Below, piece after piece: positions 1 through 64,000 of a DNA stretch of 64,000 nucleotides. Location of the stretch: IMG/VR virus record IMGVR_UViG_2513237176_000002; one strand, written 5' to 3'. Numbering within the stretch: the first letter of the stretch is position 1; each line of letters starts with the position of its first letter. Source of the stretch: a virus (lineage: Duplodnaviria; Caudoviricetes). The notes beneath the pieces were generated by a model that was not told the origin of the DNA, did not search any database, and saw only the letters and a program-made list of their open reading frames with translations. Made by a program: the position numbers and the translations under genes.

Positions 1-1314
1 ATGGCGGTCTTGGAACCACGCGGGAAGTCGGTCCGCGTCAACTGGCGACTCGGTGGCGGCCGAGACGGCGCCCGGCAGTCCTGCACCTTCTCCGGGCCCC
101 CGAAGGCCCGCGACAAGTTCGCCGCAGCCGCCAAACAGCTCGTCGAGTCCCGCCAGCACAACATCACCCGCGACGAGGTCTACCAAGCAGTCCTCGGCAA
201 AGACGTCACCGAAGACGCCGTCGTGCCCACCTTCCGCGCCTGGACCGAAATGTGGCTCACCCAGCGGGCCAAGAACGGCGAAATCCAGCCCGACACCGTC
301 AAGAAATACCGGTGGGAGTTGAAAGCCCGCGCCATGCCCAAACTCGGGCACCTGCGGCTGACCGACATCACCGAAGACACGATCACCGACTGGGTGCACT
401 GGCTGAACAACCGGCGGTCCACGCGCGGAAACCGTAACGGGCACACCGACGAGCCGCTGTCAGCGAACACCATTCGCAAGGCGTACCGGATCGTGCACGC
501 CTGCCTCGGCGCCGCAAACCGCACATGGGTGCCCGTGAATCCGGCGGCGAAACCAGCCGGGGCGAAAGTGACCCATCACGGTCTGCCGAGCCCAGCGAAA
601 TTCGACGGCATGTTCCTCGAACCGTTCGAGATCGAGGCGATCCTCGCCAACTGCGATCCGCGGATCACCGACATGCTGAAAGTGTTCCTCGGCACCGGTC
701 TGCGGCTCGGTGAGCTACTCGTGCTGCAGAAGCAGCACATCACCACGAACCGCAGCCAGACGGTGGTGCAGGTACGGCGCACGTTGAAGGACAGCGGCGA
801 GATCGGGAAACCGAAATCGGACGCCGGGATCCGGGCCGTTCCGGTGGACAAGGACACCGCGGCGATCCTGCACACGCATATCGCCGGGAAGCGGATGGCC
901 GATCTGGTGTTCCCGTCGCCGTCCGGTGGGGTGTGGCCGCCGTCGACGTTCCGCCGCTACTGGTGGCAGGCGGTGGCGGGGGCACAGCGCTGCCCGGAAC
1001 ACCCGCCGCCGCTACCGGCCCGCCGGGGTCCGGGCCGCATCCCGTCGTGGGGCGTCAAGGACGTGTCCGACTGTGCCTGCTCTGGCCGGCTGCAACGTCA
1101 CCCGCGGATCCACGATCTGCGGCACACGCACGGGTCGGCGCTGCTGCAGTCCGGTTGGAATTCGAAGAAGGTTCAGGTGCGGCTGGGGCATTCGCAGCAC
1201 TCCACCACGATGAACATCTACGCGCACCTGTGGGACCTCGGTGAGGTGGAGGAGTTGGAGGCGGCGTCGGCGTTGCTGTTCCCGGCCCGGCCGGCGTTGA
1301 CGCTGGTTGCCTAG
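1..1314 (+). CDS. int: Tyrosine recombinase/phage integrase
   Basis: Catalytic motifs TGLRLGE (R), KPKS (K), HDLRH (HxxR), LGH, IYAH (Y). Confidence 0.95.
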   Translation: MAVLEPRGKSVRVNWRLGGGRDGARQSCTFSGPPKARDKFAAAAKQLVESRQHNITRDEVYQAVLGKDVTEDAVVPTFRAWTEMWLTQRAKNGEIQPDTVKKYRWELKARAMPKLGHLRLTDITEDTITDWVHWLNNRRSTRGNRNGHTDEPLSANTIRKAYRIVHACLGAANRTWVPVNPAAKPAGAKVTHHGLPSPAKFDGMFLEPFEIEAILANCDPRITDMLKVFLGTGLRLGELLVLQKQHITTNRSQTVVQVRRTLKDSGEIGKPKSDAGIRAVPVDKDTAAILHTHIAGKRMADLVFPSPSGGVWPPSTFRRYWWQAVAGAQRCPEHPPPLPARRGPGRIPSWGVKDVSDCACSGRLQRHPRIHDLRHTHGSALLQSGWNSKKVQVRLGHSQHSTTMNIYAHLWDLGEVEELEAASALLFPARPALTLVA

Positions 1315-1715
1315 CTGGGCAGCCGTAACCGCCACCGGTCGGCGGGGTAGACGGTCACGTCGTCGCCGTCGGTGACGGCGAAGACCGGCGTGCCGGGCGG
1401 GATGGCGAACTCTTCTACTTCCTCGGGAGTCGGCATCCGGGCGGCCACCGTCGCGCCGGCCGCCGGGGTCACGTATTCCACCTCAGCTGGTTCCCGTACG
1501 ACCACTCCGCGCCCCCGTCTCAGTTCGGCGAGGCCTTCCGCACGTAGCAGGTTCACGGCGGCGCGTGCGGTCAGCCTGGAGACACCGTACTGCTGGTGCA
1601 GCCTGGTTTCAGAGGGCAGAAGTTCGCCGGGCTGGATGCGTCCCCTGCGGATGTCTTCGCGCAGGTCGGCGGCGATGTCCCGGTGGGTTGGCTCACCGCC
1701 CTGCGCTTTGATCAT
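1311..1715 (-). CDS. GntR-family wHTH regulator with short UTRA-like tail
   Basis: IAADLREDIRRG..PGELLPSE..L...YGVSR.TAR.A...L..EGL...RGRG; TAAAGT-N6-ATG leaderless start. Confidence 0.9.
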   Translation of the reverse strand: MIKAQGGEPTHRDIAADLREDIRRGRIQPGELLPSETRLHQQYGVSRLTARAAVNLLRAEGLAELRRGRGVVVREPAEVEYVTPAAGATVAARMPTPEEVEEFAIPPGTPVFAVTDGDDVTVYPADRWRLRLPS

Positions 1716-1746
1716 CCGGTGACTTTATGAGGCCGTCCGGAGTGGA

Positions 1747-1777
1747 CTATCGGGATAGCGGGCTACCGGGCTATCCC
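1747..1777. promoter_or_regulatory. Inverted-repeat operator candidate upstream of GntR gene
   Basis: GGGATAGC (1752-1759) / GCTATCCC (1770-1777), plus CTATC-GG-GATAG (1747-1758). Confidence 0.5.
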
Positions 1778-1796
1778 ACCCTGCCGATGAGACGTT

Positions 1797-2378
1797 TCAG
1801 TTGTGCCGGCGGTACCGGTCGATCTCATTCGGGCCGACGCCGGGCAGCTGGTCCAGGTCGGCCAGACCCGCGCTGCTGCGGCCGAACTGGTAGCCGTCCC
1901 TGAAGATCTGCTCGTATTCCGGCACCGCAGCGACCGTCTTCTCCATCGCGGCGAGCCGCTGATTCATCGCCTCCTGAGCTTCCACCAGGTCGGCGATCAG
2001 TTGCGCGTTCATCCCGCCGAGCTCGGCGTTCTGCGTCGCCCTCGACATCGCCAGCCGCATGTGAGTGCGGACCGGGCGGAGCATCTTCTCGATGCCGCCG
2101 AGCACGATCAGGCAGCCGGCGTAGACGGTGATGCTCAGGATCGCGAGGGTGGCGAGCATCTGCGCGGCGCCGCTGTCCCAGGTGTATTCCTCGGCGAGGA
2201 CGGCGCCGCCGAGGGTGACGATGACGGTGCCGACGAGGATGACGGTGCCGCGGCGGCGCTGGGTTGCCCCGTAGGCGCGGGCCTGGTCTTCGGTGTCGGC
2301 TTTGGGTAGGCCTTTTTCGGCGGGGTGGGGGACGCCGAGGTCTCTGAGGTCGCGTGTGGTTCCTTCGAGGTCATGCAT
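1797..2378 (-). CDS. Membrane protein (2 TM) with coiled coil
   Basis: Two hydrophobic segments then a heptad-like region; GGGAGG RBS before ATG 2378. Confidence 0.7.
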   Translation of the reverse strand: MHDLEGTTRDLRDLGVPHPAEKGLPKADTEDQARAYGATQRRRGTVILVGTVIVTLGGAVLAEEYTWDSGAAQMLATLAILSITVYAGCLIVLGGIEKMLRPVRTHMRLAMSRATQNAELGGMNAQLIADLVEAQEAMNQRLAAMEKTVAAVPEYEQIFRDGYQFGRSSAGLADLDQLPGVGPNEIDRYRRHN

Positions 2379-2703
2379 GGTGCGTGGGCCTCCCCAGTGC
2401 CTCTGGATGTGAAAGTGCCTCCGTATTGGCAACCGTGATCGTCCGCCTTGGTTACGGCCTTGTCTCACCTTGATCGATGATCGTGGCGTTTCGTGCCGCA
2501 ACGTCCGACTGGGTAGATCGTCTCGGGCGGCTGATAGTACGTCTGTACTTATCCTACGTTCGGTTGGTGATCAGCCGTATTCGGACGGTAGGCGTTCCTG
2601 GTCATGCTCGCAACCGTGCATTGTGGAGCGTTAGCCCTGCTCAGCCGGTACGTGAGTTATTCACCCGTCTCGTTCGGATTCGGTCACTGCGCCGCCCTCG
2701 GCA

Positions 2704-2741
2704 GTTCTGTGGCACGCATTGGGGGAACGGTGCCACAGAAC
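2704..2741. terminator. 12-bp perfect stem-loop at the end of the leftward early operon
   Basis: GTTCTGTGGCAC (2704-2715) / GTGCCACAGAAC (2730-2741); no clear U-tract. Confidence 0.45.
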
Positions 2742-2923
2742 GACCCACACAACCCGGTACTCACTTAGCCGGCGGCTCGGAACCTGGCTTCCCGTCGTAG
2801 TTCAGCACCTCGTGCGTCGGTGTGAACCCAGGACGCTGCACCTCCACCGGCGCCGGCCTTCGCGACAAGGTGGCGTCGCCCGGCGCCGCAGAACCGAGGT
2901 GTTGAAGGATGTCGCCCGGCGCG

Positions 2924-3145
2924 TCAGATAATGCGCCGCTTGAGGAGCAGGGCGGACATGGGCATCGCTGACCGGCTGAGCCCGTGGATATCAACAGGGC
3001 CAACCGCTTCCCAGCCCTGGGAGCCAAGAGTGTTCAAGCCGGCTACCCAGGCGTCGAAACTTGCCGGATAGCCGGGGTAGCTGGCAGCGTTGTGGGCATC
3101 GGCGACGTGTACCCCGTAGGTCCGGTATTCCCACTGGTCAGGCAT
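2924..3145 (-). CDS. DUF4177-like small protein
   Basis: QWEY...LNTLGSQGWEAV...LLKR pattern. Confidence 0.65.
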   Translation of the reverse strand: MPDQWEYRTYGVHVADAHNAASYPGYPASFDAWVAGLNTLGSQGWEAVGPVDIHGLSRSAMPMSALLLKRRII

Positions 3146-3631
3146 GCGGGTTCCCTTGTGCTAGGTGTCCGATGGCGGAGTCTGATTCTGCCCATCGTCC
3201 GCAACTGCGTAAACCCTCGTTGCGGGCCTGTAAAAGATTGGCGTTATGCAGCTCGGCGATGTACCGAGCGGTCGCCTCTGCAAGGAACGATGCGACGGCC
3301 GGCACACCCGATGAGGGTGGCAGGTCGGCGGGCATGACTACCCACCCACCGATCGTGTCGTCGGCGTGGACGTACCAGCGGGCGGCGAGCTGGGCGTCGA
3401 CGAGGTCGTTTCCGCGGAGGTGACGCCAGTAGCGTGCGGCGGTCATGACGGCCACTGCGGTGGCGGGTTCGGGATGGCCCAGTCCTCGAGGTGGGCGTCG
3501 AGCTCGAGCATGGCGGTGAGCTGGTCACGCATGCTGGACTCGGCGAGCACGGTTTCCTGCCAGGCACCGCAGTACATGCAATACCAGCGGGCGTTCAACG
3601 GCGGGCCGGCCTGCGGGTGGGTGCAGGTCAC
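3138..3631 (-). CDS. Two small coupled hypothetical phage genes (3138-3446, 3443-3631)
   Basis: Overlapping start/stop codons; CxxC in the second. Confidence 0.6.
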
Positions 3632-4326
3632 CGCTGCACCTCGTAGAAGGCGGCGCGGACCCGGCGCAGCCACGCTTCCACGACAGCCCTGTTCGGCTCG
3701 TCCGGCAGCACACTCGGCTTCTCGTCGAATGCCGCCTCGTAGCCAGCCATCACCCGCCGGGCGTGGTCGATGTCGCCGTCGGCCACTCGTTCACCGAAGT
3801 CCAGGTACCGCTGCGGATCGTCGAGACGGATCCGAAGCTGACCGGTGCTGAACAGCTCGAGCCCTTGGCTACAGAGTCTCAGCAGGTGCCTGGCGTGCTT
3901 CGCGGTGCGCTTGCGGGTGTCGGCGCTGAACGAGCCGTCGCCGCGGGCTTCAAGCCGCTTGAACTGCTGCGTGGCGTAGCCGAGGTAGGCGTCGCGGGTT
4001 CGCTTGGCGGACAGGAAGGCCTGCCGGATGCCGATCAGTTCGTCACCGAGCGGATGCCGGGTCTCGTACAGGTTGTCGGGCAGCCACATCAGCTCGGAGA
4101 CGGTGGGGTTCCCGCTGAGGGCGAGGCTGGCGTATTTCCGGGCTTCGTGGAGGGTGATGTCTGGCTTGCTCGACACCACTGACTCTTGCGGGAAGTCGAG
4201 GCCGTGAAAGTCGGCGGTGGGTGCGGCGAACACACCGAGGCGGTCGATGTCGGAGTCGGGGCCGGCGAGACCGTAGGCGGTGGAGCCGACGATGCCGGAC
4301 AGGAGGATTTTGCTGGGCTCGGTCAC
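3628..4326 (-). CDS. Pol-beta-superfamily nucleotidyltransferase (YcgL/RlaP-like)
   Basis: GSTAYGLAGPDSDIDRLGVF (GS + DxD), GNPTVSELMW, KHARHLLRL. Confidence 0.88.
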   Translation of the reverse strand: MTEPSKILLSGIVGSTAYGLAGPDSDIDRLGVFAAPTADFHGLDFPQESVVSSKPDITLHEARKYASLALSGNPTVSELMWLPDNLYETRHPLGDELIGIRQAFLSAKRTRDAYLGYATQQFKRLEARGDGSFSADTRKRTAKHARHLLRLCSQGLELFSTGQLRIRLDDPQRYLDFGERVADGDIDHARRVMAGYEAAFDEKPSVLPDEPNRAVVEAWLRRVRAAFYEVQR

Positions 4327-6355
4327 GACGCCTCCTTACTGATGTGGGCGGTCGCGGTCGCGATAACAGCGGCGACGCTGATGCTGTCGGTGTGGTGTTC
4401 GGTGCCGCAGGAGGCGCACAGCACGGTCAGGGCGGTGGGCTGCTTGAGCCGGTTGTGGGTGCCGGTGATGTACATCTGCGCCAGGTGCTCGTCTCGGGTC
4501 ACGGCTGGCCCTCCGCGGTCGGCGGGTTCTGCTCGACGTGCGGCGCGAAGTAGGCGGCGCGGACCTGCGGGTCGATGGGGCCGACCTCGAAGATGATGCA
4601 ATGCTCCAGTGCGTCGTAGGCGTCGGAGAGGTGTTCGTGTTCGTGTCCGATGCCGACGGGCATGGACTGAGCCCACTTCACCAACGCGATCAGGGCGTTG
4701 CGTTCGACCTCGGTCACGGGCGGATCTCGCTTTCCAGGATTTGCGGCGGTGTCGCCCCACCCCACTGGTCGATCTCGTAGCCGTCGGCGGCCAGGCGGGC
4801 GGTGACGTCCACGCGAGGCTCGATCACGGCGTCTCCTCGGTGAGTGGGCCGCGATACATGCTCAGCCACCACCACGTCTTCGACGGCTCGGAGAAGGCAA
4901 GGTGAGCGGACCGCCAGCCGTTGCGGTTCTTCTCGGAACGATCGCTGGCGCTGACCCACCAGGTGTCGCCGTAGGCATCGACGATGCGCGGTAGGTCTTC
5001 GGGTTCGTTGTCGCCCATGTGCCAGGTGCGGGCGTTCACGGCGTCGCGTCCTTGGCGCTCGGCTCGGCGTCTTCGAACGGCAGGTAGCAGCCGGCCTCGT
5101 CGCCCTCCTGCGCTAAACACTGTTCGTGCGGACCGACGTCGGCGACGTGCTGGTGGGCGTCGTGCCCGCACTCCCGGTCGAGGCAGATGCCGTCGGTTCC
5201 GGGCTCGTAGCGGTCGCAGGAACATTTGATGTAGCCCTGGGACATGATCTCGCCCTTCCGGTCAGTGGCGCCTGATCCGGCCGGGCGTGTAGTCGGCGCG
5301 GGTGCGGGCGTGTGGGGTGCGGGGGTGGTCATGACGTCCCCTCGGTGGGCATGGAACCGGCATCCGGTCTGTCCTGGTCGCGGACGCCTGGACCGCTGTC
5401 TAGGTTCGGGCCATAACCGCGCTGGTCGTTGGTAAGCGGGTAGATCGTGACCGGCTTGTCGTAGGAGACCAGAGCCCACGCAATGTGGTTGCCGATGCAG
5501 GTTCGGCACAGCCGGGATGCCCGCGCCGGGTTGTCGCGGAGTTCGCCGTCGGCGTCGCGCTCGCGGCACGCATCGCAGTCGTTGCGCGAGTGTGGGTAGG
5601 CGAACCGGGCGGGCCCGGCCTGATCGCCGGTCATGCGATCACTTCGCCGTTCACCGTGACAATGTCTGCGGTGTCCACCCACTTACCGCAGCCGCACGGG
5701 CACTGAGGCTGCCCCTCGGCGGTCACGTTGACCTGCTCGCCGCCCCTACTGATGTCGTACACGGTGTAGACGGTGGGATCATCGGCGAGGGTGACGCGGT
5801 CGTTGGTGCGGATTTTCGCGGTCATCGGCTTTCCTCGTAGAAGTCAGCGGGGTGCTCGGTGGCTGGGATCTGGGTGATGGGCTGGGGCATGGCGGGGTCC
5901 CTTCAGACTCGGTCGCGGATGAACGCCAGATAGTTGCCGCCCACGGGCGGGCGGGGCTCCCGGCGGCGGTAAGCGATCTCGCAGGCGATGACGTAGACGA
6001 GGCCGTCGTCGACGAGCGTGTCGATGAACGCGAGGGCGGCGTCACGGTGGTCCGGGTCGGTGAGGCCGGCCATCACGGTTCGAATGTCATTCGACGACAG
6101 GCTGACCGATGGGGGCGGCGTCCAGGTGGTGGTCATGGCGGTCCTTTCGGGTTAGGCGGTGCCGTTGCCGCAGTCCGGGCAGCGGTCGATGACGAGGTCG
6201 CCGGTGCGGATGGTCTGCCAACCGCGTTCGGCGAGGCTGTCGCGTAGGTCGCTGGCGGTCTGAGTGGCGCTGGATTCCATGGACCGGCAAGGGCGGTCGC
6301 GGTAGACGTCGGGCCCGTTGCACCAGATCTCGGTGACGCCCGTGATGGCGGTCAT
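4323..6355 (-). other. Run of about 10 small leftward hypothetical genes, several Zn-ribbon-like
   Basis: Chained 4-nt overlaps; CxxC/CxC motifs (e.g. 5631-5825, 6152-6355). Confidence 0.6.
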
Positions 6356-6948
6356 GCGCCGGTTCCGGTCAGGCTGCGTCCGCCGTGCTGGAAGCTGCGG
6401 CTCCGGTTGTAGGCGATCTTGCGCTCGTACTCGAACGTCATGTCGACGCCGAACTTGCCGGCGACGGTCACCAGGGCACGCAGCATGTTGCAGGCCAGAT
6501 CATCCCTGGTCTTCCAGGTGACGTTGATGGCCGCGGCTTTCTCGTGGAGCCACGCCATGTGGTCACCGAACGACACCGCTGTGGTGGGGATGGGGGACAC
6601 GTCGGCGAGTTCGGCGTCCATGTCGAACGGCGTGATCCCGAAGATGTCGCACATGTCGAGGAGCCGGATCAGGATGTCGGCGAACTCAGAGCCGACGCCC
6701 TCAGGCTTGTCCGGCTTCGCGGTGTTGCGGCCGGTGGCGTCGTCGAGTTTCCAGTCGCGGTACGCCTCCAGTGCTTCGGAGATCTCCGTGTGGAGCAGGG
6801 CAACGTAGTCACCCCACGTGTTGTCGCCGGGGCCGCCGGCCGCGGACCGCCAGCCTTTCTCGATGTTGTTGGTGCGGATCTCGGCGGTCATGTCGGCGAG
6901 GGTTTTGTTGTAGTCGAGGCGGTGGGTGTGCGGGTTGAGGTAGCTCAT
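6352..6948 (-). CDS. MazG-like nucleotide pyrophosphohydrolase
   Basis: LLHTEISEALEAYR...SEFADILIRLLD...KIAYNRSR..HGG. Confidence 0.85.
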   Translation of the reverse strand: MSYLNPHTHRLDYNKTLADMTAEIRTNNIEKGWRSAAGGPGDNTWGDYVALLHTEISEALEAYRDWKLDDATGRNTAKPDKPEGVGSEFADILIRLLDMCDIFGITPFDMDAELADVSPIPTTAVSFGDHMAWLHEKAAAINVTWKTRDDLACNMLRALVTVAGKFGVDMTFEYERKIAYNRSRSFQHGGRSLTGTGA

Positions 6949-7003
6949 GGCGGGTCCTTTCGGTTAGGAGGCTTGGCCTAGCTGCCGGAACGGTTCGAAC
7001 TGG

Positions 7004-7394
7004 TCAGCGCGGGAAGGTCCACCAGCCGTCGTATCCGTCCGGCACTGCGGGGTAGTTGTCTAGCGCCCGGAGGAGAGTTTGCGTGACGCAGCGAGGCCAC
7101 CTCGACCGGCGTTTCCGGCGCCCAGAGCGTCGAGCCGTCCCAGCGAGCTTCCGCACGGCCCCCGTAGCGACCGTCATCGTGGCGCTCCAGGAATTCGATG
7201 GCCGACCGGGCGGGCGGGTTCTGGTGGTCCCACAGGTGGCCATAAACCGCGACGGTCTCGCCACGGCGGCGACGGAACCAGATGGCACTGACCGTGGAGG
7301 TGGTGTAACCCTCGCCGATCTCCCGGACATGCAAGCTGCCGAGGTCCACCGCGTAGGGCCTGCGGGACAGCAGGAACCGGTCTTCTCGGATCAC
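7004..7394 (-). pseudogene. Hypothetical gene with apparent frameshift near 7087
   Basis: High-GC3 codons switch frame after ...PVEVASLR and continue as TQTLLRALDNYPAVPDGYDGWWTFPR* (stop at 7004). Confidence 0.5.
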
Positions 7395-7663
7395 TGGAAG
7401 CTGCCCCACTGCGACACGATGGTCACGTCGTCGGCGGGGTGGCCGGCGGGGCAGGTGGGCGTGAACCGGTCGATGGCTTCGCGCAGCTTCTCGCCGACGG
7501 ACTGCCACACCTCGGTGCGGGTCTTGACGGTGCCGTCCTGGTTCTTGTTGAACGGGTTCACGGTTTGGGTCTCGGCGATGGTGCGCTGGAAGCGCTTGCC
7601 GCAGGCGCACTTCAGTTTGAACGTCTGCGACCGCTTCAGCTCCTCGAACGTGTACGTGGGCAT
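7391..7663 (-). CDS. Small Zn-binding hypothetical protein, first gene of a leftward operon
   Basis: CACG...CPAGH; GAAAGGA RBS. Confidence 0.65.
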   Translation of the reverse strand: MPTYTFEELKRSQTFKLKCACGKRFQRTIAETQTVNPFNKNQDGTVKTRTEVWQSVGEKLREAIDRFTPTCPAGHPADDVTIVSQWGSFQ

Positions 7664-7682
7664 CTCGACGTCCTTTCGTCAT

Positions 7683-7756
7683 TAAGTGGAGTCCACTTAT
7701 TCTAGCTGTTGAGGCCAAGGTCATGCCTGCTCAGAGAGGGTGAAAATGGAGTCCAC
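7683..7756. promoter_or_regulatory. Divergent promoter with two TGGAGTCCA operators
   Basis: 17-bp palindrome TAAGTGGA-G-TCCACTTA (7683-7699); second core TGGAGTCCAC (7747-7756). Confidence 0.75.
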
Positions 7757-7772
7757 ATGCCATGCTGATCAG

Positions 7773-7988
7773 GTGCCAGACCGCCATCGCGATCCCACCG
7801 TCAGTGTCCGGCCCAGCCAGGGCGACAAGGATGCGGCGGTCGAAGCGCTCGGCGCTCGCGGCTGGACACTCGGCGATGCGCTGCACGCGGCACTGCTGTG
7901 GCTACTCGACGACCCGCGCCGACTCGCCGAGCTCGAACGGTTCCGGCCCCCACCTAAAGCGAAGGGCCGACCGCCGTCCAAACGCTAG
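7773..7988 (+). CDS. Small ribbon-helix-helix-like DNA-binding protein with AT-hook-like tail
   Basis: TVSVRP strand plus two helices, KGRPP tail; CATGCT-N6-GTG leaderless start. Confidence 0.6.
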   Translation: MPDRHRDPTVSVRPSQGDKDAAVEALGARGWTLGDALHAALLWLLDDPRRLAELERFRPPPKAKGRPPSKR

Positions 7989-8266
7989 TTCAGCCGGATA
8001 TCAGTGCCCGGCAGGATGGGGCGGGGTCGCCAGCTCCTCAGCAATGTATGCAGACGCAGCCTCGTAGCTGTGAAAAAACCGACGCGTGAAGGCTTCATCT
8101 CCTGGGTCTTCGGCATCCGCTAAGGCCACGACGAGTGGCTCACCGCGATCTCCGTCGGGCCGCTGCCTCCAGCCAGTAACGGCAAAGACGCCCGGAAATA
8201 CGCGGCAGTCCTTGCCGTTCGCGCCCAAATAGATGACAAACAGCGGGTAGTGCTGCGGAACAGTGG

Positions 8267-8899
8267 TCACGTTGTTCCTTTCGTTACGGCAAGGCGGTTG
8301 GTAATGATCAAACACCACGAGCACGCGCAGTCCTCGTAGGCGCAGACCTGGTTACCCCACGAGCACGTCCACTGGTGATCGGCTGGGCAACGGTGCAGCG
8401 AGTCCACCCCATCTGCAGTCCAGTCCAGCTCAACCGCCGGATGTGAGCCGAACCCGGCGCCGACCATGCCACACCGGTTGCAGGCATCGATGAAGTGCTG
8501 CGGGTCGGTGGGTTGCATCCGCTGCCGGTTGTGGATGACGTTGCACATGGGCCGTTCGGCCAGGATCGCCGCCTTCTCCGTAACCTCAACCTCGGTGCGG
8601 GTGGCGTACGGCTCGATCTCGATACGCCGCACGAGCGGCCACCACGGCTTCTTCCGGGAGTGGTTCGACCAGCGGGCGGCGGCATCGCCCGTGATCCCGA
8701 TGTACAGCAGGATGCCGTGGGCGTCGTAGAACCGGTAGAGCACCTGGGCAAGCGGGTCGGGATTGAGCAGGTCGGGTGCCGAGGTTTCTGGCCCGACGTA
8801 TGCGATGGTCCGCTGCTGGTTGGCTGCTGTAGGGGGCAAGGCGTCTCCAAAGTCAAAGGCGCATCGGGGGTGTGCAGTCGGTGGTGCCGCTGCCTTCAC
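8267..8899 (-). CDS. GIY-YIG nuclease-domain protein with C-terminal Cys cluster (start uncertain)
   Basis: LYRFYD...LLYIGIT....RW..H...W......E..AI..ERP..N. Confidence 0.8.
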   Translation of the reverse strand: MKAAAPPTAHPRCAFDFGDALPPTAANQQRTIAYVGPETSAPDLLNPDPLAQVLYRFYDAHGILLYIGITGDAAARWSNHSRKKPWWPLVRRIEIEPYATRTEVEVTEKAAILAERPMCNVIHNRQRMQPTDPQHFIDACNRCGMVGAGFGSHPAVELDWTADGVDSLHRCPADHQWTCSWGNQVCAYEDCACSWCLIITNRLAVTKGTT

Positions 8900-8932
8900 T
8901 CGCGCTGGGTTTGATCTTGTTGGGGGTCTGCC

Positions 8933-9117
8933 GAAGTTACGCGGACCCCTCTTATAGAGAGGGGTCCGTGCGTAACTTCTCGGCGAGACCCTGGCGCGGA
9001 ACTTGGCGTAACTTGCCGCGTATCTTCCTGACCTGCGAAGTTACGGCTTCCCTAGATCGCGTAACTTCGGCCGTAACTTGAAGATGAAAAAGCGTCGCGT
9101 AACTTAAAACGTAACTT
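8933..9117. repeat. Iteron cluster / putative origin 1 (8 x CGTAACTT) with long inverted repeat
   Basis: Forward copies at 8971, 9007, 9060, 9072, 9098, 9110; reverse at 8934, 9038; hairpin 8933-8979 around a TATAG loop. Confidence 0.8.
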
Positions 9118-9139
9118 CCAAACCGCACCGAAACGGACA

Positions 9140-10390
9140 TCACGCGGCCTCGCCAGGAACGTCCAGCCGCGACTCCACCGGGAACCAGCGCACCTCCTGG
9201 CCCGCCCCCTGACCGTCCGGCTCGCGACGGAACAACAAGCCGTCCTCGACATACTTGTCCAGCCGGCGCCGCGCCTTGTTGATGTCCTTCGTCGCCACCT
9301 TCGCCGCGATGTCGAGGTCGAACAACACGATCGCCGCGTCCTTCGCCGACAACCCCATCGACCGGCAGCGGCGCACCAAAGCCAGCAGATCCTTGCTTTC
9401 CTCGTACACCCGCGTGGACACGCCCGTCCGGTTGTTGTGCTCGACCTTGAACGGGCCGACCACATCGGCGGGCTGCTTCAGGTGGATGAACTCGACCTCC
9501 GGATCGCCAGGCTCACCCCACAACATCACCACCGACCCGGCACCGGAGGTCAGCCACGTCGACCCGTACACGCCGTTGATGTTGTTCGGTTTGCCGCCGT
9601 CCGGCCCCGACTTCACGGTGTGGTGCAGCTCCACCAGCTGATGCCCGGCCGTCAACGCGATCTGCCGCGCCCGGTTGTACCCGGCACCCACCTCGTCCTT
9701 GGACAGGCCGATCGCGGCGTCCTTCATGCTGTCGATGACCACCACGGCGGCACCGTGGTGATCGCACATCTGTCGCAGCGTCTCCGGTGACTGCGCGAAG
9801 TCAGCCGGCGGCGGGCCCTCGACCACGCGCAGCATCTCGTCGAGGTATTCGCGGTGTTCGTCCATCCCGGCGAACAGGCGGGCCAGGTTGCGGCGTGCCT
9901 GCTGCGGGCGGTCCATCGCGAGGTAGAGGATGCGGCCTTCGAAGCCTTCGATCGGGTAGCCGAGGACTTCGTCTTGCAGCGACAGGCAGCCTTTGAGTAC
10001 CTGGCTGGCGAGGGTGGTCTTCCCGACACCCTGCGGCCCGGTGATCATCAAAGATTCGCCGCGCGCCCACAGCACTTCGCTGCCGCTGCCCCAGATCGTC
10101 GGTGTCTCGTCGGGCACGTCGAGCAGCCACGACCCTCCGGTGTAGGTGCGGTCGGCGTTGGCGGCGTTGGCTCGCTGCTCGGCGAGTTTCTCCTGTGCCA
10201 GTTGCTCGCGGGCTGCCTCGCGGGCGGCCTGCCGAATGTACTCCCACTGGGTTTCGCGGTAGAGCGCGGCGGCGATCCGCTGGTCGTGGAGGGCGCGCTC
10301 CTCCGGTGGGGCGTCCGGGCGGGGGAGGGGGATGTGCTGCTGGTCGACGTCGGTCCAGTCGATCGGCGGCATGTTGGCGGCGTTCTTCAC
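9140..10390 (-). CDS. AAA_25/RepA-like RecA-fold helicase with C-terminal wHTH, no primase domain
   Basis: Walker A GPQGVGKT, Walker B VVVIDS, LHHTVK, YGST; C-terminal KARRRLDKYVEDGLL. Confidence 0.85.
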   Translation of the reverse strand: MKNAANMPPIDWTDVDQQHIPLPRPDAPPEERALHDQRIAAALYRETQWEYIRQAAREAAREQLAQEKLAEQRANAANADRTYTGGSWLLDVPDETPTIWGSGSEVLWARGESLMITGPQGVGKTTLASQVLKGCLSLQDEVLGYPIEGFEGRILYLAMDRPQQARRNLARLFAGMDEHREYLDEMLRVVEGPPPADFAQSPETLRQMCDHHGAAVVVIDSMKDAAIGLSKDEVGAGYNRARQIALTAGHQLVELHHTVKSGPDGGKPNNINGVYGSTWLTSGAGSVVMLWGEPGDPEVEFIHLKQPADVVGPFKVEHNNRTGVSTRVYEESKDLLALVRRCRSMGLSAKDAAIVLFDLDIAAKVATKDINKARRRLDKYVEDGLLFRREPDGQGAGQEVRWFPVESRLDVPGEAA

Positions 10391-10698
10391 GCGGCCACCT
10401 GCTGCTTCGAGGCATGCCCGCGGAAGTCGCCGGGGCGGGGCCACCGGGCGGTGGCGTCGGCCCTGGCCCGCTCTGTGGCCTGGTCGAACCAGCGGCCCAA
10501 GATGAAGACAGGCTCCGGCGGGTAGGCGGCGTTCTCCTCCGCGATCCGGTTCTCGTAACCCCAGCGCATGGCTTGCGACATCAGCCATGCCACCTGGGCG
10601 CGGTCGAATGTGTCTTGGGTGTTGAGTGCCTCGACCACCCGTTCAAGATCGGGAGTCGTACTGCCGTTCGACGGCAGGCTGAAGCTATCGTGCTGCAC
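10387..10698 (-). CDS. Small RPGDFRG-motif protein (paralog of 37570-37926)
   Basis: Extensive identity to 37570-37926; 4-nt overlap with the helicase gene. Confidence 0.8.
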   Translation of the reverse strand: MQHDSFSLPSNGSTTPDLERVVEALNTQDTFDRAQVAWLMSQAMRWGYENRIAEENAAYPPEPVFILGRWFDQATERARADATARWPRPGDFRGHASKQQVAA

Positions 10699-10781
10699 TA
10701 GCGGAGCTACCTCTCCGTCAGGGCCAGGATCACGGGGACGCCAATCCCCGCCTGGCCCGCTTTGCGTTTCGGGCCAGGAAG

Positions 10782-11006
10782 TCAGGTCATGGACCTGCCG
10801 AGGTGCCGGTAGACGGTCTTCCGCTCTACGTCGAGGCGATCAGCGATGTGGGCGATCGGCACTGCGTCGCCGGCCGCGTCGGTGAGCTTCGCGAGTGCTT
10901 CCTTGTAGCGGCGCTCTGCTTCTTGTTTCTCCTGGTAGAGCGCTACTACGTCCTCGATGTGTTGCTGGACCTCGGGTGTCGGCGGGGTCCACTTCTGGCG
11001 TGCCAC
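10782..11006 (-). CDS. Small HTH regulator
   Basis: IAHIADRLDVERKTVYRHLG; TACCCT-N6-GTG leaderless start. Confidence 0.8.
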   Translation of the reverse strand: MARQKWTPPTPEVQQHIEDVVALYQEKQEAERRYKEALAKLTDAAGDAVPIAHIADRLDVERKTVYRHLGRSMT

Positions 11007-11066
11007 CCGGCGAGGGTAGCGGTTTTGTGTGTCCATCTGTCCCATCCTTGGCCGGTTCATGATTAC

Positions 11067-11131
11067 TGGGACGATCGTATACGCGTTCCCACTTGACACG
11101 CAATCGGCTTGGGGGAAATAATGTTCCCAAG
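11067..11131 (+). promoter_or_regulatory. Housekeeping-sigma promoter overlapped by TGGG..CCCA inverted repeats
   Basis: TTGACA 11093-11098, AATAAT 11117-11122; TGGGA..TCCCA (11067-11091) and CTTGGG..CCCAAG (11108-11131). Confidence 0.65.
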
Positions 11132-11198
11132 CGACACGGAAAACCTGCTCCGAGGTGTTGGCGCACCGAAGGAGCCCAATCGGGAGGTAGCCCGAAAC

Positions 11199-14100
11199 AT
11201 GAACACCAAGCTCAAGGCAGGCGATTCCACGTACATGAACATCACCGACGCCCACGGCGTGCTGCTGTTCGTGGTCCTCGTCCAGCTGTTCACCGACCAC
11301 GTCAGCTTCACCTTCGCCAACCACCCGATCCTCAACCGGGCCATGCCGATCGGTGAGGGCCGCGCCTACCTGCGGTTCCTGATCGACGAGGCCGCGAAGG
11401 GCACCCCCGCCGCGATCATCGAAGACCTCGCCGGCCAGTGGACCAGCGCCGCAGCGGTCGCCGACCAGGCCGAGCAGGACATGCTCGACGACCTGGCCGC
11501 CGACTTCGCGCAGCGTGACGCCGATGCTGCCGCCGATCTCGCCGCCCAGCAGACCGCGACCGCCCGCAGCATGACCAAGGCGTACGGCGACGAGTGGTAC
11601 CGGCTCCGCCACCCGCGCAAGGTCCGGCCCACCCGGACCCGTGTGCACGTGCAGCCGCCCACCGCGGCGATGCTCGACCGGATGCGCCGCCACCGCAACG
11701 GTGTCGTCACCTGTGGGCCCGGCCAGCCGTGGACCCTGCTCGACGGCCTCATCCAGCGCGGCCTCGCCGACCAGGCGAGCGCCGTCTACCGGCCCGGCAC
11801 CCAGATCATCGCCAGCGTGCGGCTCAACGCACGCGGGTGGGCCGCCATCGGGCAGCAGAGCGGGGTGGCGGCATGAACCTCCGGACCTACAAGGCCACCG
11901 CCCGGAAAGCCCACGAGGCGTACACCGCGCTGAAGGCAGCGGCCGAGACCGCCGACTACTCCGACGCCCAGCGCATCTGCAAGGTTCTGAATCCGCAGAT
12001 GCAGGACGCCATCGACGCCCTCCGGCCGCAGGTGTGCCGCGACTGCAACCAGTACGGCAGCCTGCCGATGGACGACAACGGCTGGATCCGTAAGTGCAAC
12101 CACCCCAACGTTCCGGCCTACGACGTGCGCACCGGAGAGGTGTTGGCGTGAACACCACCGCTCGCCGTGCCGCTCACCGACTGGCCCGGACCACCGCCCC
12201 GATTGTCCTGCGCACCTGGCACGGCGTCGAGTTGACCGAAGGCCTGTACGGCGGCCTGCGCGGTTGGCTCATCGGCACCTGCCCCGACAACCCCCGCCTG
12301 CTGCGGCTCAAGCGGACCGGAGCGGACGTGATCCTGTGCTGCATTCCGCCGTCACGGCTGACCGGCTCCCGCACCCTGCACGGCGGCAAGCCGTGCCCCG
12401 GCAACGACTGCACCGAAGGTGCGGCCATCGACCTGGAGGTAACAGCATGAGCCTCGCCTACCTCGCCACCACCGGGAACCGCAAAGTCCACTTCGAGTTC
12501 GCGTCCGGTGCCCTGACCCACATGCCTTCGTGCGGCAGCGGAAACCCGATCGTCGAACGCCTCGCCGAACTCGACGACCTGGACGGCCTCGAAGCGCTGA
12601 TCGTCGCCCTCACCGCAGCTCGGATCGCCCCGCCGCGGGTGTGCCGACGCTGCTTCGGAGCCAAGACGGTCGCCACCTACGCCACCCGATACGCCGAGGA
12701 GGCGTCGTGACCCGCCACTTCATTGCCCGTTGCGTCACCGAGTCCGACGGCATGCACCAGCACGAGTACCGGATCCGGGACACCCGCACCGACCAGGCCG
12801 CCACCATCACCGAGCACCTCCACACGTGGACCGCGGAGCATCTCGAACGCTGGCCCGACGCGAAACCTGTGGATGTTGCCACCCTCGGCGGCCAGTGGGG
12901 CGGCTATGACCTGCTCGGTAAGTACGACACCCTCGCCGAGGCGTGGGCCGGGCACGCCACCGGTGACATCCCGGACGTCGCCTGCCAGGTGGCGTCATGA
13001 GCATCGCGACGTTCCGCTACTACCGCGACGGCAAGCCGGGCTTCACCGGCTACGACACCACCAACCTGACCGCCCAGCAGTACGCAGACCGGAAAGCCGC
13101 CCGCACCAACCCGGACTACGCCGACCAGGTGCACGTGTGGTTCGGGTATGCCGACGAGAGCAGCCCGGACGCTGTTGCGGAGGTGCCGGCATGAGTGACG
13201 TCTTCCGGGTCGGCATCGAAACCGACGGCGGCCGAGTCTGCACCAACTACGACGACATTACCGCCGAACAGGTCACCGACCTGATGCGCCGCTACGCCGA
13301 GCGTGACGGCGACGGCATCCACTCCGTGTCCGGCAGCGGTGCCGCGTTCTGGCCGTGGGAGCAGGTGCACGCCATCCGCGTGGTCCGTGGTCACTTCACC
13401 ACCGAGGAGTATCCGTGACCGGCAACACCGTCGTCGTGATCACCTCGAAGACCGCCCTGTGCGGGCATGCTCACTGCGACCCGTACCGGCGGCGTAACAG
13501 TGTCCTCGATGAGACCGGGGACGTGGTCGTCTACCACGCCTGCGACGACACCCGCTGGATCTTCCGCGACGACGTCTGCCACGGCCTGATCCTGCGCTCG
13601 CGGCGCCTCGACCGTGAGGACGGCACCACCGTGGTGACGCTCGAATCCGACGGCGACCGGTCGTGGCTGGCCCGCACCCCGAACCGGGTGCTGGTGCGGC
13701 ACGACACCTACTACGGGCTGATCGCGAAAGCCGCACGGCGGCTGCTGATGCCGGCCGCGTGCTGCAAGGGCGAGTCGTGAACCAGGCCGACACCCGCATT
13801 GTCGGCACGTGCGCTGGGTGCGGTGGCCGGATCGAACCGGCAGGCGGCCCGTCGTGGCGGCACATCGGCCGGCGGATCGGAGGGCAGCAGCATCCGGCAG
13901 AACCCGACCAGGCCACCCGCGAACGCACGGCGGCCTGTGAGCCCCATTCCACCAGAGACAGCGCACCGACACACTGACCAAGAGCCGAAGGAGACCGCCA
14001 TGACGGATCTGCGTTACGCCGCCGCCCGACCCATCCTGCTGGCCAATCTCGAGCCCGGTGACCAAGTCCATAGCCCGTACGGCTATCGAGTCGTCCACGA

Positions 14101-14487
14101 CATCACCGAGGACGTGAACGGCGACATCATCATCTACTTCTGGGACGAGGAACCGATCCGGCGGATCCCGGGCGCAACTGTTCAGGCTATGAAGAGGATC
14201 CACTGATGCCCGAGATCACGCTCACGCCCACCCGTGCCGCCGTCCTGCGGGCCGTTGCCGACGGCGAGGTGAAGCACCGCCGAAACTGGGGGCGCGAGCC
14301 CGATGAGGACGTGTGGCGGCCCGCTACGGGCGGCTCGAAGAAGGTCAACGCCACGGTGGAATGGCTGCGACAAGTTGGTCTCATCGTGCTGGGACGGCCC
14401 GAGCATGCGTCCATGTACGCGCCTAGCTCGTGGCAGCTCACCGAGGCCGGCGAGCGTTGGCTGGCCGAGAACGAGGAGAACACGTGA
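11199..14487 (+). other. Rightward operon of about 10 hypothetical phage genes
   Basis: Starts 11199 with GGGAGG RBS; chained overlaps; includes 12997-13194, 13191-13418 and a wHTH-like gene at 14206-14487. Confidence 0.7.
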
Positions 14488-14632
14488 TGCCTGAGACCCG
14501 CACCAGCATGGAGGCGCCGGCTTCTCTGCTCAAGACTTGAGCATCAGTCTTTGGCATCCGCCCCGACCAGCCGCCGTGCAGCGAGGCACACGGCGGCTTT
14601 CTGCTGCCCGGCCAGCAGTAATGATCAGCTGA

Positions 14633-15229
14633 TCAGGCACGGAAGACCCACACCTCATGCGGCTCCGGCACCTCGATGTACCAGGACCAGTGTGGATCCC
14701 CGCCCTCCGTCGCATCCCTGTCGCACGGGCAATGCCACCGCTCACCCGGATCCCCTGGCACCGGCGGCCAGAATCGAATGTGCACCGCGTCCACGCGCGG
14801 TCCGACACTCTTGTCCAACTGGACCTTGATGGTCTTCCCGCCCTCCGCAACCGGTGAAAAGCTCAACGGCGAACGGGAACCGCCGGTGATGGCGTCACCT
14901 GATATCCGGTAGGTGCGAGGCAAGACGAACTCCAAAAAGCGATCCTCATGTCCGCCTCTGGGGTTCGTTGCTGTGGTGAGCGATGCCGTGATGTCAGGCT
15001 CAGTCGGGCGTAGGTCACGGTGTTCGCGTTCTGCTTCGGTTCGAGCGACCGCGGCAGCCGATTCCGCGGAGCTCTTGGCATGCTCCGCTGACTCCTTGGC
15101 CGCGTCAGCGGACCGGTCGGCTGCGAGCGAGGACTTGTCGGCAGCGTCGGCGTTTTGCTTGTTGTAGCGAGCGGTGACCCCGGCAACGACGAGGGCGAGG
15201 ATGCTGACGATCAGTGCAGCGAGAGCCAT
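14633..15229 (-). CDS. Moron-like N-terminally anchored membrane protein
   Basis: MALAALIVSILALVVAG TM plus A/S-rich linker; atypical codon usage; opposite to flanking genes. Confidence 0.65.
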   Translation of the reverse strand: MALAALIVSILALVVAGVTARYNKQNADAADKSSLAADRSADAAKESAEHAKSSAESAAAVARTEAEREHRDLRPTEPDITASLTTATNPRGGHEDRFLEFVLPRTYRISGDAITGGSRSPLSFSPVAEGGKTIKVQLDKSVGPRVDAVHIRFWPPVPGDPGERWHCPCDRDATEGGDPHWSWYIEVPEPHEVWVFRA

Positions 15230-15421
15230 GAGCGGAGACGATAGATCGGCTGTTCGGTTGACGTTCGTCCGATCCGGCTCATCTGTTCGGCCCATCGATG
15301 TATGGGTTTCCGCAAAGGCCTCCACCGTCTGCATGATCGACGGTCGTGCGCGCGGGCCATAGCCGCCGATCGCTGCTGCTAGCTACCGTGCTGATCTACA
15401 ACGGACACGGGGAGCCCACTC

Positions 15422-15925
15422 ATGCCATCCCTCGTCGACCTGCACATCCGTCTCAACCAACAAGGCACCGAACACCTCACCCTTCTCGGCCGCGCTGCAG
15501 GCTGGGGCACCTACCTCGCCTTCGACCCACCGAAAGTCGATCCGATCACCGGGGTCTGCGAGGTCCGCCTGCAGCAGCACCTTCTGATCCGCTTCGACAC
15601 TGACGACGACTGGAAGCGGCTGCTGATTCGGGAGGTCCACCCGTGGAATCCTGCAACGCCGCTCTCCGCCGTCCCGCCCCTGGAACGAATCGAAAAGGCG
15701 GTGAACAAGGCTGCCTACCGCCCTGGCCTTGAGCGGCGTCTGCTGGTCCAACCGGCCACGGTGGAGGAGGTGCGTCAGATGCTGGGCGGTGAACCAACTG
15801 TCTGGTTCGACTCGTACGAACGTCGCGCCGCGAGGCCGGCTCGCGTACGCCGCCGAATCCGGCGAGGGACTCCGCGCCCTGAGGTGGGCTGGTCAACGCC
15901 GGGCCCGCCAGCCGGGCCGCAGTGA
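15422..15925 (+). CDS. Hypothetical protein
   Basis: GGGGAG RBS; 167-aa ORF. Confidence 0.55.
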   Translation: MPSLVDLHIRLNQQGTEHLTLLGRAAGWGTYLAFDPPKVDPITGVCEVRLQQHLLIRFDTDDDWKRLLIREVHPWNPATPLSAVPPLERIEKAVNKAAYRPGLERRLLVQPATVEEVRQMLGGEPTVWFDSYERRAARPARVRRRIRRGTPRPEVGWSTPGPPAGPQ

Positions 15926-15984
15926 CCTCCGGCGGCTTGCTCGGCGGCTGGACGTCCCCCAGCGGCGAGCCGCCACCTCTCCGA

Positions 15985-16398
15985 TCAATGGGTGGCGAAA
16001 GCGGCCGCCAAGCGGCCCGCCGTTCCCCAGATGCGTTCGTGCGTTGCGTCGTACCCGATTGGGTCGAGTGCTCGCAGTGAGAAGTGAACGCCGCACACGA
16101 AGAGGTCCGCTCTGGTCTGGCTGAATGCGCCAGCTGCTGTCACCTTGCCGAACAGGTACTCGTCGTGTTCGCCGCGGTCGTCGTACAGGCTAAGTCCCAG
16201 AAGCCGCATGGCGATCTCGTCGGCGTAGGCGCCGTTCTGCCAGTCCATCGCCCAGCCGCCCGTGCCGCCCTGGGTGCGCCAGTGGTCCAGGTAGGGAAGG
16301 TAGGAGCGGATCCCTTGGTCCCGTAGGGCTTGCAAGACCCGGGCGAGTGCATCCAGCGCGATTTGGGGCTCGTGGTGTTGCTCGGACAACACGATCAT
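15985..16398 (-). CDS. Hypothetical protein translationally coupled to imuA'
   Basis: ATGA overlap with imuA' stop; 137 aa, MIVLSEQHH... Confidence 0.65.
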   Translation of the reverse strand: MIVLSEQHHEPQIALDALARVLQALRDQGIRSYLPYLDHWRTQGGTGGWAMDWQNGAYADEIAMRLLGLSLYDDRGEHDEYLFGKVTAAGAFSQTRADLFVCGVHFSLRALDPIGYDATHERIWGTAGRLAAAFATH

Positions 16399-17291
16399 GT
16401 GGTCACGTTGCCTGCGCTTCGATCGCGTCGGGACCTGTTCGGCGCCGTATAGCTCGTTCGTGTCAGCCCAGCCCACGGGTCGGCAGGTAGCGGGGAGGGC
16501 TCGAGGTGCGCCCACCGCCCGGTGTCTGCAACGACGGGTTCGACGGGCCGCGGCGGCGCGGGTGGGACCACGATCGGCGGGATCGGCTCCCCAGCAACCG
16601 TGATGGTGGCCCTCTTGGGGCGGACGGCCCGGCCTCGTCCGGTCGCCTGCACGTCGAGCTCGCAGTGCCGTAGCCGGCCTCGCCCGTTGCCGAGTCCGTG
16701 CCAGTGGCGGCCGGTGACATCGAGGGTGAGTTCGGCGCCCGCCCACGGCTTCGTCGGCAACAGCACACAGCCCTTCTGCCTGGCACGAGCCGAGAGCGAC
16801 TTCAGCACCCCTTCGGCGGCGCCGGGCGGCGGCTGGACGGCGACTACGTCCACGCCGTCGATGAGCGCGGACACGATCTGCGGCCAGTCCGGGCCGGGCT
16901 CCGGCACCAGGGCGAGCCGGTCGACTGGGATGCCGGCCTCCGCAGCGGCCTGGCCACCGAACATGGGTGCGCCGACGACAGCACCCCACGACCCGGTGTC
17001 GCGCATGGCACCGGCGAGCAGCAGCATCAGCAGGCTCGTGGAGCCGACCGCAGCGACCGTCGCACCTTTGCGTAGCCCGCCGGGCCAGGGGAGGAGCGGC
17101 TGAAGCCTGAAATCGCAGGGCAGGACGCCGGTGACGTCGCCCTGGACGCTGGCTTGGTCGCCAGTGGTGACGGGCTGCGGGACGAGGGCGAGGTTCCCGC
17201 GGCTGCGGGCGGTTTCGTTGACGCGTTGCAGGGCGGCGAGCGCGTCGGCTTTGCCGCTGATGCGCCCACTGCCGTTCCACGTCTTGCCCAT
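16395..17291 (-). CDS. imuA: ImuA'-like (Rv3395c-type) RecA-fold protein
   Basis: LLPWPGGLRKGATV..GSTSLL...W.AVVG.P..G..AAAEAGI..DRLALVP.PG..W..IVSALIDGVDVV...L.ARARQKGCVLL...W.GLG.G.GRLR. Confidence 0.85.
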   Translation of the reverse strand: MGKTWNGSGRISGKADALAALQRVNETARSRGNLALVPQPVTTGDQASVQGDVTGVLPCDFRLQPLLPWPGGLRKGATVAAVGSTSLLMLLLAGAMRDTGSWGAVVGAPMFGGQAAAEAGIPVDRLALVPEPGPDWPQIVSALIDGVDVVAVQPPPGAAEGVLKSLSARARQKGCVLLPTKPWAGAELTLDVTGRHWHGLGNGRGRLRHCELDVQATGRGRAVRPKRATITVAGEPIPPIVVPPAPPRPVEPVVADTGRWAHLEPSPLPADPWAGLTRTSYTAPNRSRRDRSAGNVTT

Positions 17292-17370
17292 GTCGCTCCC
17301 CGTGCCGTTGCTTCGGCTGCCGGGGAAGGGGCATGCCACCTGCGCTTATTCGAGCCGGTTCGCGGTCGGC

Positions 17371-17386
17371 TCGAACACCCGTTCTA
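17371..17386. promoter_or_regulatory. Actinobacterial LexA (SOS) box upstream of imuA'
   Basis: TCGAAC-ACCC-GTTCTA, one mismatch to TCGAAC-N4-GTTCGA; minus-strand TAGCCT -10 at 17393-17398. Confidence 0.8.
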
Positions 17387-17700
17387 ACTAGCAGGCTACA
17401 TGATGATCATGCCGGGTGCAGCTCTAACCGTCACACCGTTGACCGGGCCAACTCCTCCTTGGCGTCCTCAGCGAAACGCGACAACTGCTCAGCCACCTTC
17501 TGCGCCTGCTGCAAGAGAGCCCGGCGCTCATCGTCGGAACCCGCCTGCCGGAACCCGTCCGCCAACGAGGCCAAATCTTTGGCCCCTCGCAGGCACGGGC
17601 CGACAAGCGTATCGAAATGGGACGGAGTCAGGGCTGCCATGCCATCACCCTGCACGACGGGACGAAGCGTCGCCACCTGGGACGGCACGCCCCACCGTCT

Positions 17701-17982
17701 TCAGTTCGCGCTGATCACGTGCTTCCACTGGCCGCCGATCCACAGCGCGCACGCCCGGTCCAGGTCGGTGAGCGTCTTCTGGTTGCTGGTCGGGGCGACC
17801 GCCCAGCCGCCTTGCCGGGCCAGGTGGCGGGCGCCGGCGGCCATCTGCTCGACGGTCAGGTCGAGGCGGTTCATGAGGGCGACGACGGTGACCCAGCCGG
17901 ACTGTTCGCCGCGCTGCCGCATCTCGGTGGCGTAGGCCTGCTTGATCTGGATGGCGGCCTGCTCGGCGGTGATCGTGGTCAT
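17701..17982 (-). CDS. Hypothetical wHTH-like protein
   Basis: GAAAGGA RBS; divergent from 18069. Confidence 0.65.
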   Translation of the reverse strand: MTTITAEQAAIQIKQAYATEMRQRGEQSGWVTVVALMNRLDLTVEQMAAGARHLARQGGWAVAPTSNQKTLTDLDRACALWIGGQWKHVISAN

Positions 17983-18028
17983 TGTTGGTGTCCTTTCGTG
18001 TCGTCCTCCCTGGTGACACCAAGTTTAT

Positions 18029-18062
18029 GGGGTACCCCTTAATTTTGTCTAGGGGGTACCCT
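18029..18062. promoter_or_regulatory. Tandem GGGTACCC operators in a divergent promoter
   Basis: GGGGTACCCC 18029-18038 and GGGTACCC 18054-18061 separated by an AT-rich spacer. Confidence 0.75.
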
Positions 18063-18068
18063 TTATGA

Positions 18069-18293
18069 GTGACCGCCGCTCTCCCCAACCTCCCCATCGC
18101 CGAAGCCGACCAACTCGCCCGCCAACAGGTCGAACACCACCGCCAGCAGATGAGCACCTGGCGGCAAGCCCGCGCCCGACGCATCGCCCAGGAACGCGCC
18201 ACCGGCCGCACCGTCGCCGACATCGCCGCCGACATCGGCGTCCACCAGCAAGTCGTCTACGAACTGCTCCGCGAAGCCAAAAAGGCCAGCTGA
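18069..18293 (+). CDS. Small HTH regulator
   Basis: TVADIAADIGVHQQVVYELLR; TACCCT-N6-GTG leaderless start. Confidence 0.8.
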   Translation: MTAALPNLPIAEADQLARQQVEHHRQQMSTWRQARARRIAQERATGRTVADIAADIGVHQQVVYELLREAKKAS

Positions 18294-18299
18294 CGAAGA

Positions 18300-18327
18300 A
18301 AGCCCCAGCCGATGCAGGCTGGGGCTT
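18300..18327. terminator. Intrinsic terminator between convergent genes
   Basis: AAGCCCCAGCC / GGCTGGGGCTT 11-bp stem with flanking A/T. Confidence 0.75.
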
Positions 18328-20736
18328 CGTGCGCTCCGACGTCAGACGACGATGCCCGCCGGGATCTGCCAGTCCGGGTGCAGATCTTCCGCCGGATCCC
18401 CGGTCTGCGAACCACCCGACATGGCGCGCAGCAGGACCGTAGTGCCGTCCGCGCATTTGATGCTGACGCCGGCAGGAGTGACGCTGCGGGCATCGGTGGG
18501 GCCGAGGTCGGGCAGCGCGACCAGCCGCCACGCCTGGAAGAGGGCGGGTTTCGCAGCGTCGAGGAGCCGGATCGCAAGGGTGGAAATGCGCTGCACGCCC
18601 TGTCGCGGAGGGGGCAGGATCTCGGGTGCGTCGACCGGGGTTTCGCCTTTCCACGGTGATGCCACCAGGAACATCTTCCCGCCGCGGACGTCCTTCACCG
18701 CGACCCCGCCTGGTGACTCTTTGGTGCCGGCACCGTACGTGTACACCTCGGCGATATCGGGATGCTGGGCAGCCTCGAACAGGCCCTTCATCACGTCGAG
18801 TACTTCGGCTTGCTGCACAGCCACCCTCCCCAAGATCGGCTAAGGGGGTGAGCTTACGCCGGAGGCCGGAACGCCGGGGCCTGCGCCGCCGGATCAAGCA
18901 GATGCCGCTGCCGGTGCAGCCGCTGAGCATCATCCCGCAACTGCCGCACCGTCTTCTGACCGCGCTCACCGATCAGATCGACCTCGATCTGGCAGCCGCA
19001 GGTGTAGTCGACGACATACCGCTCGTCAGGGGCAGACTCGGTCACGGCCACAGCCCTTCCAGGTCTTCGAGCGCAGCGTTGGATTCCCACTGTTCATCCC
19101 ACAGCGCCTGGAACCGCATCGGCACGTTCGACAGCCGCTCACACACCGCAACGATCGCGGGCGAGTGGACAAGCTGGTACGGATGGTCGCCCCAGGCGAC
19201 ATGCCGGAAGCTGCTGGCCGGACCGTACTCGGCGATGACCGTCGCCAGGTCGATGCGCTCCGCCTCGACGAACGCGGCCAACAGCTCCGGGTAGGCGCCC
19301 ACCTCATGCGGATACAGGGCGTCGGTCACCGTTTCCAGGACGAGGTCCGTGTAGTCGTCGGCCATGGTGGGCTGCTCATCGGTGAGCGTCCCGTACAGCC
19401 GGGCACAGAGGGCGGCGAGCGGTTCGCGGGTCATCGCAGCCTCACCTCCACCTCGGCCAGCCCGAACACGTCCAGCAGGGCAAGACCGGCGGCCAGGACC
19501 GCGACCAGCGCCACCACGAGCACAGCAAGGGAAACGAGCGCCCGCCCGAGCAGCCGGTAAGGGCGGCTCACGGCCTGTCCTCGGCGTTCTGCCGGAACCA
19601 GGCCAGGAACAGTTCGCCAGCCGCGCCCATGTCGTGTTCATGCGGCGGTGCCTCATCGGTGTGCACGATCACCTGGTCGTCATCCACCCGCAAATCGATG
19701 TACCCCCAATACGGGTCGTCGCGCGGGTCGCCGAACAGGGGATAGCCCGCCCTAATCAGATCGCCGAACAGGCCGGGCACTGATGGGTAAGTCCAGGCTC
19801 CGCCGTCTCGACCGATCTCGCTGATCGAACCGTCTGAGAACACTTTGAAGACCCCACAACTCACCGCGCACCTGCCAGCACGTCACCCATCGCCACCACC
19901 CACAGCCGGGTCTGCGACGGCAGGGCAATCGCGGCGGGCAGGGTGGCGTCCAGGACCGTATGCACGCGCAGGCCGGTCACCGCCCACCTCCGCGGTGCCG
20001 CATCCCGAAGATGTCGTAGTAGTCGCCGCCCGACGTTGCTTCCTCCCGGCTGATCTCCTGGTAGTGGCGGTCGCGTACCCACGGCCGGTCATCGATGCCA
20101 CGCATGCCGCAGCACGGCGCCGTCCACACCGAGCAGTCAGTGAAGCGGCCGGTGACCTGTACGTGCGTCAGGCTGTACACGCCGTGGCAGTGCATGCAGC
20201 GCACCGGGAACATCATGTCTTCGACGGGCGGCTGTTCGATCTTCCACTCGGGCTGGCCTGTCATGCCGTCTTCTCCTTGTCACGAGCATCGAAGTCGCCG
20301 GGGTACACGGTGCGCCACTTCTTCCGGACCACGGTCACACCGTCCGCTCGGGGTACAGCGCGCCAACTTTGGCGAGGAACGCCCGACCAACGTCGGTGAG
20401 GCCGACTTCTTCGCCGCCGGAGAAGAACCCGTTGAATGCGGAGTACGCGAATGCGTCCGTTTCCCACTCGCAGCCTTCTGGCCAGCCGTCGCGGGCCAGT
20501 CGCAGCACGTGCACGATCTCGCCGAGGTCCACGGCCTGCATCTCGTCGGTCATGTCACGCCTCGATCGTGGTGGCTTGGAGCCGGGCGATCGAGTCCCGG
20601 ATGTCGTCGTGATACCCGGCCAGTGCCGGGTCGTCGAGCAGCGCCCGCAGATTGGTCAGGCTCAGCGACTCCGGGGTGGCGGTCGCTTCGTCGTGGACAG
20701 CCTGGCGCGGGGCGGGGATGCGGAAGTCGGTGACGG

Positions 20737-21030
20737 TCATCGGGCCACCTCCTGCACGTTCAGTTCGAACACGTAGTCCGGGTTCCACATCAGGAAGCCC
20801 GAGACACGCAGCACGCCATCGCTGGCCAGCAGGTGCTCGTGCTGCTCGTACTCGTCGTAGATGTTGAGGCTGATACTCCCGGTGCTGTCGGTCAGCACCG
20901 CGGTCGCCCACTTCGTGCCGTGGTCGGTCTCTTTTGGTTCGATGCGTGACACGATGCCCGTAGTGGACACCGTGTCTCCGTGGCGGCCACGAGCCAGGTC
21001 GGCGATGGAGTGGTCAACGTAGGTATTCAT
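20737..21030 (-). CDS. Stand-alone OB-fold protein resembling the DnaE OB domain
   Basis: V...GIV......T..G..WA...LTD.TGSI.L.IY..Y....LL....L.VSG. Confidence 0.7.
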   Translation of the reverse strand: MNTYVDHSIADLARGRHGDTVSTTGIVSRIEPKETDHGTKWATAVLTDSTGSISLNIYDEYEQHEHLLASDGVLRVSGFLMWNPDYVFELNVQEVAR

Positions 21031-22955
21031 CGGTCGTTCTCCTCGTTCAGGGCGCGGCTGGCGCGCTGGTGGATGGTGTTGAGAGCGTCAGCGGGGGAGC
21101 CGGCGCCCCGGAAGGCGAGGTCCCGGATCGCGGCGAGTTCGGCTTCCGCCCGGTCCGCGCGTTCACGGTGTTTTTCCAGAGCCCGCACCGTGGCGTCGTA
21201 GGCGTCCTGCGTCGGCACGCACTCGTGAGGGCTGTAGTCGGGGACCCAGGTCATTTCCACGCTCACCCCTCCTCGTCGATGTAGGCCAGCCGCGCCACCC
21301 GGTAGGTGTCGCGAGTCCGGCCGTAGACATGGTTGGCGTTGTACTGAAGCTCGGCCGCGTGCTCAGTGGCAGCGGTCAGGTCGCTGTCGGGGTGGATGTC
21401 GTGCACTTGCTCCTCGACGGTGCGGCCGGTGTCACGGCGGTGCACGATCACGTACTGGGTGGTCATCAGGTCTCCTCGTCGATGGGCTCGTTGCAGGCGC
21501 ACACGAACTCGCCGGGCTCAAGGTCAGGCGCGTCCCACGACTTCAGCCCGCAGGTGCCGCACGGCGCCGCAGTGACGGGCTCGCAGTCGAGGCAGTCGAC
21601 TGCGGCAGATGTGGGGTGCAGGTGGCAGCACGCCAGGATCTCCAGGGACCCGGCGGCCACACCGATCTCGGCGGCAGCGGCGGCCAGCAGCCCGGAACGG
21701 CCCTGGTCGCTCTGGTAGTCGGCGCCAGCGGGGACCAGGGCCACCAGCTGCCCGTCGGGGGTGAACACGCCGAGCGGCATGTGCCCGGAAGCGTCCTGGC
21801 GGCGCAGACTCTCGCTGCTCACGACGGTTCCTCGCCGAGCGCCGGCTGGGTGAAGATGCCCGGCCCGGACAGTCGGCCGTCCTTGTACTCGACGATGCGG
21901 CCGGTTGCCTTCAACTCGTCGAGGACGGTGCGCAACGTCGCCGAACCCGACAGGACGTGGAACCGCTCAGCAAGGTCGTCGACCGTGCGGCAGCCCAGGT
22001 CGTCGCGGATCGCGGCGTACACGGCCTCGCGGGTGATGTCGAGGGCGCTCACGACGCCGTCTCAGGCCCGGTGCAGGTGACCCGCTCAGGGTCTGAGGTC
22101 ATCCAGTCGCCGTGCGGCAGACGGTCCGGGTCCCGGCCGCAGCACGGCACGGGTCCTTCCAGGCCGGGCATGGCATGCCGGGCGCCGTCCGGGATCGGAT
22201 CCGACCAGTCGTCCTGGTCGAGGGCGTAGGCCTCGTCGAACTCTTCCTGGGTCGTCATCACGCGTCCTTCCCGCACGAGCAGTCGGTGTCCTTGCTGATC
22301 CCGGACGCCTCCACGAACGCCCGGTCGTAGATGCCGGACGCGCACCACTTGTCGTGGCCGGCGTTGATGAGGCGGCGCTGGGACTCGGCGAGCATGTCCA
22401 TCGCATGGTTGTAGGAGGCGTCATCGCCGCCGTTCGCCTCGCCCTGGGCGGCGCGGCGGATCGCGGTGACGGTCTCGGCGTACAGGTCGTCGTCGGTCAG
22501 GGCGGTCATCGGATCCACGCGATCGTCACGCTCGTGATGTCGGCGATCGGGGCGCTGCTCTCGCCGTTGTCGGTGGTGATGACGAAGGGCGCGCCGGGGG
22601 TGTGGATGCCCTCGTCGAGACGGACCAGCAGGTCAGCGATGCTGTCCTTGCCGTGGAACGCCTCCCACGCCGTCATCGTGAGGCGCGCGGACCGGTTGCT
22701 GCTGGCGGTCAGGTCAATGGTGATCGGCATGGATGCTCCTTGATCAGAAAGTGGTGGGGAGTCGGCCGGGGCCGCGCACCTCACGTGCGGCAGCCTCGGC
22801 CTGGTCATCGCCGACAGCAGCGGCGAGTTCCGCAACCGCATCGGCCACATACCGGCCGACCAGGTCCCGCAGCGACGGGTGGGGGATCAGCACCCACGGG
22901 CCGTTCTCGACGAGGCCCTCGGCGGTTTCGGTGAACTCGGACAGGTCGGCTGCGG

Positions 22956-23386
22956 TCACCGGTCGACCTCGATCCCGACGGCACGGGCGATGGTCTGCTC
23001 CAGCCCGTCGGCGAAGTAGTGGCCGACGGGCTCATCGGACGGACCGACCCGGATCGGCCGCATCTGCTCGCACACGTCGAGAACGGCAAGCACGGCAGCG
23101 GTTGCGCCAGGGCCAGGCCAGTGGCCGGGCGGCGTCAGATGGTGGCGGATCCGCTCGGCGAGGAGCTGGCTCACCGGTCGACCTCGATCCCGAGGGCGCG
23201 GGCAATCGTCTGCTCGAACTCGTCGGCGAAACGCTCGTTCATGTCGCGACGCAGGGCGGGCTCGGCACGCAGCTGCTCGCACTTGTCGACGACCGCGAGG
23301 ACGGCGGCACGGGTCTCATCGGCGGTCTCGGCAGGGGAGACGTTGTCGAGGTACGTGCGGATCTCCTCCGCAAACGAGTCGCTCAC
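22956..23386 (-). repeat. Tandem paralogous gene pair (22956-23174, 23171-23386)
   Basis: Both contain AAVLAV.D.CEQ.R and end EQTIARA.GIEVDR; DNA repeat TCACCGGTCGACCTCGATCCCGA at 22956 and 23171. Confidence 0.8.
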
Positions 23387-23645
23387 CGGAACTCCGCCAG
23401 CTTCTCGCCGAGCGCGTACACGGCGGTCGCGTACTGGATGTGGTTGTGCAGCGTCAGCGGATCGCCGTCGGAATCAGCCAGGTTGAACCAGACATGGCCT
23501 CCGGGTTCGCTCCGGTAACAGGCGTACGCAAGGCCGTCATCCCGCTTGATGACTCTCGCCGTGTCGCCGTTCTCTACGACAAGCACAGTGCCGTTCGGCG
23601 GCTCGTTCGCGGTGAGGACGGCGGTGGTCTGCTCGCTGTGGGGCA

Positions 23646-24239
23646 TCAGATCTCCTCTGCGATGCGACGGGCGTTGTCCATGTCGGCGTCCGACTGCGGA
23701 GTGCCGCCGCCGTTGACCAGCAGGTAGATCTCGGCTTCCTCGCGCAGTGATACGGCCATTGCCTCGCCGACCGGCAGGAGGATGCGTTCACCGGTTGCAC
23801 GCCGCCCGTAGTCGTTGAGCCCTGTGGACCGCACGTAGGGGCCGTCCGAGGTGTCTTCGGTGTGGTCGATGCACTCGGGTTCGATCCACGACGCCGGGAT
23901 GGCGAGTTCGCCGTCGAACCAGGCCTTCAGGCAGAGCAGGCGTTGCTTGCCGTCCACGACCGCGTAGGAGGGGGCGTTGCCGCTGTGACGGTCGTAGGTG
24001 GCAGTGTCGGTCCAGTGCTGCCCGTGCCGGTCGTTGACGATGAGCGTCGGAACGGGAACGCCGGACAGTAGCGACCGCATGAGGGCGACTTGCTGATCCT
24101 CGGTCCAGACGGCACCGCGCTGGTAGGGCGGGTTGATGTCGAGGTCGCCGTCTTCGATCTGCTTCACGAGCCACCGGGCCTGCCGGTTGGACGTCGACAG
24201 CGGCAGCCGGGCGAGGACTTCGGAGGTTTGGCGCGTCAC
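23646..24239 (-). CDS. Stand-alone DUF262 (ParB/Srx-fold) protein
   Basis: PPYQRGAVW...LM.SLL.G.P.P...VVDGKQRL. Confidence 0.85.
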   Translation of the reverse strand: MTRQTSEVLARLPLSTSNRQARWLVKQIEDGDLDINPPYQRGAVWTEDQQVALMRSLLSGVPVPTLIVNDRHGQHWTDTATYDRHSGNAPSYAVVDGKQRLLCLKAWFDGELAIPASWIEPECIDHTEDTSDGPYVRSTGLNDYGRRATGERILLPVGEAMAVSLREEAEIYLLVNGGGTPQSDADMDNARRIAEEI

Positions 24240-24272
24240 GGGTGACTCCCTGATCAGGGCCGAAGAAATGAT

Positions 24273-24353
24273 GTTGCGCTATGGCGATGCGCAACGCTGT
24301 TCGTTCCACCGTATCCGACACTCTGTTAATGCGCAATGCCGTTGCGCTATGGT
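24273..24353. promoter_or_regulatory. Divergent promoter with repeated TTGCGC operators
   Basis: GTTGCGCTATGG at 24273 and 24341; ATGCGCAA at 24287 and 24329; GTTGCGC..GCGCAAC inverted repeat 24273-24295. Confidence 0.7.
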
Positions 24354-24359
24354 GTGCAT

Positions 24360-24608
24360 ATGACAGGCGACGTGCGAGAACAACTAGCCGCGAACGCTGC
24401 ACGACGCGCCGAAATCGCCGCCGCCGCCTCAGCCAATGAACAAGAAGAACGCGACCTCATCGTGCGGGCCTGGCGGGAAAACGTGCCCCCCGGCGAGATC
24501 GCAACCCTCGTGGGTCGATCCGGTGCCCACGTCCGCAAATTCCGGCCCGACGACGTACCGCCCGCAAAACTCGGCGGGAACGCTGCGACCAAGAAACGTC
24601 GCAAGTAG
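24360..24608 (+). CDS. Small HTH regulator
   Basis: PPGEIATLVGRSGAHVRKF; TATGGT-N6-ATG leaderless start; hairpin at 24622-24652 follows. Confidence 0.75.
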   Translation: MTGDVREQLAANAARRAEIAAAASANEQEERDLIVRAWRENVPPGEIATLVGRSGAHVRKFRPDDVPPAKLGGNAATKKRRK

Positions 24609-24656
24609 CCAGACACGAAGACACCCCGCCGGCCGAGTATCCGAGCGGGGTGCCTG

Positions 24657-27600
24657 TTCAGTGCCGTTGGTCCACGTGGATGACAGTGGCCTGGACGGTG
24701 TCTTCGAACTGCCCGCGGTCGGAGATGACCTCACCGCACGGGCACTCACCCTGCACGTAGTCCTCGTTGTCGCCGACCACCACGATCGGCACCACCGTGG
24801 CCTCGTCATCCGACACCACCAGCACGCGGGCCATCAGACCGCCGCCAGCCGTGACGCCCGCGTGTCCAGCACATCGTCATGCCGGGCGATCTGCTCACCG
24901 TCCCGGTAGACGGTCACCCCGCCCGGCCACAGGCAGTACGTGACGTGCTCGTAGCGGGTGACGGTGTCGTCGTAGTGGTGGACTTCCAGGGCGTCGGCGA
25001 ACGTGGCAGCCATCAGCCGGCCCGCCGATCGTCGCGCTTACACTCGGACTCGCCGAGCAGGCCCTTCAGCGTCTCAGCGGGGATCTCGCACTCTGGCTGA
25101 CGCCACCGTCGCTTACGCTGGTTCACGATTCCTCCTCAGGGATCAGGGGCGGGCTCGGCTTTCCACGGCTGCGAGCCCGCCGCTCTGTTTGTTAGCGCCC
25201 GTACGCGTCGGGGTCGTCGTCGCGGGCTTCCTCGTCATGCTCGACACACCAGCGGTAGAACGAGGCGGGTGACGACGGCTCACCGCATCGCACGATCCGC
25301 GGATGCATGCCCAAATCGGTTTCCCGGTCGCAGCGGCCCGACGACGCGTACTCCCACTCCTCATCGGAGTAGCGGTCACGGGACAGCAGCGGCTGCAGGT
25401 CGGTCACCTCATGCACCGCCCGGCCCGGCGTACGGGTTACGGCCGGCCCGGAACTCGGCGGCATCGGCACGCAGCGACTCCGGCGTGAACGTCGTGAACG
25501 CCCGCACCAGCCGCGACCGCTCCATCCGGTCGGCGTGCGAGTCCAGAAGCTTCGCCATCCGATAGCACGCGGCCTGCTCGTCGCCGGTCGGCACGTCGCT
25601 GATCCGGTACTGCAGGTCGCAGAGTTCCGCCCACTCGTCGGACGACGCCGACCACTCCCGCAGCTGCTCGACCGCCTGCACGATCTTCCTGGCGGGCCAC
25701 GGGCCGCGCGGATCGTCGGCGGTGAAGACCTGCCGCCATGCGCCCGTCACGACGTCACCTCCGGCCGCCACTGGGTGACCTCGGCGACGGTGATGACCGG
25801 CTCCGTGTACTCCCGGTTGATGCGGTCGCAGATCTGCTCGTCCGACCAGTCCGGGTGATTCGCGGCGAACTCCTCCACGATCGTCTTGCCGACCGGGTCA
25901 CGGCCCACGATGCCGCTCACGCGGTCACCTCCGCCATCCGCACCGTCCAGCCAGTCCTGCGTTCCGTGTCGGCGCAGCCCAAACCTTCCGGGGACTCGAT
26001 CAGGTCCAGGTCGGTGGACGACAGCAGCAGCTGCGGCCGGCGTCCCGAAGGCTCGGGCACGTGCGCGGTCGTCACCAGAACCGGGCGGCCGTCCGAGTCG
26101 ATGATCTGCAGGGCGGCGCCGTGGCGGATCTGCGCCAGGTCGGCGGCGGTCAGGGTCAGAGTTCGGGCGTTCACGACAGCGCCTCGATCCGGTCGACCTG
26201 GGCGGCGCCGATCAGTGTTGACGGCATTGGCTCGGCGAGCCCGGCGATGCGTTGCGGGATGCTGAGTTCCAGGTCGACGCCGGCCGTGACATCGGCGGTG
26301 GCACGGCCGATGTCGTACTCGTTGGTGTCGACGTGGCTGCCGTCGACCAAATGGATGCGGATCATGCGGTCTTCCTTTCGCCGGGGGTGTGACCGGCCAC
26401 CAAGACCACGAGCACCGGGGAAGCCGCCCTCCGGGAAGGGTTCGGATGCTCGTGGCCGTGGGAGCCGGTCACACCGCGGCCGGCTGGTAGGCGTCAGCGA
26501 CGGTGTCCAGGCACCAGCGCATCCGCTGGGCGGCCTGCTCGTGGTGTTCGCCGTACTCCTGAGCGAGCAGATCGGCGCAACCATCCACGCCGTGCCGCAG
26601 GATCGCCGTCATCACTTCGACCTGCACCTCACGGGCGGACGGGTGATCCGACGGCTGCAGGTCGGAGACGAACAGAGCCTCGGCGTGCATCACGTCCCAG
26701 GTGACGGTCATGACCGCACCTCCGCCAGGATCACCGCAGCGTCGTCGGCGGCGGTCAGGCAGTCGTCGCATTCCAGCTGCCCCGTCTTGGCGTTGAACGA
26801 CATCAGGCCGCCGCACGGGCAGATCGCGTGTTCGTCGTCGGGGAACTCCGACACCGGAATCAGGTCGAGGTCTGCCATTACGCGGTCCTCCGCTCATGCC
26901 AGGCCGTCCGCAGCGCCCGAGCCAGGCCGGCGATGTTCTTCTGCGACGGCGCGAACGGCAGCCGATCGAGGATGTTCCGCACCTCGGCGTCGGGCACCAA
27001 AGTGGCCAGCTCGGTGAGCAGGTCTTGGCGGGCGTACACGTCCGGGGTGGCTGCCATGCGGTCCAGGACGGGGCCGAGCAGCGGCTCCCACCGAGTTGCG
27101 GTGCAGTGGCGCCGTGACAGGTGTCCGGTGGCCACGAACTCGGCGTCCGCGATCAGCCGCACAATTTCGGCGACGTCGGTGTCGAGCCGGGCACATTCGC
27201 TGCCAGGCTCCGCGGCCGACTCGTCGTACAGGTCAGCGAGGTGCAGCAGGTGTGAGGCGCGGGCGGCGTCTTCCAGGTGGGGCAGATGCTCGCGGGCGTC
27301 CGTGATCTGACGGTCGAGGTCCATCACCGCACCCCCTGCGCGTACCGGCCCATCGGGTGACCCTCAACCCAGGCGGGAACCTCATCGCGCCAGGCTTTCT
27401 CGTACGCGGCGGCCCGCGACGTGTCCCACGGGTTACCGGTCGATCGGTGCAGCAGCCGGGCCACCAGCGCGGTCAGGGCGGTCATGACGTCACCGTCTGA
27501 CGGTTGCGGCGCCGCACGATCACGTCCGGGTCCCCGTCACGGTCCTCGCCGTTCCACACCCAGATCTCGTGGACCGGTTTCGGATGCGGCAGCGCGGCGA

Positions 27601-30213
27601 ACGCCCGAGCGAAATCATCAGCGCTGGCGAACCGGCCGGTGAAGTCACAGCCGACCGTCGCGGCCGTGCCGTCGTGGATCAGCTTGTACGCGTACGCGAT
27701 CATCACGCCACCTGCCGTACGACAGCGTCCGGGGCACGGTCGGTGTCACGGCCCTCCCACACGAAGATCTCGTCGGTGGGCTGGTTCGGTTCCAGCCGGA
27801 ACAGTTCCTCACCGAACCGCTCGGCAGTCACCCCGGAGTCGAACTCGCCGCGATGCCACTCCTCGCCGAGGAACCGGTAGGCGAACGTTTTGACGCTCAC
27901 GGCGTCACCTCTACGTCGAAAGCGGTGATCGCTTCGAAAGAAACCCGGGTCCGGCCCTGGTCGGCGTTGAACTCGATGTCCCCGTGGCGGCGACCCGACA
28001 CCCACTCGTCGCGTTTGCGGGTGAAGAACTCGGCGAGCTGCTCACCGACGCCGCCGGTCAGCGTGGTCTCGGTGCTGTCGTGCACGATCCGAGCAACGAT
28101 CTGCATGGTCAGTCCCTCCGTTCGGTGGTGCGGTGCCGGTAGATACCAAGCGACTGCCGGATGGCTTCGTCGTCGGCGACCTTTCGCGACGGCCGGCTGC
28201 GGCGGGCCTGACCGTTTAAGCCGGCGACCATCGCCTCGAACTCGAAGTCGTCGAAGCCGCCGGTCGGCGGGGCGAGCGTGGGCGTGGACATCACAGGCAC
28301 TCCTCGTCAAGGTCGTTACGGGGTTCGTAGGTGGCGACACCAACCGCGATCCGGGTATCGACCGTCAGCACGGCGGTCAGGTCGTCGGGTGTGTCGTCGT
28401 CGTGGACGTCCAGCCACAGGTCCAGCAGGACGTCATCGGTGGCGACAGCGGGGGAGGTCATCGCAGTGCCTGCCGGCCCCGGTCGGTGGCCTCGACCGGC
28501 CCGTCCTTGCCGGGCATCCCGCCCGCCAGGTAGCCGTTACGCATGAGCGCGCCGATCCGGATCCGGGTGTCCTCGTCGACCGGACGGCCGCGCAGCAGGA
28601 ACATCGACTCGGCGGGCACCAAGTGCCCGTAGGCCAGGCCACCTGCGTCGGCGGCCTCGATCAGCATCAGATCGAAAATGCAGAGCATGGTCATCGGATG
28701 GCCTCATCGAGGTGCAGGATCACGCTGCCGTAGCGGCGGTCCCAGGTGGCGTGCAAACCGTTCGTGGTGAACGCGTCGACCAGCAGATCGGCGAGGTCGG
28801 GGTGCCGGTGGTTGAACGCGAAGTACACGACGTCCACGGGGCGCCGGGTTTCGCGGTGCAGGAACACGTGCTCGTCGTCGGACACCACACCGCCGAGCTC
28901 GTCGGAGCCGGGGCAGGCACCCACCCAGCGCGGGTTACCGGCGGCGTGCTTGAGGTGCGAGTTCAGGTCGTCTTCGCCGACGATGCTGGAACCGGACCGG
29001 TCCACGTTGACGGCGATACCGGCCTGTCGCAGGGAGTCGACGGCGGTCGTGAACCGCTTCGCGTTGGTGGTCATCAGACGTCACCGCTCGCGGCGCGAAT
29101 TTCCTCGAGCACCTTGCGGCGCTCGTCTTCGCGGGCGTTCACGATCTCTGCGGCCCGCTGCCGGGCGGCCTCGTCCAGCCACCGCTGCCGGGCCTGCTCG
29201 TTGTAGGCGTCGATCTGCTCGGCGAGGCTGTCATCACCGGCGTCGACCCCGAGCTTGTCTCGGAGAACAGCGATGTCGGCGGGGTCAGCGCCGGCGCGGG
29301 TCAGGATCCGCAGCCGGACCTGGTGCCGGTAGTTGATGCGCCACCGCGCCTGGTCGGGATCTGTGACGAACACGGTGGCGTACCCGCCGCCGCTGGGGGT
29401 GTGGGTGGTGCTGTAGCCGAGTGCTGCGGCCAGGTCGTCGAGTTCGTTGCCGGGGTGGTAGTCGAAACCGTCGGTGGCGATCAGGTATGCGGCACCGGTG
29501 GCGGCGTGGATGCGGCCGAGAAGGGCACCGAGGTCGGTGTTCACGACGCCACCTCGATGCCGTAGTGGGCGAGCATCAGGTCCACGTCTCGGGCCGTCCG
29601 GTCGTCGAGCTCGTCGACCTCGATCGCCGCCAGCTGGTCGAACGCCGTCTGGTCACGGACGGAACCGTCCGGGTTGAGGGCGTCGATGACGAGGGCGTGG
29701 ACCGGGCCGATCGACCTGAGAAGCTGCTCCGCCTCGGCGGGGCTCAGTTCGTAGTCGGCGGGAGCGCGGAGTTGTGCGGTGTGCACGGGATGCCTCCTGG
29801 GAGGTATTCCGGCCGGGGCAGGGGAACCGATCGCGCCTGCTTGCCCGGCCGGGAGCTTCGGAAAGGTGCCGCAGTCAGCGGCGGGCAAGCGCAAAAAGCG
29901 CGGCGCGAACAACAGCCAGACCGTGGCGGAGAGCCGCAGCCGGCGAGAGAGTGACCGAACGCTGGGCGAGTCCGCCCTGCCGGTGGTCGGTGTACGTGAT
30001 GTCGACGAGGGTTCCCTCGGACGTGCCATCCGCGGCGTCGTGACGAACCACGTCGACACCGATGAACTCGTCGGGGCCGCCCTCGGCGGACAGGACCCCG
30101 AGGTGGAACCGTTCGCCGTTGTCGGCGGCGGCGCAGTACAGGCCGCCACACCACGGATGGATGCAGGGGGTCGACGGAGGTGCGGTCACTACGACGTCGT
30201 TACCATGCGACAT
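24657..30213 (-). other. Leftward early operon of about 20 small hypothetical genes
   Basis: Chained overlaps; includes 26469-26711, 26894-27327, 27482-27706, 27703-27900, 28691-29074, 29074-29544, 29875-30213. Confidence 0.65.
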
Positions 30214-30505
30214 GGAGACGCCTTCCTTCTCTTAGCGGTGGAGTGGGTGCTCCGTAGGCCCCTGGGCTGGCGTTGCAGTCGCCGTTGCCTGGGGGCCGCC
30301 TTATTGGTTCCGTTGCTCCCCTGCGCTGGGCGTTTAGACCCTTGCGCTTCGGCTTGTTTAGGGGGCTAACTCAGCACATCACAGCCCCTTGGCGGCGTCA
30401 AGGATTCTGGCCAATATCGTTTAGTGGGGTATCGCGCCTAGCGTTTGTAGGTATAAACGTGACTACACTGAGCCCGCCCCTTACACGGACGGAGACACCC
30501 GGCGC
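30214..30505. promoter_or_regulatory. Main divergent control (immunity-like) region
   Basis: AT-richer gap; GTTTAG at 30332, 30356, 30419; TTAG-GGGG-CTAA 30358-30369; CGTTT-N8-AAACG 30442-30459; TACACT -10 at 30464. Confidence 0.65.
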
Positions 30506-31345
30506 ATGGAAGACCCCGGCACCCTCGCCAACATCGAAGACCCGCGCCAGCGGGCCACAGCCGCCCACGCCCTCATCGAGGACTACCAGGCGGCCATCGG
30601 CGAACTGTCACGCATGCGCCGAGACGCCCTCGAAGAACTCCTCGCCGGCGACATGACCCAAACCCAGCTCGCCGACATGCTCGGCGTCACCCGCGGGCGT
30701 GTCTCCCAGCTCCTGTCCGCCGGCACACGCGCCGAACGGGCATTCCTCGGCACGGGCAGCGTCACCATCGCCCTCGGCGGCAAGCATGAGGCAGGGAAAG
30801 ACAAGCCCGGCGCCGTGGTGTCCGCCGAAGCGATGGCCGCCTACGAGCGGTTGGCGGAGCTTGCCCGCACTCTCGGCCTCAAAGCCGACTACGAAGTAGT
30901 GCCGCCGCCTGGGTTCGTCAAACTGAACCGGCCCAACCTGATCGTCGCCTGCGGACCCCGGCTGTCGCCGCTCGTACAGCAGCTCCTCGAGTCCGACAAC
31001 AACATTCAGTTCGCCAAAGATGCGGACGGGTGGCACCTCGTCGAACTACAGACTCGGACCGTGCATCGCTCGCCGAGCGACGGCGGCCGCAACGCTGACA
31101 TCGCCTACATCGGCCGGCTTCCCCGACCCGACGGCAAAGGCACGTTCCTCTACATGGCAGGCATCCACGCCATCGGCACAGCGGGCGCCGCGCACTTCAT
31201 CGAACACAACCTTGCTGACCTGCACAAGGAAACCAAGGGCCGCCGCTTCTCCATGGTCATCCGCTGCGAGTTCGATCCCGAGACACGACAAATCACTGGC
31301 AGCGAACGCCTGTCCCCGATCTACCGGCAAGACGGTGCGGCATAG
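30506..31345 (+). CDS. Putative repressor: N-terminal HTH plus alpha/beta C-terminal domain
   Basis: TQTQLADMLGVTRGRVSQLL; C-terminal NLIVACGP...YMAGIHAIGTAGAA. Confidence 0.7.
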   Translation: MEDPGTLANIEDPRQRATAAHALIEDYQAAIGELSRMRRDALEELLAGDMTQTQLADMLGVTRGRVSQLLSAGTRAERAFLGTGSVTIALGGKHEAGKDKPGAVVSAEAMAAYERLAELARTLGLKADYEVVPPPGFVKLNRPNLIVACGPRLSPLVQQLLESDNNIQFAKDADGWHLVELQTRTVHRSPSDGGRNADIAYIGRLPRPDGKGTFLYMAGIHAIGTAGAAHFIEHNLADLHKETKGRRFSMVIRCEFDPETRQITGSERLSPIYRQDGAA

Positions 31346-31396
31346 TGAAACCAGCCGTGCCGGCGCCACCAAACCGGGACGCCTCGTTGAAGAAGC

Positions 31397-32233
31397 GTGA
31401 GGACGACTGACGTGCGCGCAATGCTCGCCACCGAGCCCGGCAACCCCGACAAGCCCAACGAAGACTGGGCGCTCGTCTCACCGGGCCTTGCTGTCGTCCT
31501 CGACGGCGCCACCGCCCGCACCGACACCGGCTGCGTTCACGGTGTCGCCTGGTTCGCGCACCAGCTCGGCGCCGCCATCGTCGCCAATGCAGCCGTCCGC
31601 GCCGCGAACCTCGCCGGATGCCTCGCGTCCGCCATAGACCGTGTTGCCAGCCTGCATCCGCAATGCGACCTCAACCATCCCGGCACACCGTCCGCCGCTG
31701 TCGGCATCATCCGCATCCACGGCAACGAACTCGAATACCTCGTCCTCAGTGACATCTCCATCTGCCTCGCCACGCGCGAAGGCGGGCGGCAGGTCATCAC
31801 CGACAGCCGGGTCAGCGCCACCGCCCGCCGCGTACGAACCGAACTCGCGAACCTTGCCATCGGCAGCGACGAGCAAGCCGAAGCGCTGCTGCGCATGAAA
31901 CGGGCCGAACTCGCCGCCCGGAACCGGCCCGGCGGCTACTGGGTGGCAGCCAACGACCCGACCGCGGCAGAGCATGCCATCACCGGCGCGGTGCCGCTAC
32001 GCACCATCGAAGACCTCGTCGTCCTGACCGACGGCGCCGCCCGGATCGTCGATCCGTTTGGGCTGATGAACTGGAACGAGTTCGTTGAATCGCTGCGCGA
32101 CCAAGGGCCAACGGAACTCCTCCGGAGAGTCCGCGAAGCCGAGGCCAAAGACCCCGACGGGCAGCGTTGGCCGCGCAACAAACGCAGCGACGACGCCACC
32201 ATCCTGCACCTCAGCGACATTCCCCGCGGGTAA
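31397..32233 (+). CDS. PP2C-like phosphatase-domain protein
   Basis: NED, VLDGA, LSD, LTDGA and SDDAT metal-binding motifs. Confidence 0.85.
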   Translation: MRTTDVRAMLATEPGNPDKPNEDWALVSPGLAVVLDGATARTDTGCVHGVAWFAHQLGAAIVANAAVRAANLAGCLASAIDRVASLHPQCDLNHPGTPSAAVGIIRIHGNELEYLVLSDISICLATREGGRQVITDSRVSATARRVRTELANLAIGSDEQAEALLRMKRAELAARNRPGGYWVAANDPTAAEHAITGAVPLRTIEDLVVLTDGAARIVDPFGLMNWNEFVESLRDQGPTELLRRVREAEAKDPDGQRWPRNKRSDDATILHLSDIPRG

Positions 32234-32338
32234 GGGCAGCGTTACCGCCGCTCACAATGCCCTGGTGCGGGATCCCTAGCAATCATGCGATCCTAGACTC
32301 CGGGCTTGACACCGGGCCCGATGAGACCAGGGACCCGC

Positions 32339-33178
32339 ATGAACAACCCCGACCTGCAGCAGTGGCTCCTCGCACCCGACGGCATCGCCACCCGCCTCCG
32401 TGCGCTGCGCGGCAACACCAGAGGAACGGTGATCGCCGAAGCGGCCGGCATGCGCACGTCGAAGCTGTCAAAGCTCGAACTCGCCCAGCAGGAACCGACC
32501 GCCGACGACATTCGAGCCATCGTCGCGGCCGCCGGACAGCCAAAGCGGGTCGCCGACGAACTCGTGGCGAAGCTGGCCGAGAAGCCGCAGGTTCGCAGTT
32601 CGGCGCGGGTGAGCCGGTTCGGGCAGGCCGCCAGCCAGCAACGCCTTAACGCGCTGCTCGCCAAGAGCAGCCACGTCAGGTTGTTCGACGCCACCTACCT
32701 GCCCCGGCCGATGCAAATCCCTGAGTACGCGGCTGCCGTTCTTGAGGCTGCAGGCCGGCTACGGGGCATCACCGACAGCCCAACGCAGGCAGCTGCCGCA
32801 CTCGCGGCCTCATCGCAGTACCTGTACGAACCCAGCCGCACATTCGAGATCGTCATCGCCGAACCGGCCCTGCAATGGGCGGTCCTTCCGGTGGCTGGCA
32901 TGCGCATCCAACTGGAGCGGGTCCTCGACCTGGCGCGGCTGCCGAACGTCGACCTGCGAGTCCTGCCACTCCGCCAGCCCGGCATCGTTCCGCCGCCCTA
33001 CGGGTTCGGTCTCGTAGACGGCGCTGGCTACACCGACGGCCTTGAAGGGCTAGACGACCTCGCCGATGTGCGGCTTGCCGGTCACATCGAGGCGATGGGC
33101 CGCCTCGCAGAGGCATCGGCGGCTGGCAAGGAAGCCAGCAATCTGATCAGGGAAGCGCTCAGGAGGCTCGCGGCATGA
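32339..33178 (+). CDS. XRE HTH + DUF5753 (Scr1 antitoxin-like) regulator
   Basis: SKLSKLELAQQEP HTH; LP..MQ.PEYA..VL, VIAEPAL, MRIQLERV..L..LPNVDLRVLP. Confidence 0.8.
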   Translation: MNNPDLQQWLLAPDGIATRLRALRGNTRGTVIAEAAGMRTSKLSKLELAQQEPTADDIRAIVAAAGQPKRVADELVAKLAEKPQVRSSARVSRFGQAASQQRLNALLAKSSHVRLFDATYLPRPMQIPEYAAAVLEAAGRLRGITDSPTQAAAALAASSQYLYEPSRTFEIVIAEPALQWAVLPVAGMRIQLERVLDLARLPNVDLRVLPLRQPGIVPPPYGFGLVDGAGYTDGLEGLDDLADVRLAGHIEAMGRLAEASAAGKEASNLIREALRRLAA

Positions 33179-33915
33179 CCTTCCGCAGAAACGAGGGCAG
33201 TGGACCGCCGATCGTGCTCATCGCGCAGATGGGTTGCGGCGCCGACATCTGGAAACCCCTGCTGCCGCACCTCGCCGGTCTTGAAGTCGTCACCTACGAC
33301 CGGCCCGGCACCGGTGACACACCGCCGCGGCCGGCACCGAACCCGGCACTGCCGCACAGCGTGTTCGCCGCCGAACTCGCCCAGCTCCTCGACGACCAGC
33401 ACGTGGCCGGTGCGGTCGTGCTGGTCGGGCACTCGTTCGGGGCACTCATTGCCCGCGCGTTCGTCGCCGCCCACCCGGACCGGGCGGCAGGGCTGGTCAT
33501 CGTCGACGGCAGCATCCCGCAGTTCCACCTACACCCCAGCGCCGACCCGAAACTCGACGGGGACGGCTCGGACGCCACCGAAATCGACGTGGTCACCGGC
33601 CAGGTTGAAATCCTGTCCGCACCAACCCCCGACGTGCCCGCGCTGGTTCTGACTCGCACCCACGGCCGGTGGGACGGCGAAAACCCGCCACCCCACCCCG
33701 CCGTCGAAGACCTGTGGCAGGTCAGCCAGCGCCTGCTCGCCCGCGACCTACGCTGCCCGCTGCTGGTCGCCGACAACTCCGGACACCAGATGCAACATGA
33801 AGCGCCCGAGCTCGTCGCCTACGCCATCCGGGCCGTCCACACCGCGGTACGGTCCGGAGGACCCGTGCGCGTCGACCCAGCGGCGGTAGCGGACGCCGGA
33901 GGTCAGCTCGACTAG
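33175..33915 (+). CDS. Alpha/beta hydrolase
   Basis: DRPGTG, GHSFG nucleophile elbow, SGHQMQHEAPE. Confidence 0.9.
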   Translation: MTFRRNEGSGPPIVLIAQMGCGADIWKPLLPHLAGLEVVTYDRPGTGDTPPRPAPNPALPHSVFAAELAQLLDDQHVAGAVVLVGHSFGALIARAFVAAHPDRAAGLVIVDGSIPQFHLHPSADPKLDGDGSDATEIDVVTGQVEILSAPTPDVPALVLTRTHGRWDGENPPPHPAVEDLWQVSQRLLARDLRCPLLVADNSGHQMQHEAPELVAYAIRAVHTAVRSGGPVRVDPAAVADAGGQLD

Positions 33916-33957
33916 CGGCGGCCCGCACCCCACGCGGTGCGGCACGATCGGCTCCGG

Positions 33958-34356
33958 TCAGTCCTCGATCAGCAGCGTTTTCTGGCCGTTCTTCACGCTC
34001 GCATACCAATGCGGTTTGGACGTCATCACGTCAACGTCCATGTGCAGCGCCATCAGCGCCGCTGACGCCCGATCATGGGCGCCGGTCATCTGCTGCAACG
34101 CCACCAGCGAATCCCAGTCCTCCCCGTCGTCAACGATCAGGAACGTCGCCGGATGCTTCAGCAGCAGATCCAGGCGCTCCCGGTCGACCATCCCGGTCTG
34201 GTCGCCAGCCTGCACCAGGCACCACAGCGGGATCAGGACCGCGCCGCCCTCGTCGTCGATCTCGGCGAGGGTCTCACCCACCGCGAGGGAACCGCGCACC
34301 CACGACGTGACCGCGGTGGTGTCGAACACCAGGCAGACGTCACGCGGCTGGGTCAT
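33958..34356 (-). CDS. PIN-like (VapC-like) protein
   Basis: LVFDTTA N-terminal strand, 132 aa, coupled to a small upstream gene; later acidic residues degenerate. Confidence 0.6.
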   Translation of the reverse strand: MTQPRDVCLVFDTTAVTSWVRGSLAVGETLAEIDDEGGAVLIPLWCLVQAGDQTGMVDRERLDLLLKHPATFLIVDDGEDWDSLVALQQMTGAHDRASAALMALHMDVDVMTSKPHWYASVKNGQKTLLIED

Positions 34357-34532
34357 GCGGTCCGGGTGCGCAGGCTCGCCAGGAACGCGGCATTGCCGTC
34401 AGGGTCGCGATGGGCGGCCGCAGACTCGAGCCGTCGGCGCCGGGCGCGGGCTTTGCCCTCGTCGGTGACGGTCATGCCCATCCGCTCGAAAACCTCGTCC
34501 GAGCTGAGCTTCGAACTGGTGTCCTGTTCCAT
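34353..34532 (-). CDS. Small putative antitoxin
   Basis: 59 aa; ATGA overlap with the PIN gene; TACCCT-N6-ATG leaderless start. Confidence 0.55.
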   Translation of the reverse strand: MEQDTSSKLSSDEVFERMGMTVTDEGKARARRRRLESAAAHRDPDGNAAFLASLRTRTA

Positions 34533-34580
34533 GGTCCCAGGGTAGACCGCATCCCTTGCCAAGCGGTATCGGCTGCCTGC

Positions 34581-34898
34581 CTACAACACCCCGAAGTGCA
34601 AGAACACGACGCAGTGCTCGTCCTCCCGCACCTCGTAGTAGGCGACGACAGGGCGCCCGTCGACGTGCACAGGCAGCCGATACAGGTCGAAGACCCTGGC
34701 GCGGACCCCGAACCAGTCTTCGAACGGACCCTCCTCGTTGAGGAACGGGTCGGTGTCGGCGTACGGGGCGTCCTGGCGGCTGTAGTGCCAGCGCTCGACT
34801 TCCGCAATTACCTCCGGGGGAGGCAGTGTGCAGTTCCTCCAGTCGCGCACCGCCTCCGGGAAGTTGTCCAGCCGCCATTTGTCGGGCCAGTCGGGCAT
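34581..34898 (-). CDS. RelE/ParE-like small protein (putative toxin)
   Basis: 105 aa, N-terminal helices then VVAYYEVREDEHCVVFLHF strands; GAAGGAG RBS. Confidence 0.5.
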   Translation of the reverse strand: MPDWPDKWRLDNFPEAVRDWRNCTLPPPEVIAEVERWHYSRQDAPYADTDPFLNEEGPFEDWFGVRARVFDLYRLPVHVDGRPVVAYYEVREDEHCVVFLHFGVL

Positions 34899-34918
34899 GC
34901 GTGCTCCTTCGGGCGGGA

Positions 34919-35365
34919 TCAGCCCCCGGTGTGCGCCTTCCGCCGGGCGGCGAAGTCCTCTGCTTCGCCCGCGGTGGGTGAGCTCTGGCGTTCGGCGGGG
35001 CGCCGGAACCAGTCGGTCAACCACGTCCACTCGATGCGGGGGTCATCGTCGTGGCGGCTAGCCAGCTGCCAGGCGCTGGAGATCTGCACCAGGGACAGCA
35101 GGTCGGCGTCGCTCATGTCGGCGTACCGGTGCAGGGTGTAGCCGATGAACCCGAGTTGCCGGTTATTCAGCGGCGCCTCGTCGGTGTCGACATCGACGTG
35201 CACCCCGGTCGGGGTGGCGAAGATCGGCTCGGCGAACAGTGGGGCGCCTGTGCCGGCAAGGTAGTGGCCTTGGCAGAAGAACAGCAGCAGCTGTTTGCGG
35301 GCTTCGGTCTGGTCAGGGCGTCGTGCGTCTATGGCTTTGATGACGGAGTTGGCGCTCGAAGTCAT
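34919..35365 (-). CDS. Panacea/DUF4065 (SocA-like) antitoxin
   Basis: ANSVIKAI......KQLLLFFCQGHYLA..GAPLFAEPIFA...G...Y......L......AW; TACCGT-N6-ATG leaderless start. Confidence 0.7.
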   Translation of the reverse strand: MTSSANSVIKAIDARRPDQTEARKQLLLFFCQGHYLAGTGAPLFAEPIFATPTGVHVDVDTDEAPLNNRQLGFIGYTLHRYADMSDADLLSLVQISSAWQLASRHDDDPRIEWTWLTDWFRRPAERQSSPTAGEAEDFAARRKAHTGG

Positions 35366-35607
35366 CGGTGCACGGTACTGCTCACGGTGAGATCGAATCG
35401 TTCCGCTTTGCAGGCCACCCACCCATTGGTCGTCTGGCTGATTGGGGGGTCGGTTGATCGTTGAGGTGGTCATCTGCGTGCCCCCGTTCGCGCCGCCGTC
35501 AACACGAAAGGTATCGATGTGATTACTCAGGGTGTGTCGGATCGAGGACTCGTGAGGGTGGGGCATGTTTCCTCCATCTGCAAATAGCGGGGTTGTGATC
35601 AGACGGT

Positions 35608-35946
35608 CTAATTGGCCTCGGTGCGGGTTCCGGCGCGTTGGGTGTTGAGCCACTTCTGATGTTCGAGTTCGGTTGCCAACTCTTCCGCCGTCGGGTCCGA
35701 CTGCTTGGGGCCAAGAACGCGCCATAGGTTGGTCGACGCGCTGACCTCCTCGACCTCGCCGCCGTAGTCGGCCGGCGTGACGGCCGCAATCACGCGAACG
35801 TTGCCGCGTTCATCGCGCTGGATCAGCCAGCCGGCAACCGGGTTGGCAGTCCAGGCTGGTTCGTTCGTCTGCTGGTCCTCGAAGACGTAGACCGCGCGCC
35901 ATCCGTGGGGTGCGGGCTTGAAGTCGATCGTGGTCCAGTCGGTCAT
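35608..35946 (-). CDS. Hypothetical protein
   Basis: GGAG RBS; PA..GWRAVY...PVAGW. Confidence 0.65.
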   Translation of the reverse strand: MTDWTTIDFKPAPHGWRAVYVFEDQQTNEPAWTANPVAGWLIQRDERGNVRVIAAVTPADYGGEVEEVSASTNLWRVLGPKQSDPTAEELATELEHQKWLNTQRAGTRTEAN

Positions 35947-35996
35947 GTCGTACTCCGTTCATCCAAGGTCAAAGGCGCGTCGAGGGGATGCCAGTG

Positions 35997-36167
35997 AGGG
36001 GTCTCGCGTGTGCCCCGCTAAGGGGTCTCAGGGGTCTCGCGTTGAGACCCCTACCGCAACCTGGGGCCCTATACGTAACGATGAATTTGTTGTTTACCTG
36101 GGGAAACGCAAACGCGATCTTGAGGTTTTTTGGCTGAGGGGTCTCAAACCGAGACCCCTAGACCCCT
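35997..36167. repeat. Iteron cluster / putative origin 2 (6 x AGGGGTCTC plus 1 partial) with AT-rich core
   Basis: Forward at 35997, 36021, 36030, 36137; reverse at 36044, 36151; partial at 36160; AT-rich stretch 36070-36096. Confidence 0.8.
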
Positions 36168-37573
36168 TAACGTGAAAAGTATTTGTGTCCGCTCTGGCCG
36201 CGGTACGCGATGCCTTCGACGCGGATCTCACCGGCGACCTCCAGTACGTCAACCGCCTGATCCATAAGAGAGCCGAGCGCCCCGAGCTTGCCCCGCAGCT
36301 TCGCACCCGAGACACCCTCGTTGCCCGCAACGCGGATGTAGCGCCGCACCCGGTCGACAGCCCGCCTCAGCCGCTCAGCCTCAACCCGCTCTTCGACGAC
36401 CAGCGTGCGTTGCGCTTCGGCTTCACCGGTACGCCGGTTTTGGTCGCGGCCAACCTCCTGCAGCGCCCGTTGACAACGGCCCCGCTGATCATCGGACTCG
36501 GCCATGACCGCGCCCGACAATTCCCAGTCCTCGTCGAGGATGCTGGTTCGCCCGTCGAGGATTGCCAGGGCTGCCGCGACCTTCTCGCGAGTGAGCAACG
36601 CGTGCCCGTCCAAGGCGTCGCCGTCACCGCGTCGGCGGGCCTTGCGGGCGGCGATGATGGTTTCGCGGGCGGCTTCGCAGATCGGCATGACCTTACGCTC
36701 GTTGCGCCCGTGCCCGGTGAACGGCAGCTCGGTCCAGTTCGGCGCCTGCCACACAACTGGGGTGGGCTCCTCCACATCGTCGTCCGGGGCGTCCGGGTCG
36801 TCGCAGGACAGCCACACGAACCGCTGCGGCGTGCCGCCGTCGATCTCGTCGTCGTTGAGTAGCACCCCAGACCGCTTTGGCTGAATGCCCGCCAGCAGGC
36901 ACAGCCGGTACGAATGCTCCGGCACCATGAGCCGTTTCGTCTCGTCCACGTAGAAGAACCCGAGTTGCTCACCCATGGCGGCCTGCCGCAGCTGCGGCAT
37001 GATGGTGGAGGATTGGCGGCCCTTGAGCGAGGCAAGGGTGTCGATCTCCTGAATGGTGACGATGGCGTTGGCGTTCACCATCTCGATCTCGCCTTTGACG
37101 TTGCGCATGAACATGTGGGCAATGCCCTCGCCGGAACCCAGCGGGTACACCGGGGCAACCCGCTGGTCGAGGTCCACGGCTTGCTTGGCGACTTTCTCCG
37201 AGGCGCCCTTGGCTGCTCCTGCCGCGCCGACGAGGCCGATGAACAGGTTCAGCGATGCTTCGGTGCCGACGATTGCTGGGAGTTGGATTCGAGGCGGGGT
37301 CGCAGCGACTACGTGTGCAAGAACGGCGCCCAAGGTGGCCCACGGTGCGACGAGTCGAGCGCGGGCGAACTGCTGGATATGGGTGAGGATCGGCCTGCTC
37401 TTCCAGAAGTGCTCGCGCACGTTGTCGATCCGGTCCGCCTCGGCGGCCGTGAGAACGCCGCGCATCACAGGAGCGGTGCGCTCGGGGGTGACCGGCACCG
37501 GTTCGTCGGCCGGAGGTGCGCTTTCGTTGAGAAGCTCGTTGTCCCAGTGGACTGCGGTGGGGTCGTAGGTCAC
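36167..37573 (-). CDS. DUF3987/YfjI-like replication ATPase with C-terminal wHTH, no primase domain
   Basis: LNLFIGLVGAAGAAKG, GSGEGI, IQEIDTL, AGIQP, GTPQRF; C-terminal HTH-like segment. Confidence 0.75.
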   Translation of the reverse strand: MTYDPTAVHWDNELLNESAPPADEPVPVTPERTAPVMRGVLTAAEADRIDNVREHFWKSRPILTHIQQFARARLVAPWATLGAVLAHVVAATPPRIQLPAIVGTEASLNLFIGLVGAAGAAKGASEKVAKQAVDLDQRVAPVYPLGSGEGIAHMFMRNVKGEIEMVNANAIVTIQEIDTLASLKGRQSSTIMPQLRQAAMGEQLGFFYVDETKRLMVPEHSYRLCLLAGIQPKRSGVLLNDDEIDGGTPQRFVWLSCDDPDAPDDDVEEPTPVVWQAPNWTELPFTGHGRNERKVMPICEAARETIIAARKARRRGDGDALDGHALLTREKVAAALAILDGRTSILDEDWELSGAVMAESDDQRGRCQRALQEVGRDQNRRTGEAEAQRTLVVEERVEAERLRRAVDRVRRYIRVAGNEGVSGAKLRGKLGALGSLMDQAVDVLEVAGEIRVEGIAYRGQSGHKYFSR

Positions 37574-37926
37574 GCGGCCACCTGCGCAGGTGGGGTGTCG
37601 CGACCCCGGAAGTCGCCGGGCCGTGGAAGTCGTGCAGCGGCATCAGCCTCCGCACGCTCGGCGGCTTGGTCGTACCAGCGGCCCAGCGTGAACACCTTCG
37701 GCGGAGGCCAGGTTGCGTTCTCTTCGTCCACGCGCGCCCGATAGCCGGCGTGGAAGCCGCCGGCCTCTGTGATGCCGAGTTCGTACCCCGACTGGAAGGC
37801 GGCGTGGATCAGCCACGCGGCTTGCGCGCGATCGAAGCTGTCCTGGGTCCGAAGCGCCTGGGCGACGCGGTCGGCGTCGGGTTCTGGCGGAGACTCCCGC
37901 TGCGGGGTGCCATCAGTTACCGTCAT
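37570..37926 (-). CDS. Small RPGDFRG-motif protein (paralog of 10387-10698)
   Basis: TQDSFDRAQAAWL...EENA.WPP..VF.LGRWYDQA.ERA.ADA.AR.PRPGDFRG...QVAA. Confidence 0.8.
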   Translation of the reverse strand: MTVTDGTPQRESPPEPDADRVAQALRTQDSFDRAQAAWLIHAAFQSGYELGITEAGGFHAGYRARVDEENATWPPPKVFTLGRWYDQAAERAEADAAARLPRPGDFRGRDTPPAQVAA

Positions 37927-37990
37927 GGAGACTCCTGCGTACGAGTTAGTGCGCGTCGAGGGCCGTGGTGATTGAGCACCGCGGCCCTTG

Positions 37991-38299
37991 TCATTTCTGG
38001 GGTTCGGCTGGCGCAGGGGCAGGCCAGGTGATCGAAAACCCCATTGCGCGGGCTTCGTCGGCCCACTGCAGAAGCCGGAGCAGGTAGGGCCGCATGTTGC
38101 GGGGGCCGGGCCGATTGTTCTCCCAGTTGCTCATCGAGCCGTCCGTGACGCCGAACTCGGCGGCGGCTTGTTCTTGAGTGAGTCCCTGGCTGCGGCGTAG
38201 CAGCTTGCGGATCGCAGGCGGCGGAAGAAGTTCGGCAGGGTCTTCCGCCGGTGGAGGGCTGATGTTTGCGCTGGTGCGCGTATTGGTGGTGATGGTCAT
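37991..38299 (-). CDS. XRE/Cro-like HTH regulator
   Basis: LRRSQGLTQEQAAAEFGVTDGSMSNWENN..P; TAGTCT-N7-ATG. Confidence 0.85.
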   Translation of the reverse strand: MTITTNTRTSANISPPPAEDPAELLPPPAIRKLLRRSQGLTQEQAAAEFGVTDGSMSNWENNRPGPRNMRPYLLRLLQWADEARAMGFSITWPAPAPAEPQK

Positions 38300-38494
38300 G
38301 GACACGAGACTACATCCCTGACGCGGGATTCTCTAGGTATCCCTCGCCAGGCGTGTTACTGTTCCACCTATGCCCACGACGGTTGCCGCTCTGCGCCCCG
38401 ACACCCTCCCCACCCCCGCCAGCACCACCACAGCGGAGGCGGAAGGGTGGATGGAGCGCGCCCAGCCGGCGGTTGCCGGGCCGGCGGTGACGGC

Positions 38495-39526
38495 ATGAAC
38501 AGCCGCCAGCACCTCGCCGAAGACCTCGAACGCCTCAAGAAGCGCACCCAGCAAGTCGGCTGGGTCGCCTGGTTCGTCGCGATCTTCGTCATGATCTACG
38601 GGACGCCGATCGTCTACGGGCTCGCCACCGCCCACGGCATCCCCGCCGGGGTCGCCTGGATGCTGTCCCTCGCCGCCGACGGCGCCCTCGTCGTCGGCCT
38701 CATCGCCACACCCGTCCTCGCCCAGCTCGGCGTCAAAGCCGGATGGGTAGGCACCCTGCGCTGGGTGTCCGGCGGCATCACCTGGGCACTGCAAACCGCG
38801 TCCAGCTGGATCGCCGTGAACGGCCCCGACTGGGTTGGTGTCGGCGTTCACACCGCCGGGCCGGCGCTCCTGTTCTTCGTCGTCGAAGCCGCCAGCTACT
38901 TCCAGCGGAAGGTCTCGACGGCGATCGAGACGAAAGCCCGCGCGCTTGCGGCAGCGGAACAGTCCGACGCCGACCGGCGCACTCACCTCGCCGAAACCGA
39001 AGGAGCCCTGCGGGCCCGCACCGCGGAGCTAACCGCCGCACGTGCCGAGATTGAATCGCTTGCTGAACGGCTTACGGCAATCGGCCAGCACGCTGACAGC
39101 ACCAAGACCGAACTGGCCCTCACCGGTCAGCGGTACGAGAACGAGATCGCGTCGCTGCGGCAAGCTCTCACCGACCAGCGGAACACCCTTACCGCCGAGC
39201 ACGACGAGACAGTGCGTCGGCTCCGGGAGAAGCACCGGGAAGCCCTCACCGCCGCCCGCGCGGAAACCAAGACGGTAAGCCTTACCGCCTACCGCAACCG
39301 GGCCGCCGGCGGAACCCGATCCGCAGCCACCGGTAAGGCCGAGCTGAGCGACGAAGACGCAGTTCAGATGATGCTTACCGCCCACGCCGACCCGAACCAT
39401 GAGTGGTCGAAGAACGCGGTCCGCACCCTGACCGGTGTGGGCCTCAACAGGGCGCCGAAGCTCATCGGCCTTTGGCTTACCGCTGCCACCGAGAAGGCGA
39501 CCGGCAGTAAGGCGGTCGGTGAGTGA
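38495..39526 (+). CDS. SpdB/DUF2637-like membrane protein with coiled coil and C-terminal HTH
   Basis: 4 TM segments (LSLAADGAL, HTAGPALLF), long coiled coil, WSKNAVRTLTGVGLNRA. Confidence 0.7.
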   Translation: MNSRQHLAEDLERLKKRTQQVGWVAWFVAIFVMIYGTPIVYGLATAHGIPAGVAWMLSLAADGALVVGLIATPVLAQLGVKAGWVGTLRWVSGGITWALQTASSWIAVNGPDWVGVGVHTAGPALLFFVVEAASYFQRKVSTAIETKARALAAAEQSDADRRTHLAETEGALRARTAELTAARAEIESLAERLTAIGQHADSTKTELALTGQRYENEIASLRQALTDQRNTLTAEHDETVRRLREKHREALTAARAETKTVSLTAYRNRAAGGTRSAATGKAELSDEDAVQMMLTAHADPNHEWSKNAVRTLTGVGLNRAPKLIGLWLTAATEKATGSKAVGE

Positions 39527-39570
39527 GCCGCCGCCAACCGGTACGCCCCTACCGCAGCCACACCGGTGAG
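39119..39570. repeat. Cluster of CTYACCG heptamers within and after the spdB-like gene
   Basis: CTTACCG/CGGTAAG at 39188, 39273, 39281, 39331, 39374, 39476; CTCACCG/CGGTGAG at 39119, 39167, 39245, 39517, 39564. Confidence 0.65.
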
Positions 39571-39709
39571 CCGAACGGCCGCCGTCCGACTCTCATCGAG
39601 GAGACCTCATGACCTTCGTTCTGGCGTTCGCCGGCACCGTGCTCGCCGCGCTGGCCGTCATCGCCTACGACCTGTACGCCACCCGCAACCCGCTGACTGG
39701 AGACCCGCG

Positions 39710-41016
39710 ATGACGACCATGCCGCGTGAGGTCGCGATGCGCCGGCCCGCGAACGCTCCCGCCCAGCGCAGCAACGTGATCGAGGGCCGGTTCACGGTCC
39801 GCCGTAGCCCTGCCGCGCAGGCCCTGCGGTTCTTGTTTTACCTGGTCACCGCGTTCCTGCTCGCCGGGCTGCTCCTGTCCCTCGGCACCCAAAACCTGCT
39901 CTGACCAGCCCAAACTATTGAAGGAGACCGCCGTGACCGACGCTGCCACCGCCTACGGGCCCGCGCCGCGGGTGCGTCCCACGGGTGCGCCGTCGCGCCC
40001 GGCGGACCCCCGCCCGCACCTGCGGGCTGTGCCGAACCCGGACACTCTGCAACCTGAAACTGCAACGGAGGAGAACACCCCCTCCGGACACGTTTCCGCA
40101 GGCCAGATCGTTTCGGATGACGCGAATCCGGGTGCCGGGCCGTTGCAGATTGCAGGCTGGCGGGCCGCTGTAGCCCGCTCCCGCGACTACTGGACGCCGC
40201 CCGCGATTCACACCGACCAGCCGGCCTCGATGGCGGAACTGGCCGCCTACGCCCGCACCGCGCCGTGGACCGCCCAAACCAGCGGGCCGCTGCGCACCGC
40301 CGGCGTCATCTACGGATACGGCGTCGCCGTGCCGTACACGTACACCACCCGCTACCGCGAATGGGTCGCCCAGCGACCCGGCCGCCTCCTGCTCCACCTC
40401 GGCGGCATCAAACTCGCCGCCATGACCGGCCCCGGCATCTGGCTGGTCGACCACCTCATCTACCCGGCCGCGCACCTCGTCGGCCAGATCCTCCTCTAGA
40501 AAGGACCCCTCGATCATGGCCGGACGTAATCTCGTCGCCGAACGCGAAGGCGTACAGAAAGCCCAGCAGATCTCCATCTACATCCTCGGCTGGGCGGCCC
40601 AGGCCCTCGGCATCGTCGCCGGCGCCTACGCCGCGAACGCGTGGCCGGGCGGCGCCATCCGCTGGGTGTTCAACCTGATGCCCGGTGACTGGCTGATCCC
40701 GCTCACCCTGTTCATCGGGTTCATCGTGTGGGCCATCGACATCATCAACGACCTCACCCCGAACCAGGCAGCCGTGACCTTCGGGTTCATGGCCCCGATC
40801 CTCGCCCAGGGCACCGACAGCACCCTCGCCCTGCGGGTCCGGGACTGGTCGGATGCGCTGCAGGCCGGTGTCGGCGGGCAGATCGCCCCGTGGGTCGGCA
40901 ACGTCGGCGCGGGCTGGCTGTCGGTGGCGCTCATGGCAACCGCCGTCATCATCGGCAAGCGGGTCCTGCAGAAGCAGGCGTCCGCTGCTGGCCGCGGTGG
41001 TGGGGGTGGCCGCTGA
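39710..41016 (+). CDS. Three transfer-region membrane proteins (39710-39904, 39933-40499, 40516-41016)
   Basis: Hydrophobic segments, strong RBSs, co-oriented with traB. Confidence 0.65.
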
Positions 41017-42683
41017 TGTGGCTCGTCTCCGGCCTGGTGTTCCTAGCGAACCCGCTTATCGGCGCGGTGCTGCTGATGTCGGCGGCGATCACCACGAACA
41101 TTCGTGCCACGAAGGTCGACGCCGAGTACGCGAAACGCGGTGAACTGCCCCCGACGGCCCGCCTGGTCGACGCCTGGCTGAACCGGCAGAAAGCCGCCGG
41201 GAAGGCACCGGAATCGGCGAAGGTGCGCCCGTACGGGTCGCTGGCGTACGCCCGGCAGCGGTGGCTGGCGATGTGGGAAGACCTGGGGGAGAAGCACCGC
41301 GAGCAGCGCGCCGCCCACAAGAAGCAGCTTGCGGAGGCGAAGAAGAACGGCACCCCGCCGCCGAGCAAGCCGTCGTTGACGGAACAACTGGGCGGTTGGA
41401 AGTGGTCGATTCCCGGTCTGACCCGCCGGGACGAGCCCGGCAGTCCGCCGCCTTCCGCCGCGAGCGCTGACCCGGAGCCGGCTGTCGCCGACGGGCCGGT
41501 CAGCACCTGCGACGAATGCGGCGTCCAGCTGCCCGACGGTGGCTGGAAACACCCGCCCGGCTCGACCTGCCCGAAAGCCGCAAAACCGTCTGGCTCCTCC
41601 GACAGCAACACTGCCGCTCCGGCCGCGCCGGAGGATCCGCTGCTGCGGTTCCTGTCGGATGCGCAGGAAGCGGCACGCCGCAACCCGATGCCCTTCGACC
41701 GGTGCCCGCGCTGCGGCACGACTGCCACGATCACCCCGTCGGGCTGGTGCGAAAAGTGCACCATGCAGGTCCCGCACGGCATGTGCGAGCACTGCCAGGG
41801 CGTGGTCCGCCTCGACGGCACAGTGTGGCGGCACGGCGCCCACTGGCCGTGCCGGCACACCCGTCCCGCGGCCGGCGACACCATTGCCTGCACCAACTGC
41901 CGCACCCGGATCCCGGTGCACCCGGCGATCGCTGACATGGGGGCGTCAGTGCGATGCCAGCACTGTGGCGCCCAGGTCGCCGCCCGCCCACCCAGGCCCG
42001 CCTCTGCCCTGCAGCGCTGTCCTCGGTGCAGCAAATGCGACGGCCCGACCGTCCCGTCGATGAACCAGCTGCGCGGCGGCTTCTGCCCGCGCTGCGACAC
42101 CACCGATCTGCCGGCCGGCAGTGAACGTCACGGCAAATGCGACCGCTGTGGGCTGCCCGGCCGGCTTGTCGTCGCCCGCAAACGCAGCACGGAACTGCTC
42201 CACGACGCCAACGGGTCAACGATTTGCCCCTACGAGACGCCGCAGCTACGCGAACTGCGCCGCACCGATCCGGGCACGGCCCGCATCTACGACGAGATCG
42301 TCGCCAAGCACCTTCGCAACACCCCGGCCGTCGACACGCAGCAGACGGCCAAGACGCCCGTACCAGCCCGAGAAGAGGGAGCATCCATGCCCGAGCATTC
42401 CGGTGAAGTCACCGGCATCCCGTCCGCCGTCCACTACCTGCAGCAGATGGCCGCCGCGCACCGGCAGCACGCCGACAACGAGGCGATGATCGCCACCCTC
42501 GCGGGTTTCCACGTCGGTGCCACCGACCTGGCGCTGGTGCAGCAGGCCATTGCCGCCAGCAACAACGCGGCGGACCTGTACGCCGACGCCGCCACGACGA
42601 TCGACGACGGTAACGCCGCGGTTCGGCAGGGCTACGCGTCCGCGCCGGACGCCGCCGACAAGCACGCCCAGATGGCGGAGTGA
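41016..42683 (+). CDS. Membrane-anchored multi-Zn-ribbon protein ending in a ~98-aa helical domain
   Basis: N-terminal TM, at least nine CxxC motifs, C-terminal domain paralogous to 42680-43027. Confidence 0.7.
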   Translation: MWLVSGLVFLANPLIGAVLLMSAAITTNIRATKVDAEYAKRGELPPTARLVDAWLNRQKAAGKAPESAKVRPYGSLAYARQRWLAMWEDLGEKHREQRAAHKKQLAEAKKNGTPPPSKPSLTEQLGGWKWSIPGLTRRDEPGSPPPSAASADPEPAVADGPVSTCDECGVQLPDGGWKHPPGSTCPKAAKPSGSSDSNTAAPAAPEDPLLRFLSDAQEAARRNPMPFDRCPRCGTTATITPSGWCEKCTMQVPHGMCEHCQGVVRLDGTVWRHGAHWPCRHTRPAAGDTIACTNCRTRIPVHPAIADMGASVRCQHCGAQVAARPPRPASALQRCPRCSKCDGPTVPSMNQLRGGFCPRCDTTDLPAGSERHGKCDRCGLPGRLVVARKRSTELLHDANGSTICPYETPQLRELRRTDPGTARIYDEIVAKHLRNTPAVDTQQTAKTPVPAREEGASMPEHSGEVTGIPSAVHYLQQMAAAHRQHADNEAMIATLAGFHVGATDLALVQQAIAASNNAADLYADAATTIDDGNAAVRQGYASAPDAADKHAQMAE

Positions 42684-43027
42684 ACGCCGTGACCGAGGAG
42701 AACACCGTGACCGTTCAGCAGTCCGCTGCGGGCGCCCGGCCCGCCAGTGAGATCACCGGGATCCGCTCTGCGGTGACCCGCATGGAGCAGATCGCCGCGC
42801 AGCATCAGACGCTCGGCTCTGGCGAAGGGTTCATCGGTTCCCTGAGCCGCATGGAGGTCGGCGACGACCACCAGCAGAAGGTCCGGGACGCGCAGGAAGC
42901 GTCCGGTGCCGCCGGCGCCGCCTGGGCGGAGGCGGCGGCACAGATTGCCGCGCACAACCTGCCCCTGCACGAGGCGTACCTGAACAACCCGAACGCGGCG
43001 AACAAGCACGCCAACACCAACGAGTAA
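42680..43027 (+). CDS. Small helical-hairpin protein
   Basis: EITGIRSAV...VG...Y..NP.AANKHA matches the C-terminus of the upstream gene. Confidence 0.75.
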   Translation: MNAVTEENTVTVQQSAAGARPASEITGIRSAVTRMEQIAAQHQTLGSGEGFIGSLSRMEVGDDHQQKVRDAQEASGAAGAAWAEAAAQIAAHNLPLHEAYLNNPNAANKHANTNE

Positions 43028-43034
43028 CCAGGTT

Positions 43035-43059
43035 GGCCCCGCCCACCATGGGCGGGGCC
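43035..43059 (+). terminator. Intergenic 11-bp stem-loop before traB
   Basis: GGCCCCGCCCA / TGGGCGGGGCC; no U-tract. Confidence 0.5.
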
Positions 43060-43085
43060 CCGAGATCTGAGGAACGGAGGCAGCG

Positions 43086-45176
43086 ATGCCGACCCAGCAG
43101 AAACCGCAGCAGCCGGCCCGGCAGGCTGCCCCGCTCACCACCCGCGAGAAGATCGAACGTGCCCGGCTGCACGCGCAGACGGCACGCCGCCACGCGCAGA
43201 CCGCGCACAGGTACACGGCCGGGGTGCAGAAGCAGGTCGCCCCGTTTGCCGGCATGGGCCTGCTCGTGCTCGCCGCGACGGCCCTGCACGCGGCGAAGGA
43301 CGCCACCGCCGCCGACGCGGAGATCCTCGGCGGCACGGCCGCCGCCTGTGTGGTCATCGCCGTGGTCGCCGCACACCAGATGCGCCGGCGCCTCGACGAC
43401 CGCAAGAGCCTGCACCGCGGCCTGGCGTTCGTCACCACCTGCGGGGTGTGGCTGATCACTACCACCGCCATCGGCGTGTCCTGGAACGCGGTCGGGTTGC
43501 TCGCCGCCATTGGCACCGCTCTTTCCCTGCACTACCTGCGCAAGGTGCGGATTCCCAACCGCGGCCCGGTGATGCCTGCCCCGCTGCCGGACCCGCTGAA
43601 GCCCGGCGTCAACCGGTACGTGGCCCGCTGGGACGAATACATCGGTTGCCCCGGCGGACAACTGCCCGGCTCGAAATTGGAGTCGCCGGAGCAGGTGAAA
43701 GCCGGGTGGCGGTTCGCGCTGCGGCTGGTCCCCGGCAAGCAGTCCATCGCCGCGCTCATGTCGGCGATGGTGCTGATCCGCGGCGGCCTCGGCCTGACCG
43801 TCGAGCAGGACGTCATCGCCGAACGCCACCCTGTTCTTGAGGAACCCGCCGTCCAGCTGACCGTGGTCACGAAGCCGCAGGTCCGCGACGACCAGGAATG
43901 GCCGGGCCCGCAGACGTTCCGGGACGGCTACGTCGACATGGGCCCGTTCATCGACGGTGAGGGCCACGCCCGGTGGAAGGTGTACACCAAGGACCGCATG
44001 GTCGGCGGTTACATCCAGGGCGGTGCCGGCGCCGGTAAGTCCCGCCTCATCGAGTCGATCGTGATGCCTATCGCCGACTCGCAGACCCATCCGACGGTGG
44101 TGTGGTACGGCGACGGGCAGGGTGGTTCGTCGTCGCCGACACTGATGCGCTGCGCCGATTTCTCGGCACGCACCCACGAGCAGATCAAGCAGATGTTTGC
44201 GTGCGCCATGTTGATCGTCGAGCTGCGCCAGGACGAAAACAGCGTGGAGGACGACCCGGACGAGGACGGCGAGTACGACGACACGATCGGGTTCGAACCC
44301 ACCGCTGACCGACCTGGACTGCTACTCATCCTGGATGAGTGCCACAAACCCATGTCGAAGATCGAGAACGCTGAAGACTGGGTGGTCATCCAGTACATGG
44401 CGATGACCGTGGCCCGCGAAGGACAGAAGGTTGGTGTCCAAGCGATCCTCGCGTCCCAGGAGTCCACGCTCGGCGCGTTCGGTGGGGCCGGCAACAACGC
44501 GGAGATGCTGCGTTCCAACCTGCTCATGGGCAACGGTGTGATGATGCGGTCGAAGGACGCGAACGCCCGCCAGGTGTTCAAGGTCGACGACGATCCGTCG
44601 CAGTTCCCGGTGATGCCCGGCTACGCCCTGCTCATCGACCCAGAGGAAGGTGCCCGCACCGCCCCGTTCCGGGCCTACTTCCTCACCGACCGGCTCCGCA
44701 AAGAATGGCCGTCGAAGATCCGATGGCGGTCGCTGCCCGACGGCGACGCCAATACCGCCGGGATGGCCTATCTGATGCGGCACCAGCTCGCGGAGATGGC
44801 GAAGGAGGAAACCCGCCGCCGGATCAAAGAGCGCCGGGAAGGCCGCGGCATGACCAACCCCCTCGACCGGATCTTCGCGGCGGCGAAGGGTGGCGACGGC
44901 GCCGAACAGGTCACGCCGATCGAGGCGGAGCAGGTGGCGTCATTCCCGGTATGGAACCCGGTCACCGAGCAGGTCCAGGCGCGGCAGATGCATGACAGTC
45001 ACCGCAAGGTGCTGGACGCGCTGAAGGTTGGCATCTGCTCGCCGAAGCCGATCGCGGAAGCCACCGGCATTGGGCAGCGGCAGGTCCACAACCTGCTGGA
45101 CGAGTTGATGGACGAGTTCGGCCGGGTGGAACGTGACGGGCACGGCAAGTACCGGCTGGTGTCCACCGATGCGTGA
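43086..45176 (+). CDS. traB: FtsK/SpoIIIE-family TraB-like DNA translocase
   Basis: N-terminal TMs, Walker A GGAGAGKS, Walker B LLILDECH, LASQ, C-terminal wHTH. Confidence 0.85.
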   Translation: MPTQQKPQQPARQAAPLTTREKIERARLHAQTARRHAQTAHRYTAGVQKQVAPFAGMGLLVLAATALHAAKDATAADAEILGGTAAACVVIAVVAAHQMRRRLDDRKSLHRGLAFVTTCGVWLITTTAIGVSWNAVGLLAAIGTALSLHYLRKVRIPNRGPVMPAPLPDPLKPGVNRYVARWDEYIGCPGGQLPGSKLESPEQVKAGWRFALRLVPGKQSIAALMSAMVLIRGGLGLTVEQDVIAERHPVLEEPAVQLTVVTKPQVRDDQEWPGPQTFRDGYVDMGPFIDGEGHARWKVYTKDRMVGGYIQGGAGAGKSRLIESIVMPIADSQTHPTVVWYGDGQGGSSSPTLMRCADFSARTHEQIKQMFACAMLIVELRQDENSVEDDPDEDGEYDDTIGFEPTADRPGLLLILDECHKPMSKIENAEDWVVIQYMAMTVAREGQKVGVQAILASQESTLGAFGGAGNNAEMLRSNLLMGNGVMMRSKDANARQVFKVDDDPSQFPVMPGYALLIDPEEGARTAPFRAYFLTDRLRKEWPSKIRWRSLPDGDANTAGMAYLMRHQLAEMAKEETRRRIKERREGRGMTNPLDRIFAAAKGGDGAEQVTPIEAEQVASFPVWNPVTEQVQARQMHDSHRKVLDALKVGICSPKPIAEATGIGQRQVHNLLDELMDEFGRVERDGHGKYRLVSTDA

Positions 45177-45177
45177 G

Positions 45178-45429
45178 CTAGTCCTTGATCTCGCGGGCCA
45201 AGTAGACGATCCCGGACCGTTCGGGTTCCTCGGTGGAGATCTCGTACTGGTACACGTCGACAAGCATGAGGATGCGGCAGTTCCGTTTCTCGAAGAAGCC
45301 CACCTTGCGATCAATGAACTTGTCCCACACCTCGACTCGCACACCTGGCCGCGGTTCGAACGGCAGCTTGATGCTGTCGAGCAGCACCTTCTGGTGGTTG
45401 TCGGCGTCGATGAACTTCACCGTGACCAT
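45178..45429 (-). CDS. Small beta-rich moron-like protein
   Basis: TACACT-N6-ATG leaderless start; opposite strand inside the tra operon. Confidence 0.6.
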   Translation of the reverse strand: MVTVKFIDADNHQKVLLDSIKLPFEPRPGVRVEVWDKFIDRKVGFFEKRNCRILMLVDVYQYEISTEEPERSGIVYLAREIKD

Positions 45430-45485
45430 GCGCGCAGTGTAAGCACACTTGCACGCTGCGGCGAACCTGAAGGGGTGAGCGCGCA

Positions 45486-46301
45486 GTGATGGGGAAGTCG
45501 CATGCTCTGTCCGGCGCCGTCGGTTGGCTCGCCGGCAGCGCCGCGCTGACCGTAGCCGGGGTGTCCCTCGACCCGGCCACCGTGCTGTTCGGTGCCGCGA
45601 TCTCCACCGGGTTCGCCCTCGCGCCGGACGTTGACCATCCGCAGTCCACGATCGCGCACACCCTCGGCTGGGCCACCCGCGGTCTCGCCACCGGAGTCAG
45701 CCGCAGCGCCGCCGCCCTGCGCACCGCGTCCTGCGCGCACTGCTCCACCGTCCCCGACCGGGGCGGGCACCGGGCTGTCACGCACACTGCTGCCGGTGCC
45801 GCGTTCGCCGGCTTGGTCGCCGCGAACCTGTGCCTGTGGGTCGGCCGGGGTGCCGCCCTGTGGGTCATCGCGATCGCCGTGTGGCTGGCCGCCCACTCCG
45901 CGCTGTCGTCGAGGACGCGGGCGCGGATCGGTGACATGATCCTGCCCGGCCGGTTCCGGCGTCTCGGCAAAGGAGCCCACCGCCTCGCCGCCGCTGTCGG
46001 GGCGGTGATGGTGGCCGGGCTGGTCGCCGCGATGGCGAACAGCGCGCTTCCCGCTGACGGCCTGTGGTGGATCGGCCTCGCCGTGTTCTGGGGCTGGCTC
46101 GCCCATATCCTCGGCGACGGCCTCACGTTCTCGGCAGTCCCGCTGTGGTGGCCGATCCCGATCCGGGGCTGCCGGTGGACGAACGTCGGCACCCCGAGGT
46201 GGATGCGATTCCGCACCGGCTCCCGCACCGAAACCGGTGTGGTGTGGCTGATGCTGCTCATCGGTGCCGGCTCGATCGCACTGCTCGGGAGCGCCTGGTG
46301 A
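45486..46301 (+). CDS. YdjM-family membrane metal-dependent hydrolase
   Basis: MMGKSHA, PDVDHP.S, GHRAVTH, HILGDGLT..AVPLWWP. Confidence 0.85.
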   Translation: MMGKSHALSGAVGWLAGSAALTVAGVSLDPATVLFGAAISTGFALAPDVDHPQSTIAHTLGWATRGLATGVSRSAAALRTASCAHCSTVPDRGGHRAVTHTAAGAAFAGLVAANLCLWVGRGAALWVIAIAVWLAAHSALSSRTRARIGDMILPGRFRRLGKGAHRLAAAVGAVMVAGLVAAMANSALPADGLWWIGLAVFWGWLAHILGDGLTFSAVPLWWPIPIRGCRWTNVGTPRWMRFRTGSRTETGVVWLMLLIGAGSIALLGSAW

Positions 46302-46585
46302 CCCGGACGCCCGATGACCATCCGGCCTGGTGCCTACGTGACGAGGTCGACGCGATCCTGCCCCGGCACCGTTCGGCGATTGTGCGGGTCGGCAGTGCCC
46401 GGCCCGGTGTGCTGTCCGATCGGGTTCAGGTCACCGTCCGGTTGACCGCGACCGCTCACGGCCCGGCCTGGGTGTCCGTGAACTGCGCCCACATGACCGG
46501 GGTGACCGTGGATATCAGCCTCGCCGATGCGGCGGCGCTGAGGGACGGACTGACTCGGCTTCTCCAGGCCGCCGAGCACAAGTAG
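46298..46585 (+). CDS. Hypothetical protein with HPxWC motif
   Basis: GTGA overlap; HPAWC...LSLADAAALRDGL-type C-terminal helix. Confidence 0.55.
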   Translation: MTRTPDDHPAWCLRDEVDAILPRHRSAIVRVGSARPGVLSDRVQVTVRLTATAHGPAWVSVNCAHMTGVTVDISLADAAALRDGLTRLLQAAEHK

Positions 46586-46614
46586 CTGTATGACTGATCG
46601 GTGAGGGCGGTCAG

Positions 46615-46971
46615 ATGAAAACCCTTTTCAATGTCATGTTTCGTCATGGGAGGTCTGGCCGCAGCATCACCCGCTATATCAGTCCAGGTGAGTTGCCGGA
46701 AGCGGGTGAGCGAGTCGAACTGAAGGACTCGGCAAATGACCCCTGTGTGATCGCTGGGGTGGTGGCGGCTCGCCATTGGTTCGTCAATATCGGCGTTGAT
46801 AACACGGCGGAAGTTGTGGTGCTGGTTGACGTCGATATTGACGAACGCAAAGAGAGCCCCACCTCGTGGCCGCCTAGTAAGGCGGTGACACGAGGTGGGG
46901 CTCTTGTGCGTCGGGTGGCGGCAAATGTGACTTCGCCAGGGCATGCCACCCGACACGATCTTGGAGAGTAG
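46615..46971 (+). CDS. Low-GC beta-rich moron-like protein
   Basis: AT-richer codons; GAGGG RBS. Confidence 0.55.
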   Translation: MKTLFNVMFRHGRSGRSITRYISPGELPEAGERVELKDSANDPCVIAGVVAARHWFVNIGVDNTAEVVVLVDVDIDERKESPTSWPPSKAVTRGGALVRRVAANVTSPGHATRHDLGE

Positions 46972-46981
46972 GACAGGCGCG

Positions 46982-47344
46982 CTACCTGACGGTGGCGCGG
47001 CGGTCCTTCACGCCGGAGTTGATCGCGGCGCGTTGCACGGCGGTGTCGCGGAGCAAGCCGAAGTAGACCGCGACGGCGATGCCGAAGTTCACGGCGATGC
47101 CGTAGCCGACCTGCCACGCGTCGAACGACTCCCCGGTCTGGGTGGCGCCGAGCGCGGCCTCGAGGAACGCCTTCACCGCGGACAACGCCAGGAGGACGAG
47201 GCCTTTGGTGAACGCCGACCAGGACGACTTCATGAGCAGGCCGGCGAGCAGCGGCAGGATCACCGTCAGCGCGAGGGAAAGCAGCCCGGCGGGGGAGGCC
47301 TCGAACAGGTAGGTGGGCAGGGTGGGGAAGACGATCGAGTCCAT
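46982..47344 (-). CDS. Putative holin
   Basis: 120 aa, 3 TM, VILPLLAGL....W....KGLVLLALSAV, basic C-terminus; same strand as late genes. Confidence 0.7.
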   Translation of the reverse strand: MDSIVFPTLPTYLFEASPAGLLSLALTVILPLLAGLLMKSSWSAFTKGLVLLALSAVKAFLEAALGATQTGESFDAWQVGYGIAVNFGIAVAVYFGLLRDTAVQRAAINSGVKDRRATVR

Positions 47345-47372
47345 GGGTGTCTCCTGCGGGGTGAGGGTGTGC

Positions 47373-47394
47373 GGAACTACAGGCCTGTAGTTCC
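47373..47394. promoter_or_regulatory. Perfect 22-bp palindrome upstream of the holin
   Basis: GGAACTACAGG|CCTGTAGTTCC. Confidence 0.6.
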
Positions 47395-47439
47395 TGGTCA
47401 GGGGGTGCGCCCGCAGGGTGGCGGGCTTAGCGTCGATGG

Positions 47440-47646
47440 ATGGCCGAGCGGATCATCGGGGCGATGCGGACAGCCGACGGCTACTGGCGGGTTGAGGTCG
47501 TCAAAGAGGGCCGCGGTCAGTGGTTCCGGGTGTGGCACGGCGCGACCGTGGTCCATGACAGAGCCGGGATCAGCACGGTGCAGCGGATCCTGGGCGACAC
47601 TTTCGACACGCTCCAGCCTGTGGAGATCGAGTCCGGCGCGGCCTGA
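47440..47646 (+). CDS. Small hypothetical protein
   Basis: TAGCGT-N6-ATG leaderless start. Confidence 0.6.
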   Translation: MAERIIGAMRTADGYWRVEVVKEGRGQWFRVWHGATVVHDRAGISTVQRILGDTFDTLQPVEIESGAA

Positions 47647-47857
47647 CCGCATGCCTCTGGGCGAGCATCGAAACGGGCCGCCTAGCAGCCACGTTGATCA
47701 ATTCGCCGTGAGATAATCAAGGGGCACAAAAGGCGAGCCCGGACGCGGAGCTACCAACTCCGGCCGGGCTCTTGATCGCCGCTAGGAGGCGACCCACGAT
47801 GCACCCTATTCTGCCATGCCCTGAGAACGTCTGTGCGATCAACGGGCAGGTGTTCGC

Positions 47858-48676
47858 ATGAAGGTAATCCGCGTCATGCCCGACGAGGGATGGGTGCCGG
47901 TCGCCAATGCCGCCGCCCGAGACCACCGTCTGAGTTGGCGCGCGCGGGGCCTGCTGCTTGAACTGCTCTCGTACCCCGACGGCTGGGAGACCAGTGTTGA
48001 CAAGCTGGTAGCGCAGGCACGCCGCGAAGGATCGGCCAGTGAAGGCCGACTCGCCATGCGTACCGCCATGAAAGAACTCGCCGACCTCGGATACGTCACC
48101 TACCGGCGCGGCCACGACGAGCACGGCAGGTGGACGACGGAGATGGTCGTCAGCGATGTACCCGGCAGCCCCGAAGCCTCGGACCGACGTACCAAAAACC
48201 GGAACGTCGGAATTCCGGAACCTCGGCTGCCCGGAACGTCGGAGAACCAGACGTCGGAGGATTGGTCCGTTACTAATAAGACGTACACGGACACGGTCAC
48301 GAATACGGATCTTCAAAGAGGTTCCAACGAACATTCCACGTCGCTCGCTTCGCTCGCTGCCGCCGCTGACGCGGCGACGCGAATGAACGACCAGAAGCCG
48401 ACGTTGGACGAGACGTATGCACTCGTCGACCGCATGCCGAAAGAGGTGCTGGCGAAAGCTTTGCTCGACCTCGAACGCCGCCGGGCAAGGATCTACCGAG
48501 AGGCGCGACGAGGAGCGATCGGCCAGTTCAAGCGGGAAAGTCCCGGAGTCTTCCGGGAAGGAAACTCATATGCGCGAGTCGACAACCTCAGCTACAAGTA
48601 CGCCGTGCAGCACTACTTCCCGGACCTGCCGACGTGGATGGAGAAACCGCTCGGCTTGTTGCCGGTGAGGGGTTGA
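47858..48676 (+). CDS. Lambda-O-like phage replication initiator (N-terminal wHTH)
   Basis: N...RD.RLSWRARGLL..LLS.PDGW......L......EGR.A...AMKEL...GYV; internal repeats. Confidence 0.75.
   Translation: MKVIRVMPDEGWVPVANAAARDHRLSWRARGLLLELLSYPDGWETSVDKLVAQARREGSASEGRLAMRTAMKELADLGYVTYRRGHDEHGRWTTEMVVSDVPGSPEASDRRTKNRNVGIPEPRLPGTSENQTSEDWSVTNKTYTDTVTNTDLQRGSNEHSTSLASLAAAADAATRMNDQKPTLDETYALVDRMPKEVLAKALLDLERRRARIYREARRGAIGQFKRESPGVFREGNSYARVDNLSYKYAVQHYFPDLPTWMEKPLGLLPVRG
48199..48280. repeat. Intragenic iterons / putative origin 3
   Basis: CCGGAACGTCGG-type repeats at 48199, 48215, 48231, 48247 (16-bp period), then TACTAATAAG. Confidence 0.65.
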
Positions 48677-48710
48677 AGTTCAAAGGGGCACCGACGGCTA
48701 ACCTGCGGTC

Positions 48711-48950
48711 ATGAGCGTGGAGCGCATCGCCCTCGAACGGCTCGGCCCCGTCACCTGGGATCGGTGTTGGCGGCGCGGCACGGCGGAGATCCGGCTCGGC
48801 CAGGCCGAGGATGGGCGCTGGGTGGCCTGGCATTCGGAGAAACCGGAGGCCCGACTGTACGGGGACCCGCGCAGCGCGTGCGAGCTGATCGACGGCTGGA
48901 TGCTGCGCGGCGAACCATGGACTGAGGTGGCCGCTACCGTCGAAGCGTGA
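48711..48950 (+). CDS. Small hypothetical protein
   Basis: TAACCT-N6-ATG leaderless start. Confidence 0.6.
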   Translation: MSVERIALERLGPVTWDRCWRRGTAEIRLGQAEDGRWVAWHSEKPEARLYGDPRSACELIDGWMLRGEPWTEVAATVEA

Positions 48951-49168
48951 ACAGCCCGCAGGTCACCGTGTCGCCGGCGCACAACCGGGGGCAGCCCAGC
49001 ATGCGCGGCGTCACCACCGGGCTGATCGCGGACGCGTACTGGCTCGGCGAGAACGTTGCAGACGAGTACGGGCTCCGCCGGCACGAGCTCCTAGTCGCGC
49101 TGTGGTTTGAGGCTTCGCAGGGCCAGCAGCGGTTCCGGCAGAATGAGCCCCGGCTATGGCCGATGTAG
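48947..49168 (+). CDS. DUF433-like small protein
   Basis: VTVSP...RGQP.MRG....IA.....G..VADEYGL....L..ALWFE. Confidence 0.6.
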   Translation: MNSPQVTVSPAHNRGQPSMRGVTTGLIADAYWLGENVADEYGLRRHELLVALWFEASQGQQRFRQNEPRLWPM

Positions 49169-49690
49169 CCAGGCGCGGATAAGAACTCTCACGTCCGCGG
49201 CCCGATCCTTGGCAAATACCCAGAACGGAACCGGCTCGAATCTTTCCTGGCCCGACGTTTCGATCCAGTGCATGCCTGGGATGCGGCGTAGTCGCCGCCG
49301 CGCCTTGGTGAGAAGTTGCACGGTCACCACGGCCGTTGCGAAGTACGCAATCAGGGTTAGCCCTGCAAGGAAGATGCTCCAGGCGGAGTCTTCCGTGATC
49401 CCGGTGGTCAATAGCACTGCGGCCAGCGCAACGAGGGTCGTGGACGCCAGGGCAGCCGAGATGCGGAGTTCTTTGTGCGTCAAGTGCCGGTCGGGAATAC
49501 GCCCGACGTAGACCGTGAACAGAGTCGTACAGGCCATGGCGATCAGCCATGTGATCGCGACCGGAGTCCGTGGCACCAGGCCCAGCATCACAGCCCCGCT
49601 TACGATGACGGCGGTGGCGATGAGGTTGGCGGCGACGTTGATGCTGACGTCTCTGGGGAGACGCGACCGTGTCGAGTCTGTGAATCCCAT
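49154..49690 (-). CDS. Four-TM moron-like membrane protein
   Basis: Four hydrophobic segments; atypical codon usage. Confidence 0.6.
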   Translation of the reverse strand: MGFTDSTRSRLPRDVSINVAANLIATAVIVSGAVMLGLVPRTPVAITWLIAMACTTLFTVYVGRIPDRHLTHKELRISAALASTTLVALAAVLLTTGITEDSAWSIFLAGLTLIAYFATAVVTVQLLTKARRRLRRIPGMHWIETSGQERFEPVPFWVFAKDRAADVRVLIRAWLHRP

Positions 49691-49742
49691 GTCTGCGATG
49701 GTGGGGTGCCACCGCAAGGCGGATCCCTCGATCGTGGCTGGC

Positions 49743-49943
49743 TCAGCTGCCGTCTTGCCCCGGCCGCCGTTCTTTGATCCACCTTTCGACGTCTGCAGCC
49801 AGCCACACTTTGCCCTGGCCGAGCTCGGCGACGGGCGCGGGGAACTTCGGGTGGCTGGTGAGGGCGTAGACGCGCTGCCGGCTGATGTTGCCGAGTCGGG
49901 CGCGGATCTCGTGGGCGCCCATCAGCTTGAGCCTAGATGTCAT
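49743..49943 (-). CDS. AlpA/excisionase-like DNA-binding protein
   Basis: LMGAHEI..RLG.ISRQRVY......FPAPVA.L..GKVW...DVE.W; TATGCT-N6-ATG. Confidence 0.85.
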   Translation of the reverse strand: MTSRLKLMGAHEIRARLGNISRQRVYALTSHPKFPAPVAELGQGKVWLAADVERWIKERRPGQDGS

Positions 49944-50127
49944 GAGACCAGCATAGGCATCAGTCAAGAGACATGGCGGTTGCCGATCCGAACCCACGGC
50001 TGGCGCCCATCCCCGAAGGCACATTCTCGCGGGAAGCTGGGTTGACGGACCGCATCTCTTCCAACCGAGCTGCTGACCAAACACACTAGCTGGTGTGGCA
50101 GGCCTGCCGAGCGGGGAAGGTGCAGAG

Positions 50128-50352
50128 ATGAGCGACGTCTTCCGACTGTGCGTTGAAACCACTGACGGAGCCTCAACAAACATTGACAAGGTGCCAGCAA
50201 CAGCCGTGATGGAAACGATGAATCGCTACGTCAACCGGCTGGGAGACGGTTTGTCGTTCATCGCCGCAGCTGGTCCCGTGTCATGGACCTGGGACGAGAT
50301 TCACGCCATCCGCCTGGTGCGGGGCAGCTACACCGTCGAGGAGTATCCGTAA
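50128..50352 (+). CDS. Small protein, paralog of 13191-13418
   Basis: MSDVFR...HAIRLVRG..T.EEYP shared. Confidence 0.75.
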   Translation: MSDVFRLCVETTDGASTNIDKVPATAVMETMNRYVNRLGDGLSFIAAAGPVSWTWDEIHAIRLVRGSYTVEEYP

Positions 50353-50460
50353 GGTGGCCGACCCGCTTCGGTCGGAGTGGCAACTTAAACTTCGCCGCGG
50401 CGCGGTACGGTGACCATTCAACACGTGGGGGAAGCTGGACCGAGCTTCCCCGGCCAAACC

Positions 50461-50844
50461 TCATTCTGCGTTCGCCCTGCCGTTCGATGACCCCACCTCG
50501 TCGGTGCGGACCATCTCCATCAGCGTCTCCCGCGACACATGCGGCGACAGCACCGCCGCCCGCCAGCGCCGCATCAAACCCATCAGCTCAGCGAGGCTGG
50601 TCCTCAGATCGGCCATCTCCTCCCGTGCCTGCCGGGCCTCCTCGCGGGCCTCCTTCGCCTCCTTAGTCACCTCCTTGACCCGCTCCTGCAGCGGCTCCAC
50701 CAGGGTGAGCGCCGTATCAGTGAGCACATCTGCAGCCTCGGCCCGGATTTTGCGGCGCTGGAACACCGATCCGACCAGTGCCCCGAGCCCGCCGATGCCG
50801 CCGAGCACACCGATGACCGCCGTGACGATCTGCGTGGCGTCCAC
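50461..50844 (-). CDS. Lysis-region TM plus coiled-coil protein
   Basis: N-terminal GG-rich TM then coiled coil; downstream of the lysin. Confidence 0.7.
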   Translation of the reverse strand: MDATQIVTAVIGVLGGIGGLGALVGSVFQRRKIRAEAADVLTDTALTLVEPLQERVKEVTKEAKEAREEARQAREEMADLRTSLAELMGLMRRWRAAVLSPHVSRETLMEMVRTDEVGSSNGRANAE

Positions 50845-50846
50845 GG

Positions 50847-51317
50847 CTACTTCTCCTCGGCGAGCAACGTCACCTCAGCGGTGGTACCGGTACGGGCCGC
50901 TTTGGTGGCCCGGCCGATGTCCCGGACGATCTGCGCCACCCGCGCCCACGACGCGACCGCGATGGCGCCGATGAAGCTTCCGGCGGTGATGGCCTGTGAC
51001 CCGGACACGGTGACGAGGGCGATCGTGTACATGGTGGTGGCGGCGGCGAGGACGAATACCCCGATCGACTCCAGCTTGAGGCTGGCGTACAGGGTGCCCG
51101 GCCAGAACACCCCGGTAAGACCGACAACGCCGCCGATCAGCAGCTCGTACGTCCAGATCTGCTGCACCACCGGATGCAGCGCGGACGCCACCGAACGCGG
51201 CGACAACTGCATGGTGAGGAGCGTGACCCCGGCCAGCGCGGCAGCAGCGAGGGTCATCACCTCGAACGGGTGCCGGCCGGTCACCACCTGAATTGGGCGC
51301 AGGAACCGGTTCGGCAT
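50847..51317 (-). CDS. Lysis-region 4-TM membrane protein (holin-like)
   Basis: Four TM segments; coupled to the lysin. Confidence 0.65.
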   Translation of the reverse strand: MPNRFLRPIQVVTGRHPFEVMTLAAAALAGVTLLTMQLSPRSVASALHPVVQQIWTYELLIGGVVGLTGVFWPGTLYASLKLESIGVFVLAAATTMYTIALVTVSGSQAITAGSFIGAIAVASWARVAQIVRDIGRATKAARTGTTAEVTLLAEEK

Positions 51318-52351
51318 CAGGCGGCGAGCATCTCGCGCAGCGCCCCGGTGACCGCGGACTGCAGTTCGTCGGCGCTGATGTCGTCCCGGTCGGCGGGCAG
51401 CATCCCGATCACTGCGGCGGCAACCGTCGGCGCGAGAGCCGCCGCGAGCGCCTTCTCGTCCACGAAGTCGAGCTTCGCGACCGCGGCGATCCCTGCCTGC
51501 GCGTTGCCGGCGTAGCCGCGGGCCGCGATCGTCGCGTTGTAGATGTTCGCGATGTATGACTCCGCCGACCAGTGGGTGTTCGGTGAGTTGTCCGGGTTCT
51601 TCGACCCGGCCGGGGCGCCGAGCACGCCGTCGGTGCGGAACACGGCGGCGGCGAGTGCGGCTTTGACGTCGGTGTCCTTGAGCAGCGTCAGGAACTCGTC
51701 CTTGGTCATGGTGTCATCCTCCTGTTGCTGCGGGGCGATGGATTGCTGCCATTCGACGTACGTCCAGCCCATGTCGATCGTCAGGGCCTTCCACATGTGC
51801 GGGAAGGAACCGACGATGGCGCGGCGGAACGAGTCGTGCCGGTGCCAGGTGTGCGTGGTGTCGCCGCTGGTCTCGTCGTCGTCGCGGTACTCGTTGTAGC
51901 CCTCGATGACACGGTCGTTGTCGATCTGCCCGAGGGTGTACGCGTAGACGTCGTCCGGGCGCAGATCGTCCGGGTCCCGCATCGCAGTGATCAGGCGCTT
52001 GGTGTACAGCGAGATCGTGCGGTAGTCGCCGCGCTGGGCGTCGCGGAACGTCCAGTCGTGTGCCGAGGTGAAGTTCTTCCACCACGGTCCTGTCCGGTCG
52101 GGTGCCCGCCGGATCGAATGGTCGGTACGACTATCGCCGAGCCCGTGATCCGGAAGCCGCGAGCCGTACGAGTGGTAGCCCGGCTTCAGGGCCAGCGTGC
52201 CGCCGTTCTCCGACTTCTCCGGCTCCAGCGCCTCGCGCATGCAGACCAGCCACCACAGGGCGTCCGTCATCCGCTGCGGGTTCGGGTTGGGCCGGGGGAG
52301 TGTGAAGTCCGGCGGAGCGCCGCGGGAGTGTGTGCGCGGGTGCATGACCAT
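51317..52351 (-). CDS. Putative endolysin (Zn-peptidase M15-like) with VDE.ALA C-terminal tail
   Basis: Position after tail genes; KPGYH...AHD...HTWHRH candidate metal ligands. Confidence 0.65.
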   Translation of the reverse strand: MVMHPRTHSRGAPPDFTLPRPNPNPQRMTDALWWLVCMREALEPEKSENGGTLALKPGYHSYGSRLPDHGLGDSRTDHSIRRAPDRTGPWWKNFTSAHDWTFRDAQRGDYRTISLYTKRLITAMRDPDDLRPDDVYAYTLGQIDNDRVIEGYNEYRDDDETSGDTTHTWHRHDSFRRAIVGSFPHMWKALTIDMGWTYVEWQQSIAPQQQEDDTMTKDEFLTLLKDTDVKAALAAAVFRTDGVLGAPAGSKNPDNSPNTHWSAESYIANIYNATIAARGYAGNAQAGIAAVAKLDFVDEKALAAALAPTVAAAVIGMLPADRDDISADELQSAVTGALREMLAA

Positions 52352-52711
52352 CAGGCCGCCTCCATCCGCTCCACCCGCCGGGCGGTGTCGATGACTGCGT
52401 CGGCGGTGTCGGCGTGCCACTGGTCGTGGATGCTGCGCCCCTTGTCGGGGATCGCGGTGCCGCAGATGACGCACGGGTAGAACGCGGTGTCGGTGGGCAG
52501 CGGGCGCGGGCCGATGCCGATGAAGTCGCCGCCGCTACTCACGGTGCTCTTCGAACCCGTTGAAGGCGGGCTGGGCGGCCTGGGCGAGCGCGGTGAGCCG
52601 GTCGATTTCGCGTTGCTGCATGGCGATGATCGCCGCCTGCTCGGCCAGTTTAAATTCGATGGGATAGTCCTGCTGGATCTGGCCCAGGAGGACTGCGGGG
52701 TCAAGCTGCAT
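52351..52711 (-). CDS. Two small late genes (52351-52542, 52535-52711)
   Basis: CVIC..HDQWH motif; short coiled-coil gene with AGGAG RBS. Confidence 0.6.
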
Positions 52712-52720
52712 GCGGGTCTC

Positions 52721-53164
52721 CTAGCTCGACAGCAGTTCGATGAACAAAAATCCGGGGGCGGCTGCGGAGCCGCGGACCTGATGGTTCGCGGAGCCCGAGT
52801 TGCGTTGCGAGGTCAGGGCGAACGTCTTCGACCCGGACGCAACGGCCGTGTATTCCGCGTGGATGCGGCAGGTGAAGCCGACACCGGAGTTCGACAGGAT
52901 CGCGTACTGGCCGATGTTGAGCTGGGTGCCGCTCACGCCGTCTTCGCGGATCCGCAGTTGGTTCGTTTCATTCACCGGGAAGGTGCCGGTACTGATCGAC
53001 AGGCGGACGTCAGCGACAATCGCGTACGTCCAGCCGGCGACCAGCACCCCAGCGACGGTGAGAACCGACGTTTCGGCGGTGAACGTGGCACTGTCGGCGG
53101 TGAGTTTCGCAGTGTTAACGCGGCGCGCAAGTAGGGCCGCCGAGAGGACTTGGCCGGCTGGCAT
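52721..53164 (-). CDS. Minor tail / fibre-like beta protein
   Basis: PAGQVLSAALL N-terminus, beta-sandwich pattern, position after the large tail protein. Confidence 0.65.
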   Translation of the reverse strand: MPAGQVLSAALLARRVNTAKLTADSATFTAETSVLTVAGVLVAGWTYAIVADVRLSISTGTFPVNETNQLRIREDGVSGTQLNIGQYAILSNSGVGFTCRIHAEYTAVASGSKTFALTSQRNSGSANHQVRGSAAAPGFLFIELLSS

Positions 53165-53172
53165 GCCACCTC

Positions 53173-56019
53173 CTACAGGGCCACATATGCCGGGTCGGCG
53201 AGCGATACTCGCGCCCCGCCCACATGGGGTTTGTTGACATTGTTTTTGGACCTGACCGCACCGGTGACGGTTTGCAGGTAGGGTCCAGTGCCGGTCGGGG
53301 CGGACATGCCGGCTGCGGGGACACCGATGACTTCACCGTCGATGTCCAGGTCGTAGCCGCCCGCGGTCGCCCATGTCTCCATCCGGCTCACCGTTTTGAT
53401 GACGAACGTGGTGGCCGAGGCGTTCAGTGCCGCGTTGAGGGTGCTCGACAGTGAGTCCAGCAGCGAACCAGGGTCGTCGACGACCGCGACCCGCCACGGC
53501 TCAGCTGGATCCGTGTCCACCGAGGCAGCCCACGACCGTGGCGCGAGGGTCTCGGATCCGCCGACGATAACCTGGTCGATGGTGTCGACCCCGGCGATCG
53601 TCGGCTGGTTGAGGCGCTGAATGCGGGAACCGGGCCGGCACAGCAGCCAGTCGTCGATCAGGTCGGGGTTGGCGGCCAGGTCAATGCTGGCGGCCGGATA
53701 GGTGGCGCCTTGCGCGTCCGCGGTCAGGTGGACGCGCCAGCGGGCGTGATCGCCGAGCTGGGTGTCCGACAGCAGATCCAGCGTGGCCTTGCCGGGGATG
53801 GTGCCGCGCCGCTGCCGGTAAGTGGTGTCCGCTCCCCAGGTCGCCGACGACCCACCGGTCCGCTCAACCGTCCAGTAGTTCGGGGCCCGCGAGTTGAGGA
53901 CTGGCACCAGCACTTGGGCGGGGTCGGTGCCCGCGGACCGGGCGTACGTGCCGAGGTCGATCACCATTGTCGGGTCCGGGTTGTAGCGGGCCGCCCGCGG
54001 CACCATCGTGTACCCGAACGCGTCTTCGTGCAGGATGGCCCCGGACTCGGCCTCTGCCGCCGCCTTGACCAAGTCCACGAAAGTGCCAGGCTGCTGAGTG
54101 TTGAGCTGGGTGATGCCGTCTGCCGGGGGAGTGGCGGTCACCTCGAACGGCACCCGTTCCTCAGCGGACAGCCGCCCAGCCCGCTTGTGGGCGGGTTCGC
54201 CCCACCAGCCGCGGTCCGCACGGTACTGGCCGTACTCGTCGACCTTGAACGGCAGCCCCGAACTGTCCGTGTTGCGCACCAGCAGGTGACCCATGATGAA
54301 CTTCAGGCCCGCCTGGTTGGTGGAGGCGGTGACGTTCGCCCGGTCCGGGTTCAAGGAGATCGGCCCGAGTACGGAGCCGAGGGTGCCGGCAACCGTGCCG
54401 CTGCCCCACGTGTTCGCATTGAGCAGGATGTCGACGTCGATGTTGCCGCCGTCTTGGACCATGACGACGTCGATGAACATCCAGCCGACGAAGTTGTGGT
54501 TCGCGACGGCGACGGTGGTGTTGGTGCCGGCCTGCGTGTTGTAGGCGCGGACGATGTGGCCGGGCGTGTTGGTGGAGATCAACGCCCACCGGTCCCAGGT
54601 GCCGGTCGTTGACCATTCCAGCAGCCGGATTTCGCTGGTTGCTGGTAGGACGGCTTGGGTGAACTGGTTGACGGAGACGGTGACCGTCCACGCATTAGAG
54701 GTGACGAGGTTGGTGACCGACCCGGCCAGGCGGGCACCGGCTGCCAGGGACACCAGGTTTTTGGTGCCGTAGTTCGCCAGTTCGGCGTCGTCGGGAACAC
54801 CGGTGCTGGCATCGAACACGACGGGGCCGGTGGGCAGCAGCGGTGGTTGCCCTTCCAGGGCGGACGCGGCCTGCGTGGACCGTTCAGCGTCTTCGAGCGG
54901 CCAGTAGGCAACCGGCTCCACCGCGCCTTTCTGCAGGGCGCGGCGCAGCGGTGACCACTCGGGTGCGTCCTTGCCTTCCAACCGGGTGCCGACCCCGCCC
55001 AGTTCGATCTGGGCGACGCTGTGCGCCGAGCCGTCAGCAAGCGGCAGGAAGGTGGTGCGGACGTCGGCGATGTAGCCTTCGAACCGCGAGTATTTGGGCT
55101 GCTCCACCCGGAAGTTGTCGACGGTGAACACGTACGGCAGCGCGTTCGTGGTTGACGCGAAAATCCAGGCCTGGAAGCCCAGGTAGTCCTGCCGCCCGGT
55201 CTGCACGGTCACCGTGTAGTCGATCGGCCAGTCGGAAGGTTCGGTGCCGGATGCCGCCCAGGCGCGCATCCGTACCCGTTCGCCGACGACGAGGAGCCGC
55301 AGCCGGATCATCTGCCCGGCCGCGTAGGTGAGGCCCGGCTGGCTCGCGGCAGCCAGATCCGACGTGTTGTGCCGCAGCCGTAGCCCGATGGTGCCGCCGG
55401 TGCCGAAGTCGAGGGCCGCCCACAGGTTGGTGTTCGCGGCGGTGCCCCGGAAGTAGATGCCGGCGCCGACCGCGTTGCCGACCGGAATGGCGGGAACCGC
55501 GACGTCGATGGTGGCGTCGATGTCGCGGTGCGGCACCACCGCCCGCGCCCGGCGGATCACGTCTTTCGCGGTGAACGTGATCTGCCCTTGGGTGCCGTTG
55601 GTGCTCATCGCGGCGGGGCTCGAATACGACCACATTGTCGGCCCGACGTCGGCGGGTCCGATTGAGTTGGTTTGCGGGGTGCCGGTGAACGTGTGCAACA
55701 CGATCGGACCCGGCTTGGTGCGCACTTCCAGTTTGAACGGGGTGCCGGCGTCCACGTACGGCCACCACTGCGAGCCGGGATGCAGCGCGGTCAGCTGGCC
55801 GTCGTCGTTGAGCAGGTGCACGGTTGCGGACGCCGACCGGCTGCTGGACCCGCCGACGATCACACCCCACTGGATGGTGATCGGTGTCGGGAGCAGCCGG
55901 TCGGACAGGTCCGTCCACGTCCACGTGTCCGGGTCGGCGGTCAGGTCGGCACCGAACGCCGCGCTGGCGGTTATTTCCAGGTCGGCGCTGCCGGGGAACT
56001 CGCCGGTCGGGGATGTCAC
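53173..56019 (-). CDS. Large minor tail protein with lectin/LamG-like domains
   Basis: WTWTDLS, LLNDDGQLT, PVAYWPLED, GEVI.V...TVT.AVRS.N.V.K.H..GA.V.LA.P. Confidence 0.85.
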   Translation of the reverse strand: MTSPTGEFPGSADLEITASAAFGADLTADPDTWTWTDLSDRLLPTPITIQWGVIVGGSSSRSASATVHLLNDDGQLTALHPGSQWWPYVDAGTPFKLEVRTKPGPIVLHTFTGTPQTNSIGPADVGPTMWSYSSPAAMSTNGTQGQITFTAKDVIRRARAVVPHRDIDATIDVAVPAIPVGNAVGAGIYFRGTAANTNLWAALDFGTGGTIGLRLRHNTSDLAAASQPGLTYAAGQMIRLRLLVVGERVRMRAWAASGTEPSDWPIDYTVTVQTGRQDYLGFQAWIFASTTNALPYVFTVDNFRVEQPKYSRFEGYIADVRTTFLPLADGSAHSVAQIELGGVGTRLEGKDAPEWSPLRRALQKGAVEPVAYWPLEDAERSTQAASALEGQPPLLPTGPVVFDASTGVPDDAELANYGTKNLVSLAAGARLAGSVTNLVTSNAWTVTVSVNQFTQAVLPATSEIRLLEWSTTGTWDRWALISTNTPGHIVRAYNTQAGTNTTVAVANHNFVGWMFIDVVMVQDGGNIDVDILLNANTWGSGTVAGTLGSVLGPISLNPDRANVTASTNQAGLKFIMGHLLVRNTDSSGLPFKVDEYGQYRADRGWWGEPAHKRAGRLSAEERVPFEVTATPPADGITQLNTQQPGTFVDLVKAAAEAESGAILHEDAFGYTMVPRAARYNPDPTMVIDLGTYARSAGTDPAQVLVPVLNSRAPNYWTVERTGGSSATWGADTTYRQRRGTIPGKATLDLLSDTQLGDHARWRVHLTADAQGATYPAASIDLAANPDLIDDWLLCRPGSRIQRLNQPTIAGVDTIDQVIVGGSETLAPRSWAASVDTDPAEPWRVAVVDDPGSLLDSLSSTLNAALNASATTFVIKTVSRMETWATAGGYDLDIDGEVIGVPAAGMSAPTGTGPYLQTVTGAVRSKNNVNKPHVGGARVSLADPAYVAL

Positions 56020-56524
56020 CAGCCCGCCCCCTTACTGCCAGGAGCCGGAGACTGATCCATGAAATAGGTCCAGAGCAGCGGATCGGCGCTCTGGCCCACC
56101 CCCGTTGGTCCGTTCCGGCACGCCATGACCCACCGGCTGCAATTCGAGCCAGAGGCTACGAACATCAGGCTTTAACAGTGGGCGTCTTCATGACGCAGTA
56201 GTGACTCCTTTAGATCCCAGCTGCACGCATGGATTCCCCTCGAATGCCGCAATGACCTGCACGTTTTCCTGTGCTGCCCCATGTCCCGCCAGCTGCTCAG
56301 AAGACCACGTCTCGCTATCCGCGACGGAGCGGAGTACCTCTCTGGCAGGGCCAAGAAAGGGCGGTTATGCGCGAGAGGTCCACCAGGCGGCTGTACAACT
56401 ATGTCCAGGTCGGGGCGGCACCCGAGCGACTACTCGCCTGTCAGCGCTGGAGACGAGAAGCGCTCCAGCCTCACCCTCCAGGCAGGAGGGCCCTCCAGGC
56501 AGGAGGACTACACGAGGAGGCGCG

Positions 56525-56725
56525 ATGCGGAAGCACCGCACCGGCCCTGCGAAACACCGAAAGCGCGAGGCTGCGCGACGCCAACGGAAGACGGCGCCGC
56601 AAACGACCCCTCAAGGCAATCGGTGGCGTCTCAACACTGAGGCGTCGGTCGTGGTGATGAGGTTCGCCACGGCGATGGTGCGGATGTTCCACACCATCAA
56701 CGGAGAGGGTCCCGCCGGCTACTAA
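56525..56725 (+). CDS. Small basic protein inserted antisense within the tail operon
   Basis: AGGAGG RBS; K/R-rich N-terminus plus hydrophobic helix. Confidence 0.5.
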   Translation: MRKHRTGPAKHRKREAARRQRKTAPQTTPQGNRWRLNTEASVVVMRFATAMVRMFHTINGEGPAGY

Positions 56726-56849
56726 CAACCGGCGAGACCCCGTTGAGGCGGGGCGCCCGAAAGCTTCGCGGGCGGAAGGGCGCTCCGTTCCTCCTCACCA
56801 TCGCATGCTCCCAGCGATGTCAGGCGGTCAGAACTGAAAGCCGAGGGGG

Positions 56850-59800
56850 TTAGCTACCGAACGCCAACTGCGGGTCACCCCGATACGAGAACTTGATCAG
56901 GTTGCGGAAGGCGTCCAGGACTTGATCCCCGGTGGCCCCCGACACCCAGCGGGCCTCGAGAGTGCGGGAATCCGCCACCGCGAGGCTGCGGGTGATCGCC
57001 GCATCCGCGTCGAACCCGAGCCCCATCGCCGCGTCATCAATCTGCGGCAACGCGGACGCGGCCAGACGTTCGGCTGCCGCCTGCACCAGGCCGGCGTCGG
57101 CGTCGATTCCCAGGGCAAGGCCCTCCGGTACACCGCGGCCCAGCTTCGCTGCCTCTTTCGACGGCGAGTTGATGCCGAGTGCCGCTTGGATGGCGTTGGT
57201 GACATAGTTCTGCGCGAAGTTCGCCACCCGGTTCCACAGCCACGACGACAGTTCGGCGATGCCGTTCCACAGGCCGCGGACCACGTTGCGGCCGGCGGAC
57301 ACTAGCCACGAGCTGGCGTTCGACACCGCCCCGGTGACCTGGCTGCGGAGCTGTCCGGCCCTCGAGCGCAGGTCGCCGAGCCGGTTGGAGATCCCCGACA
57401 TGAGCCCGCCGACCGCGTTGCGGCCGGTGCCGGCCAGCCACGACCCGGCGCCCGCGACAGCGTTCGTGACGGTCGTCTTCAGCTGCTCGGCTCGGCTGCG
57501 CAGCGACCCCAGCAGATTGGAGATCCCGTTCAGGAAGCCGCGCACCACGTCGGCGCCGATGCTGGCGAACACGGTGCTCGGGGACTTGATCCCGAACAGG
57601 TTCTTGACCGCGCTGATAACGCCGTTGAACGCCGCCTTCACCACGGCCTTGACGATCGGGCCTTGCGCGACGATCCCGGCGAGGAAACCGGTGACGATCC
57701 CCGCCGCGATGTCCGCGCCGAGGCTTTCGGACTCGTCGGACGAGAACGCGGACCGGATCTGCTCATACAGGCCAGTGATCTTGTTGCCGAGTTCGATGCC
57801 CTCCGAGATCGCCGCCTGCACCTTGCCGATGAAGTCTTGGATCTTCTGCTGGTTCTGCGGGTTCGCCAGGTAGTCGGCGACCTTCTGCAAGCCGATCCGG
57901 AACTTCTCCAGCGGGGACTCGCCGGGGTTTGTCGCCTGCGACCCGGTGATGATCTCGAAGATGGAGCCGATGATCGAAGCGACCGTGTTACCGATCGCGA
58001 AGATCTCCCGCAAAGCCTGGCTAGCCCGCTCGAAGAAGTCCTCAAGGCCGCCGGACCGTTCGCCCTGCTCCACCCAATCCGAGAACCGGGTAACGATCTC
58101 GGCCAGGCCCTCGCCGAGCTCCTTCAGGAACGGCGCCGACGCCTTCGCTAGCCGCCCGAACGCCGGAACCAGCTTGTTCGCGACCGCGTCGAGCAGCGGC
58201 TCCAGGCCTTGCCGGAAACCCTCCGCCGCGGCCTGGATGTTGTCCATGAACTCGGTCGTGGACAGCTGCGAGCCGAGATCCTTGAAGAAGCCGTTGAACG
58301 TGTCCGCGTACGCGCCGAGCGTCGTCTTCAGCCGCGGGATCCAGGCGTTCCCGAGGTTCGTGACCGTGCGGTCCAAGCCCTGGAACAGGCGCTGCTGCAC
58401 GTCCAGCCGCAGATCGTCGAACGCGGGCTTCAACGCCTTGATCGCGTTGACGAACTTCTGCGCGGCCGGTGCCAGCTTGGTGACCTCCTTCGCCACCCCG
58501 CCGCCGCCCGAGGCGACCTTCTGCTGCGACTGGGCAAGAGAATCCTGCGCCGACTTCAGGCCATCGGTTGCGGACTTGACGCCGTCGAGGGCCGCTTTGA
58601 CCCCGTCCTGCGCCGACGCGAGGGAGTCCTGGGCGTCGATGACCCCGAGCTGGGCGTCCCGGACACCCTTGAGAGCTTCTTCCTGATCTCGGTAGGCGTC
58701 CTGAACCTCGTCGGACCCCTCCACGCCTTTCCGGTTCGCTTCGTCGGTGGCCTCACCGAGATCCCCAGCAGTGTCCTTCGCCTCTTCGAGCGCCAACTGG
58801 GCGCGCTGATAGGCGAGCTCAGCGCGCTGAATGTCCGGCAGATTGCCGGTCACCCTGGCGGCCTCGAGCTCCCGCAGGGCGTCAGTAACGCCGAGCGCGG
58901 CCTCCTTCTCCGACAGTTGCGCGCCCCGCAACGCCCGGTTGAGGTCTTCGATGTTCTCCGCCGCGTCCTTACGCGCCTGGTTGATGGCCTTCTGCGCGTC
59001 GGTGACCCGCTTCTGCGCCTCCACCACCCGCAGCTGCGCCTCGGCATAGTTGCGTTCCGCCGCAGCCAGCGACCGCTCGGAGGCCTCGACCTGCCGATTT
59101 GCGGCGGCGATACCCCGCCGGGCGGCCTCCACCTGCCGGGCTGCTGCGGCGATCTGCCGGGCCTGGTTGACCGCACCCCCGCCGCCTCCACCGCCCCCAC
59201 CGGTGTCCTTGAACGCCTCCCCGATGCCCTTGAACCCCAGCCCGAGAGTGCCGATCACCGCACCGACACCGGCCAGCGCACCGGGAATCGCCGCAGCAGC
59301 ACCCGCCACCGCCGTGATAGCCGGCACCGCAGCCACAGCCGCGGCGGACAGCGCGGCCATCGCCGCGACAGCGCCAGCGACCAGCCCGACGATGATTCCG
59401 ACGGGCCCGGACGCTGATGACAGCGCGCCGGACAGGCTGCTGCCGAGCTGCACGGCCTGACCGGCACCCCGCGAGATCGCGTCACCGAGGCCGTTGAACG
59501 CGCCCTTCAGCGCAGACACGCCGGGGATGGCGCCGGACAACATCCGGCCAATACCCGACAGCGCCCGCGACGGCTTGTCCGTGTCAACGTCAACTTCGAC
59601 GTCCACGTGAACATCGGCGCCCTGACCGGCGCGCGCCGCCGCGGCACGGACCTGCTCCGGTAGCCGGGACGTGTCCGCATCCACCGGCACGCTCGCCTTG
59701 ACGCCCTGCACCGCCGAGGACACGGCGGCCCGTAGCCTCTGCCCAAGTCCCTGGACGCCGTTTGTGTCGGCAGTGACCGGGACCTGTACCGGCCCGGACT

Positions 59801-59942
59801 GGGTGATGGCGTCCCGGATCGCGCGGGCCGGGTCAAGGTCCCGGAACGCGGCCTCGACCTTGTCTTTTAGGTCTTTGGCGAGCCGCCGCGCATCGGCGAT
59901 GATCTCGACGCTGACTTCGCCGCTGGACACCGGGGAGGTCAT
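56850..59942 (-). CDS. Tail tape measure protein
   Basis: 1030 aa, Ala-rich coiled coil, GIKSPSTVF / GINSPSK motifs, follows the tail chaperones. Confidence 0.92.
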   Translation of the reverse strand: MTSPVSSGEVSVEIIADARRLAKDLKDKVEAAFRDLDPARAIRDAITQSGPVQVPVTADTNGVQGLGQRLRAAVSSAVQGVKASVPVDADTSRLPEQVRAAAARAGQGADVHVDVEVDVDTDKPSRALSGIGRMLSGAIPGVSALKGAFNGLGDAISRGAGQAVQLGSSLSGALSSASGPVGIIVGLVAGAVAAMAALSAAAVAAVPAITAVAGAAAAIPGALAGVGAVIGTLGLGFKGIGEAFKDTGGGGGGGGGAVNQARQIAAAARQVEAARRGIAAANRQVEASERSLAAAERNYAEAQLRVVEAQKRVTDAQKAINQARKDAAENIEDLNRALRGAQLSEKEAALGVTDALRELEAARVTGNLPDIQRAELAYQRAQLALEEAKDTAGDLGEATDEANRKGVEGSDEVQDAYRDQEEALKGVRDAQLGVIDAQDSLASAQDGVKAALDGVKSATDGLKSAQDSLAQSQQKVASGGGGVAKEVTKLAPAAQKFVNAIKALKPAFDDLRLDVQQRLFQGLDRTVTNLGNAWIPRLKTTLGAYADTFNGFFKDLGSQLSTTEFMDNIQAAAEGFRQGLEPLLDAVANKLVPAFGRLAKASAPFLKELGEGLAEIVTRFSDWVEQGERSGGLEDFFERASQALREIFAIGNTVASIIGSIFEIITGSQATNPGESPLEKFRIGLQKVADYLANPQNQQKIQDFIGKVQAAISEGIELGNKITGLYEQIRSAFSSDESESLGADIAAGIVTGFLAGIVAQGPIVKAVVKAAFNGVISAVKNLFGIKSPSTVFASIGADVVRGFLNGISNLLGSLRSRAEQLKTTVTNAVAGAGSWLAGTGRNAVGGLMSGISNRLGDLRSRAGQLRSQVTGAVSNASSWLVSAGRNVVRGLWNGIAELSSWLWNRVANFAQNYVTNAIQAALGINSPSKEAAKLGRGVPEGLALGIDADAGLVQAAAERLAASALPQIDDAAMGLGFDADAAITRSLAVADSRTLEARWVSGATGDQVLDAFRNLIKFSYRGDPQLAFGS

Positions 59943-59959
59943 GACACCCCCGGCCCGAC

Positions 59960-60376
59960 TCAGGTCGTGGTGTCACCCGGCGGGATCAGCCCAAGATTCC
60001 GCAGCCGTTGTGCCACGTCCGCACCGACCGGTTTCTGCTTCGGCGTGCGCTGCTGCTGCGGCAGTTCGACCGGCTTCGGCTTAGCTCCCTTGCCACCCGA
60101 CCGCTGCCAGTTCGCGCCGGCAAGCTGGTGGTCGATGCGCCGCAGCAGGAACTCGGTGACCCCCCACGCACCCATCGGCCCCCGCATTTTGCGGTGCAGT
60201 GCCGACTCCGGTGGCAGCGATTTGATCCGGACTAGGAGTTCCCGCGGGGAGTAGCGGCCTTCCTGGCGGGGACCGTAGAGCGCGTCCGCGAGCCGGATTT
60301 GGTAGTAGCGGTGGAGGTCCGCTTCGATGGCCTCCCCGTGCTCTTCGAGGAGCCGGCGGAGGCCGAGGCTTCCCCC
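59960..60376 (-). CDS. Tail assembly chaperone, -1 frameshift extension (gpT-like)
   Basis: No own start; GGSLGLRRLLEEHGEAIEADL...ANWQRSG.KG.KPKP. Confidence 0.85.
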   Translation of the reverse strand, partial: GGSLGLRRLLEEHGEAIEADLHRYYQIRLADALYGPRQEGRYSPRELLVRIKSLPPESALHRKMRGPMGAWGVTEFLLRRIDHQLAGANWQRSGGKGAKPKPVELPQQQRTPKQKPVGADVAQRLRNLGLIPPGDTTT

Positions 60377-60738
60377 TCGTCGGAACCCGAGTGGCTTTTC
60401 CACTGGTCGATCAGATCGAGGAGGACATTCAGCGGACGCTTCACCTTGATGAAGTCGGCGCCCTGACCGGCCCGGCCTTCGTCGAGGAGTTTCGCGAACA
60501 GGGCGGACACGTGCTCCTTGAGGACCGCGATGTCGGCTTCGGTCGCGTCGTCGCTGATGTTCGCAAACTTGCTGCCGAAGCTGAGCACATCGATGTGGGT
60601 GTCGAAGTCCAGCAGGTGAATGTTCGGCAGCATCCACCAGCGGTCCGCCCACCGGAACCAGAACTCCGGATTCTGCTCGGTGTGGACCTTCTGCAGGTCA
60701 TAGCCCTGGCCGGGCGGCGGGGCGAACTCGGCGGTCAC
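60232..60738 (-). CDS. Tail assembly chaperone (gpG-like)
   Basis: Slippery GGGGGAA at 60370-60376 then S/T/R-rich tail. Confidence 0.85.
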   Translation of the reverse strand: MTAEFAPPPGQGYDLQKVHTEQNPEFWFRWADRWWMLPNIHLLDFDTHIDVLSFGSKFANISDDATEADIAVLKEHVSALFAKLLDEGRAGQGADFIKVKRPLNVLLDLIDQWKSHSGSDEGEASASAGSSKSTGRPSKRTSTATTKSGSRTRSTVPARKAATPRGNS

Positions 60739-60898
60739 TCGGCCGCCCCCTGCCCGGAACCAGGCGCAGTCGGGGCGGACTCGGGGATCAGGCCGAGCCG
60801 CTGCAGGCGGGTTTCGACGGGAACGGTGTCGCCCTTGGCCGGCTGCTGTTGCGCCTGTCCGGCAGGGGCGACGCGGGCGGCGCGGGCACGCTTGCCGG

Positions 60899-61240
60899 TC
60901 ATGCGGGCCTCCCGTTGCCGAGGGCCCGGTGCTCGCCGGTGTGAGCACGCCCGGCCTCCGCGGCAGACGGTGTGGGCTGCCAGCCAGGCACGTTCGCCCT
61001 CGGATCCGGCAGGTCAGGGTTGCCCCACGTTGTCATCGGCGGCTGGTTGCGGCGCTCGGGTGCCAGCTGTCGTGGCGGGATGCCCACCTGCAGCGCATCC
61101 GCTGCGACGATCAGCGACACCATCACTTTGCCGCCATCACCGGGATCGGCGACATACGCGGCGATGTCGAGGGGACGACCGTCGACGACGGCACGATAGC
61201 CGCCGTCGCCGGGCCGGTAGGCGATCTCAACACTGGTCAT
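60899..61240 (-). CDS. Hypothetical late protein
   Basis: GAAGGAG RBS; between major tail and chaperone genes. Confidence 0.55.
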   Translation of the reverse strand: MTSVEIAYRPGDGGYRAVVDGRPLDIAAYVADPGDGGKVMVSLIVAADALQVGIPPRQLAPERRNQPPMTTWGNPDLPDPRANVPGWQPTPSAAEAGRAHTGEHRALGNGRPA

Positions 61241-61281
61241 GCGGGGACTCCTTCTGCGGGTATGCGGGTTGCGGGAAAGGG

Positions 61282-61316
61282 GACGTCGCCGGCCCCCGCA
61301 TCGGACCGGCGACGTC
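61282..61316 (-). terminator. Stem-loop after the major tail gene
   Basis: GACGTCGCCGG / CCGGCGACGTC. Confidence 0.55.
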
Positions 61317-61325
61317 GATCATGGG

Positions 61326-61892
61326 TTAGGCGGCGAGGGAGCTGTCCAGCAGATAGCGGTAGGCGACGTTGCCGTTGGCGTCCGGGAACGCCTTGATCGT
61401 CCAGCCGTAGACGGTCACCTCAGTCGACGACCAGACGACGTCACCGCGCTCCGACACCTGACCGAGCGGCACGACGATGCGCTGCGCTTTGCCAGCGTCG
61501 GAGATGCCGTGCAGGATCCACGTCCGCACATCCTTGACCGGCGGCTTCTCGGCGATGGACACACCGTATGCGGTCTGCGTGATGGTGGAACCGGCGTACT
61601 GGATGCCCAGCGTCGTCAGGTTCGTTTCCATCGCGGCGAACGCGAACGTCTTCACGAACTCGCCGGGGATCGACGCGGCGAGCGCGTTGCCCTGCCACAT
61701 GAAGATGTCCGTCGAGTCCTGCGACGTGGCATCAGTGAGGCCTTCGTCGGTGAGCGCGCCGACCTCTTTGTAGACCGCCGAGTTGATCGCGGTGGTCGGG
61801 TCGGTCGGCAGGACCGGGTTCGTCACTCCGAACCCGGAGACCGCGACGAGCCCGTTCTGATAGGCGCGGATCTTGGTGACGTCGACCGCCAT
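61326..61892 (-). CDS. Major tail protein
   Basis: VGALTDEGL, MWQG, RIVVP.GQV.ERGDV, Y.WTIKAFPD.NG. Confidence 0.88.
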   Translation of the reverse strand: MAVDVTKIRAYQNGLVAVSGFGVTNPVLPTDPTTAINSAVYKEVGALTDEGLTDATSQDSTDIFMWQGNALAASIPGEFVKTFAFAAMETNLTTLGIQYAGSTITQTAYGVSIAEKPPVKDVRTWILHGISDAGKAQRIVVPLGQVSERGDVVWSSTEVTVYGWTIKAFPDANGNVAYRYLLDSSLAA

Positions 61893-61959
61893 GGGTCATC
61901 TCCTTGCATGGTGAAGGCCCGGCGGTCGCCGGGAAGGGGCGAAGCGGAAGGAAGGGGGA

Positions 61960-62301
61960 TCAGATGCCAGGGACGCGAATGACCTGGAACTTCACGTCCG
62001 CGTTGTCACCAGAGATCTGCAGCGTGTCGGAGTAGTTCGCCAGCTCGTACGGGCCGAGCACCTTCGCCGTGTTCGCCGGCAGCGCGACCGTGCGGGTCGC
62101 CGCGGCAAGACCGTCGACGGTGGCAGTCGGCGTGATGGTCACGTTCCGCGGCGTCGACACGTTTGCGTTCGTGGCGATCACGATCACGGACTTGCCGTCC
62201 GAGGCGACACTGTTGCCGTTCGCCACATCCGCCGCGGTGCCCGCCGGGAGGGCGGTACCAGCCTTCGACGATTCGACGATGGTGAGCGGCGTGCGAGCCA
62301 T
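61960..62301 (-). CDS. Small virion structural protein
   Basis: Beta-rich; GGAGG RBS; between tail terminator and major tail genes. Confidence 0.65.
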   Translation of the reverse strand: MARTPLTIVESSKAGTALPAGTAADVANGNSVASDGKSVIVIATNANVSTPRNVTITPTATVDGLAAATRTVALPANTAKVLGPYELANYSDTLQISGDNADVKFQVIRVPGI

Positions 62302-62361
62302 GAGCTACCTCCGGGCATGACGAAAGCCCGGCGGGGCACGCCGGGTAGGGATGAGCAGGTT

Positions 62362-62796
62362 TCAGATGACGCCGTGCAGGATCACGCGGTAAGCCGCGCC
62401 GCGGCGAGCAACCGTCGCCGAAATCGCCGACCGGTTACTGCCGCCGGAGTCACGGAACGGCAGCCAGCACGGGGCCGCCACGGTCTCCACACCGGTCACG
62501 AAGATGCCGTTGGTGAACGTGTGGTGCGGAAGGTGGAAGCGCATCAGCGTGCGGATCTGCTCGCCCAGCGCCCGGCAGTTGTCGGCGACGGCACCGTAAA
62601 TGTCAATGTCGAGGAGCGCCGTGTCCAAGGTGAGCTGGGTGTCACCTTCGTCAGCGGCCCGCTGTACGTGAATCAGCGGGGCTTCGAACTGCCAGTTCCG
62701 GGGGAGGGTGGGGTCCATCCACACCTTGTTGGTACTGCCGATCTGGTCTTGGAGCCAGTGCCCGATGAGTATTTCAGCGTCGGCGTAGTCAGGCAT
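62362..62796 (-). CDS. Tail terminator-like protein
   Basis: DAE.LI..WL...PLI.VQR......D.A.LDID.Y; position. Confidence 0.75.
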   Translation of the reverse strand: MPDYADAEILIGHWLQDQIGSTNKVWMDPTLPRNWQFEAPLIHVQRAADEGDTQLTLDTALLDIDIYGAVADNCRALGEQIRTLMRFHLPHHTFTNGIFVTGVETVAAPCWLPFRDSGGSNRSAISATVARRGAAYRVILHGVI

Positions 62797-63188
62797 CAGC
62801 GACCCGCCGCCCGCAGCGCTCGCCGCATGATGTGCAAGGCGGGCGTGCCGGGATGGTTGACCCGTTTCACTGGGTGCCGTGCGCCCGGCCAGTGAAGGGC
62901 TTGCGCGTTCTTCGGTTCGATGACGTGCGGCTGGGTGCCGTGCTCCAGGATCAGCGCCTTCGGGTCGTCATTGACGACTTGCACGGCAGCCATACCCCTG
63001 ATGCGGGTGCGCTCGGTGCGGAAGGCCCGGCCGTAGTCGCCGCTGACCTTATGAGGCTCGTAAATCTCGAGCGCCAGATCGATGACCCGGTCGGCGCGGC
63101 GCTCCAGTTCACGGTAGATCGAATTCGAGCGGCCGGCCTCACGGATACCACGGGTGTTCGGCCGGAACGTAACGCGGACACTGCCCAC
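62796..63188 (-). CDS. HK97 gp10-like neck/tail completion protein
   Basis: LEHGTQPHVIEPK...VNHPGT.A...MRRAL. Confidence 0.8.
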   Translation of the reverse strand: MGSVRVTFRPNTRGIREAGRSNSIYRELERRADRVIDLALEIYEPHKVSGDYGRAFRTERTRIRGMAAVQVVNDDPKALILEHGTQPHVIEPKNAQALHWPGARHPVKRVNHPGTPALHIMRRALRAAGR

Positions 63189-63251
63189 TTCGCACCCCCG
63201 GTTCCAAGTTGCGAAGACGGTGTGAAGCAGAATGTGAAGCTTGGCGCGCAG

Positions 63252-64000
63252 CTACCAGTAGCGGGGGTCGTCGTAACGCGGGTCGGCGGTCGGGAAACTC
63301 CAGGTGGGCGCAACAATTTCGATACCGTAGTCCGAGGTGCCCCCGGCGGCATTGTTGGCATCGGCGAGATCACCGAGCATGGCGTCAGCCCGGCGTTCCA
63401 TGTCGTTGGCCCGCTGCAGCGACGCGGCGTCGTTGGGCCAGCTGCGTTCCACCCAGGCGGCGGCCAGCAGTGCAGCGACGGCGCGGGCCAGGTCGTGCAT
63501 GCTGTCGCGCATCGGTGAGACGCGGGCAGCAACCCAAGCGACCGCGTCAACGATCAGCGCGTCCACGGCCACCCCTGACGGTGTGGTGGTGTGGTCGAAC
63601 GTGAACTGGTAGATGTCCTGGCTGTTCACCACTGACGTGAGTGACCGTGCGAGGGTGCGGTGGGGCACGTATGTGGCGACCCGTGTCCGGGACGGTGTCC
63701 ACTCCGGGCCGCCTGCAGCCGGCGACGGAACCACCCAGATCTCGATGTCTTCGGCACCGACACCTGTGCCCATCACTTGCCAGGACAGCACCCACCTGCG
63801 GGGTTGATCAAACACCACCGGATCAGCGGTGAGTCGCCGGGTCGGTTCGCCAGTGTCCGGGTCGGCGCCGAGCGGGCCTGGAGTGACTGGCACGCCGCTG
63901 CTGGTGCCGTCGGGCCGGTGCACCGTCAGCGTCCCCGTCGTGTCCACCCCGGCGGGGGTGACATCGAGGTACGGCTGGTCGACGTCACCGACGGACAGAT
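63252..64000 (-). CDS. Head-tail adaptor-like protein (5' end outside the window)
   Basis: Frame stays open to the window edge; W.PS..RVA.YVP.RT...F...T.P....V..LI. Confidence 0.6.
   Translation of the reverse strand, partial: LSVGDVDQPYLDVTPAGVDTTGTLTVHRPDGTSSGVPVTPGPLGADPDTGEPTRRLTADPVVFDQPRRWVLSWQVMGTGVGAEDIEIWVVPSPAAGGPEWTPSRTRVATYVPHRTLARSLTSVVNSQDIYQFTFDHTTTPSGVAVDALIVDAVAWVAARVSPMRDSMHDLARAVAALLAAAWVERSWPNDAASLQRANDMERRADAMLGDLADANNAAGGTSDYGIEIVAPTWSFPTADPRYDDPRYW

Follow-up and report, generated by a model that had tools for sequence, protein, structure and literature searches.

Two replication-like modules in one actinomycete island share a small acidic protein family and two origin boxes and carry unrelated putative initiator helicases

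Background

Phage P4 alpha is a D5-type helicase whose C-terminal winged-helix domain binds iterons in the origin; it carries its own N-terminal primase, the P4 ori is not located directly after the gene, and we know of no small coupled partner of this protein. The modules analysed here resemble P4 alpha in having a helicase with an iteron-binding C-terminal domain, both predicted, and differ from it in having no detected primase of their own and in the placement of the ori.

The layout of a helicase gene with iterons downstream is already known from SaPIs, P4 and SCCmec (PMC7581432). SaPI Rep and SCCmec Cch2 bind iterons located just 3' of their own genes by means of a C-terminal domain (PMC7581432), and the pri-rep-ori unit of SaPIs was described by Ubeda et al. 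2007, as summarised in PMC7581432. The operons of SCCmec are LP1413-Cch and CCPol-MP-Cch2, in which small unrelated proteins are encoded directly 5' of the helicase genes (PMC7581432). Little is understood about the replication modules that integrated actinomycete elements carry. For AICEs, RepSA, RepAM and Prim-Pol types have been listed, with most replication proteins unrelated and iterons absent (PMC2440964), and in pMEA300 the small orfA is transcriptionally coupled to repAM and was disrupted without a clear replication defect (PMC2440964).

Two modules were compared with these systems, both on the minus strand of the window (the whole 64,000-nucleotide stretch of DNA analysed here), at 8846-11006 and 35962-38305. 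Like the SaPI unit, each has a putative initiator helicase and an iteron origin directly 3' of its gene, with apparently matched helicase/iteron specificity, and SaPI Reps likewise represent more than one helicase family (DUF927-type and Primase_Cterm/D5-type). In SaPIs, however, an AEP primase lies upstream of or is fused to rep, and none was found here; the upstream gene of the present modules encodes an acidic orphan protein of roughly 100 aa, the hosts are Actinomycetota, and the conserved non-iteron boxes have no described SaPI counterpart. As in SCCmec, a small protein of no known family is encoded immediately 5' of a presumed self-loading helicase; SCCmec pairs two unrelated small proteins with two unrelated helicases, whereas here a single family accompanies at least three unrelated helicase families, and the A-family polymerase of SCCmec is absent. 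MP is predicted to be mostly beta and LP1413 is a winged helix, whereas the small protein here is modelled as helical with one hairpin and gave no fold match. The orfA-repAM locus of pMEA300 (Amycolatopsis AICEs) is similar in belonging to an actinomycete integrative element with TraB-type transfer genes, in coupling a small ORF to an initiator gene, and in having an initiator that binds 8-bp repeats at the 3' end of the gene region. It differs in that RepAM is of another family and that the repeats are part of the coding sequence itself, where they fall in a hairpin for which a nick site has been proposed.

Results and discussion

Organisation of the two modules

Both modules have the order HTH gene, structured leader, small paralog, NTPase, iterons and shared 17-mer, and the single order proposed in the first-pass annotation was borne out part by part. 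The small proteins are paralogs (55% identical, E 2e-27), a hairpin separates the HTH gene from the small gene in each module, and the NTPase start overlaps the small-gene stop by 4 nt in both, in agreement with translational coupling; both junctions read ...CAGGTGGCCGCG TGA, with the GTG start overlapping the stop. Directly 3' of each ATPase stop is an iteron cluster (8 and 7 copies), whose sequence differs between the modules. The motif shared after the iterons was recovered as the 17-mer GCGCCTTTGACYTTGGA, shorter than the 25 bp first assigned to it. The HTH genes are putatively leaderless; a scan for consensus promoters returned no match on the minus strand, and several in-frame codons could serve as starts.

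In module 1 (all features on the minus strand), the small HTH gene at 10782-11006 encodes 74 aa from GTG 11006, with alternative in-frame ATG starts at 11036, 11045 and 11060; it has weak HTH_7/HTH_11/HTH_20 matches and is 84% identical to the gene at the same position in related locus L009. The structured leader (10699-10781; RNA fold -37.4 kcal/mol) consists of nested stem-loops followed by a small hairpin over the small-gene SD, and its sequence and structure class also occur in L007, L009 and L010. Small protein A (10387-10698; 103 aa, pI 5.3) belongs to an orphan 'RPGDF...VAA' family. ATPase A (9140-10390; 416 aa, GTGA start) is an AAA_25 RepA/DnaB-like NTPase with a basic C-terminal domain and is proposed to be the initiator helicase of the module. 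Predicted origin A occupies 8846-9139. It is followed at 8267-8843 by a GIY-YIG endonuclease-like gene (phrog_3312 'endonuclease', 3e-22; weak Pfam GIY-YIG match), which probably starts at TTG 8843, after GGAG. Homologs of this gene in L004 and L005 lie upstream of the small gene instead.

In module 2, also on the minus strand, the XRE-type HTH gene (37991-38305; 104 aa) matches HTH_3 (3e-6) and PHROG repressor/regulator families. The leader hairpin (37927-37990; RNA fold -26.3 kcal/mol, z -3.1) has a 14-bp stem and lacks a U tract on the coding strand, and the same class is found in L004 and L005. Small protein B (37570-37926; 118 aa, pI 4.9) differs from its paralog by a 14-aa insertion. ATPase B (36167-37573; 468 aa) appears to be a divergent DUF3987/D5-like NTPase with a basic C-terminal helix-helix-hairpin domain, and predicted origin B extends over 35962-36166. 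A putative Spd/TraB-type transfer operon on the plus strand (38447-45176) diverges from module 2. It is syntenic with the leftward operon of L005 (37-83% protein identity over matched stretches) and, on that basis, is assigned to the sub-element of module 2.

The ATPases

The two ATPases did not match each other by BLASTP, as had been judged by eye. The family proposed for ATPase A proved correct: AAA_25 was matched at 7e-15 (55.5 bits against a gathering cut-off of 27) and phrog_6012 'DNA helicase' at 2e-114. Its closest relatives are 'DNA helicase' proteins of cluster J mycobacteriophages (Redno2 gp143; 46-48% identity), Redno2 gp143 differing in that it is not overlapped by its upstream gene, which is unrelated to the small family. 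For ATPase B the earlier designation 'DUF3987-like' is tentative, since its close relatives in L016, L009 and L007 reach DUF3987 scores of only about 16-18 bits against a cut-off of 27 (E 0.002-0.008). ATPase B itself had no Pfam match, a profile search found no DUF3987 above threshold in the whole genome, and hhalign with a shallow profile found nothing between ATPase B and the DUF3987 protein of L005. Resemblance to DUF3987/D5 helicases is thus suggested at a level below Pfam DUF3987 membership.

Two PHROG 'DNA polymerase/primase' families matched ATPase B by their C-terminal halves only: phrog_28894 (1e-69; positions 536-978 of 994) and phrog_11515 (9e-60; positions 360-751 of 787). Its closest sequence relatives are actinophage 'DNA primase/polymerase' proteins, namely mycobacteriophage DS6A gp85 and gp56 of Gordonia phage Reyja (44% identity), the latter being aligned over residues about 365-670 of its 772 aa. 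ATPase B is therefore without the primase-polymerase half that its phage relatives carry. In Reyja, gp56 has an N-terminal Prim-Pol of roughly 360 aa, and the next gene overlaps it, leaving no room for iterons.

The C-terminal domains are basic, with pI 8.9 for the last 85 aa of ATPase A and 9.7 for ATPase B. The model of ATPase B showed a confident fold at residues about 400-468 only, as helices and a beta-hairpin (pLDDT 83-89). Sequence relationships of this kind would make both proteins helicases.

Candidate origins

The window contains eight copies of AAGTTACG, every one of them in 8934-9117; the number expected over its full length is 0.34. GAGACCCCT was present as six exact copies and one with a single mismatch, all within 35997-36167. 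In both modules the iterons start within about 25 nt of the ATPase stop codon. Candidate origin A contains, besides its eight iterons, Box 1 (CGCAGGTCA, 9029-9037), an AT-centred palindrome at about 8945-8965 and Box 2 (GCGCCTTTGACTTTGGA, 8846-8862), and the origin of L010 has the same layout. In candidate origin B, seven AGGGGTCTC/GAGACCCCT iterons form two clusters around an AT-rich spacer, with a Box 1 variant (GTTTCCCCAGGTAA) at 36094-36107 and Box 2 (GCGCCTTTGACCTTGGA) at 35962-35978. The 17-mer GCGCCTTTGACYTTGGA occurs in the window at 8846-8862(-) and 35962-35978(-) only, and these are the sole copies in the genome at one mismatch or fewer. Both intergenic regions are interpreted as origins from their arrangement.

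Of the 17 origins read, 15 have a clear iteron array 3' of the ATPase gene; the other two, L005 and L022, show weak repeats only. At least nine iteron types were seen, and identical iterons were confined to closely related ATPases: AAGTTACG is shared by the loci of ATPase A and L010 (ATPases 72% identical), AGACCCCT by those of ATPase B, L007 and L008, and CCGCGCAC by L003 and L004, while other loci differ. Box 1 (15/16 origins) and Box 2 (10-11/12) were found whatever the helicase, and the helicase-independent conserved junction reads CAGGTGGCCGCGTGA.

Linkage and cassette exchange

A profile search for the small-protein family yielded 133 representatives; the family was present in 7 of 400 genomes from the same family as the host, and proteins A and B are its only two copies in the 8.77-Mb genome. 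Tabulation of the downstream genes and repeats linked these homologs to ATPase/iteron loci. An NTPase gene (397-508 aa) lies directly 3' of the small gene in 21 of 23 readable loci (those with legible downstream DNA or gene calls), with the 4-nt overlap in 20, and the overlap persists even in homologs with E about 1e-6; in L012 and L026 the small gene is without an NTPase. The NTPases include AAA_25 proteins of three lineages, DUF3987, a divergent DUF3987-like type and D5_N+DUF5906, and by profile they fall into three unrelated Pfam groups (AAA_25, DUF3987 with its divergent form, and D5_N+DUF5906).

On the small-protein tree, ATPase type required 12 changes against a shuffled mean of 11.5, a distribution no more clustered than a random one, and well-supported clades mix ATPase types. 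It is precisely between loci with different iterons that the C-terminal 85 aa of the ATPases have diverged more than the core, as between ATPase B and L016 (core 57%, C-terminus 27%) and between L003 and L023 (core 54%, C-terminus 31%). The idea that the small protein is constant and the ATPase and iterons are exchangeable is upheld by this linkage, by iterons that change with the ATPase and by the tree counts. A C-terminal DNA-binding domain matched to the iterons is predicted, and would fit the covariation, the basic pI and the ATPase B model.

These data also bear on possible direct contact between the small protein and the helicases, the adaptor of the first-pass annotation, in which the small protein would serve as a loader, a chaperone or an anti-initiator, for example as an acidic DNA mimic that caps the basic C-terminal DNA-binding domain until degraded. 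Translational coupling implies that both proteins are made at about the same level, the acidic charge of the small protein is opposite to that of the basic initiator C-termini, the small-protein tail is degron-like, and SCCmec small proteins encoded 5' of helicase genes interact with replication proteins (PMC7581432). The partners, however, have unrelated folds (RecA-like AAA_25 against SF3-like DUF3987 and D5) and C-terminal domains without detectable similarity, small-protein variants are distributed without regard to ATPase type, and descriptions of SaPI Rep, P4 alpha and Cch present them as helicases that load themselves; direct binding is considered unlikely.

The small-protein family

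Small protein A had no Pfam, PHROG or NCBIfam match. Searches with 130 family members gave no match in Pfam or NCBIfam, and the PDB sequence search was likewise empty; seven of the 130 matched phrog_37611, for which no function is annotated. The AF2 model of small protein B (mean pLDDT 76) consists of helices and a beta-hairpin with a disordered RPGDF...VAA tail; the best Foldseek hit had E 0.98, and the best VIA-align hit (Z 4.8) involved long helices only. The last two residues are Ala-Ala in 29 of 33 close homologs, whereas 2.3% of the long ORFs of this genome end in this way, which suggests ssrA-like turnover limiting initiation. The codons at this end, however, also provide the SD and the start codon of the gene that follows, and conservation there is therefore partly at the nucleotide level. 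With an acidic character, the protein is a poor candidate for binding Box 1 or Box 2.

The small protein might instead be an early regulator, a short-lived switch of the CII or antirepressor kind with no part in replication, which would always be found beside the helicase because of how the operon is built and because mosaic junctions fall at the borders of genes. With an HTH gene, a hairpin that has no U tract, the small gene and then a replication gene, the modules copy the lambda order cro - terminator - cII - O. The AA at the C-terminus points to an unstable protein, and the leader class and small-protein N-terminus co-vary with the upstream region and not with the ATPase. Box 2 also holds TTGAC, a -35-like hexamer, ahead of the next operon, yet no consistent -10 follows, and in several loci the next start codon is 6-17 nt past Box 2. 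Dispensability of pMEA300 orfA for replication (PMC2440964) means that position alone is no proof of a replication role. Against a regulator, the model contains no HTH or other DNA-binding fold, the family is acidic, and the 4-nt overlap survives at least 12 cassette exchanges, where a gene that was simply adjacent should at times have become separated. This explanation is rated as rather unlikely.

The island and the primase search

The two modules lie in an integrated island of 105 kb bounded by one pair of 37-bp att repeats, with one tyrosine integrase, at least three replication modules and also a DnaB-type helicase. An AICE is one small element (about 9-24 kb) that combines an integrase with att, a replication gene and TraB/FtsK-type transfer genes; here module 2 stands back to back with the Spd/TraB-like operon, the island has the one integrase and repeat pair, and no integrase or att of its own was found for the module 2 sub-element. 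The flanks of module 1 are syntenic with L003, L007, L009 and L010, and those of module 2, including the TraB operon, with L004 and L005. Of the modular replicon first proposed, the exchangeable ATPase/iteron unit stands, while the modules look more like replicons of two related sub-elements than one replicon with two variants.

A single integrase and att pair for at least three replication modules might indicate that module 1, module 2 or both are inactive relics of elements fused into the island, in which case the pairing would serve no present function in this strain, and the atypical Walker A of ATPase B (GAAGAAKG) could be read likewise. That variant, however, is kept in L007 and L008, all genes are intact, and iterons and boxes are complete and match related loci, so that decay is quite improbable.

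The first-pass annotation had seen no primase motif in the window and had left room for a primase elsewhere in the prophage; none was detected across the 105-kb island. Profile searches, which covered Prim-Pol, Toprim_2, Toprim_3 and the DnaG zinc-ribbon, gave no match there, and tblastn with host DnaG, two host Prim-Pols and the Reyja gp56 N-terminus gave nothing below E 0.05. Whether the small protein itself supplies priming, either as a minimal primase of a new kind or by acting as the cofactor through which a host polymerase becomes a primase, was considered in view of this result, of the fused Prim-Pol present in phage relatives of ATPase B and missing here, of the conserved acidic residues (DEEN motif, D95, D105), and of MP, an unrecognisable small priming cofactor that works with CCPol in SCCmec (PMC7581432). 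The small protein is, however, a largely helical one of about 100 aa without zinc-binding residues, dissimilar to any primase and to the Prim-Pol half of Reyja gp56, and no element-encoded polymerase adjoins its gene. Host DnaG could serve, since a primase is not essential in SaPIs (PMC7581432), and priming by the small protein is regarded as highly improbable.

Proposed mechanism

The best overall explanation, to which a probability of roughly 0.5 is given, is that of SaPI Rep / P4 alpha / SCCmec Cch2-type replicons with swapped cassettes and a small obligatory accessory protein. Each module would be the replication unit of a mobile sub-element, in which a self-loading initiator helicase (ATPase A or B) would read its own 8-9-bp iterons through the basic, winged-helix-like C-terminal domain and open the AT-rich centre of the origin directly 3' of its stop codon. 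Helicase gene and iterons would form a cassette that has repeatedly been swapped while both of its flanks stayed constant. One flank is the small gene, which would carry in its last codons the SD and overlapping start of any helicase that follows; the other is the conserved Box 2. The cassettes of the two modules would differ as a result of their belonging to two related sub-elements now in one island, where identical replicons would presumably interfere with each other.

Under the same model, the small acidic protein would be an obligatory co-translated accessory factor of the replicon class, independent of helicase family, and would most likely act through protein contacts with something common to all versions. 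Candidates are the basic DNA-binding ends of the initiators and the host replisome or priming machinery, the latter proposed because the element is without a primase. We infer these roles for the small protein from its genomic context.

A more specific version, put forward as a tentative and rather unlikely possibility, is that the small protein, Box 1 (GCGTTTCCGCAGGTCAG) and Box 2 (GCGCCTTTGACCTTGGA) constitute a helicase-agnostic licensing or priming device. Such a device would let any self-loading initiator helicase, whether RecA-type or SF3-type, run a primase-less replicon, for example by tethering the host primase or replisome to one fixed origin site, with the level of the small protein set by ssrA-like Ala-Ala proteolysis.

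Conclusions

Replicons of this kind are otherwise known, but their small acidic protein family and the two conserved origin boxes appear not to have been described before. Together these parts form a recurring, bounded module in which an orphan protein family and two cis boxes stay constant and the initiator helicase and iterons are replaced from unrelated families. If the small protein is only a regulator, the finding reduces to well-documented phage-style module exchange. If the licensing device is real, it would represent a new class of replication accessory factor and would explain the free swapping of helicase-iteron cassettes. The repeated swaps amount to a natural experiment that can show which surroundings an initiator helicase requires. 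The module also supplies a candidate accessory factor, not tied to one helicase, for replicons that have no primase, and putatively orthogonal helicase/iteron pairs for vector design in Micromonosporaceae.

The small protein family

The two small proteins, encoded at 10387-10698(-) in module 1 (8846-11006) and at 37570-37926(-) in module 2 (35962-38305), shared 55% identity (E 2e-27), confirming the paralogy on which the first-pass annotation had based its description of twin modules. Exactly these two copies of the gene were present in the whole genome. No match was obtained with Pfam, PHROG or NCBIfam models. A word-index search returned 35 relatives, and a profile search against 1.84 billion representatives returned 133, every one of 51-202 aa. 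Seven of 130 family members matched phrog_37611 (function not known), and none of the 130 gave a convincing match to Pfam. Among 400 further genomes from the same taxonomic family, 7 carried the protein, and tblastn searches of the phage and plasmid collections found nothing. No fused forms were found among longer proteins, which is weak evidence.

The core motif of the protein was F-x-R-x-Q-V-A-W-L-M...R-W-G-Y-E...R-V-D-E-E-N...P-P...R...D-A-x-A-R-x-P-R-P-G-D, followed by a variable tail. The family is acidic (median pI 5.1-5.2), and an Ala-Ala C-terminus was found in 29 of 33 close homologs, compared with 2.3% of the long ORFs of the genome. The AF2 model (pLDDT 76) comprised three helices and a single beta-hairpin, with an unstructured tail. 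With this model, Foldseek found nothing below E 0.98 in the PDB, the best VIA-align wide match had a Z of 4.8, to generic long helices, and the ESM Atlas gave nothing above 0.79. The small protein is a real, uncharacterised family.

Linkage to exchangeable helicases

The downstream gene was read at 23 distinct homolog loci drawn from isolate genomes, metagenome and Logan contigs, and IMG/VR, a tabulation that the first-pass annotation had proposed. The next gene encoded a same-strand NTPase of 397-508 aa at 21 of the 23 loci, and in 20 of these 21 the two genes overlapped by 4 nt (GTGA or ATGA). The exceptions were L012, where a partial small-protein homolog was followed by a 64-aa ORF, and L026, a short contig with an in-frame stop. 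The sequence at both junctions in the window was CAGGTGGCCGCG-TGA, the stop being overlapped by a GTG start, in agreement with the translational coupling proposed earlier; this GTG revises the ATPase A start to 10390. The Ala-Ala codons of the small gene thereby also serve the translation start of the next gene.

The linked NTPases comprised AAA_25 proteins of at least three lineages, true DUF3987 proteins, divergent DUF3987-like proteins (ATPase B included) and D5_N+DUF5906 proteins. ATPases A and B, judged dissimilar by eye in the first pass, showed no relationship by BLASTP. Mapping NTPase type onto a maximum-likelihood tree built from 18 small proteins required 12 changes (possible minimum 6, shuffled mean 11.5), and three or four types were mixed within each of two strongly supported clades. 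The small proteins of L004 (AAA_25) and L005 (DUF3987) were 71% identical, and module 2 and L007 had ATPases with 78% identity beside small proteins with 37%. These comparative data support the proposal that the helicase and its iterons form an exchangeable specificity unit between constant flanks. One flank is the small gene, whose last codons provide a Shine-Dalgarno sequence and start to any helicase placed after it, and the other is Box 2, a conserved non-iteron origin motif.

ATPase A matched AAA_25 and phrog_6012 (DNA helicase). ATPase B (36167-37573(-)) had no match in Pfam; it matched two PHROG 'DNA polymerase/primase' families over their helicase halves and was 44% identical to Gordonia phage Reyja gp56 (772 aa, annotated as a DNA primase/polymerase) over residues ~365-670 of the phage protein. 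Since these matches were confined to the helicase portions, ATPase B is without the Prim-Pol half of its phage relatives. Its full-length AF2 model, built from a 4-sequence alignment, had a mean pLDDT of 42 and was usable only at residues ~400-468, and the sole confidently modelled part, the C-terminus, was a helix-helix-hairpin. The Walker A motif of ATPase B (residues ~113-124) was GLVGAAGAAKGAS, in which Ala replaces the usual Gly before Lys and Gly replaces Ser/Thr. This variant was kept in L007 and L008, and the more distant L009 had GPAGTGKD. Other genomic AAA_25 matches were considered as small-protein-free comparison modules; they were the housekeeping RadA and DnaB and so were uninformative.

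Origins, leaders and neighbouring genes

The differing iterons reported after each ATPase were verified: AAGTTACG occurred in 8 copies confined to 8934-9117 (0.34 expected), and GAGACCCCT occurred in 6 exact copies, plus 1 with a mismatch, confined to 35997-36167. An iteron cluster followed nearly every readable ATPase, L005 and L022 showing no more than weak repeats, and its sequence tracked the ATPase across loci. The iteron was AAGTTACG in module 1 and L010, AACCTACG in L019, AAAGTCACG in L025, AGACCCCT in module 2, L007 and L008, GGGTGGACA in L016, CCGCGCAC in L003 and L004, AGTTCGCCA in L023, AGGGGGACAGAG in L018, GGGGCGACA in L024, and AGGGTGGCAAT in L011. Where iterons differed, the last 85 residues of the ATPase, a basic stretch, diverged faster than the core (core 57% versus 27%; core 54% versus 31%).

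Two further motifs were conserved. Box 1, about GCGTTTCCGCAGGTCAG, was embedded in the iteron cluster of 15 of the 16 origins; the genomic frequency of its octamer core predicts ~0.04 occurrences per origin. Box 2, GCGCCTTTGACYTTGGA, marked the far edge of 10-11 of 12 origins and was followed closely by the ribosome-binding site of non-homologous downstream genes. It corresponds to the shared motif that had been noticed in both modules, here a 17-mer whose sole sites were 8846-8862 and 35962-35978. Both boxes were independent of helicase type. Their reading as reiterated host-factor sites is weakened, because neither the exact Box 1 14-mer nor Box 2 (up to 1 mismatch) had another copy in the host genome, although a host factor may still act there. 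Box 2 was also considered as a sigma-70-type promoter of the next gene and rejected; there was no consistent -10 element, and at several loci the start codon was 6-17 nt past the box. An origin palindrome and the overall order were common to, for example, module 1, L010 and L019.

The hairpin noted between the HTH gene and the small gene corresponded to a structured leader upstream of each small gene (10699-10781(-) and 37927-37990(-)). The leaders fell into two conserved structured classes, which included those of L004, L005, L007, L009 and L010, and the class tracked the N-terminal sequence of the small protein (MQH... or MTVTD...), not ATPase type. This tracking suggests that another mosaic joint lies within the small gene or immediately ahead of it. 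A GIY-YIG endonuclease-like gene (8267-8843(-); L004:5381-5929, L005:5336-5929) adjoined the module, but its side varied: in module 1 it followed the origin, and in L004, L005 and the P0022 contig it preceded the small gene. It may encode a homing-type endonuclease that aids cassette exchange. A near-consensus promoter was predicted at 11093-11122(+) (TTGACA, 18-nt spacer, AATAAT), serving 11109-11876, a gene divergent from module 1 with same-position homologs in L003, L009 and L010.

The island and its two backbones

The window corresponded to G000:C1:2133767-2197766 of a single-contig genome of 8.77 Mb and 70.8% G+C, and lay inside an island of ~67% G+C. A perfect 37-bp direct repeat, ACATGAGCATGGAGATGGCGGCGTGGAACTCGATGT, was found at both island ends (left, G000:C1:2133586-2133622, window -181..-145; right, G000:C1:2238922-2238958, window 105156..105192) and enclosed 105.3 kb. 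The sole tyrosine integrase of the region (1-1314) lay just inside the left copy, and the genome had no serine recombinase. An arrangement of three elements in tandem at one att site was rejected, as no third att copy (up to 9 mismatches) was found within the island. The repeat covered the start of a host gene (MSMEMAAWNSMYHAMHRQ...), and TTGACCTC occurred ~48 nt upstream of each copy; the interrupted gene thus seems to gain a new promoter and 5' end from the element.

The island carried phage tail genes, among them one for a tape-measure protein (56850-59942). A third replication helicase, a 476-aa DnaB-type protein with an AAA_25 match and an N-terminal AEQAVLG motif, was encoded beyond the window at 82689-84119(-) (G000:C1:2216455-2217885), with no small-family gene upstream. 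A further replication function lay between the transfer operon and the tail genes, a 272-aa protein (47858-48676(+)) matching the replication-initiator/DnaD-like families phrog_1456, phrog_4707 and phrog_186. A 79-nt direct repeat (76% identity; 13338-13416 and 50272-50350) marked paralogous genes at 13355-13780 and 50095-50352 in separate island parts; homologs of the former adjoin the module in L003, L007 and L010. No Rfam families were found in the window, and module 1 DNA had no match in the phage and plasmid collections.

By synteny, module 1 grouped with L003, L007, L009 and L010, and module 2, together with the divergent transfer operon, grouped with L004 and L005. The genome falls within one GTDB genus together with the genome carrying the Paractinoplanes deccanensis locus, for which L021 and L003 were 100% identical. 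The Spd/TraB-like operon at 38447-45176(+) was syntenic with L005:1-4971 on a 41.5-kb metagenome contig (37-83% protein identity over matched stretches), and this contig had a true DUF3987 helicase where module 2 has ATPase B. Gene order thus indicates that the two modules derive from two related backbones. The 'twins' are therefore better read as two co-resident replicons of different specificity in a composite island than as the single modular replicon originally proposed.

Role of the small protein and kind of replicon

As first reported for the window, no primase was detected in the island, so priming must fall to the host or to an unrecognised component. That the small protein does not depend on helicase family favours a target which all versions share, and its acidic charge and lack of a DNA-binding fold argue for action by protein contacts. 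Of the four roles considered, that of an adaptor to the host replisome or to priming, or of a licensing factor, was ranked first. Ranked second was an early regulator that merely adjoins the helicase; the small ORF orfA of pMEA300 is likewise coupled to an initiator gene but is dispensable, and warns against inferring function from position (PMC2440964). A direct helicase partner or anti-initiator was placed third. Least favoured was a priming cofactor in the manner of the SCCmec protein MP. By hhalign the small protein was unrelated both to the Reyja gp56 Prim-Pol half and to the gene that precedes the helicase (gp143) of the cluster J mycobacteriophage Redno2. The Ala-Ala end suggests ssrA-like turnover of the protein, although its codons have a second use in starting translation of the next gene.

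The Rep/ori logic of SaPIs has been described, and has been shown biochemically for SCCmec Cch2 (PMC7581432). The modules examined here fit the same logic, with iterons that track the ATPase, and both match this known kind of replicon. The first-pass observation is confirmed and proves to be general, and its interpretation is partly supported; the parts that seem to be undescribed are the invariant small protein and the invariant boxes.

Follow-up and report, generated by a model that had tools for sequence, protein, structure and literature searches.

A candidate Tra/Spd-type DNA translocation module in the genome of a 105-kb temperate tailed-phage element

Gene content of the block and its place in the prophage

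The stretch of DNA analysed here (64,000 nucleotides, hereafter the window) belongs to an island of 105.4 kb flanked by a 37-bp repeat, perfect and present in two copies only, at -181..-145 (attL, 145-181 bases before the window start) and +105156..+105192. Since this att repeat was restricted to two copies and the insertion site was empty in same-genus genomes, the island represents one insertion. Within it, a row of co-directional genes was delineated on the + strand (38447-46301, GC3-based gene calling). The operon of about 8 kb with Spd-like membrane proteins proposed in the first-pass annotation is thus confirmed at 38.4-46.3 kb, with all of its described items present in the sequence and a first gene homologous to DUF2637 proteins. 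Likewise, the row is divergent from what had been called replication module 2, represented by a gene on the - strand that matched primase/polymerase PHROGs strongly. The earlier right end at 46585 was not retained, as it had been set by a doubtful ORF (46064-46585) overlapping the YdjM gene. The main features are listed below (G001 is a viral genome collinear with the island; L numbers designate other loci).

1..1314, + strand: tyrosine integrase at the left end of the island, the only one it contains (PF00589, E 8.5e-22)
36167..37573, - strand: primase/polymerase-associated replication protein, left flank (PHROG 28894, E 1.5e-69)
38447..39526, + strand: SpdB2/DUF2637-type protein, 359 aa, with 3-4 TM helices, a long coiled coil and a small three-helix C-terminal domain (PHROG 25954)
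39119..39570, 7 copies on the + strand and 4 on the - strand: 11 CTYACCG heptamers forming an array that lies in the 3' half of the SpdB2-type gene and just beyond its stop
39566..39904, + strand: small protein of 64-112 aa (start uncertain) with a single C-terminal TM helix, 41% identity in G001/L001
39918..40499, + strand: 193-aa protein without a family match, the most widely kept partner of the ATPase (tblastn matches at 23 of 32 loci)
40516..41016, + strand: 166-aa protein with three TM helices, a conserved partner (17 of 32 loci)
41016..42683, + strand: 555-aa protein with an N-terminal TM helix, a Cys-rich multi-zinc-ribbon region and a C-terminal helical domain of ~95 aa
42680..43027, + strand: 115-aa helical protein, a free paralogue of the C-terminal domain of the 555-aa protein
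43086..45176, + strand: 696-aa membrane-anchored single-domain P-loop ATPase with FtsK/TcpA fold and C-terminal wHTH, candidate Tra-like translocase
45178..45429, - strand: 83-aa ORF between the ATPase and YdjM genes, 47% identity in G001, no family match
45486..46301, + strand: YdjM-family membrane metal-dependent hydrolase, 271 aa (PF04307, E 2.8e-18; PHROG 20744, E 6e-27)
46982..47344, - strand: holin of 120 aa with 4 TM helices, right flank (PHROG 8269, E 4.6e-10), kept in G001, L002 and L011
51317..64000, - strand: tail module of the same prophage (tape measure 56850-59942, major tail protein 61326-61892, tail terminator and others)

The YdjM-like hydrolase had also been correctly recognised, its PF04307 score (66.5 bits) exceeding the curated cut-off of 29. 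Its gene is accessory and was encountered elsewhere only in L001, L003 and L017. The 555-aa protein displayed weak DZR/Zn_ribbon matches, a weak match to pZL12.72c (E-[VL]-T-G-I-P, E 0.04) and, in its C-terminal domain, 37% identity with the 115-aa protein (E 2e-10). For the latter, no WXG100 or other family match was recorded and the protein atlas returned only a generic helical hairpin; for the 193-aa protein, neither family models nor the atlas gave a lead. No GntR/TraR-type regulator was found among the neighbours scanned, a set that covered the small ORFs in part.

The block is located between replication and lysis genes. Tail genes at 51-64 kb and head and packaging genes, which continue to the right of the window, agree with the earlier placement of the operon inside a tailed prophage. 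As had also been stated before, no integrase and no att repeats of its own were found bounding the block. It has no replication gene either, and the sole att pair encloses the entire 105.4 kb, virion genes included. In the left part of the window, genes 9140-10588 and 36167-37573 were considered as paralogous helicases; they proved unrelated and share only the small gene upstream of each. Seven iteron-like AGGGGTC copies occur at about 36.0 kb. RNA-library contigs from four studies spanned all of 36-56 kb, and this coverage, being equal over block and tail genes, is uninformative on block-specific transcription. An apparent joint from 41312 to 51673 in these libraries, one side of which comprised only 20 bases, was taken as an artefact.

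The ATPase and relatives of the block

The 696-aa ATPase possesses four TM helices near its N-terminus (residues ~47-153) and Walker A (GAGAGKS) and Walker B (LLILDECH) motifs, of which G312-K318 and E418, respectively, were invariant in 30 homologues. In its predicted structure (mean pLDDT 80), the TM helices are followed by a RecA-like core and, at the C-terminal end, by a wHTH formed by helices 637-678 and a beta wing (pLDDT about 90). Foldseek ranked TcpA of pCW3, a coupling protein of conjugation, and the FtsK motor first (E 1e-13 to 4.5e-15, although at 12-16% identity with these solved structures), above EccC/EssC and HerA. In contrast to TcpA, which works together with a relaxase and a T4SS, both of these partners are absent here. 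At the profile level, the ATPase family matched the ATPase domains of EccC, HerA and FtsK as well as MarR/ArsR-type wHTHs; phmmer with the single sequence against PDB gave nothing useful. Neither PF01580 nor any other curated model matched (thresholds for PF01580: E<=0.01 for the protein and E<=1 for the genome locus), whereas PF01580 does match FtsK and EccC-like genes elsewhere in the same genome. The first-pass description of this protein as TraB/FtsK with a wHTH holds for the FtsK/TcpA-like fold and for the wHTH, but the protein does not qualify as a canonical TraB.

Among sequence profiles, EccC matched the ATPase domain best (E 7e-8), and a pair of helical paralogues of ~100 aa is encoded directly upstream, which might point to a type VII-like secretion system exporting the 115-aa protein along with its counterpart at the C-terminus of the 555-aa protein. 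Several traits make this quite improbable: the presence of one ATPase domain instead of three, the DNA-binding-type wHTH at its end, the fold ranking given above, zero matches to WXG100, Ecc or other T7SS components, and a first gene belonging to the plasmid Spd family.

Relatives of the ATPase were found in 17 viral contigs and 15 genomes, with tail genes recurring nearby at about 10 other loci. The search for relatives also covered one unpublished genome, G030, from which no conclusion was drawn. The island turned out to be collinear end to end with G001, a complete 112.5-kb viral (DTR) genome with a 123-bp terminal repeat. It carries the same block at the same place with protein identities of 30-66%, which indicates that the block is older than their divergence. 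G001 is devoid of a tyrosine integrase, and searches of the island, G001 and G002 detected no ParB. Among the sequenced phages in the collection, tblastn of the ATPase gave zero relatives, pZL12 being likewise unmatched, and megablast of the block against phages gave zero matches. On the plasmid side, a matching layout (GntR regulator, DUF2637, small genes, large gene, ATPase) was encountered in Amycolatopsis, and a homologue on a Nocardiopsis plasmid adjoins NUDIX and ParA genes.

Such relatives on plasmids are what one would expect if an independent AICE or plasmid had recently been captured by this one prophage, as the first-pass annotation had envisaged. This reading was rejected as very unlikely: AICEs (about 9-24 kb) display their own integrase/excisionase, att sites and replication gene, none of which is present in the block, its GC content is raised only slightly, and its position in G001 identifies it as a conserved syntenic module of the whole phage lineage. 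The original designation as an AICE-type TraB operon in a tailed prophage is maintained for the prophage, not for AICE or canonical TraB.

A tested precedent for phage genes combined with a transfer locus is reportedly provided by pZL12/phage ZL12 of Streptomyces (Zhong et al. 2010, J Bacteriol 192:3747, as described in a citing paper). As in pZL12 (GQ919031), a full tailed-virion gene set and a transfer-type locus reside here on one replicon; the pZL12 locus adjoins structural genes and encodes an FtsK-like membrane ATPase along with a large protein and a membrane protein. The two ATPases are remote homologues by profile comparison only (hhalign of the ATPase family against pZL12.71c: probability 91%, E 1e-6, 294 columns that start at the last TM helix and reach Walker B), and both are missed by PF01580. 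Yet the differences are considerable. pZL12 is a free circular Streptomyces plasmid with ParA/ParB and, adjacent to the locus, a GntR regulator, whereas the present element occurs in a Micromonosporaceae-type host, is integrated via a tyrosine integrase and lacks a detected ParB. The partner proteins share no detectable similarity, and the heptamer array described below has no counterpart at the pZL12 locus.

Like TraB/Tra of Streptomyces plasmids (pSVH1, pIJ101, pJV1, pWTY27), the ATPase is FtsK-like, about 700 aa long and anchored in the membrane, and it ends in a wHTH; in both cases the operon encodes small membrane proteins, among them an SpdB2/DUF2637-type protein with a homologous TM domain. 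The block departs from them by the lack of PF01580 match, by the absence of clt beside the ATPase gene, by a wHTH that does not co-vary with the arrays, and by the extra Zn-ribbon protein, helical paralogues and YdjM. The carrier differs as well, being a 105-kb phage instead of a plasmid or AICE of 9-25 kb.

SpdB2-type proteins and heptamer arrays

Over its TM domain, the first gene product shares 29-35% identity with gp25 of phiC31/phiBT1 and with the DUF2637 proteins encoded by small conjugative plasmids such as pWTY27 and pJV1 (tblastn, lowest E 8e-10 among the matches to pJV1, pWTY27 and phiC31 gp25). PF10935 matched 7 of 20 positional analogues (best E 1e-20), not the copy of the window itself. 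The C-terminal domain was modelled as three helices (pLDDT 74-84), for which Foldseek gave no significant match, homeodomains and the FtsK gamma domain coming first, all with E>0.5. FtsK is chromosomal and reads KOPS via this gamma domain.

The motif CTYACCG occurred 61 times in the window versus 20 expected, and 11 of these copies were concentrated in a single 452-bp stretch of the SpdB2-type gene region. Copies on the + strand are in frame and encode Leu-Thr-X, those on the - strand fall in other frames, and the share of CTT among Leu codons reached 23% at the array against 6% in the background. G001 and most other loci displayed different heptamer arrays at the homologous place. Like the present block, pJV1 has a heptamer array within its SpdB2-type gene, separate from its published clt repeats; no strong array was found in the membrane-protein genes of the distant plasmid L044 and of pZL12. 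The presence of lineage-specific heptamer arrays within the coding sequence of SpdB2-type genes is a new feature.

The motif co-varied with the C-terminal HTH of the SpdB2-type protein and not with the wHTH of the ATPase. A role of the latter in recognising the upstream array, analogous to that of TraB at clt, was discarded since its recognition helix hardly varies between loci that together display at least six motifs; moreover, L012 and L013 share the same motif, yet their wHTHs are only 36% identical. A search for a lineage-independent motif cluster that could suit the conserved wHTH yielded only generic, scattered GC-rich heptamers. The array is situated 3.5 kb upstream of the ATPase gene, and no clt-like repeat array was detected beside or downstream of that gene in the 45-48 kb searched.

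We tentatively propose that SpdB2-type spread proteins from plasmids and phages of actinomycetes may be membrane-anchored, sequence-specific DNA binders whose sites would be the arrays in their own genes. These would constitute a second cis-acting transfer site, distinct from clt, which docks mobile DNA at the translocation channel; in the present phage lineage, such docking would combine with a divergent Tra-like pump to make conjugation of a 105-kb virus genome possible.

Possible functions of the module

We rather favour the view that the block is a Tra/Spd-type dsDNA translocation module belonging to the genome of a temperate siphovirus-like element of ~105 kb. The membrane-anchored ATPase would assemble into a hexameric FtsK-like pump which, together with the SpdB2-type channel or anchor and the small membrane proteins, would drive the phage genome, as an excised or replicating circle, through hyphal walls or septal cross-walls. 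In this way it would reach neighbouring compartments or a contacting mycelium in virion-free form. The SpdB2-type protein would bind, via its C-terminal helix-turn-helix, the array in its own gene and thereby hold the element DNA at the membrane beside the pump. Given the likeness of the operon to Tra/Spd genes of Streptomyces plasmids, hyphae may exchange phage DNA in a virion-independent manner as well. Spread by hyphal conjugation, which the first-pass annotation had put forward, would fit the homology with plasmid Spd proteins, the remote homology with pZL12.71c and the plasmid-like layout of the module, but the departure of the ATPase from canonical TraB and the lack of a classical clt next to it count against this view.

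A narrower role would be confined to one mycelium, with genomes pumped through septal cross-walls after infection or induction and no transfer to other mycelia. Such intramycelial spread of phage DNA was proposed for the SpdB2 homologues of the actinophages phiC31 and VWB (PMC4447253). The homology of the first gene with phiC31 gp25 and the position of the block between replication and lysis genes are consistent with it. However, phiC31-type phages possess the SpdB2-type gene only, the Tra-like ATPase being found in none of the sequenced phages of the collection, while the full set is present here as in pZL12 and plasmids, which makes a strictly intramycelial role doubtful. Both readings invoke a common mechanism and are not mutually exclusive. 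phiC31 is not known to conjugate in spite of its SpdB2-type gene, so that Spd-like proteins may serve phages in some other way.

Alternatively, the pump might maintain the element, through segregation of a plasmid-form prophage into spores or compartments, or protect the lysogen by superinfection exclusion or defence. An extrachromosomal form of G001, which has no tyrosine integrase and no detected ParB, would need some means of inheritance, and FtsK/HerA ATPases are found in defence systems, a weak match to mad8 (E 7e-4) being in line with this. We nevertheless regard these roles as improbable: the copy in the window is integrated, which makes partition unneeded, the partner proteins are of Spd type, and PADLOC detected no defence system, since the mad8 match is confined to the P-loop and the remainder was coiled-coil noise.

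The genome with the copy studied here is closed and has been the subject of ten or more public sequencing studies, which makes the function of the module directly testable, and the gene-embedded arrays offer a testable handle on DNA recognition by Spd proteins, long unclear. If the preferred translocation module works as we propose, a temperate phage lineage of mycelial actinomycetes would dispose of two routes, virions and virion-free dsDNA transfer. The boundary between phages and conjugative elements would then be blurred well past the lone case of pZL12, with effects on our understanding of gene flow, host range and receptor-based resistance in antibiotic-producing actinomycetes.

Organization of the block and its carrier prophage

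The G+C content of the window was about 67%, and genes were therefore called by third-position GC. This approach delineated nine plus-strand genes in a row between 38447 and 46301, together with one small opposite-strand ORF, in the following setting:

30506-33915, plus strand: four genes of cellular look (sigma-70 region 4/HTH protein; weak PP2C-like protein; HTH_31/DUF5753 regulator; alpha/beta hydrolase)
38447-39526, plus strand: first gene, 359-aa protein with three to four TM helices followed by a long coiled coil and, at the C-terminus, a small domain
second gene, plus strand: small TM protein
third gene, plus strand: 193-aa protein
fourth gene, plus strand: 166-aa protein with three TM helices
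fifth gene, plus strand: 555-aa protein with a single TM helix, numerous Cys pairs resembling zinc ribbons and, at the C-terminus, a helical domain
sixth gene, plus strand: 115-aa protein, 37% identical to the C-terminal helical domain of the 555-aa protein (E 2e-10)
43086-45176, plus strand: seventh gene, 696-aa ATPase
45178-45429, minus strand: antisense ORF of 83 aa, flanked by the ATPase and YdjM genes
last gene of the block, plus strand: YdjM hydrolase (PF04307, 66.5 bits)
46982-47344, minus strand: holin gene, right flank
47858-48676, plus strand: replication-initiator-like gene, right flank
51-64 kb: tail genes
70-77 kb, just past the window, same strand as the tail genes: large terminase, portal, protease and major head genes

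The operon of the first-pass annotation was thus recovered and the PF04307 match bore out its YdjM-like hydrolase, except that the right end had to be moved since ORF 46064-46585, which overlaps the YdjM gene, is doubtful. Divergence from a replication gene was also confirmed, the left neighbour (36167-37573) displaying strong primase/polymerase PHROG matches (E 1.5e-69). The 83-aa ORF showed a very low second-position G+C (0.27) and was kept in a 112.5-kb relative (47% identity); no family match was found for it. Between the holin and tail genes lay about 4 kb with plus-strand initiator-like genes, by which the late/lysis region is broken up.

The host genome is a single 8.77-Mb contig in which a region of lower G+C extends from the start of the window to roughly +105 kb. 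A perfect direct repeat of 37 bp marks the ends of this prophage, at -181..-145 (5820-5856 of left-flank locus L036) and +105156..+105192 (1156-1192 of right-flank locus L035); no third copy was found, and a tyrosine integrase adjoins the left copy. In four same-genus genomes, 90-200 bases of the sequence left of attL, together with the att core, immediately precede the orthologue of the right-flank gene; these genomes hence represent the empty site. A host gene for a 626-aa protein has the core, with its ATG codons, at its 5' end; a ribosome-binding-like site, GGGGGAGG, from the phage side precedes the core at attR, so that the upstream signals of this gene may come from the prophage. The gene left of attL was found inverted and downstream of the right-flank gene in related genomes (loci L048 and L049, compared with L036), a pattern that points to local rearrangement of the integration site in the present genome. 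Inside the prophage, the four cellular-looking genes are possible cargo or lysogeny genes.

Iteron-like heptamer clusters adjoined three replication-type genes (intervals 8934-9400, 35998-36300 and 48184-48600): AAGTTACG occurred eight times beside the helicase gene 9140-10588, AGGGGTC seven times beside the primase/polymerase-like gene 36167-37573 and ACGTCGG six times within the initiator-like gene 47858-48676. Together with a DnaB-like helicase at +82.7-84.1 kb, these clusters indicate that the prophage seems to hold several replication modules. Two small genes (10387-10698 and 37570-37926), each upstream of a replication protein, shared 71% DNA identity over 122 bases while the replication proteins downstream of them were mutually unrelated. 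One gene of the 112.5-kb relative (about 91.0-91.3 kb) is the counterpart of both, and the pair looks like a duplicated module head.

Occurrence of the block in a phage lineage

The relative just mentioned, an IMG/VR genome of 112,563 bp with a 123-bp terminal repeat and a CheckV completeness of 100%, had 48 genes in common with the prophage, in an order kept along its whole length, and carried the same block at 30-66% protein identity. Neither a tyrosine integrase nor ParB was matched in this genome or in a 108.6-kb provirus, so that the mode of maintenance seems to differ within the lineage. Relatives of the ATPase were recorded in 17 viral contigs and 15 genomes; the 193-aa, 166-aa and 115-aa proteins accompanied it in most loci, and about ten loci had tail or holin-region genes close by. 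Taken together, collinearity, recurrence and widely shared partners identify the block as an old, integral module of the phage lineage. The captured AICE proposed at first pass is contradicted by the same position of the block in the collinear genome and by its recurrence, and capture of any such element is now highly improbable.

The ATPase and its links to conjugation systems

No Pfam, PHROG or NCBIfam model matched the 696-aa ATPase. Its homologues numbered 91 in a large protein collection, and most of the few with a named source came from Micromonosporaceae. A profile built from 30 sequences matched the ATPase domains of EccC (E 7e-8), HerA and FtsK and, at the C-terminus, winged helices of the MarR/ArsR type. 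The AlphaFold model (mean pLDDT 80) displayed four TM helices at the N-terminus, followed by a RecA-like core and a wHTH at the C-terminus; in Foldseek searches the top ranks went to TcpA, a coupling protein of conjugation, and to the motor of FtsK (E 4.5e-15 to 1e-13), with EccC/EssC and HerA ranking below. The 'TraB/FtsK with wHTH' of the first-pass annotation therefore holds for architecture, fold and wHTH but not for sequence: PF01580 (FtsK_SpoIIIE) failed to match the locus, even at E<=1, while matching FtsK and EccC-like genes elsewhere in the same genome, which places the family outside the curated model. A T7SS-like secretion unit, towards which the EccC matches might point, is very unlikely since the ATPase domain is single, the protein carries a wHTH, TcpA and FtsK precede EccC/EssC in the fold ranking and WXG100 is absent.

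The TM domain of the first gene product was 29-35% identical to DUF2637 proteins encoded by small conjugative plasmids of Streptomyces, among them pJV1 (E 8e-10) and pWTY27, and by other small plasmids, as well as to gp25 of phages phiC31, phiBT1 and TG1. According to the literature, SpdB2 is the most conserved spread protein. An Amycolatopsis plasmid reproduced the layout of the block (GntR regulator, DUF2637 protein, three small genes, 612-aa gene, ATPase homologue), and in a Nocardiopsis plasmid the ATPase homologue stood beside NUDIX and ParA genes. In the plasmid-phage pZL12 (GQ919031), the head genes are directly adjoined by genes for a membrane protein of 398 aa, a second protein of 766 aa and an FtsK-like protein of 725 aa (pZL12.71c); judging by this layout, the three are probably its transfer genes. 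pZL12 is reportedly an experimental precedent for the concept of an element with virion genes and a transfer locus. The ATPase family aligned with pZL12.71c by hhalign (probability 91%, E 1e-6, 294 columns). Like the block ATPase, pZL12.71c lacks a PF01580 match, and this failure is thus no argument against a transfer role.

Heptamer arrays in SpdB2-type genes and putative function

The CTYACCG repeats noticed at first pass proved real, with 11 copies within 452 bp versus about 50 across the remainder of the window. Plus-strand copies translate as Leu-Thr-X, but CTT makes up 23% of Leu codons in the array-bearing first gene versus 6% elsewhere, and the four minus-strand copies fall in other frames. 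In an unbiased scan, the homologous position of the 112.5-kb relative held an array of another heptamer, which occupied both strands and two reading frames. Among the 20 loci with full flanks, which are mutually related and hence do not provide a strict test, the strongest heptamer cluster lay 1.4-4.8 kb upstream of the ATPase gene in 15, compared with 3.1 expected under uniform placement, and at least 11 different motifs were represented. All six other loci examined in detail had the array within the first gene, in its 3' half, and often multi-frame or palindromic.

Array motif tracked the small HTH at the C-terminus of the protein whose gene holds the array. The ATPase motor of locus L027, for instance, was 81% identical to that of L005, but its array and HTH instead matched those of L004. 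DUF2637 was matched by 7 of the 20 array-bearing proteins and HTH families by several; in the window's 359-aa protein, the C-terminal domain was predicted to form three helices, for which no significant structural match was found. The ATPase wHTH was also considered as array reader, as TraB reads clt, and rejected: its recognition helix hardly varied among loci with at least six different motifs, and wHTH identity was only 36% between two loci that share a motif. No clt was found beside the ATPase gene.

In pJV1 (NC_001759.1), the nine published clt repeats directly follow the Tra gene (11107-81). Separate from these, the strongest heptamer cluster of the plasmid occurred at 1092-1742, inside a DUF2637/SpdB2-type ORF (666-1781), and consisted of 10-12 copies of CGTGAGC spread over both strands and two frames, with an HTH encoded after the cluster. 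The arrays of pJV1 and the phage lineage together indicate a general feature of SpdB2-type genes, distinct from clt and apparently undescribed so far.

With somewhat better than even confidence, the most likely function of the block is that of a putative pump of the Tra/Spd type that would move the double-stranded DNA of the phage itself, and in which the SpdB2-type protein would dock DNA at the membrane via the heptamer array. Spread inside one mycelium only, which would use the same mechanism, is rather unlikely, and a role in maintenance or defence quite unlikely. The pump reading is weakened by the lack of a clt beside the ATPase gene and of any TraR-type regulator among the neighbours scanned. 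RNA-library contigs from four studies covered the whole of 36-56 kb, tail genes as well as the block, and hence do not bear on transcription of the block in particular. The integrated form of such an element with its ends defined, the breadth of the phage lineage carrying the block and the placement of the ATPase family are new, and so, in all likelihood, are the gene-embedded arrays and their putative reader, the C-terminal HTH of the SpdB2-type protein.
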